From positions 1 to 14,346 of IMG/VR virus record IMGVR_UViG_3300029496_000031: a DNA stretch of 14,346 nucleotides; one strand, written 5' to 3'. Source of the stretch: a virus. The translations under genes were made by a program, and so were the position numbers. The notes beneath the pieces are model-generated. The model was not told the origin of the DNA and did no database searches. It saw only the letters and a list, made by a program, of their open reading frames with translations. Shown one piece after another: positions 1 to 14,346 of the stretch (position 1 is the stretch's first letter; each line of letters begins with the position of its first letter).

Positions 1-702
1 GTGATAGAAAACTCCTCATCTGCATGGCTCACCTTTGATGACCTGAACAACACAGAGACTTTTGATATAAAGGACTTCAGCGGCTGCTTTGGCGTAGGCG
101 GCGCCGACCTCTCTATCACAACAGACCTCACGTGCGCCACCATCCTCACCATGGACCGGAATAAGAAGCGGTATGTTTCACAGATGTACTGGCTCCCTGA
201 GGCGAATTTTGATAAGCGAGTCCATGAGGAAAAAATCCCCTATGACAAATGGCTGCAGATGGGACTCCTGAGACTCTGCAGCGGCAGCTCCATCAACTAC
301 CATGATGTCACACTGTGGTTTTTAGAGATGGTGCAGAAGGGAATCACACCGGCCTATATTTACTATGACTCCTACAGCGCCAAGTACTGGGTTGAAGAAA
401 TGCAGAATAATGGGTTTAATATGGTGAGATGTATCCAGGGCGCCAAGACGCTGAGTCTCCCCATGCAAGCCCTGGGCGTGGACCTGAAGGATAAGAAAGT
501 AAACTATAACAACTCGCCAATCCTGAAATGGTGCCTTTCCAATACCGGCATACTGACAGACCGGAACGGAAACATTGTGCCTATCAAGAACCAGAGCGCA
601 AAGTACAGGATTGATGGGACAGCCTCGCTGCTGGACGCCTATGTGGGCCTTACCGACCACTATGAGGAACTCTGCAATACCCTTCCCTATCAGAAAATTT
701 GA
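1..702 (+). CDS. terL: Terminase large subunit, C-terminal RNaseH-like nuclease part. It continues from 13300..14247 across the circular junction. Stop TGA at 700-702.
   Basis: Same frame as the 3' end of the window (positions 14248-14346 = 1-99). Acidic nuclease-type motifs (DLSITTDLTCATILTMDRN..., ...IDGTASLLDA) are typical of the terminase nuclease domain. Confidence 0.85.
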   Translation: MIENSSSAWLTFDDLNNTETFDIKDFSGCFGVGGADLSITTDLTCATILTMDRNKKRYVSQMYWLPEANFDKRVHEEKIPYDKWLQMGLLRLCSGSSINYHDVTLWFLEMVQKGITPAYIYYDSYSAKYWVEEMQNNGFNMVRCIQGAKTLSLPMQALGVDLKDKKVNYNNSPILKWCLSNTGILTDRNGNIVPIKNQSAKYRIDGTASLLDAYVGLTDHYEELCNTLPYQKI

Positions 703-716
703 AAGGAGAAACAGCC

Positions 717-1043
717 ATGAAACACCTGATTAAAGACAAGAAAATAGACCTCTATTACATGGAAAAGACACCGGACGGCCAAGGCGGATACAGGGCCGGA
801 TGGACACTGAAGGCACAGGGGCTATGGTGCTACACCAAGCAGCTCTCTGAAGAGCTCATTGCCAGATTTGCGACACTCAACCGCCAGGAGACCAGGCAAT
901 TTGTTATCAACCATCGTGAGATAGGAAACCCCAGCACAGTAAGAATCAAATACCGGGGGAACATGTACGCCATCACCAGAGTGGACACCAAGGACGACTA
1001 CAACGGCGATATTTTCCTATACGGCGATGTACTCAAGAAATAG
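717..1043 (+). CDS. Head closure / head-tail adaptor protein (SPP1 gp16 / HK97 head-closure family-like), 108 aa. ATG at 717 is preferred over the in-frame TTG at 699.
   Basis: RBS AAGGAG (703-708) 8 nt before ATG 717. Size and C-terminal pattern ...VRIKYRG..Y.I..VD....N.D..L.. resemble head-closure proteins. It is the last gene of the head module and is followed by a strong terminator. Confidence 0.5.
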   Translation: MKHLIKDKKIDLYYMEKTPDGQGGYRAGWTLKAQGLWCYTKQLSEELIARFATLNRQETRQFVINHREIGNPSTVRIKYRGNMYAITRVDTKDDYNGDIFLYGDVLKK

Positions 1044-1052
1044 AAGGAACAG

Positions 1053-1092
1053 GAAGAACGGATAGTATAAAAATATCCGTTCTTTTCTTTTG
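1053..1092 (+). terminator. Rho-independent terminator after the head module
   Basis: Perfect 11-bp stem AAGAACGGATA (1054-1064) / TATCCGTTCTT (1074-1084) with a 9-nt loop, followed by TTTTCTTTT. Confidence 0.75.
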
Positions 1093-1107
1093 CTTACTTT
1101 AGTAAAC
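1092..1107. promoter_or_regulatory. Palindromic site GCTTACT-TT-AGTAAAC upstream of parA (motif family C; second copy at 8217-8234). Candidate operator or parS-like centromere.
   Basis: Inverted repeat read directly. The right arm AGTAAACC is identical to the right arm of the 8217-8234 palindrome. Type Ib par loci usually place centromere/operator repeats upstream of parA. Confidence 0.35.
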
Positions 1108-1119
1108 CTAAAGAACATA

Positions 1120-1180
1120 GTGATATCTGAGTATAGAAAAAATTTATAATATTCAACCGTAGGGAAAAAGCATATAATAA
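1120..1180 (+). promoter_or_regulatory. AT-rich region with candidate sigma-A -10 hexamers (TATAAT at 1145-1150 and 1173-1178) for the parA operon
   Basis: Two TATAAT hexamers 60-90 bp upstream of the parA ATG. The -35 elements are weak, so the exact promoter is uncertain. Confidence 0.3.
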
Positions 1181-1235
1181 GACATGAAAAACCACAATGA
1201 TATATTGTAAACCATTTTTGAAAGGAAGGGAAGGT

Positions 1236-1979
1236 ATGAAGGTTATAAGCATTATGAACCAGAAAGGCGGCACAGGTAAAACCACAGTGACACTGAACCT
1301 GGCAGCCGCCTATGCGCTGGATGGAAGCCGTGTGCTCATGATGGACCTTGACAGCCAGGGCAGCCTCACAGCGGCCACCTGTGCCTTCAGTGAGCAGGAG
1401 CCATCTACCTATGAAGTCATTGCCGGAGATGTGAAATTGACAGACGCCATAAAAACGCTTAAAACAGGGCTTTCCATCGTTCCAACAGACAACAGGCTAT
1501 TACTTCTCAAGGAGACGGGAGAAGCACGCCAGAGGGGCCGAATCAAGCGAATTTTGAAGGGTATAGAGACAGATTATGATTATGTTTTCATTGACTGCCC
1601 CCCTCATCTTGCTATAGACACCATCATGGCCCTGTCTGCCTCAGACTATGCCATCATACCGGTGCAGACCAATTATCTATCAATGGCCGGGCTGGCCCAG
1701 ATGATGGATAGCATAAAATACCTTCAGGACAAAAACAAAGCGCTCCAAGTCGGAGCCATCGTGCCCACATTCGTGAGAAAGACCAACCTTGACCGCTATG
1801 TATTGTCATGTATCCGAGAGGTGTATCCTGATTTATTAACAGAATCGCATATCTCGCAATCCGTGCTTTTGGCAGAGGCACCGCTTTTCCAGAAAGATAT
1901 ATTTAGCTACAAGCCCCATAGCAAAGGCGCAAAGGAATTTACAGCGCTGCACAATGAACTGGTGCATAGGGGCATTTAA
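1236..1979 (+). CDS. parA: ParA/Soj-family partition ATPase (type Ib, no N-terminal HTH), 247 aa. Start at ATG 1236, not the upstream ATG 1197.
   Basis: Deviant Walker A NQKGGTGKTT. RBS GGAAGGGAAGG sits just upstream of ATG 1236. Length and motifs are typical of small plasmid ParA. Confidence 0.9.
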   Translation: MKVISIMNQKGGTGKTTVTLNLAAAYALDGSRVLMMDLDSQGSLTAATCAFSEQEPSTYEVIAGDVKLTDAIKTLKTGLSIVPTDNRLLLLKETGEARQRGRIKRILKGIETDYDYVFIDCPPHLAIDTIMALSASDYAIIPVQTNYLSMAGLAQMMDSIKYLQDKNKALQVGAIVPTFVRKTNLDRYVLSCIREVYPDLLTESHISQSVLLAEAPLFQKDIFSYKPHSKGAKEFTALHNELVHRGI

Positions 1980-1998
1980 TAGAAAAGGAGAGATAACC

Positions 1999-2232
1999 AT
2001 GAGAGACATTGTAAAGACTATTGAGAAACATGATTTTGAAATCCCAGACAAGTATGACCTGACCATGGAAGAGGTACAGGCCATCATAGAGCACTCCCAG
2101 GGAAAGAGCGATCTGGGCACCCAGCTCAATATGATTTATGCCGCCTTCGCTGCAGGATTTATCCTGGGAAGCAAGGCAACGGAAAAGGGAAATTTCAAAG
2201 CACCTAAGATGGAAAAAGCAGAAGGGAGATAA
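1999..2232 (+). CDS. Small hypothetical protein (77 aa), paralogue of the next gene. Possible ParA partner or centromere-binding protein by position.
   Basis: RBS AAAAGGAGAG before ATG 1999. Shares the motif AAF..G[FY][IV][LM]G.[KR]ATEKG.[FY] with the 2238-2459 product. Confidence 0.55.
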   Translation: MRDIVKTIEKHDFEIPDKYDLTMEEVQAIIEHSQGKSDLGTQLNMIYAAFAAGFILGSKATEKGNFKAPKMEKAEGR

Positions 2233-2237
2233 TTGTC

Positions 2238-2459
2238 ATGGCTAGAAATCTTGAAAAAACAGTATCACTTGTAAGAAATGGCAGAGCGTGCTCAGTTGTT
2301 CCGGAATACGACATCCCCGGCAGCGACATCATGAAGCTGATGAAAAAGGCACAGTCAGGGGAAGCCTATGACGCAATCATGGCAGCCTTCAATTATGGCT
2401 ATGTAATGGGCCACCGGGCCACCGAGAAGGGCAAGTATACCGAACTGAAAGACGCTTGA
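2238..2459 (+). CDS. Small hypothetical protein (73 aa), tandem paralogue of 1999-2232
   Basis: RBS AAGGGAG 9 nt before ATG 2238. C-terminal AAFNYGYVMGHRATEKGKY aligns with AAFAAGFILGSKATEKGNF of the upstream gene. Confidence 0.55.
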   Translation: MARNLEKTVSLVRNGRACSVVPEYDIPGSDIMKLMKKAQSGEAYDAIMAAFNYGYVMGHRATEKGKYTELKDA

Positions 2460-2463
2460 AAAT

Positions 2464-2529
2464 GTTTCATAAATATTTCTTCTCCGTGCCTTTTGTGCTA
2501 TAATAAGGGTATAGAAACATTTATGAAAC
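2464..2529 (+). promoter_or_regulatory. Extended -10 promoter (TGcTATAAT, 2496-2504) flanked by inverted copies of a 16-bp motif GAAAC-ATTTAT-GAAAC (2464-2479 on the minus strand, 2514-2529 on the plus strand; motif family A). Putative operator/promoter of gene 2548.
   Basis: Read directly. One motif overlaps the -35 position and the other lies just downstream of the predicted TSS. The same motif recurs upstream of terS (12806-12837, 12947-12962). Confidence 0.5.
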
Positions 2530-2547
2530 ATGGAAGGAGCGGACATC

Positions 2548-3009
2548 ATGAAGAATTTAACCAAAGGAACCTCAATGACAGACTGGACGGACAAGGAGAT
2601 AGACTCCATCATGTGCGGATCCCCGGCAGAAGCCCTGAGCTACAAGGGGCCAGTGGAAGCCCTGGACAAAGAGAGGGAAAGAGTAACTGCCCTCATTGAG
2701 CAGCTCATGGGCTCAAAGGCTAAGGGAGTAAGCAAGGCAATCGACTTCCTGGAAACCTACCGGAGAATCCTATTTCTGAGAAGCCTCAGACTCAGGGAAG
2801 GCACAGAAGCTGCCCCCCGGAAGATCTACACAGTGAGGGACCTCTCAAACCGGTACGTTGTCAGCCTTCAGGCCATGACCGGCTGGCTCCGGCGCTATGA
2901 GAAGAGAATCAACGCCACCCGGCCGGAAAAGCCTCTCCTCTACAAAGAAGGCCGGGCCTGGGTAGTGACTGAGGAAGCGCTGCCCATCATTGACCATCTC
3001 CACAAATGA
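2548..3009 (+). CDS. Putative DNA-binding regulator with C-terminal HTH_17/excisionase-like helix-turn-helix, 153 aa
   Basis: RBS GGAAGGAG 8 nt before ATG 2548. The C-terminal segment IYTVRDLSNRYVVSLQAMTGWLRR...EGRAWVVTEEAL fits the HTH_17 (MerR/Xis-like) pattern. The operator-flanked promoter lies immediately upstream. Confidence 0.4.
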   Translation: MKNLTKGTSMTDWTDKEIDSIMCGSPAEALSYKGPVEALDKERERVTALIEQLMGSKAKGVSKAIDFLETYRRILFLRSLRLREGTEAAPRKIYTVRDLSNRYVVSLQAMTGWLRRYEKRINATRPEKPLLYKEGRAWVVTEEALPIIDHLHK

Positions 3010-3022
3010 AAGGATGAACAAC

Positions 3023-3319
3023 ATGGATTTAAAGAAAATCGAGAAAGAGAAGAACAACATACTGAAGAAAGAGGCGCCAAAAAATGCGCCAGAAGCCGCC
3101 TCTAAGCCTTCCCGTGAAGAAGGGTATAGAAGAGCTACCTTCATTGTGCAGGAAAGGCTCCTAGACCTCTTCAACCTCTGGTGTGAATCGAATGGCTATT
3201 CAAAGAAATTTGCAATCAATAAACTTCTCTATGACGCCCTGTCTGGTAAGACAAAGGAAGTTGACCAGATGAGGGCCCAGAAGAAGGAAAATGAAAAAAT
3301 TTCTAATTTTGACTTTTGA
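3023..3319 (+). CDS. Small protein with a putative ribbon-helix-helix fold after a lysine-rich N-terminal tail (ParG/CopG/Arc-like), 98 aa
   Basis: RBS AAAGGA 8 nt before ATG 3023. The segment RRATFIVQERLLDLFNLWCESNGYSKKFAINKLLYDAL has the beta-strand plus two-helix layout of RHH proteins. Function (partition CBP or repressor) is inferred. Confidence 0.35.
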   Translation: MDLKKIEKEKNNILKKEAPKNAPEAASKPSREEGYRRATFIVQERLLDLFNLWCESNGYSKKFAINKLLYDALSGKTKEVDQMRAQKKENEKISNFDF

Positions 3320-3329
3320 GGACCTGAAC

Positions 3330-3539
3330 ATGTTTGAATACGACGGAAAGAAATACTATACCTCAGATGAAGCGGCAGAGAGGCTGCACCGCAATCCTGT
3401 TACCATCCGCCGCCTCTGCAAAAGGGGCACCATTGAGGCGTTCAAATACGGCACCCACTGGCTGATGACCAAAGAGGCCATGGACAAATTTTTTTATGAG
3501 CATTGCTTGAAGATGAAGGAGGGCGAGCATGATGGATGA
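3330..3539 (+). CDS. AlpA/Xis-like HTH_17 DNA-binding protein, 69 aa. Start at ATG 3330, not the upstream in-frame ATG 3291.
   Basis: RBS GAGGA 7 nt before ATG 3330. The segment YYTSDEAAERLHRNPVTIRRLCKRGTIEAFKYGTHWLMTKEAMDKF matches the HTH_17 consensus. AlpA-like genes precede pri/rep genes in PICIs. Confidence 0.55.
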   Translation: MFEYDGKKYYTSDEAAERLHRNPVTIRRLCKRGTIEAFKYGTHWLMTKEAMDKFFYEHCLKMKEGEHDG

Positions 3540-5307
3540 AGCGTTAATGAAATACCTCAAACCCTCAGATGAAGCGGCGTATAAGAAGGAAATGGAGAAG
3601 GCACAGGGGGATTATGCAGCCGCTGAAGCCGCTATAAAGGGGGCTCTGGAAAACAGCCAGAATTTAGAAACCATAACCAAGCTGTCTACAAAGCTGGCAA
3701 GCTCCTCTACAAGAGTACTGGAAGTAGAGAACAAATATAAGAAGCTCGCACAGGAACACCGGAAGGCTGATGAAGGCGCAAATAGGAAAAAGTTTCTCAA
3801 GGCCATGCTTAAAAAAATGCGTGCATTAATCCCAGAAGCGTATGAGACCGCCCGTATCATGAATGACCTTGCGGTAAAGGGCAAGGTACCTGTGCCCACG
3901 GGAAAGGGATTTGACTGGTTTAAATCCGAGCTTAAAGAATCCATTGAAGAAATGGAAGCAAAAACATCGGAAAAGCCGGATAATGAATTGCTAAAAGCTA
4001 TTCTCTATGACTTGCATGTTCAGTATGAAAATTATCATGCACCATCTGATTATGTGTTCAGTCATTACCGACTTTATGCAGAATTTATTTACTCAGTATT
4101 CCCTGAGTATAATGAGCAAATTTTTTCAATACTTGAGGACATAGAGAAGAACTTCCCTGACGAATACCGAAAATTTGAAAGCGATCTCCTCGCCCTTCTG
4201 AATGAAAAAAATAAAATTGTAGAAGAATACCAGAGAAAGAAGAATCTGGAAAAAGTCAGAGATAATCTTCCCCGTGCGGGAGCAGTAATGCCGAATATTA
4301 TCGCCGTCGGGATAGACCATTTGCATAACAAAGTCTATAAAGAAGAAAGGATACCTTTCCTGACCGACAACAGGCCCACTCAAATTGAATGTACCGTAAA
4401 TAATCGCACCCAAAAAAAGATAATGTTTATGATAACAAGGAACCCGCACGATTATATGACCGATGAAGATAAGGAAGTCTTTACAAGGGCCGATATTGAG
4501 ATGTTTGATGACATCATCTCAAGTATTCCACAATCCTACAAAAGTAAAACATGCCTACATATCCCCATTAGCATAATAGCAAGAAATGCCTATCCACTCA
4601 GGGGGAACCAAAAGCGAAACGTAGGTAAAAAGTATCTGGACGAAACAGAAAAAAGAGTGCAGCTGCTACTTGATACAGAAATTGAAATAAAGGGCCTGGA
4701 AGCGTATCTGAACGCAAATACACTTGCAAATAATGAAGATATCCTCATGTTCATGAAAAACAAAGGCCGCTCCCGTCTCCTGGGCGGCTCCATTGACGAC
4801 GTTGTTATCAATGGCCAACTATCCAGAGTCCTTACACTGGATATGACACCCATTGTATGGGTAATAGCACGGGAAAAAGGCTATTACATCCCCCTAGCTA
4901 GAGATTTGAGAATACTCCCCCTGAAATGCCCGCTCTTTGTAAATAACCTCAGTAGGCGGCTTACGGTCCACCTTCTGGAAATGGTACGAAAAGGATTTAC
5001 ATACTGCCAGGTAAATATGGATAAGGTTTATGAATGGGCGGGAAAAACAGAAGCCATACAGAAGGCTAAGCAGCCCAGAAACATGAAAGCCAAATGCAGA
5101 AACTGGCTCTTCAAGCTGCTGGACTACTATATCAAGCTATGGAAAGAAGCAGATGAAGATAAGAGAAAAATTTTACTGCCGATCAAGGAATATGAACCCG
5201 TCAAAGGTGACAACCAAGAATTCACAGCGGTTAGAATAGAATTTTATCCCCATAGCTACCTCGAGAAAAAGAGCCCCAAAAGTATAGAACAAAAATTCGA
5301 CGACTAA
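3529..5307 (+). CDS. Large hypothetical protein (592 aa). The N-terminal ~130 aa is charged coiled-coil-like. The C-terminal region may be a winged-helix-like DNA-binding domain. Candidate iteron-binding replication initiator, by context only.
   Basis: Long ORF with RBS GAAGGAGGG. Its start overlaps the stop of the upstream gene (ATGATGGATGA). It is immediately followed by 22-bp iterons. No recognised catalytic motifs, and no tyrosine or serine recombinase signatures. Confidence 0.3.
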   Translation: MMDEALMKYLKPSDEAAYKKEMEKAQGDYAAAEAAIKGALENSQNLETITKLSTKLASSSTRVLEVENKYKKLAQEHRKADEGANRKKFLKAMLKKMRALIPEAYETARIMNDLAVKGKVPVPTGKGFDWFKSELKESIEEMEAKTSEKPDNELLKAILYDLHVQYENYHAPSDYVFSHYRLYAEFIYSVFPEYNEQIFSILEDIEKNFPDEYRKFESDLLALLNEKNKIVEEYQRKKNLEKVRDNLPRAGAVMPNIIAVGIDHLHNKVYKEERIPFLTDNRPTQIECTVNNRTQKKIMFMITRNPHDYMTDEDKEVFTRADIEMFDDIISSIPQSYKSKTCLHIPISIIARNAYPLRGNQKRNVGKKYLDETEKRVQLLLDTEIEIKGLEAYLNANTLANNEDILMFMKNKGRSRLLGGSIDDVVINGQLSRVLTLDMTPIVWVIAREKGYYIPLARDLRILPLKCPLFVNNLSRRLTVHLLEMVRKGFTYCQVNMDKVYEWAGKTEAIQKAKQPRNMKAKCRNWLFKLLDYYIKLWKEADEDKRKILLPIKEYEPVKGDNQEFTAVRIEFYPHSYLEKKSPKSIEQKFDD

Positions 5308-5383
5308 CAACAAACGAACACGGGACTAACAACAACCATACACGGGACTAACAACAACCCTACACGGGACTAACAACAACCAT
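5296..5383. repeat. Iteron array of three complete and one partial 22-bp direct repeats. Units ACACGGGACTAACAACAACC at 5318-5337, 5340-5359 and 5362-5381, with a partial unit at ~5296-5317 overlapping the 3' end of the upstream gene. Putative replication origin.
   Basis: Read directly. The period is exactly 22 bp, about two helical turns. The array sits at the 3' end of, and just downstream of, the 592-aa gene and upstream of the primase-helicase gene. Confidence 0.7.
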
Positions 5384-5453
5384 ACACACCCTCGAATCTC
5401 GAAAGCACGGTGAATACTGGCAGAAATGGCATTTTTCAGGGGCCCACTATTAT

Positions 5454-5527
5454 ATGTATACTCTGTATACATTGTATCCGGCCCTTGCCCGCAAGGCTGG
5501 CGCCCTTGCGGGCTGGCGGGCCGCCGC
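5454..5527. repeat. Ori-associated structures. An AT palindrome ATGTATAC-TCT-GTATACAT (5454-5472; motif family B) is followed by a GC-rich island. The island holds a 10-bp stem hairpin GCCCGCAAGG (5487-5496) / CCTTGCGGGC (5504-5513) and an imperfect 21-bp direct repeat (5482-5502 / 5503-5523).
   Basis: Read directly. The local GC content is far above the element average. Both ORFs called here (5410-5604 plus strand, 5326-5529 minus strand) are low-complexity and implausible. Confidence 0.5.
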
Positions 5528-5632
5528 ATAAACTAGATTTAGTGAAAAGAGCTCATCATCATCCCCGTGCTTTTTCTATCCGGAAAGAAGAAGCGCTCCA
5601 ATGAACCTGTTTTTTACCATAGGGAGTTTAAC

Positions 5633-8005
5633 ATGAAGGAAAACGACATAGTAAAAGAATATCGATTCAAGAAAGTATGGACAAACTTTTCCATTCTGGA
5701 AGTTGACGGACGTAAAACGAAAATACCAGTGAACCCTTATAACAGTCAGAACGGCAGCACAACTAACCCAAATAGCTGGAGCACCTATGACAAAGCCATG
5801 GAGAAAATCGGCCAACCGTGCTTTCTCTATTCTAAGAAGGCCAAAAGGCACTACCGGGGAACCATAGACGGCATAGGGATAGTGTTCACCGGCTGTGACT
5901 TAATGGGCCTCGACTTTGACCATGTACTGGATGAATCCGGAAACCTTGACCCGGCAGTGAAGGCCATTGTAGAAAAGGCTAATTCCTATACTGAAATCTC
6001 CCCATCCGGCCATGGGCTCCATATCCTGGCTAAAGGGAAACGCCTTGAACCGACCGGAGCGCAGAGAGTGTCTAAAGGAGAAACCTCAAAAGGAACTACA
6101 CCGGCCCCCTGTGAAATTGAATTTTATGACACTAGCAGATACTTTACTTTCACCGGCAAGGAATACTCCATCAGCAGCCCCCTGGCAGAGCGCACCAAGG
6201 AATTTGATGAGATTTACAGAACGTACATGAAGGTAAAAAAGGCGGAGATACCTACACCCGTCACCGTGCCTTCTCTACCTAAAAGCAGCAAGCCTCTGAC
6301 TGTTTCCGAAGTGCTGGATAAGATGCTTAAAGCGAGCGGCAGAATGGGGGAGATTAACAGGAAGCTTTATGCCGGTGATATTGATATCCCTGAGTATTAC
6401 CATACAGATGGGGAGCACCAGGGAGAACCTGATAAAAGCAAATGCGACCTTCATCTGGCAATGTCCGCCTATTATTTCTCAAATCTGGATGACAACATTA
6501 CCCGGCAGATTATGAATAGCAGCGGCCTTTATGACAGTAAATGGGAGGAAGGGGGGCACTGGACAACAGACCCCAAAAGGGCCGGGCTCTCCTGGATTGA
6601 GGGCACTATGGTAATCGCCCGTGAAAAAGCTGCTGCCCGTCTTGCCAAGGATCAGCAGAAGAACCGTATGACGGAAAGTTTTAAAGATAAATGGATTACA
6701 GACATGCAGAAAAGAGTTATCTTTAATCTTAATGAGAGTATGCCACAACTGAAGGAAGCCCTTAAGAAAATATTGAATAACCGCCTTTCTGAATTGACTA
6801 TCCAGGATGGGGACATTGTGAAAGAGCTCTATGACGTAGCTCATTATGAATTGAATCCTTTTGCTCCGAAACCTCTTCCCAAGCCTAAAGAAGTCTCCAT
6901 GACGGATTACCTTAAAACGGGAGAGCTGGAAAACAGAATTGCCTACTTTGCAAAGTACAAGGACCGGAAAACCGGATACAAGAACCTTGACCAGTATCTC
7001 ACCCTCTATCCGGGCCTTGCCATCCTGGGTGCTGTGCCTTCTCTGGGAAAAACAACCTTCTGCATGAACCTGGCTGAGAATCTTGTAAGGTCCGGCAACA
7101 CTGTGCTTTATATCGCATTGGAACAGGATCCCATGGAACTGGCCACCAAGGTGCTCGCTAGAAATATCTTTGAAAGATATGGTGATAAAACAGGGCTCAC
7201 CAACATTGATATCAAAAATGGGAAATCTGACAAATACCTGGACCTGGTAAAGGCTGAAATGGCTAAGAATCTCTCAGGACTTCACCTGGTGAAAGGGAAT
7301 TTCAACACCACTGTGGAAGATATTGTTGAACTTATTGACGACTTTATAGCTACCCGGAAAGTGACACCCATAGTATTTATTGACTATCTGCAGCTCATCG
7401 CTCCATCATCCGCTGAGAAGTCTGACGACGGAGTGGACTATAGAAGCCGCACGCAGAGAGAAATCTGTGACCACTCGCTGAAGGTGCTGAAGTCTTACCA
7501 GATGAAGGACCCTGACACTTCCCTATTAATCTGGCTTGTTTCCTCTTTTAACCGTAACAGCTACCAGGCACCGGCTGATTATAGCTCCTTCAAAGAAACC
7601 GGCGGTATTGAATACACCTGTGATTATGTATTCGCTCTGCAGCCTTCTGTCATGAGTGAGGACTCATATTTCTATAAAGAATCCAAGACAAAGAGCGGCG
7701 GCGTAACTCAGAAAGAAACCACCAACTATGAAAGACAGAAGAAATTTGAGGACGCTGTAAAAGGCCAGCCAAGGGACAGCAAGGATAGACCAATAAGCGG
7801 CCTAAAGAATTACCGTGAAATCCAGTTTAAGAGTATCAAGAACCGGAACGGCATGCAGAAATTCAACGCCTTTTTCCGTTACCATCCGGCCGCTGATTCT
7901 TTTGTAATCTCGACCGCATACGGCGCCAGTGACTATCCGGTAGAAGCCTCTGATTTCACGGACGACCAGGCAGATGAGGAAAGCCTGGATGACCTTTGGG
8001 AGTAA
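5633..8005 (+). CDS. Bifunctional primase-polymerase (AEP/prim-pol N-terminal domain) fused to a DnaB-like helicase ATPase domain, 790 aa. Start at ATG 5633.
   Basis: RBS AGGGAG 6 nt before ATG 5633. Prim-pol motifs K.P (KIPVNP), DxD (GLDFDH) and sGxGlH (SPSGHGLHIL). The C-terminal half has Walker A GAVPSLGKTT and a DnaB-type Walker B IVFIDYLQLI. Confidence 0.75.
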   Translation: MKENDIVKEYRFKKVWTNFSILEVDGRKTKIPVNPYNSQNGSTTNPNSWSTYDKAMEKIGQPCFLYSKKAKRHYRGTIDGIGIVFTGCDLMGLDFDHVLDESGNLDPAVKAIVEKANSYTEISPSGHGLHILAKGKRLEPTGAQRVSKGETSKGTTPAPCEIEFYDTSRYFTFTGKEYSISSPLAERTKEFDEIYRTYMKVKKAEIPTPVTVPSLPKSSKPLTVSEVLDKMLKASGRMGEINRKLYAGDIDIPEYYHTDGEHQGEPDKSKCDLHLAMSAYYFSNLDDNITRQIMNSSGLYDSKWEEGGHWTTDPKRAGLSWIEGTMVIAREKAAARLAKDQQKNRMTESFKDKWITDMQKRVIFNLNESMPQLKEALKKILNNRLSELTIQDGDIVKELYDVAHYELNPFAPKPLPKPKEVSMTDYLKTGELENRIAYFAKYKDRKTGYKNLDQYLTLYPGLAILGAVPSLGKTTFCMNLAENLVRSGNTVLYIALEQDPMELATKVLARNIFERYGDKTGLTNIDIKNGKSDKYLDLVKAEMAKNLSGLHLVKGNFNTTVEDIVELIDDFIATRKVTPIVFIDYLQLIAPSSAEKSDDGVDYRSRTQREICDHSLKVLKSYQMKDPDTSLLIWLVSSFNRNSYQAPADYSSFKETGGIEYTCDYVFALQPSVMSEDSYFYKESKTKSGGVTQKETTNYERQKKFEDAVKGQPRDSKDRPISGLKNYREIQFKSIKNRNGMQKFNAFFRYHPAADSFVISTAYGASDYPVEASDFTDDQADEESLDDLWE

Positions 8006-8104
8006 AATGGAAGCAGCGAATGAGTGGAATAGAGCGTAGAAATGAACAAAAATGCACATCCCCTCTCCGTGCTTTTCCCAAGGCGCCTAAGAAATCCCGG
8101 AATT

Positions 8105-8125
8105 ATGTATACATTTTGGTATAAT
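8105..8125 (+). promoter_or_regulatory. Promoter with extended -10 TGgTATAAT (8117-8125), overlapped upstream by a perfect 10-bp palindrome ATGTATACAT (8105-8114; motif family B, also at 5454-5472)
   Basis: Read directly. The -35 is weak, but the TG extension is present. Confidence 0.45.
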
Positions 8126-8131
8126 GGCTAA

Positions 8132-8209
8132 AACAGCCAGGAAAGGTACATAGACTGGGGAATGATATCAGAGATTGACAGGCTCTCTTATGGGCCTGTT
8201 TTTCTTTTG
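8132..8209 (+). ncRNA. Candidate small RNA (~75-80 nt) running from the 8117-8125 promoter to a terminator-like hairpin
   Basis: The promoter's -10 ends at 8125. A 6-bp stem ACAGGC (8178-8183) / GCCTGT (8194-8199) is followed by TTTTTCTTTTG (8199-8209). There is no ORF with an RBS in between. Confidence 0.25.
8178..8209 (+). terminator. Weak rho-independent terminator-like hairpin plus U-tract in the primase-to-head-module intergenic region
   Basis: Stem ACAGGC/GCCTGT with a 10-nt loop, followed by a T-rich run. Confidence 0.4.
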
Positions 8210-8216
8210 TGTAAAA

Positions 8217-8234
8217 GGTTTACTGTAGTAAACC
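8217..8234. promoter_or_regulatory. Perfect palindrome GGTTTACT-GT-AGTAAACC (motif family C; related copy at 1092-1107 upstream of parA)
   Basis: 8-bp perfect inverted arms read directly. It lies ~50 bp upstream of the second TGgTATAAT promoter. Confidence 0.45.
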
Positions 8235-8282
8235 ATGGTAATTTTCAGTATATCTGTATTCCTTTCAAATATGTTTCTATTA

Positions 8283-8291
8283 TGGTATAAT
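8283..8291 (+). promoter_or_regulatory. Extended -10 promoter TGgTATAAT (-35-like TTTCAA at 8263-8268). Likely promoter of the head-morphogenesis operon (8348 onward).
   Basis: Read directly. It has the same TTATGGTATAATG core as the 8113-8126 promoter, and the next gene starts ~55 bp downstream. Confidence 0.45.
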
Positions 8292-8347
8292 GTAAGTAAC
8301 AAAGTTTTATGTTAAATGCAAAAGGAAATGAAAGGAAGGGAAAGAAA

Positions 8348-8695
8348 ATGGAAGAACAGAAAGAAAATGAAGTGCATGAAAGTACTGAAAAAACTGTTTC
8401 AAGAAATTTAGGTAAAACAATCGTAGTGAGACATCTCAGAATCAGGAAGTATATTATTGGTGACTCTGCCAGCAGTACAGCAAAGACCATTTTTAACGCA
8501 GAAATCCCCACATACTTTGCCCTTCCTGGCATGTTCACCTACATTGATCCCCGTTATCCTTCTATTGTCCGATTTGTAAATATGGCTGATGTTCTTGAAA
8601 TCGGAATGGACGTCAACAATATGAGTGATTTCCTCAATCTCCGCACACTTATGTTACGCAATAAGGAGGTGCCTTTCTTCAGATGGCCGAGGTAA
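8348..8695 (+). CDS. Hypothetical protein (115 aa), first gene of the morphogenesis operon. Start at ATG 8348.
   Basis: RBS AAGGAAGGG 7 nt before ATG 8348. No recognisable motifs. Confidence 0.45.
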   Translation: MEEQKENEVHESTEKTVSRNLGKTIVVRHLRIRKYIIGDSASSTAKTIFNAEIPTYFALPGMFTYIDPRYPSIVRFVNMADVLEIGMDVNNMSDFLNLRTLMLRNKEVPFFRWPR

Positions 8696-8967
8696 ACAGA
8701 ACTAAAGTGACAGCAGAATATATCATGCTGCTGGCCCATCGAAACAGACCGGATGAACCGGCCATGACCATGCTCAACCACCCTACCATCCTTCTGGATC
8801 ATCCCGTTATCAAGGGCATGCTCCCAGTGGTTACAGATAGGCTGCCGAATGATGTGAAATATATCCGCATTGATGAAATCAAGGCCCTGGGATTTAAGAA
8901 GGGAGACCTTGAATCTATGGCCCTGGTAGCTGAAGCATTTGACTGGGCCGTGCCTTCTGCCGACTGA
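8683..8967 (+). CDS. Hypothetical protein (94 aa), overlapping the previous gene by 13 nt. The start is uncertain.
   Basis: ORF on the same strand as the whole operon. AAGGAGG at 8663-8669 is 13 nt from ATG 8683 (long spacer). The minus-strand ORFs overlapping here are rejected. Confidence 0.35.
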   Translation: MAEVNRTKVTAEYIMLLAHRNRPDEPAMTMLNHPTILLDHPVIKGMLPVVTDRLPNDVKYIRIDEIKALGFKKGDLESMALVAEAFDWAVPSAD

Positions 8968-8981
8968 GAGAAGGTGCAATA

Positions 8982-10172
8982 GTGAATTTCCTTTCCCGAA
9001 TCTTTAGCCGGAAAGCGACAGCAACCGGCACAAAGCTCATAAATGAAAATACCGGGCGATTCACAGCCTACGATGGAAATATCTATGAAAATGATATTTT
9101 CCGGGCTGGTGTGGACGCCATCGCTAGAAATTGCGGAAAGCTGAAGGGCTCCCATATCGTCATATCAGGCGATGATAGAGCCCAGGGGGACAGCCGTATC
9201 AACCGTATTTTACAGATACGGCCTAACCCGTACATGAGCGCCTATGATTTCCTGTATAAGATGGTGACTCACCTCTATATCGACAATAACGCCTTTGCGC
9301 TCCTCTCCTTCAATGCACAGGGGCAGCTTGACGCCATTTATCCCATCACGGCCACCAGCGTGCAGGTGCTGAGAGACGCCACGGGCTCCCTCTACTGTGC
9401 CTTCACCATGCCGGACGGCGGCAGATTTACCTTTGCCTATGACAACCTCATACATCTGAGGCGGTTTTTCAATTCCAATGACGTACTGGGAGACGGCAAC
9501 GGCGCAATCAGGCCAGGGCTTGAACTCGCCCAGGCCCAGAATGATGGAATCATCAACGGCATTAAGAGCGGCGCCAGTATCCGGGGGATACTGAAATACA
9601 CCACAGTCATGGCTCCTGAGCAGCTGAAGAAAGATAAAGACCGCTTTATAGCCGACTATCTTGATGTATCGAACAATGGCGGCGTGGTAGCGACCGATAC
9701 AAAAGCCGAATATACGCCCATTGAATCCCATCCCGTGACTGTATCCGGCGATGAGATGAACGCTGCAAAGAGCAAGATTTTCAACTATCTGGGAGTCACA
9801 GAGCCAGTAGTAAATTCCAGTTACACAGAAGATCAGTTTTCTGCTTTTTACGAATCCACCATAGAGCCCATTGCTATGGCCCTTTCCCAGGAAATGACCT
9901 ACAAGATTTTCACCGCCCGTGAAATTGCCTTTGGCAACCAGATTATTTTTGAATCTGGAACCATCCAATTCACATCCAACAAGACGAAAATCAACCTGAT
10001 AAGCAACATGCTCCCCTATGGCGTTCTTACCATCAACCAGGCGCTTGAAATCCTGAACCTTCCCTCTGTGCCGGATGGTGACAGGCGGCTCCAGGCCCTC
10101 AACATGATTGACGCCCAAAAGGCGCTCAAGTACCAAGTTGGGGAACAGCAGGAAGGAGAGAAGGAAGAATGA
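8982..10172 (+). CDS. Portal protein, HK97 family (396 aa), GTG start
   Basis: RBS GAGAAGG 7 nt before GTG 8982. Sequence features typical of Phage_portal (ILQIRPNPYMSAYDFLYKMVTHLYIDNNAFALL...). Size ~400 aa. It immediately precedes the prohead protease. Confidence 0.85.
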   Translation: MNFLSRIFSRKATATGTKLINENTGRFTAYDGNIYENDIFRAGVDAIARNCGKLKGSHIVISGDDRAQGDSRINRILQIRPNPYMSAYDFLYKMVTHLYIDNNAFALLSFNAQGQLDAIYPITATSVQVLRDATGSLYCAFTMPDGGRFTFAYDNLIHLRRFFNSNDVLGDGNGAIRPGLELAQAQNDGIINGIKSGASIRGILKYTTVMAPEQLKKDKDRFIADYLDVSNNGGVVATDTKAEYTPIESHPVTVSGDEMNAAKSKIFNYLGVTEPVVNSSYTEDQFSAFYESTIEPIAMALSQEMTYKIFTAREIAFGNQIIFESGTIQFTSNKTKINLISNMLPYGVLTINQALEILNLPSVPDGDRRLQALNMIDAQKALKYQVGEQQEGEKEE

Positions 10173-10729
10173 AAGAAAAGCGATTCGCAAAAATCGAGAT
10201 CAGAAGCGATAACAGCAAGCAGCTGGTACTCACCGGACGGCCGGTGATTCTTAACCAGCCCACTGTTATCGCTGAAGATTATAAGGAAGTCATTGCTCCC
10301 GGTGCTCTGGACGGCACGGACTTGACAGATGTCAGGCTTTTATACAACCATGACCTGTCCACCGTGCCTTTAGCCAGGACGCCCAAGACAATGGCTCTCA
10401 CAGTCGACCCGGCAGGGCTGACATTCACCGCTACACTCCCAGATACGGAATACGGCCGCACCGTTTACGAAGCTGTGAAGCGTGGCGATTTATCCGGCAT
10501 GAGCTTTAGCTTTAAGGTACCGGAAGGGGGAGACTCTTATGATCCGGCCACAAACACCCGGACCATCACCAAGATTGAAAAAATCTATGAGTGCTCCATT
10601 GTGCCTTTCCCAGCGTATCCCCAGACATCGGTAGAAGCCAGGGACGCCATCAAGGCCGGCAGGACAAGATGGAAAGCAAAACAGCATGCTAAACTGCTTA
10701 TTCACCAGATTATGAAAGTGAGGTTTTAA
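10169..10729 (+). CDS. Prohead maturation protease, HK97 family (Peptidase S78/U35), 186 aa
   Basis: ATG overlaps the portal stop (GAATGA). Family-typical sequence (LLYNHD..., GDLSGMSFSFKV) and canonical position between portal and major capsid protein. Confidence 0.8.
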   Translation: MKEKRFAKIEIRSDNSKQLVLTGRPVILNQPTVIAEDYKEVIAPGALDGTDLTDVRLLYNHDLSTVPLARTPKTMALTVDPAGLTFTATLPDTEYGRTVYEAVKRGDLSGMSFSFKVPEGGDSYDPATNTRTITKIEKIYECSIVPFPAYPQTSVEARDAIKAGRTRWKAKQHAKLLIHQIMKVRF

Positions 10730-10731
10730 CC

Positions 10732-11949
10732 ATGAAATTCAAGACTATTGCTGAAGCATTTAACTACTACAGAAACCACAGCGCCGCTGATATTGAAAAG
10801 AGAGCGGCAGCCATCAATGAACTCATTGAAAAGGACCCCAGCGCCGATATTGACGCCCTCAACATCGAACTGGAAGGACTGAAACAGGCCAAGGAAAACC
10901 TGGAACAGCGTGCCCAGAAATTCAAGCACACTGAAGGAGCTCCCCTTTCCGGTGGCATGCAGCCCCGGCAGCAGGTACTCACTCCTGAAAATGTATTCGA
11001 CTCCAAGGAATATAGAAGCGCATTTTTCAAGAATCTGATGGGCCGCAGCCTGAACGCCCAGGAAAAAGAAGCCTTCACCATGGCCCAGGGAGTAGTGGAA
11101 AAGCGTGCCGGTACATTCATTTCTGCAACGGACGCCGCAGCCGTGCTGCCGACCACCACCCTCAATGAAATCATTAAGAAAGCACGGACCATGGGCGGCC
11201 TTCTCCCAGAAGTGCGCTCTTTCTCCGTGCCTTCTAAAATTGCTATCCCGGTAGCGACACCTACCAATAAAGCAGCCTGGCATGTAGAAGGTGCTGAAGT
11301 CGCTGCAGATAAAGCAGCACTCTCCTCTGTTATCTTTGACCCTAATGAGCTCATCAAGGTTTTCTCCCTCTCTGCAAAAGCAAGCACCATGAGCATTGCA
11401 GCATTTGAGGCGTACCTGGTGGATGAACTCTCCGCTTGCGTGATGGACGCCCTGGATGATTCTCTCATTAATGGCACCGGTGCAGGCCAGGGCAAAGGAC
11501 TGGAAAAAGGAATCACCTGGAACGCAGACAACACAGTAACCACCTCTGCCCTCTCCTATGCAGATATCGTTTCCCTCATCGCCAAACTGAAGAGAGGTTA
11601 TTCCAACGGCGCCAAGTTTGCAATGAATAATGCAACACTCTACACCAAGATTTACGGACTGGTAGACGGCAATAAGAGACCTATCTTCATTACAGACGCC
11701 CAGAACCAGACTGTGGGCAGAATCCTTTCCTTCCCGGTAATCGTGGATGACAACATCCCGGATGATGTTATCTACTTTGGTAACTTCAAGGCCTACCTGG
11801 GATACAATCTGCCGGAAGGTATCATGATTGAATCCTCTCGTGCCTCTTCCTTCAAGCAGGGGCTGATTGACTACAGAGCGCTGGCGATCGCCGACACCCA
11901 GCCGCTTGTAACAGAAGCATTTGTAAAGCTGACCAAGACTGCAGGCTGA
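10732..11949 (+). CDS. Major capsid protein, HK97 fold, with an N-terminal coiled-coil delta/scaffolding region, 405 aa
   Basis: RBS AGTGAGG 8 nt before ATG. The N-terminal ~100 aa is coiled-coil (AAINELIEKDP...LEGLKQAKENLEQRAQKF), followed by an HK97-like body. Position after the protease and a strong terminator after the gene. Confidence 0.85.
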   Translation: MKFKTIAEAFNYYRNHSAADIEKRAAAINELIEKDPSADIDALNIELEGLKQAKENLEQRAQKFKHTEGAPLSGGMQPRQQVLTPENVFDSKEYRSAFFKNLMGRSLNAQEKEAFTMAQGVVEKRAGTFISATDAAAVLPTTTLNEIIKKARTMGGLLPEVRSFSVPSKIAIPVATPTNKAAWHVEGAEVAADKAALSSVIFDPNELIKVFSLSAKASTMSIAAFEAYLVDELSACVMDALDDSLINGTGAGQGKGLEKGITWNADNTVTTSALSYADIVSLIAKLKRGYSNGAKFAMNNATLYTKIYGLVDGNKRPIFITDAQNQTVGRILSFPVIVDDNIPDDVIYFGNFKAYLGYNLPEGIMIESSRASSFKQGLIDYRALAIADTQPLVTEAFVKLTKTAG

Positions 11950-11962
11950 TAATTTCAATTGA

Positions 11963-12006
11963 AGAGGGCACGGGGTATAAATTGCCCTCTGCCCTCTTTT
12001 CTTTTT
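11963..12006 (+). terminator. Rho-independent terminator after the major capsid gene
   Basis: Stem AGAGGGCA (11963-11970) / TGCCCTCT (11983-11990) with a 12-nt loop, then GCCCTCTTTTCTTTTT. Confidence 0.6.
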
Positions 12007-12022
12007 ACAAGGAGAAACCATC

Positions 12023-12292
12023 ATGACATTGGAAGAAGCGTGCAACGTATTGAGAGTAGACCCAGGAACAAATGACGATTTAATCAACAGCCTTATAAAG
12101 GCCATTCCATCCTACATTGAACTGAAAACCGGAATGACGGAAAAGGCACAGGAAAATGAGCCGCTTGTAAAAACAGTATCCGGCTTTATTCTGCAGCTGT
12201 GGTATTTTAGCGACAACATTGATGATAAAGTATTGAACCGGACTATTGACTCCCTTCTCTGTGCCATCACACTGAAGGCAAAACAGGAGTGA
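12023..12292 (+). CDS. gp6-like head-tail connector (Phage_connect_1-like), 89 aa
   Basis: RBS AAGGAG 8 nt before ATG. The N-terminus MTLEEACNVLRVDPGTNDDLINSLIKAIPSYIELKTG is typical of the phage gp6/DNA-packaging head-tail connector family. Position after the major capsid protein. Confidence 0.55.
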   Translation: MTLEEACNVLRVDPGTNDDLINSLIKAIPSYIELKTGMTEKAQENEPLVKTVSGFILQLWYFSDNIDDKVLNRTIDSLLCAITLKAKQE

Positions 12293-12303
12293 AGGTGAGG
12301 AGA

Positions 12304-12356
12304 GCGCATTTACATGTCTGAGAAAATCTCAGACATACATGCGCCGCCAGAGGCGG
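12304..12356. promoter_or_regulatory. Long imperfect hairpin (GCGCAT..ACATGTCTGAG-AAAAT-CTCAGACAT..ATGCGC) plus a small GC hairpin (CCGCC-AGA-GGCGG) just upstream of the HNH gene RBS
   Basis: Read directly. There is no downstream U-tract, so it is not a canonical terminator. Possible processing, attenuation or protein-binding element. Confidence 0.3.
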
Positions 12357-12372
12357 AAAGGAGCAAGCCATC

Positions 12373-12756
12373 ATGACCAGAAAAGACTTCTACAACAGCA
12401 AAGAATGGAAACGCACAGCAAGGGCCTATCTGCAATCGCAGCACTATGTGTGCGAGCGATGCGGAAGGCCGGCAGTCATCTGCCACCATAAGAAATACCT
12501 CAATGACAGGAACTACACTGATCCGGCTGTCTCCCTGTGCTTTGATAATCTGGAAGCACTCTGCCAGGACTGCCACAACAAAGAGCACAGCCTGAGGAGG
12601 CCGCTGGTAAAGTTTGATGAGGAAGGCAACGTGACCGGCTGCAAAGAATCAAAAGACCAAAGAGATTTCAGGCTGGAAAGGGAAGCCATGGAAAAGCTTT
12701 TTAAGAGAGAGAATTCACTACAGGCCCTCTCAGAGCGCTTGCGCAGAAGTTTATGA
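12373..12756 (+). CDS. HNH endonuclease (packaging-associated), 127 aa
   Basis: RBS AAAGGAG 9 nt before ATG. Cys/His zinc-finger HNH motifs CERCG...HH...CQDCHNKEH. It sits next to terS-terL, as in HK97-like cos phages. Confidence 0.85.
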   Translation: MTRKDFYNSKEWKRTARAYLQSQHYVCERCGRPAVICHHKKYLNDRNYTDPAVSLCFDNLEALCQDCHNKEHSLRRPLVKFDEEGNVTGCKESKDQRDFRLEREAMEKLFKRENSLQALSERLRRSL

Positions 12757-12931
12757 GTAATTTATCAAAAGATTTTCTGCAGCGCCTCTGAGACGATTTT
12801 AGAGTATTTCATAAAAGTTTCGAAACATTTATGAAAAAGGGAAGGGGGCCTCTCAAATTTTTTCTCTGAAATCCATACCGGCGTCAGCACCTCGGAAAAC
12901 CTCTCCCAGGATTTCCCCATAAGGGGGACAA
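12757..12931. other. HNH-terS intergenic region, a candidate DNA-packaging (cos/pac) recognition region. It contains a 32-bp near-perfect palindrome ATTTCATAAAAGTTTC|GAAACATTTATGAAAA (12806-12837; motif family A) and an inverted repeat GAAATCC (12868-12874) / GGATTTC (12909-12915).
   Basis: Repeats read directly. The positional argument is that cos sites of HNH-dependent phages lie next to the HNH/terS genes (established knowledge). The assignment itself is inference. Confidence 0.3.
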
Positions 12932-13294
12932 ATGGAAAAACCTATGGAAACATTTATGAAAGATGGTGAAACAAGCATGAAAATCAATAGGACATACACC
13001 GATATTTACAACCTCATACCGGAACAGAAGCAGCCAATAGCCAGGAAGCTCATCAATGAACTCCAATTCATGGAAAGGACTCTCACGGCCCTAAGAAAAG
13101 TGGTGGACTCTGAAGGAGTCACTGAACATTTTATTAATGGGAAACAGGATTTCTGGCGTGAAAGCACGGCCCTAAAGAGCTACAACACCACAATCCAGCG
13201 GTACAGCTCCCTTTCCAAGCAGCTCACAGACATGGTTGATAAGACAGCAGAGGCAGAGAATAATCCGGTGCTGGACTTCATCAAAGGGGAGTGA
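12932..13294 (+). CDS. terS: Terminase small subunit (P27-family-like), 120 aa from ATG 12932. An alternative start at ATG 12977 gives 105 aa (MKINR...).
   Basis: Small ORF immediately upstream of terL and downstream of HNH. SD AAGGGGG lies only 4 nt before ATG 12932, and a weak GGTGA lies 7 nt before ATG 12977. The 5' end overlaps a third copy of motif A (12947-12962). Confidence 0.55.
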   Translation: MEKPMETFMKDGETSMKINRTYTDIYNLIPEQKQPIARKLINELQFMERTLTALRKVVDSEGVTEHFINGKQDFWRESTALKSYNTTIQRYSSLSKQLTDMVDKTAEAENNPVLDFIKGE

Positions 13295-13299
13295 TCCCC

Positions 13300-14346
13300 G
13301 TGAATTTCATTGAGGAATACCTTGAGGCCATTCACCGGGGGGATGTAGTCACCTCTAAAAGAGTGAAAGAAGTGTATGAACGCCTTGCCTCTGAGATAGC
13401 GCACCCGGATAAATACATCTTTGACCAGAAGAAGGCAGAGAGGCCCATAGAATTCATAGAACGCTTTTGCAAGCAGTCTAAAGGAGAATGGGCCGGGCGG
13501 CCTCTTAAGCTCATGCTCTTTCAAAAAGCCTTCCTCTCTGCGCTCTTTGGATTCATTGATAAAGGCACGGGATACCGGAGATTTAACGAAACCATGCTAT
13601 ATGTAGCTCGCAAAAATGGGAAGTCTGTGCTTTTATCCGGCATTGCCCTCTACTGCCTCATCTGTGATGAACCGGGGGCAGAAGTATACAGCGTGGCCAC
13701 CAAAAAAGACCAGGCTAAAATTGTGTTCAATGAAACAGTGAACATGGCCAAGCAGTCACCGGCGCTCATGAAAGCCGGAATCAAGAAGCGAAAAACAGAC
13801 CTGTATTTTCCCTACACCATGAGCAAATTCGCTCCCCTGGGAAAGAACAGCGATACCCTCGACGGCCTCAACGCCTCACTTGTAATCATGGACGAACTGC
13901 ACAGCATAAAGGACCGGAACCTCTATGAAGTCATGAAGCAGAGCCAGAGCGCCAGGCGGCAGCCGCTCCTGGTGATGATAACCACTGCAGGCACCTTCAG
14001 AGAAACCATCTTTGATGACATGTATAAATACGCCTCACAGGTGGCAGATGGTACTATCCAGGATGACCATTTTCTCCCCGTGCTTTATGAACTGGACGCA
14101 AAGAACGAATGGAAGGATCCCGAAAACTGGCAGAAGGCCAATCCCGGCCTGGGGACCATAAAGAAACTGGATGACCTGGTGCAGAAATGCAAGCGTGCCA
14201 AAGATAACCCGGTAGACCTCACAGGCGTGCTTGTAAAGGACTTCAACGTGATAGAAAACTCCTCATCTGCATGGCTCACCTTTGATGACCTGAACAACAC
14301 AGAGACTTTTGATATAAAGGACTTCAGCGGCTGCTTTGGCGTAGGC
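13300..14346 (+). CDS. terL: Terminase large subunit, N-terminal ATPase part. It continues across the circular junction into 1-702. GTG start at 13300. Full gene ~549 aa (13300..14247 joined to 1..702).
   Basis: Walker A-like ARKNGKS and Walker B LVIMDELH motifs typical of Terminase_1-family ATPase domains. It lies immediately downstream of terS. RBS AAAGGGGAG sits 9 nt upstream of the GTG. Confidence 0.85.
   Translation, partial: MNFIEEYLEAIHRGDVVTSKRVKEVYERLASEIAHPDKYIFDQKKAERPIEFIERFCKQSKGEWAGRPLKLMLFQKAFLSALFGFIDKGTGYRRFNETMLYVARKNGKSVLLSGIALYCLICDEPGAEVYSVATKKDQAKIVFNETVNMAKQSPALMKAGIKKRKTDLYFPYTMSKFAPLGKNSDTLDGLNASLVIMDELHSIKDRNLYEVMKQSQSARRQPLLVMITTAGTFRETIFDDMYKYASQVADGTIQDDHFLPVLYELDAKNEWKDPENWQKANPGLGTIKKLDDLVQKCKRAKDNPVDLTGVLVKDFNVIENSSSAWLTFDDLNNTETFDIKDFSGCFGVG

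Follow-up and report, generated by a model that had tools for sequence, protein, structure and literature searches.

A circular 14.2-kb element from the human gut is a probable capsid-forming satellite plasmid of Bacillota

Our analyses suggest that the window, the whole 14,346-nt stretch of viral DNA examined here, is probably a capsid-forming satellite plasmid of human-gut Bacillota that combines plasmid carriage with the use of helper tails. Its host is probably a member of the Clostridia such as Lachnospiraceae. The circle carries 18 genes, all 18 on the + strand as the initial annotation had reported, in two terminator-bounded operons that both end in strong terminators (Table 1). The first encodes ParA, a probable ribbon-helix-helix (RHH) protein, an AlpA/Xis-like HTH protein, a 591-aa orphan followed by four 22-bp iterons, and a prim-pol/DnaB helicase. 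The second runs from 8309 across the circle junction to 1043 and encodes the portal, S78 protease, HK97 capsid protein, gp6-like adaptor, HNH endonuclease, a TerS assigned by position, TerL and the head-closure protein.

Table 1. Features of the window, with coordinates, strand and supporting evidence
Feature	Coordinates	Strand	Evidence
Assembler overlap	1..99	.	exact 99-nt repeat of 14248-14346; marks circular closure
TerL, second part (1-99 repeat the window end)	1..702	+	gene call, family match
Head completion/closure, SPP1 gp16 / Hc1 type	717..1043	+	PF05521 2.5e-8; phrog_25 4.8e-9
Intrinsic terminator closing head/packaging operon	1052..1091	+	13-bp stem, U-run, -15.8 kcal/mol, z = -4.65
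Palindrome GCTTACTTTAGTAAAC, one of two copies, upstream of parA	1092..1107	.	4 strand-matches vs 0.24 expected
ParA	1197..1979	+	AAA_31 7e-44; CbiA 4e-20; phrog_164 ParA-like 1e-50
Two paralogous small proteins (77, 73 aa), function unassigned	1999..2459	+	mutual identity 31%, E 2e-8
Inverted pair of 15-mer GAAACATTTATGAAA, upstream of 159-aa gene	2462..2531	.	95% complementary inverted repeat
159-aa protein, possible regulator	2530..3009	+	52% identity between sisters
Probable RHH protein (ParG/omega-like ParA partner)	3023..3319	+	alignment with relatives' proteins
AlpA/excisionase-like HTH_17 protein	3330..3539	+	PF12728 1.6e-11; TIGR01764 3.6e-8; excisionase PHROGs
591-aa orphan, putative initiator	3532..5307	+	iterons change with orphan sequence
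Four tandem 22-bp iterons GACTAACAACAACCATACACGG	5302..5389	.	begin at initiator stop codon
Remainder of putative origin	5390..5632	.	conserved spacer, A+T-rich TGTATAC repeats 5455-5477, G+C-rich hairpin 5479-5523
AEP primase-polymerase/DnaB-family helicase fusion	5633..8005	+	phrog_13901 1e-42; DnaB_C 4e-16
Head-operon control region	8101..8291	+	extended -10 promoter, terminator, palindrome, second promoter
Two proteins (128, 94 aa), first in head operon	8309..8967	+	94-aa one 100% identical in L079
Portal	8982..10172	+	PF04860 5e-54; phrog_12 4e-70
Prohead serine protease (S78)	10169..10729	+	PF04586 1e-35
HK97-fold major capsid protein	10732..11949	+	PF05065 7e-39, residues 137-401
gp6-like head-tail adaptor	12023..12292	+	PF05135 7.6e-5; phrog_40 adaptor Ad1 3.5e-8
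HNH endonuclease, accessory of HNH-dependent cos packaging	12373..12756	+	PF01844 2.5e-6; phrog_119 8e-19
HNH-terS spacer	12757..12955	.	30-bp near-palindrome of two 15-mers, 12807-12836; extra 15-mer 12947-12961
Putative TerS	12956..13294	+	position, conservation; phrog_1066 (unknown function) 3e-26
TerL, first part, continuing over junction to 702	13300..14346	+	PF03354 3.8e-39, PF20441 5.7e-37

Bases 1-99 of the window recur exactly at 14248-14346 as an assembler overlap of 99 nt, so the circle itself measures 14,247 bp. The initial annotation stated that the sequence closes on itself inside a conserved gene. This was borne out: the circle junction splits TerL near residue 319, within the stretch matched by the Pfam nuclease domain (residues 256-533). 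The identical circle, with 0 mismatches, is present in two other assemblies, ENA ERZ917678 (14,374 bp, 127-nt overlap, k127) and ERZ27272252 (14,366 bp, 119-nt overlap, k119). ERZ917678 derives from run ERR1190565, a Logan contig of which measures 14,277 bp (14,247 + 30). None of the contigs of this circle carries flanking DNA. Repeats can produce terminal k-mer overlaps, but false circularisation of a piece of a larger phage or chromosome is very hard to reconcile with independent closure of the same 14,247-bp unit at k = 99, 119 and 127, with the intact TerL domain restored by the join, and with the same kind of closure in sister elements; we consider such an artefact highly improbable. A circle or concatemer from lytic replication would give the same assembly as a plasmid. 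Identical proteins were found on four contigs, indicating that the element is rare.

The element has a full and intact set of head and packaging genes. Family searches recovered HNH, TerL, portal, protease, capsid, gp6-like and closure proteins as the initial annotation had listed them, while its TerS could be placed by position only. For TerL, whose start follows gene calls on L080, both the ATPase and nuclease domains were matched (E 4e-39 and 6e-37), and the head-closure protein matched TIGR01563 at 0.003, under that model's curated cut-off. The putative TerS sits between HNH and TerL and is present in most TerL-bearing relatives; a PDB fold search with its AF2 model (pLDDT 72) gave no match, and its designation as a putative small terminase comes from position and conservation only. 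The spacer upstream of terS is a candidate cos/operator region, with cos suggested by its location, and the roughly 136 residues N-terminal to the capsid Pfam match may form a delta-like domain. Comparison with a sister element sharing 82-89% identity in the main head/packaging proteins gave dN/dS values of 0.06-0.22 (0.13 for the major capsid protein against L084) across TerL, portal, protease, capsid, adaptor, HNH, TerS, closure, ParA and primase-helicase. This shows that the head genes are under purifying selection.

These observations bear on whether the element is a decaying phage-plasmid, or a plasmid with a domesticated head module, that lacks satellite transmission or makes tail-less particles for some other purpose. 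No helper is known, and some relatives are complete siphophages that combine this head-gene order with a major tail protein, tape measure and Dit, making ancestral loss of tail genes plausible. Against this, every head and packaging gene is intact under strong purifying selection, and many lineages that have diverged to 50-70% amino-acid identity share the tail-less 13-15 kb layout and have retained both adaptor and closure proteins, as expected if the heads still dock onto tails. We therefore regard decay or domestication as unlikely. Under the preferred satellite-plasmid reading, the complete siphophage relatives are plausible tail donors.

Searches of the called proteins against Pfam, PHROGs and NCBIfam revealed no integrase or recombinase, and six-frame tblastn with 33 serine and tyrosine recombinases from related elements as queries returned only E values above 0.1. 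Tail families were likewise not matched by the called proteins in family searches, and none of the searches turned up a holin. The called proteins lack transmembrane-like segments, the highest Kyte-Doolittle mean over 19 residues being 1.41, and PADLOC gave no matches to defence genes. The reported lack of integrase, tail and lysis genes on this replicon was therefore upheld. Family searches also gave no match for the 77- and 73-aa paralogues, the 159-aa protein or the 128- and 94-aa proteins; with five small proteins unannotated, an unrecognised lysis or recombination function could still reside among them.

The partition and replication functions named in the initial annotation (type Ib ParA, iterons and a prim-pol/DnaB-like helicase) were recovered by family searches and by TRF, which found a 22-bp unit repeated 3.9 times at 5302-5387. 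ParA probably starts at the ATG at 1236 (247 aa) and has a deviant Walker A motif, KGGTGKT, at residue 23; its length of 247-260 aa and lack of an N-terminal HTH domain place it in the type Ib size class. In six related elements ParA is followed by a small protein to which the one at 3023..3319 can be aligned, with the shared motif RATFIV...LKDYAYT; from this alignment the window's protein is predicted to adopt an RHH fold. AEP motifs are present in the primase-helicase (LDFDH at 115, SGHGLH at 147), and its relatives carry PF22763, labelled NrS1-1_pol-like_HBD. The 591-aa orphan matched no family and, among 1.84e9 representative proteins, no homologs beyond its own two clusters; its AF2 model (pLDDT 47.6) has no recognisable fold. 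A profile comparison weakly linked it to the equivalents in other ParA-type elements (74% probability, E 2.8e-5). The iteron sequence co-varies with that of the orphan, which makes the orphan the probable iteron-binding replication initiator. The G+C-rich hairpin at 5479-5523 was not significant against shuffles (z = -1.5).

This architecture is family-wide. The order closure - ParA - RHH - orphan - iterons - primase-helicase - portal is found in about 17 relatives (L005, L006, L019, L025, L027, L028, L059, L060, L064, L079, L083, L084, L088, L107 and L109-L111). Terminal overlaps were verified in L019, L084 and L110, and the names of L084 and L088 bear assembler flag 3, taken to mean a looped contig. 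In each of the 11 loci where the initiator-to-primase spacer was read, 2-5 (mostly about four) tandem repeats of 21-23 bp (32 bp in L028) follow the orphan gene, their sequence differing between elements, and short A+T-rich repeats come after the iterons in 5 of the 11. The head genes of L079 are 98-100% identical to those of the window. Its orphan shares 32% identity with the window's and 91% with L084's, and its iterons are of the L084 type. Origin-flanking DNA, including the spacer, is conserved in the sisters where read, although the iterons differ. Taken together, these patterns indicate that initiator and iterons move as one cassette.

With this in mind, we considered whether the circle could be the excised, replicating form of an integrative cf-PICI-like island that would rely on a recombinase of the host (Xer) or of a helper phage acting in trans. 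Metagenome circles do not separate excised from episomal forms, and the nearest architectural cousins are integrative, with serine or tyrosine recombinases. These recombinase-bearing relatives of the head module lie on contigs of 37-155 kb and on a 2.3-Mb Aerococcaceae (Bacillota) chromosome. In contrast, the ParA-type contigs span 7.5-14.7 kb and are never chromosomal, none of the roughly 17 exceeding 14.7 kb. The window encodes a recombinase in no frame, and an island would have no need of maintenance functions such as ParA, RHH and an iteron replicon. The excisionase/AlpA-like HTH protein could point to integration, but AlpA-type HTH proteins act as transcriptional regulators in PICIs (PMC10085698). 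Overall, an integrative island appears improbable.

Another explanation is a non-lysogenic (virulent-type) satellite or mini-virus like Streptomyces MiniFlayer, for which the circle would be a replicative intermediate only. The missing integrase and the element's own replication and head genes agree with this, and PMC10690885 describes satellites that encode capsids and enter alongside their helper. We nevertheless find this explanation unlikely: the ParA/RHH module and iteron-controlled origin are characteristic of replicons stably maintained at low copy number, and the head operon has its own terminator-bounded control region, apart from the maintenance operon. Moreover, the same ParA - orphan - iteron - primase-helicase backbone is found on L108, a capsid-less 13.9-kb element present in six samples, which fits a plasmid replicon.

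The head-operon control region has a layout that is preserved in three sister elements. A hairpin terminator (8177-8200, z = -4.9) is followed by the palindrome GTTTACTGTAGTAAAC at 8218-8233, which lies before the second promoter and is conserved in sister elements; the palindrome GCTTACTTTAGTAAAC is a candidate operator or centromere-like site. The 15-mer GAAACATTTATGAAA occurs at seven sites in the window against 0.04 expected, with syntenic sites in sister elements. One site (8263-8277) overlaps the second promoter, and the inverted pair at 2462..2531 is a candidate operator.

Based upon these observations, we propose that the satellite plasmid is carried as a circular low-copy replicon. 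The orphan would bind the four iterons just downstream of its own gene, open the adjoining A+T-rich stretch and recruit the element's prim-pol/DnaB helicase, and copies would be segregated by the type Ib ParA with its small RHH-type partner. The head operon, behind its promoter-terminator-promoter region, would probably stay silent until a helper phage is active. Once on, it would build the element's own small heads, presumably T=4, into which unit-length 14.2-kb DNA may be packaged by an HNH-dependent cos mechanism. Filled heads would then be capped with the adaptor and closure proteins, and a siphovirus helper would supply tails and lysis functions. Iteron-type theta replicons with type Ib partition, such as pSM19035 (delta/omega) and TP228 (ParF/ParG), offer several parallels: tandem repeats of about 22 bp by the initiator gene with A+T-rich DNA after them, a ParA of the small Walker type paired with a small RHH partner, as proposed here, and, for omega, repeated operator-like sites at several promoters. 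The window differs from such replicons in carrying its own prim-pol/DnaB helicase, and to our knowledge its initiator is unrelated to any described Rep family.

A comparable lifestyle has been published for capsid-forming phage-inducible satellite-plasmids (cf-PISP) of Vibrio crassostreae, which are 15.8 kb, carry parA and repA, lack an integrase and have, according to their authors, no relatives found outside Vibrio (bioRxiv 10.1101/2025.10.10.681744; Nat Commun 2026, PMC13230959). The claim that this lifestyle was undescribed for cf-PICI-like satellites therefore no longer stands. The initial annotation's wider proposal of a self-contained extrachromosomal satellite loses its novelty but agrees with the family's confinement to contigs of at most 14.7 kb, the iteron-initiator co-variation and the purifying selection. 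Both cf-PISP and the window are small circular extrachromosomal assemblies (15.8 vs 14.2 kb) with capsid, portal, protease, adaptor, closure, HNH and terminase genes, parA and a replication module, and without tail genes or integrase; for both, plasmid carriage and transfer in self-made heads on helper tails are proposed. Hosts differ, being Gammaproteobacteria for cf-PISP and Bacillota for the window's relatives. By its description, the cf-PISP TG54 encodes a tyrosine recombinase within its head module and also carries repA, a ProQ/FinO-like gene and an Stl-like regulator, whereas the window has the orphan initiator with iterons, the prim-pol/DnaB helicase, an AlpA/Xis-like HTH protein and no recombinase. 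Some of the window's gut relatives (L064 and L109/L110) do bear a roughly 183-aa tyrosine recombinase at a place similar to that in TG54. We place the window in a distinct gut lineage of Bacillota that has another type of replicon, with a proposed lifestyle published so far only in marine Vibrio.

Similarities to integrative satellites were also evident. The cf-PICIs, with a median of 14 kb and 19 proteins (PMC10085698), are close to the window in size and gene number and share its head/packaging gene set, primase-type replication gene, AlpA-like regulator and lack of tail and holin; those of Proteobacteria have the same order, morphogenesis genes and then hnh-terS-terL. Unlike them, the window has no integrase or chromosomal attachment, and has ParA, the RHH protein and an iteron origin instead. 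Its integrase-bearing cousins fit the cf-PICI family, in which 3 of 969 surveyed elements were on plasmids and 48 lacked an identified integrase (PMC10085698). P4 is likewise a satellite able to persist as a plasmid, with its own primase-helicase and a small capsid (reported as T=4 for P4 and SaPI1). It differs in having an integrase, in being usually integrated (PMC10085698), and in forming heads from the capsid protein of its helper P2. Phage-plasmids (P1, N15 and SSU5 types, and those of Clostridioides difficile) also join partition/replication and phage structural genes on one extrachromosomal replicon, but are complete phages of at least 30 kb that encode tails and lysis functions. In PLSDB, even the nearest capsid proteins share no more than 28% identity with that of the window.

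Our analyses have shown that the window holds a closed circular element. Its bases 1-99 repeat the last 99 bases exactly, which gives a unit of 14,247 bp. The two ends join within TerL, near residue 319, and the match to the Pfam nuclease domain (residues 256-533) continues across the join. The identical circle, with 0 mismatches, was found in ENA ERZ917678 (human gut, k127; 14,374 bp with a 127-nt overlap) and in ERZ27272252 (k119; 14,366 bp with a 119-nt overlap). A Logan contig from run ERR1190565, the source run of ERZ917678, measures 14,277 bp, or 14,247 + 30. Flanking or other DNA was absent from every contig bearing the identical circle. Since three assemblies close alike without extra DNA, mis-circularisation is very unlikely. 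The initial annotation had proposed a circular element of co-oriented genes that closes inside a conserved gene, and both points are borne out: all 18 genes lie on the + strand. They form two blocks, each closed by a strong hairpin-plus-U terminator. AT skew is strongly positive along the whole + strand (0.03-0.30), and the cumulative GC skew of the window gave no clean origin or terminus signal.

Coordinates of features in the window
Feature	Position	Strand	Remarks
Block 1	1197-8005	+	ParA, paralogue pair, 159-aa protein, RHH-like protein, HTH_17 protein, orphan, iterons, primase-helicase
Paralogue pair	1999-2232 and 2238-2459		after parA
Orphan gene	3532-5307	+	
Iterons	5302-5389		4 x 22 bp, beside orphan gene; A+T-rich TGTATAC repeats, then G+C-rich hairpin
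Promoter-terminator region	8101-8291		before head operon
Terminator	8177-8200		before head operon; z = -4.9
Block 2 (head operon)	8309 across the junction to 1043	+	two proteins of unknown function, head and packaging genes
Terminator	1052-1091		end of block 2; z = -4.65
15-mer GAAACATTTATGAAA	2465-2528, 8263-8277, 9076-9090, 12807-12836, 12947-12961		most copies in inverted pairs
Palindrome GTTTACTNTAGTAAAC	1092-1107 and 8218-8233		after each of the two terminators, before the next promoter
Antisense ORF, 326 aa	9210-10190	-	opposite portal; treated as spurious
Antisense ORF, 459 aa	10726-12105	-	opposite capsid; treated as spurious

Compared with L084, a sister whose main head and packaging proteins are 82-89% identical to those of the window, dN/dS was 0.06-0.22 for TerL, portal, protease, capsid, adaptor, HNH, TerS, head closure, ParA and the primase-helicase. 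The head genes are therefore under selection, and the ratios indicate that the genes are functional and that the window is not a decaying remnant. The two long antisense ORFs had no family matches and were rejected; they are probably by-products of composition.

Block 2 starts with two proteins of unknown function, followed by portal (PF04860, 5e-54), S78 prohead protease (PF04586, 1e-35), HK97-type capsid protein (PF05065, 7e-39), gp6-like adaptor (PF05135, 7.6e-5; phrog_40), HNH, the TerS position, TerL and head closure (PF05521, 2.5e-8; phrog_25). PHROGs concur for portal, protease and capsid, and HNH and TerL were also identified by family searches. Thus, the gene set first described stands by family for all members except TerS, a 112-aa protein that is called from position and conservation only. 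Its PHROG has no known function, and its model (pLDDT 72) matched no PDB fold with E below 0.6. By analogy with P4 and SaPI1, which are similar in genome size and are cited in the literature as T=4, we estimate a capsid of T=4 size.

No integrase or other recombinase was found in Pfam, PHROGs and NCBIfam searches of the window, or in a six-frame search with 33 recombinases, of the serine and tyrosine types, taken from related elements. Tail and lysis families likewise gave no match in the three family collections, and five small proteins stay without annotation. These results confirm the earlier statement that integrase, tail and lysis genes are missing. In addition, no called protein of the window has a membrane-spanning segment, PADLOC reported no defence genes, no tRNA was present, and Rfam (E up to 1) returned nothing meaningful.

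In gene order and size the window resembles the capsid-forming PICIs (cf-PICIs), whose median is 14 kb and 19 proteins (PMC10085698). It has its own capsid, protease, portal, adaptor, closure, HNH and TerL, with a positional TerS, and it lacks tail genes and holin, which are forbidden components in SatelliteFinder. A primase-replicase and an AlpA/excisionase-like HTH_17 regulator (1.6e-11, in block 1) were also recognized by family search. However, an integrase and a chromosomal site are defining for cf-PICIs, and the window has neither a recombinase in any frame nor flanking DNA. It is therefore not a cf-PICI. Among 969 cfPICI, 3 were on plasmids and 48 were without an identified integrase (PMC10085698). 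The window does not qualify as a phage-plasmid, since its 14.2 kb encode neither tail nor lysis genes.

Of the kinds described so far, the window comes closest to the cf-PISP, a satellite-plasmid of Vibrio crassostreae. The cf-PISP of TG54 is a circular episome of 15.8 kb that combines the head genes of a cf-PICI with parA and repA and lacks an integrase; plasmid carriage and transfer in its own capsids on helper tails have been proposed, and relatives were found only within Vibrio (PMC13230959; bioRxiv 10.1101/2025.10.10.681744). Satellite plasmids were first reported in 2025/2026 from this one marine genus, and the authors found none elsewhere (PMC13230959). In sequence, the window is likewise a small closed circle that has the head and packaging genes of the cf-PICIs and a ParA, and lacks tail genes and an integrase. 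In contrast, TG54 has a tyrosine recombinase, a ProQ/FinO-like gene and an Stl-like regulator, none of which is in the window. The relatives of the window are Bacillota and its replicon is not alike: it has no RepA-family protein, and its iterons and orphan initiator are an analogue inferred from co-variation. Based on these differences, homology to the cf-PISP is unlikely, and the likeness, with TG54 compared by description, is one of kind. The TG54 capsid protein is nested among Gammaproteobacterial cf-PICIs, with a Vibrio host (PMC13230959), and our PLSDB capsid search returned no Vibrio records.

The mechanism of the initial annotation, a satellite phage-plasmid, is the best-supported one, and we consider it likely to be correct. 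Its further claim that this lifestyle was undescribed has been overtaken, as the cf-PISP has been published for Vibrio and cfPICI on plasmids were noted earlier. We rate the window as representing a separate lineage of probable capsid-forming satellite plasmids in human-gut Bacillota; the kind is already known, whereas the initiator-iteron replicon is new. The window and its ~17 episomal relatives indicate that Gram-positive human-gut bacteria harbor the same solution, in which the integrase is swapped for partition and iteron replication and a private head factory is kept. Since the replicon is unrelated to that of the Vibrio cf-PISP, the gut solution probably arose independently. This widens the set of routes by which phages are known to move genes within the microbiome. 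Some 13-15 kb circular contigs listed as complete phages in gut viromes may be satellites, and too few of them will be called by SatelliteFinder-type models built around an integrase. The initiator, iterons, primase-helicase and ParA also make a compact, testable replicon for Clostridia, which are poor in genetic tools.

The ParA, iterons and prim-pol/DnaB-like helicase described at the outset are all present. ParA (AAA_31, 7e-44; 247-260 aa) is a short Walker-type protein with a KGGTGKT motif and no N-terminal HTH domain, as in type Ib partition systems, and the primase-helicase is an AEP primase-polymerase (motifs LDFDH and SGHGLH) fused to a DnaB-family helicase. A small protein shares the motif RATFIV...LKDYAYT with the gene after ParA in related elements, and is probably the RHH partner of ParA. 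Block 1 also holds a 159-aa protein of unknown function. The two paralogues after parA (31% identity, E 2e-8) share an ...AAF..G...G..ATEKG motif and had no family matches.

The 591-aa orphan is the putative iteron-binding initiator, and iterons placed beside its gene and adjoining an A+T-rich stretch are the arrangement of an iteron-controlled theta replicon. A HMMER profile search of 1.84e9 representative proteins found no homologs beyond its own two clusters; there was no Pfam, PHROG or PDB match, and PDB-sequence searches gave nothing meaningful. AlphaFold2 on the 592-aa orphan, using a 3-sequence alignment, gave a pLDDT of 47.6, too low for a fold search. Profile comparison linked its C-terminal half weakly to the orphans of other ParA-type elements (74%, E 2.8e-5). 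All 11 ParA-type loci in which the spacer between initiator and primase was read have tandem repeats that start within a few bases of the orphan stop codon. There are 2-5 repeats per locus (mostly ~4), each 21-23 bp long except in L028, where they measure 32 bp. Their sequence varies between elements, and short A+T-rich repeats come next in 5 of the 11. We also considered the iterons as a centromere, but this is less likely because every relative has them in the interval from the orphan gene to the primase-helicase, and in several they are followed by A+T-rich repeats.

A link between orphan and iterons is suggested by L079 (SRR10692578, a 14,356-bp contig), a mosaic sister of the window. Its head genes are 98-100% identical to those of the window, and its orphan is 32% identical to the window's and 91% to the L084 orphan. 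In its iterons, too, L079 matches L084 (CATACAGAACGGGCATACAGGA) and not the window (GACTAACAACAACCATACACGG). TerS (66%) has diverged as well, as has the 159-aa protein (52%), and the DNA flanking the iterons at the origin is conserved in the sisters where read. Since the orphan and iterons of L079 are both L084-type, initiator and iterons move together as a single specificity cassette, as expected of a Rep-iteron pair. The mosaic indicates a recent cassette exchange within the clade. The same replicon also exists without the head module, as the capsid-less L108 (SRR33574433, a 13,941-bp contig, 6 samples) has the order ParA, small protein, 509-aa orphan, 21-bp iterons and primase-helicase. This fits a plasmid replicon that was joined to a head module. 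Beyond this backbone, L108 encodes a complete tyrosine integrase together with several genes of the Lar-like, restriction-alleviation type.

Capsid-protein scans identified ~100 loci in IMG/VR and GTDB genomes, with head and packaging modules mostly 50-70% identical to the window's and in unchanged order. All are from Bacillota genomes or metagenomes except L092, a contig binned to a Bacteroidaceae MAG. The complete circle had no megablast match among INPHARED phages or PLSDB plasmids. Exact-word scans were likewise empty, both for JGI metagenome contigs, scanned with two patterns, and for IMG/VR, and the window's primase-helicase had no close relative in IMG/VR. The best capsid identity by tblastn was 35% in deposited phages and 28% in PLSDB plasmids, so no close relative has been deposited.

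The relatives fall into three groups by backbone. The first has a large serine recombinase, an XRE-type regulator, a rolling-circle Rep and a sigma-like factor; the second has a tyrosine integrase, with a detectable relative of the window's primase-helicase in a few. These integrative types, which match the published cf-PICI design, are on contigs of 37-155 kb (Oscillospiraceae, Roseburia, Facklamia and other Clostridia) and on one complete 2.3-Mb Aerococcaceae chromosome. The third, putatively episomal group (the window, L079, L083, L084, L005, L006, L019, L025, L027, L028, L059, L060, L064, L088, L107 and L109-L111) has ParA, an RHH-like protein, a 340-630-aa orphan, iterons and the primase-helicase, with no full-length integrase. 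Its contigs are all 7.5-14.7 kb. Terminal overlaps were verified for L019, L084 and L110; the names of L084 and L088 bear assembler flag 3, taken as a looped contig, and L005 breaks within its iteron array. L088 was binned with a Lachnospiraceae MAG, a weak host clue. In a neighbor-joining TerL tree without support values, the ParA types form several groups apart from the serine-recombinase clade and L019 lies among the tyrosine-integrase types, which suggests backbone exchange.

Three IMG/VR contigs of 24-35 kb (L012, L013 and L017) are complete siphophage relatives. Their order is portal, protease, capsid, adaptor, HNH, TerS, TerL, closure, sigma-like factor, major tail protein, tape measure and Dit, and they also bear a serine integrase and a rolling-circle Rep. 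They show the origin of the module and might show what a tail donor looks like. In the TerL tree they sit on short branches by the tail-less L023, L024, L049 and L097, and since the branches are short and L097 is a ~13-kb island, tail loss there may be recent. Separately, a ~183-aa tyrosine recombinase consisting of the catalytic domain only was observed in L064 (12033-12584), L109 (9395-9943), L110 (9977-10525), L007 and L039. It lies among the head and packaging genes, immediately before the terS position, and ParA types are among its carriers; the window has none. It may be a dimer resolvase, and it parallels the "distinct tyrosine recombinase" inside the head module of the Vibrio cf-PISP.

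A wider joint reading, somewhat less likely than not, can be put forward. The window would belong to an unrecognized, diverse satellite-plasmid lineage of gut Bacillota, independent of the Vibrio cf-PISPs, with a new replicon comprising an orphan initiator family, exchangeable initiator-iteron cassettes and a prim-pol/DnaB helicase. Its head module would have moved repeatedly between backbones that integrate by a serine or tyrosine recombinase and ParA backbones that are episomal, and a helper would switch the head operon on by read-through of a conserved promoter-terminator element. That element, which precedes the head operon, consists of a strong extended -10 promoter, the terminator within ~50 nt of it, the palindrome GTTTACTNTAGTAAAC and a second promoter. 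The layout is conserved in the sisters, with 47 nt of the short transcript missing from L083 and L084, and could represent a small-RNA gene or an antitermination switch. Late genes of lambdoid phages are controlled by antitermination; the layout recalls this arrangement, and we speculate that it could be the helper's point of action.

Two repeated motifs are centromere candidates and, like the promoter-terminator element, are regarded as leads. The 15-mer GAAACATTTATGAAA has 7 sites in the window, compared to 0.04 expected by chance. Six of these fall inside, or border on, three intergenic stretches. The first precedes the gene for the 159-aa protein; in the second, the site covers the -35 of the best promoter ahead of the head operon; the third is the HNH-terS spacer with its edges, where the last copy extends into the TerS start. 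Sister elements have sites of this type at equivalent places. The 15-mer may be an operator for a DNA-binding protein of the element, or may form omega-like combined operator/centromere sites. The palindrome could be a centromere or the site of a late-gene regulator. Conservation of its copy at 8218 extends to L079, L083 and L084, and two more distant ParA-type elements, L019 (at 5546) and L088 (at 4775), have similar palindromes. In L109, L110 and L111, an XRE-type HTH and M78 (ImmA-like) peptidase pair lies upstream of a Toprim-type primase-helicase, which hints at a regulatory switch unlike that of the window.

Follow-up and report, generated by a model that had tools for sequence, protein, structure and literature searches.

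A short repeated DNA motif encloses the promoter of a putative regulator gene in a small viral element (IMG/VR record IMGVR_UViG_3300029496_000031) and recurs close to the gene for its small terminase subunit, which raises the question of whether these copies are binding sites for one protein and, if so, which promoter or process that protein controls. To address this question, we analyzed the whole record of 14,346 nucleotides, referred to here as the window, together with its relatives. All five copies listed in the initial annotation were recovered at the same coordinates and on the same strands. Two operator copies lie in the early region, GAAATATTTATGAAAC at 2464-2479 on the minus strand and GAAACATTTATGAAAC at 2514-2529 on the plus strand. 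Two abutting inverted copies just downstream of the HNH gene, GAAACTTTTATGAAAT at 12806-12821 (minus strand, left arm) and GAAACATTTATGAAAA at 12822-12837 (plus strand, right arm), do form the described 32-bp palindrome at 12806-12837, with 20-nt arms that are 95% complementary. The fifth copy, GAAACATTTATGAAAG, is proximal to terS at 12947-12962 on the plus strand.

Scanning the element with the 15-mer GAAACATTTATGAAA gave exact matches at 2514, 12822, and 12947, copies with one mismatch at 2465 and 12807 (both minus strand), and copies with two mismatches at 8263 (minus strand) and 9076. With up to three mismatches allowed, 12 matches were obtained versus 0.77 ± 0.80 expected from 200 dinucleotide shuffles, none of which (0/200) attained 12, while the pattern GAAAC-N6-GAAAC with at most one mismatch matched nine times versus 1.6 times expected. 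Non-coding DNA, which constitutes 9.4% of the element, harbors six of the seven matches with up to two mismatches (binomial P = 4.6e-6, taking position 12977 as the start of terS). The shuffles and this non-coding enrichment rule out a chance origin of the copies. Each copy had originally been described as a direct repeat of GAAAC half-sites; the spacing holds, but the second half-site is a full GAAAC in two copies only and reads GAAA followed by A, G, or T in the others. The motif is best read as a bipartite site, GAAAY-N6-GAAAN, whose 5-bp half-sites are 11 bp apart and so lie on the same face of the helix, and which occurs in either orientation.

The first 99 bases of the window are identical to the last 99, yielding a closed circle of 14,247 bp. 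Copies with 100% identity were assembled from two further samples, one of them labelled human gut metagenome, with k-mer overlaps of 119 and 127 instead of the 99 seen here. All genes of the element are located on a single strand, in the order TerL, head-completion protein, a terminator-like hairpin, ParA, two small paralogous ORFs, the motif pair with the promoter, p153, p98, a protein of the HTH_17 family, p592, four 22-bp iterons, a primase-DnaB helicase, a regulatory gap of 300 nt, two further small ORFs, portal, S78 protease, major capsid protein, a gp6-like connector, HNH, the remaining motif copies, and TerS. ParA (247 aa; PF13614, E = 6e-44) is of the Walker type and has no N-terminal HTH. 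No tail genes were found in the element, and Pfam, PHROG, and NCBIfam scans of it revealed neither an integrase nor a recombinase. The capsid and packaging module is common to approximately 80 IMG/VR contigs, many of them 12-15 kb long, at 45-75% amino acid identity; the early region is not common to these contigs. Megablast searches of phage and plasmid collections returned no close relatives. Since a capsid module without tail genes or integrase is found here on a circle with ParA and iterons, the element looks like a capsid-forming satellite that is kept as a plasmid.

Sister elements of 14.2-14.7 kb (L202, which is the same as L211, and L205, L207, L208, and L215) were retrieved through homologues of p98 and through exact-sequence look-ups of the HTH_17 and HNH proteins. 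They carry a second early-region allele relative to our element, with identities of 53-55% for p153, about 67% for p98, about 72% for TerS, and 32% for p592; the HTH_17 protein is 97-100% identical across the sisters, amid neighbors at 32-67%. The sisters also hold two different capsid-module alleles. A further contig, L203, seemingly lacks the whole promoter-operator segment; as it opens with Illumina adaptor sequence, it was not trusted.

The early operon, comprising p153, p98, HTH_17, p592, and the primase-helicase, is preceded by the extended -10 element TGcTATAAT at 2496-2504 on the plus strand, flanked by the two copies as previously reported. This element is located 44 nt ahead of the ATG at 2548 and is 8-9/9 identical in the sisters as TGc/aTATAAT. 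Both its distance to the ribosome-binding site (RBS) and start codon and its retention while the flanks diverge are those of a sigma-70 extended -10. The left copy begins 5 nt past the stop codon of the small ORF 2238-2459, while the right copy follows 9 nt past the -10 and just ahead of the RBS GGAAGGAG (2532-2539). With a transcription start predicted near 2511, the left copy would span approximately -47 to -32 and the right copy approximately +4 to +19. In L211, L205, L207, L208, and L215, the left site reads GTTTCaaaaaaGTTTC at the same position (13/16 identical to our element), and the right site of the sisters, GAAATatatttGAAAC/T, keeps the same distance of 9 nt from the -10 (12-13/16 identical). 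The intervening DNA, however, matches at just 4-6 of 21 positions between the left site and the -10 and at 3-4 of 9 between the -10 and the right site.

Every sister follows the arrangement RTTTC-N6-RTTTC, 16-17 nt, TGnTATAAT, 9 nt, GAAAY-N6-GAAAY, and the substitutions within the early-promoter sites are confined to the 6-nt spacers, so that the half-sites are spared. This footprint, taken from our element and four sisters, compares effectively two independent alleles, that of our element and that of the sisters, and thus represents one deep comparison plus minor variants. Motif copies are therefore present in orthologous regions of the sister elements; they are non-random, and their positions and half-sites are conserved across diverged relatives beside a conserved promoter. 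Their overlap with the core promoter and start, together with a conservation that sets them apart from the surrounding DNA, is the placement of an operator. The operator-like binding site that had been proposed at the outset gains support from the sisters, in which half-sites and extended -10 persist amid diverged intervening DNA. We conclude that the motif is a genuine conserved site, predicted to be bound by protein, and that it would be of an ordinary regulatory kind.

In the HNH-terS region, the right arm of the palindrome (12822-12837, plus strand; site i) is kept in L205 and L207 at 15 of 18-19 columns amid flanks of approximately 50% identity, but the left arm is not (4/16). A 51-nt block, ACCGGCGTCAGCACCTCGGAAAACCTCTCCCAGGATTTCCCCATAAGGGGG, which lies at 12877-12927 on the plus strand in the gap separating HNH from terS and is enclosed by motif copies, is 48-50/51 identical in all sisters, whereas its flanks are 50-65% identical. 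HK97-type phages carry cos between HNH and terS, and the block is probably cos, or else another cis site. The terS-proximal copy at 12947-12962 (site ii) ends 15 nt ahead of the terS start codon and 2 nt ahead of the RBS GGTGA; in the sisters, this site is inverted (ATTTCaaaaatGTTTC) and located about 30 nt upstream of the terS ATG. A third site (site iii), an exact or one-mismatch 15-mer, is found 70 nt into terL in the sisters, with differing codons, and has no counterpart in our element. No promoter of the sigma-70 type and no terminator were detected in the HNH-terS gap. Because no such promoter is recognisable there, "operator" may be the wrong word for these copies, and the suggestion that the regulator controls the packaging genes was weakened accordingly, the bracketed block being more likely cos.

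TerS (105 aa, 12977-13294, plus strand) matches phrog_1066 (E = 3e-26) and phrog_2343, terminase small subunit (E = 0.002). In the sisters, it starts at the ATG equivalent to position 12977, with the conserved GGTGA and an in-frame TGA upstream. We thus revise the predicted start of terS from 12932 to 12977. The apparent peptide ETFMK in two ORF translations had been dismissed as a by-product of the DNA motif, and rightly so, because the sister copies are inverted and a stop codon lies upstream of the terS start. Conservation of the peptide from a start at 12932 is ruled out by the sister TGA, the GGTGA, and the inverted copy; what is conserved near terS is the DNA, the opposite of conservation at the amino acid but not the nucleotide level. 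Both the RBS and the start codon of terS overlap an extra copy at 12968-12983; this copy is not conserved in the sisters and hence probably fortuitous. Separately, an alignment to phrog_1066 from residue 6 of the long ORF had pointed to a longer terS.

We next considered whether a comparable arrangement occurs outside the sister group. In L014, a distant member of the family, the motif GTAAACATGTAAACA, which is unrelated in sequence and composed of 8-bp tandem units GTAAACAT, gives 14 matches versus 0.98 expected. Its copies precede the early promoter, flank the TATAAT ahead of portal on either side, and recur just before the terS RBS. Judged by these positions, the architecture of dispersed sites recurs in L014 with a different sequence. 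This element encodes an RHH-like protein of 85 aa followed by an HTH_17 protein, and no homologue of p153. Neither the RHH core nor the recognition helix of HTH_17 varies within the L014 lineage (L017, L213), which therefore offers no means of telling the candidate binders apart. A screen for 12-mers with at most one mismatch, covering 15 other relatives that share the capsid module, found a comparable dispersed motif in L014 only. The dispersed motif CTCTGTGGTTTC of L011 lies inside genes and beside GC-rich stems and was set aside as a different phenomenon. Exact matches to the 15-mer in IMG/VR were single, scattered, and uninformative, and searches with the whole promoter architecture as a pattern gave no matches in GTDB genomes, IMG/VR, or JGI metagenomes.

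With respect to the binder, the products of 2548 and 3023 had been put forward; both are possible, but this choice missed the HTH_17 protein at 3330-3539 and the two small proteins encoded after ParA. Our tentative first choice is p98 (98 aa, 3023-3319, plus strand), in which an N-terminal tail rich in Lys and Glu precedes an Arc-like core, RRATFIVQERLLDLFNLWCESNGYSKKFAINKLL. Across the sisters, residues 34-62 of this core differ by no more than a conservative E/D exchange at residue 44, while the tails diverge. The pattern RRATFIV / ERLLDLFNLWCES / NGYS / KKFAINKLL fits a ribbon-helix-helix (RHH) protein, although the segment expected to form the strand is modelled as a helix in the AF2 monomer. 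Alignment with P22 Arc using hhalign, in the register helix A, NG-x-S, helix B, gave E = 0.03, below significance, and Foldseek superposed p98 on chains of Arc, ParG, MatP, and AvtR at 0.8-1.6 Å over approximately 30 residues but with E > 1. At E ≤ 10, no Pfam RHH family and no PDB sequence were matched, and no homologues outside the cluster of p98 itself were found among 1.84 billion representatives. As no match reached significance, the assignment of p98 to the RHH proteins is not established. The operators of P22 Arc and Mnt are about 21 bp long, with two subsites 11 bp apart that are bound by a dimer of dimers on one face of the helix, and they overlap the promoter. The weak alignment of p98 over helix A, the NG-x-S turn, and helix B is reminiscent of Arc; unlike the inverted subsites of Arc, however, the half-sites described here are direct.

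A possible, if somewhat less favored, binder is the 69-aa HTH_17 protein (3330-3539, plus strand), an excisionase/MerR-type winged helix. Its family assignment by profile is solid, as it exceeds the curated cut-offs of both PF12728 (E = 1e-11; 45.3 bits, cut-off 27) and TIGR01764 (E = 2e-8; 34.2 bits, cut-off 28.8). A search for homologues returned relatives with 75-97% identity only, plus one spurious match in a MAG. HTH_17-class proteins typically bind phased direct repeats. An HTH_17 protein in the early operon is a likeness to P2 Cox, 186 Apl, lambda Xis, and the AlpA of PICIs, a class that binds tandem direct repeats phased by approximately one helical turn and represses or activates promoters. 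In contrast to Cox, Xis, and AlpA, an excision role does not apply here, as the element has neither an integrase nor an att site, and each unit comprises only two half-sites. AlpA serves Gram-negative PICIs and capsid-forming PICIs (cf-PICIs) as their master activator (10.1101/2022.09.08.507074).

The first gene product of the early operon, p153 (153 aa, 2548-3009, plus strand), is a rather doubtful binder. It has long N-terminal helices and a predicted C-terminal winged helix-turn-helix, and it has no match in Pfam, PHROG, or NCBIfam. In a single-sequence AF2 model (pLDDT 70), the C-terminal domain is beta-alpha-alpha-beta-beta, and its Foldseek matches are winged-helix regulators, none of them significant. 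A homologue search returned one near-identical protein. Since the putative recognition helix differs by allele (e.g., SLQAMTGW versus SKQAMSGW) while the half-sites stay constant, p153 is mildly disfavored. It is unlikely that something other than these three proteins is the binder. The putative initiator p592 was rejected because elements with the motif in common have p592 proteins of only 32% identity, and the 22-bp replication iterons at 5302-5387 differ from the motif in sequence.

With moderate confidence, we regard the sites as an operator for an early-operon regulator encoded by the element, which would autoregulate the early operon and also act at cos/terS. From the arrangement of the sites and genes, we infer that a protein binds and represses, which protein this would be, and what it would do at cos/terS. 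At the early promoter, one copy would cover the -35 region and the other +4 to +19. Because the copies cover these positions around a promoter that would depend on its extended -10, occupancy should shut it, resulting in negative autoregulation of the operon that encodes the regulator, the replication initiator, and the primase-helicase. This is the simplest reading because transcription would first reach the genes of three small candidate DNA-binding proteins, and the predicted geometry is as expected for the autoregulation suggested by the initial annotation. Via the HNH-terS copies, the same protein might hold the packaging region silent or inaccessible during plasmid maintenance, either by acting as a roadblock to transcription reading through from the late promoter or by occluding or shaping cos.

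The location of copies around the conserved 51-nt block also invites the view that they are TerS recognition repeats resembling cosB, with the early pair serving a late shut-off by TerS or as a secondary recognition locus. The lambda cosB comprises three 16-bp gpNu1 sites (R3, R2, R1) in mixed orientation just upstream of Nu1, and the layout here is alike: 16-bp units in mixed orientation precede the small terminase gene and adjoin a highly conserved block where the cos of HK97-type phages is expected. Furthermore, the arrangement of site ii changes in step with the TerS allele. This switch coincides with that of p153 and p98, however, and is thus not diagnostic. The best-conserved and most regularly placed copies are found 3.7 kb away, around a promoter whose -10 they flank at fixed distances, the analogous motif of L014 is richest at the portal promoter rather than at terS, and, unlike in cosB, copies are found on both sides of the conserved block. 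We therefore consider recognition by TerS quite unlikely. An explanation through structure, with the inverted repeat forming an invertible promoter or a hairpin in read-through RNA, draws on the 19-nt arms, 18/19 complementary, that flank the promoter of our element. Complementarity drops to 14/19 in all sisters, yet without compensatory changes and with the half-sites intact; furthermore, no recombinase is encoded, the arms lie 32 nt apart, which is very short for an invertible segment, and the orientation is the same in all nine assemblies. The uncompensated loss of the arms, the lack of a recombinase, and the single orientation rule out a hairpin or inverton, so the probability that the repeat acts in this manner is negligible. 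A search for known RNA families gave no Rfam match.

The same copies could form the centromere of the type Ib ParA, with p98 or the proteins encoded at 1999-2232 and 2238-2459 as binder, a function that can coexist with that of an operator; any influence on transcription would then be secondary. ParA is encoded here on a circular replicon without integrase, and the pair at 2464-2529 begins 5 nt past the last gene of the ParA operon; P1 and F have the order parA-parB-parS. A disordered basic N-terminal tail attached to an Arc-like core, as in p98, is typical of ParG and omega. Moreover, the RHH-like protein directly follows ParA in L014, and L017, which has no ParA match, has the same RHH core but a shortened N-terminal tail. 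On the other hand, the two to three units per locus are fewer than in most centromeres, the ParA promoter, at which partition repeats are usually found as well, has no conserved copy, and the two small proteins encoded after ParA show no link to DNA binding, making a centromere unlikely. It is less probable still that the sites are read by a protein from outside the element, such as a host response regulator of the OmpR/PhoB type or a regulator of a helper phage that would switch the satellite on. OmpR/PhoB-type regulators bind direct repeats of 5-6 bp that are 11 bp apart, and the SaeR site GTTAA-N6-GTTAA is an example of tandem winged-helix binding, which the direct repeats one helical turn apart would match. 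The half-sites are also constant between the two allele types although p153 differs by 46%. However, the p98 core and the HTH_17 protein are equally constant, so that a binder encoded by the element explains this constancy as well, and no host or helper regulon was seen in GTDB, IMG/VR, or JGI metagenomes.

Returning to an operator read by a protein of the element itself, the closest plasmid parallels are the omega protein of pSM19035 and ParG of TP228, global RHH repressors that are also the centromere partners of type Ib ParA ATPases. Likewise, p98 is small, has a flexible basic N-terminal tail and an Arc-like core, and is encoded by a replicon bearing ParA, on which short asymmetric repeats occur in direct and inverted orientation at several loci, including its own promoter. 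Differences are that omega binds contiguous heptads with a 7-bp period and ParG boxes with an 8-bp period, whereas the half-sites here are 11 bp apart; that p98 is not encoded adjacent to ParA, whose promoter has no conserved site; that sequence homology is not detectable; and that some sites are located at a packaging region, which those plasmids do not have. Extending the parallel, one protein, most plausibly the omega/ParG-like p98, might combine autorepression, partnership with ParA at the centromere, and gating of cos/terS through the same sites, but we consider this combination improbable. If true, packaging would be licensed only once a helper phage displaces this protein, and plasmid maintenance would be coupled directly to virion packaging via a single cis-element.

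The regulatory principle, in which operators are repeated at a promoter and again close to a packaging site, is conventional. The element may itself be of greater interest than the motif, since a 2025 review counts a single plasmid proven to be a phage satellite and allows that further ones may be as yet unknown (PMC12282955). Its gene set, with portal, protease, major capsid protein, connectors, HNH, TerS, and TerL but no tail genes on 12-15 kb, matches that of the cf-PICIs (10.1101/2022.09.08.507074). Unlike the cf-PICIs, it has no integrase and no chromosomal flanks but is a circular contig with ParA and iterons. The motif provides a testable handle on the regulation of a previously uncharacterised, tail-less, capsid-encoding gut replicon whose candidate regulators have no detectable relatives beyond the sister group. 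Identifying the binder, and whether a helper phage relieves its action, would reveal how a plasmid satellite keeps its capsid and terminase genes quiet and whether a single cis-element serves regulation, partition, and packaging alike.

Two weaker copies were found at other promoters of the element. One, a degenerate copy with three mismatches (1209-1223) at the promoter of ParA, was rejected because L202 does not retain it. The other, GAAACATATTTGAAAG, carries two mismatches and is located at 8262-8277 on the minus strand; it was absent from the initial annotation. Its membership in the set of sites is uncertain: it is conserved in L211 only, the late region of which is approximately 99% identical to that of our element, and the late promoters of L205, L207, and L215, which have diverged, do not carry it. 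This copy overlaps the -35 (TTCAAA) of the late promoter TTCAAA-16-TGgTATAAT (8264-8291), which lies ahead of the morphogenesis genes and is the top-scoring promoter of the sigma-70 type in the window (10/12 plus TG).

The ends of the window (1-14346) share a 99-bp assembler overlap, leaving a unique part of 1-14247 and indicating a complete circular element. Contigs from two other samples, one of them labelled human gut, are 100% identical to the window and carry overlaps of 119 and 127. The genes comprise a full capsid and terminase module, ParA and a primase-helicase, accompanied by iterons, and include neither tail genes nor an integrase. The element thus appears to be a capsid-forming satellite that is kept as a plasmid. 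No megablast match to the window was obtained in the phage and plasmid collections, and no match was found in GTDB genomes.

Four tandem 22-bp iterons (GACTAACAACAACCATACACGG) were located at 5302-5387, between the gene for the 592-aa orphan protein p592 and that of the primase-helicase. This array is likely the origin of replication, at which p592 presumably acts as initiator. The contig ends of the sister element L211 fall in this region. Directly 3' of ParA, the expected place of a centromere-binding partner, lie two small paralogous ORFs (1999-2232 and 2238-2459; 28% identity) that have a C-terminal AAFxxGxxxGxxATEKG motif in common and show no family match in Pfam, PHROG or NCBIfam. In the early operon, the 69-aa HTH_17 protein (3330-3539) is 97-100% identical across every sister element; its flanking genes, p98 and p592, are 67% and 32% identical in the sisters. 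The HTH_17 gene is a striking conservation island within a mosaic region.

A second operator-like motif, GGTTTACTGTAGTAAACC, forms a perfect 18-bp palindrome at 8217-8234, approximately 50 bp upstream of the -10 element of the late promoter, and recurs with two mismatches upstream of the ParA promoter (1091-1108). These are two matches in the window versus 0.03 expected, and both copies are retained in the sister elements. They suggest a second regulator with a separate regulon consisting of the par and late operons.

A consensus extended -10 promoter (TGGTATAAT) was identified at 8117-8125. No more than ∼55 nt after it comes a strong intrinsic terminator, which occupies 8177-8200 and is trailed by a T-run; the late genes and their own promoter, the second one (8283-8291), lie beyond this terminator. 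The promoter-terminator unit (8117-8210), of which the sisters keep a shorter version, is reminiscent of lambda PR'-tR' and hints that a small RNA is made or that the capsid genes are controlled by antitermination.

A third over-represented motif, TCTCCGTGCCTTT, has seven matches in the window at up to two mismatches, versus 0.42 expected. Three intergenic copies are positioned between the left operator copy and the -10 element of the early promoter (2481-2493), directly ahead of the primase-helicase start (5562-5574) and upstream of the 8117 promoter (8064-8076), with further copies at 6261, 10359 and 11222. At the latter two of these intergenic locations, the sisters retain CACCGTGCCTT.

In the HNH-terS gap, a 51-nt block (12877-12927) is identical at 48-50 of 51 positions in all sisters, while its flanks reach only 50-65%. 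A recombination breakpoint between window-type and sister-type sequence lies at the 3' edge of this block in L211. The block is a candidate cos site or other essential cis element. The gap extends to 400-500 nt in some family members (L014, 9505-9800; L021, 4366-4654) and there includes a long conserved inverted repeat, with 33-nt arms that are 88% complementary in L021. A structured RNA would be one possible explanation for this repeat, which has no equivalent in the window, and an elaborate cos region another.

The distant relative L014 also carries GIY-YIG/NUMOD-type homing-endonuclease-like ORFs, inserted in the early region and after terL (848-1906 and 11955-12803). In L203, a 1.4-kb Logan contig, the stop region of the second small ORF is joined straight to the p153 ribosome-binding site (1-60), and the whole operator-promoter segment is missing. 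Since this contig starts with Illumina adaptor sequence, the loss may be an artefact and not a natural deletion variant. The HTH_17 protein of L203 shows only 75% identity, against 98% for its p98.
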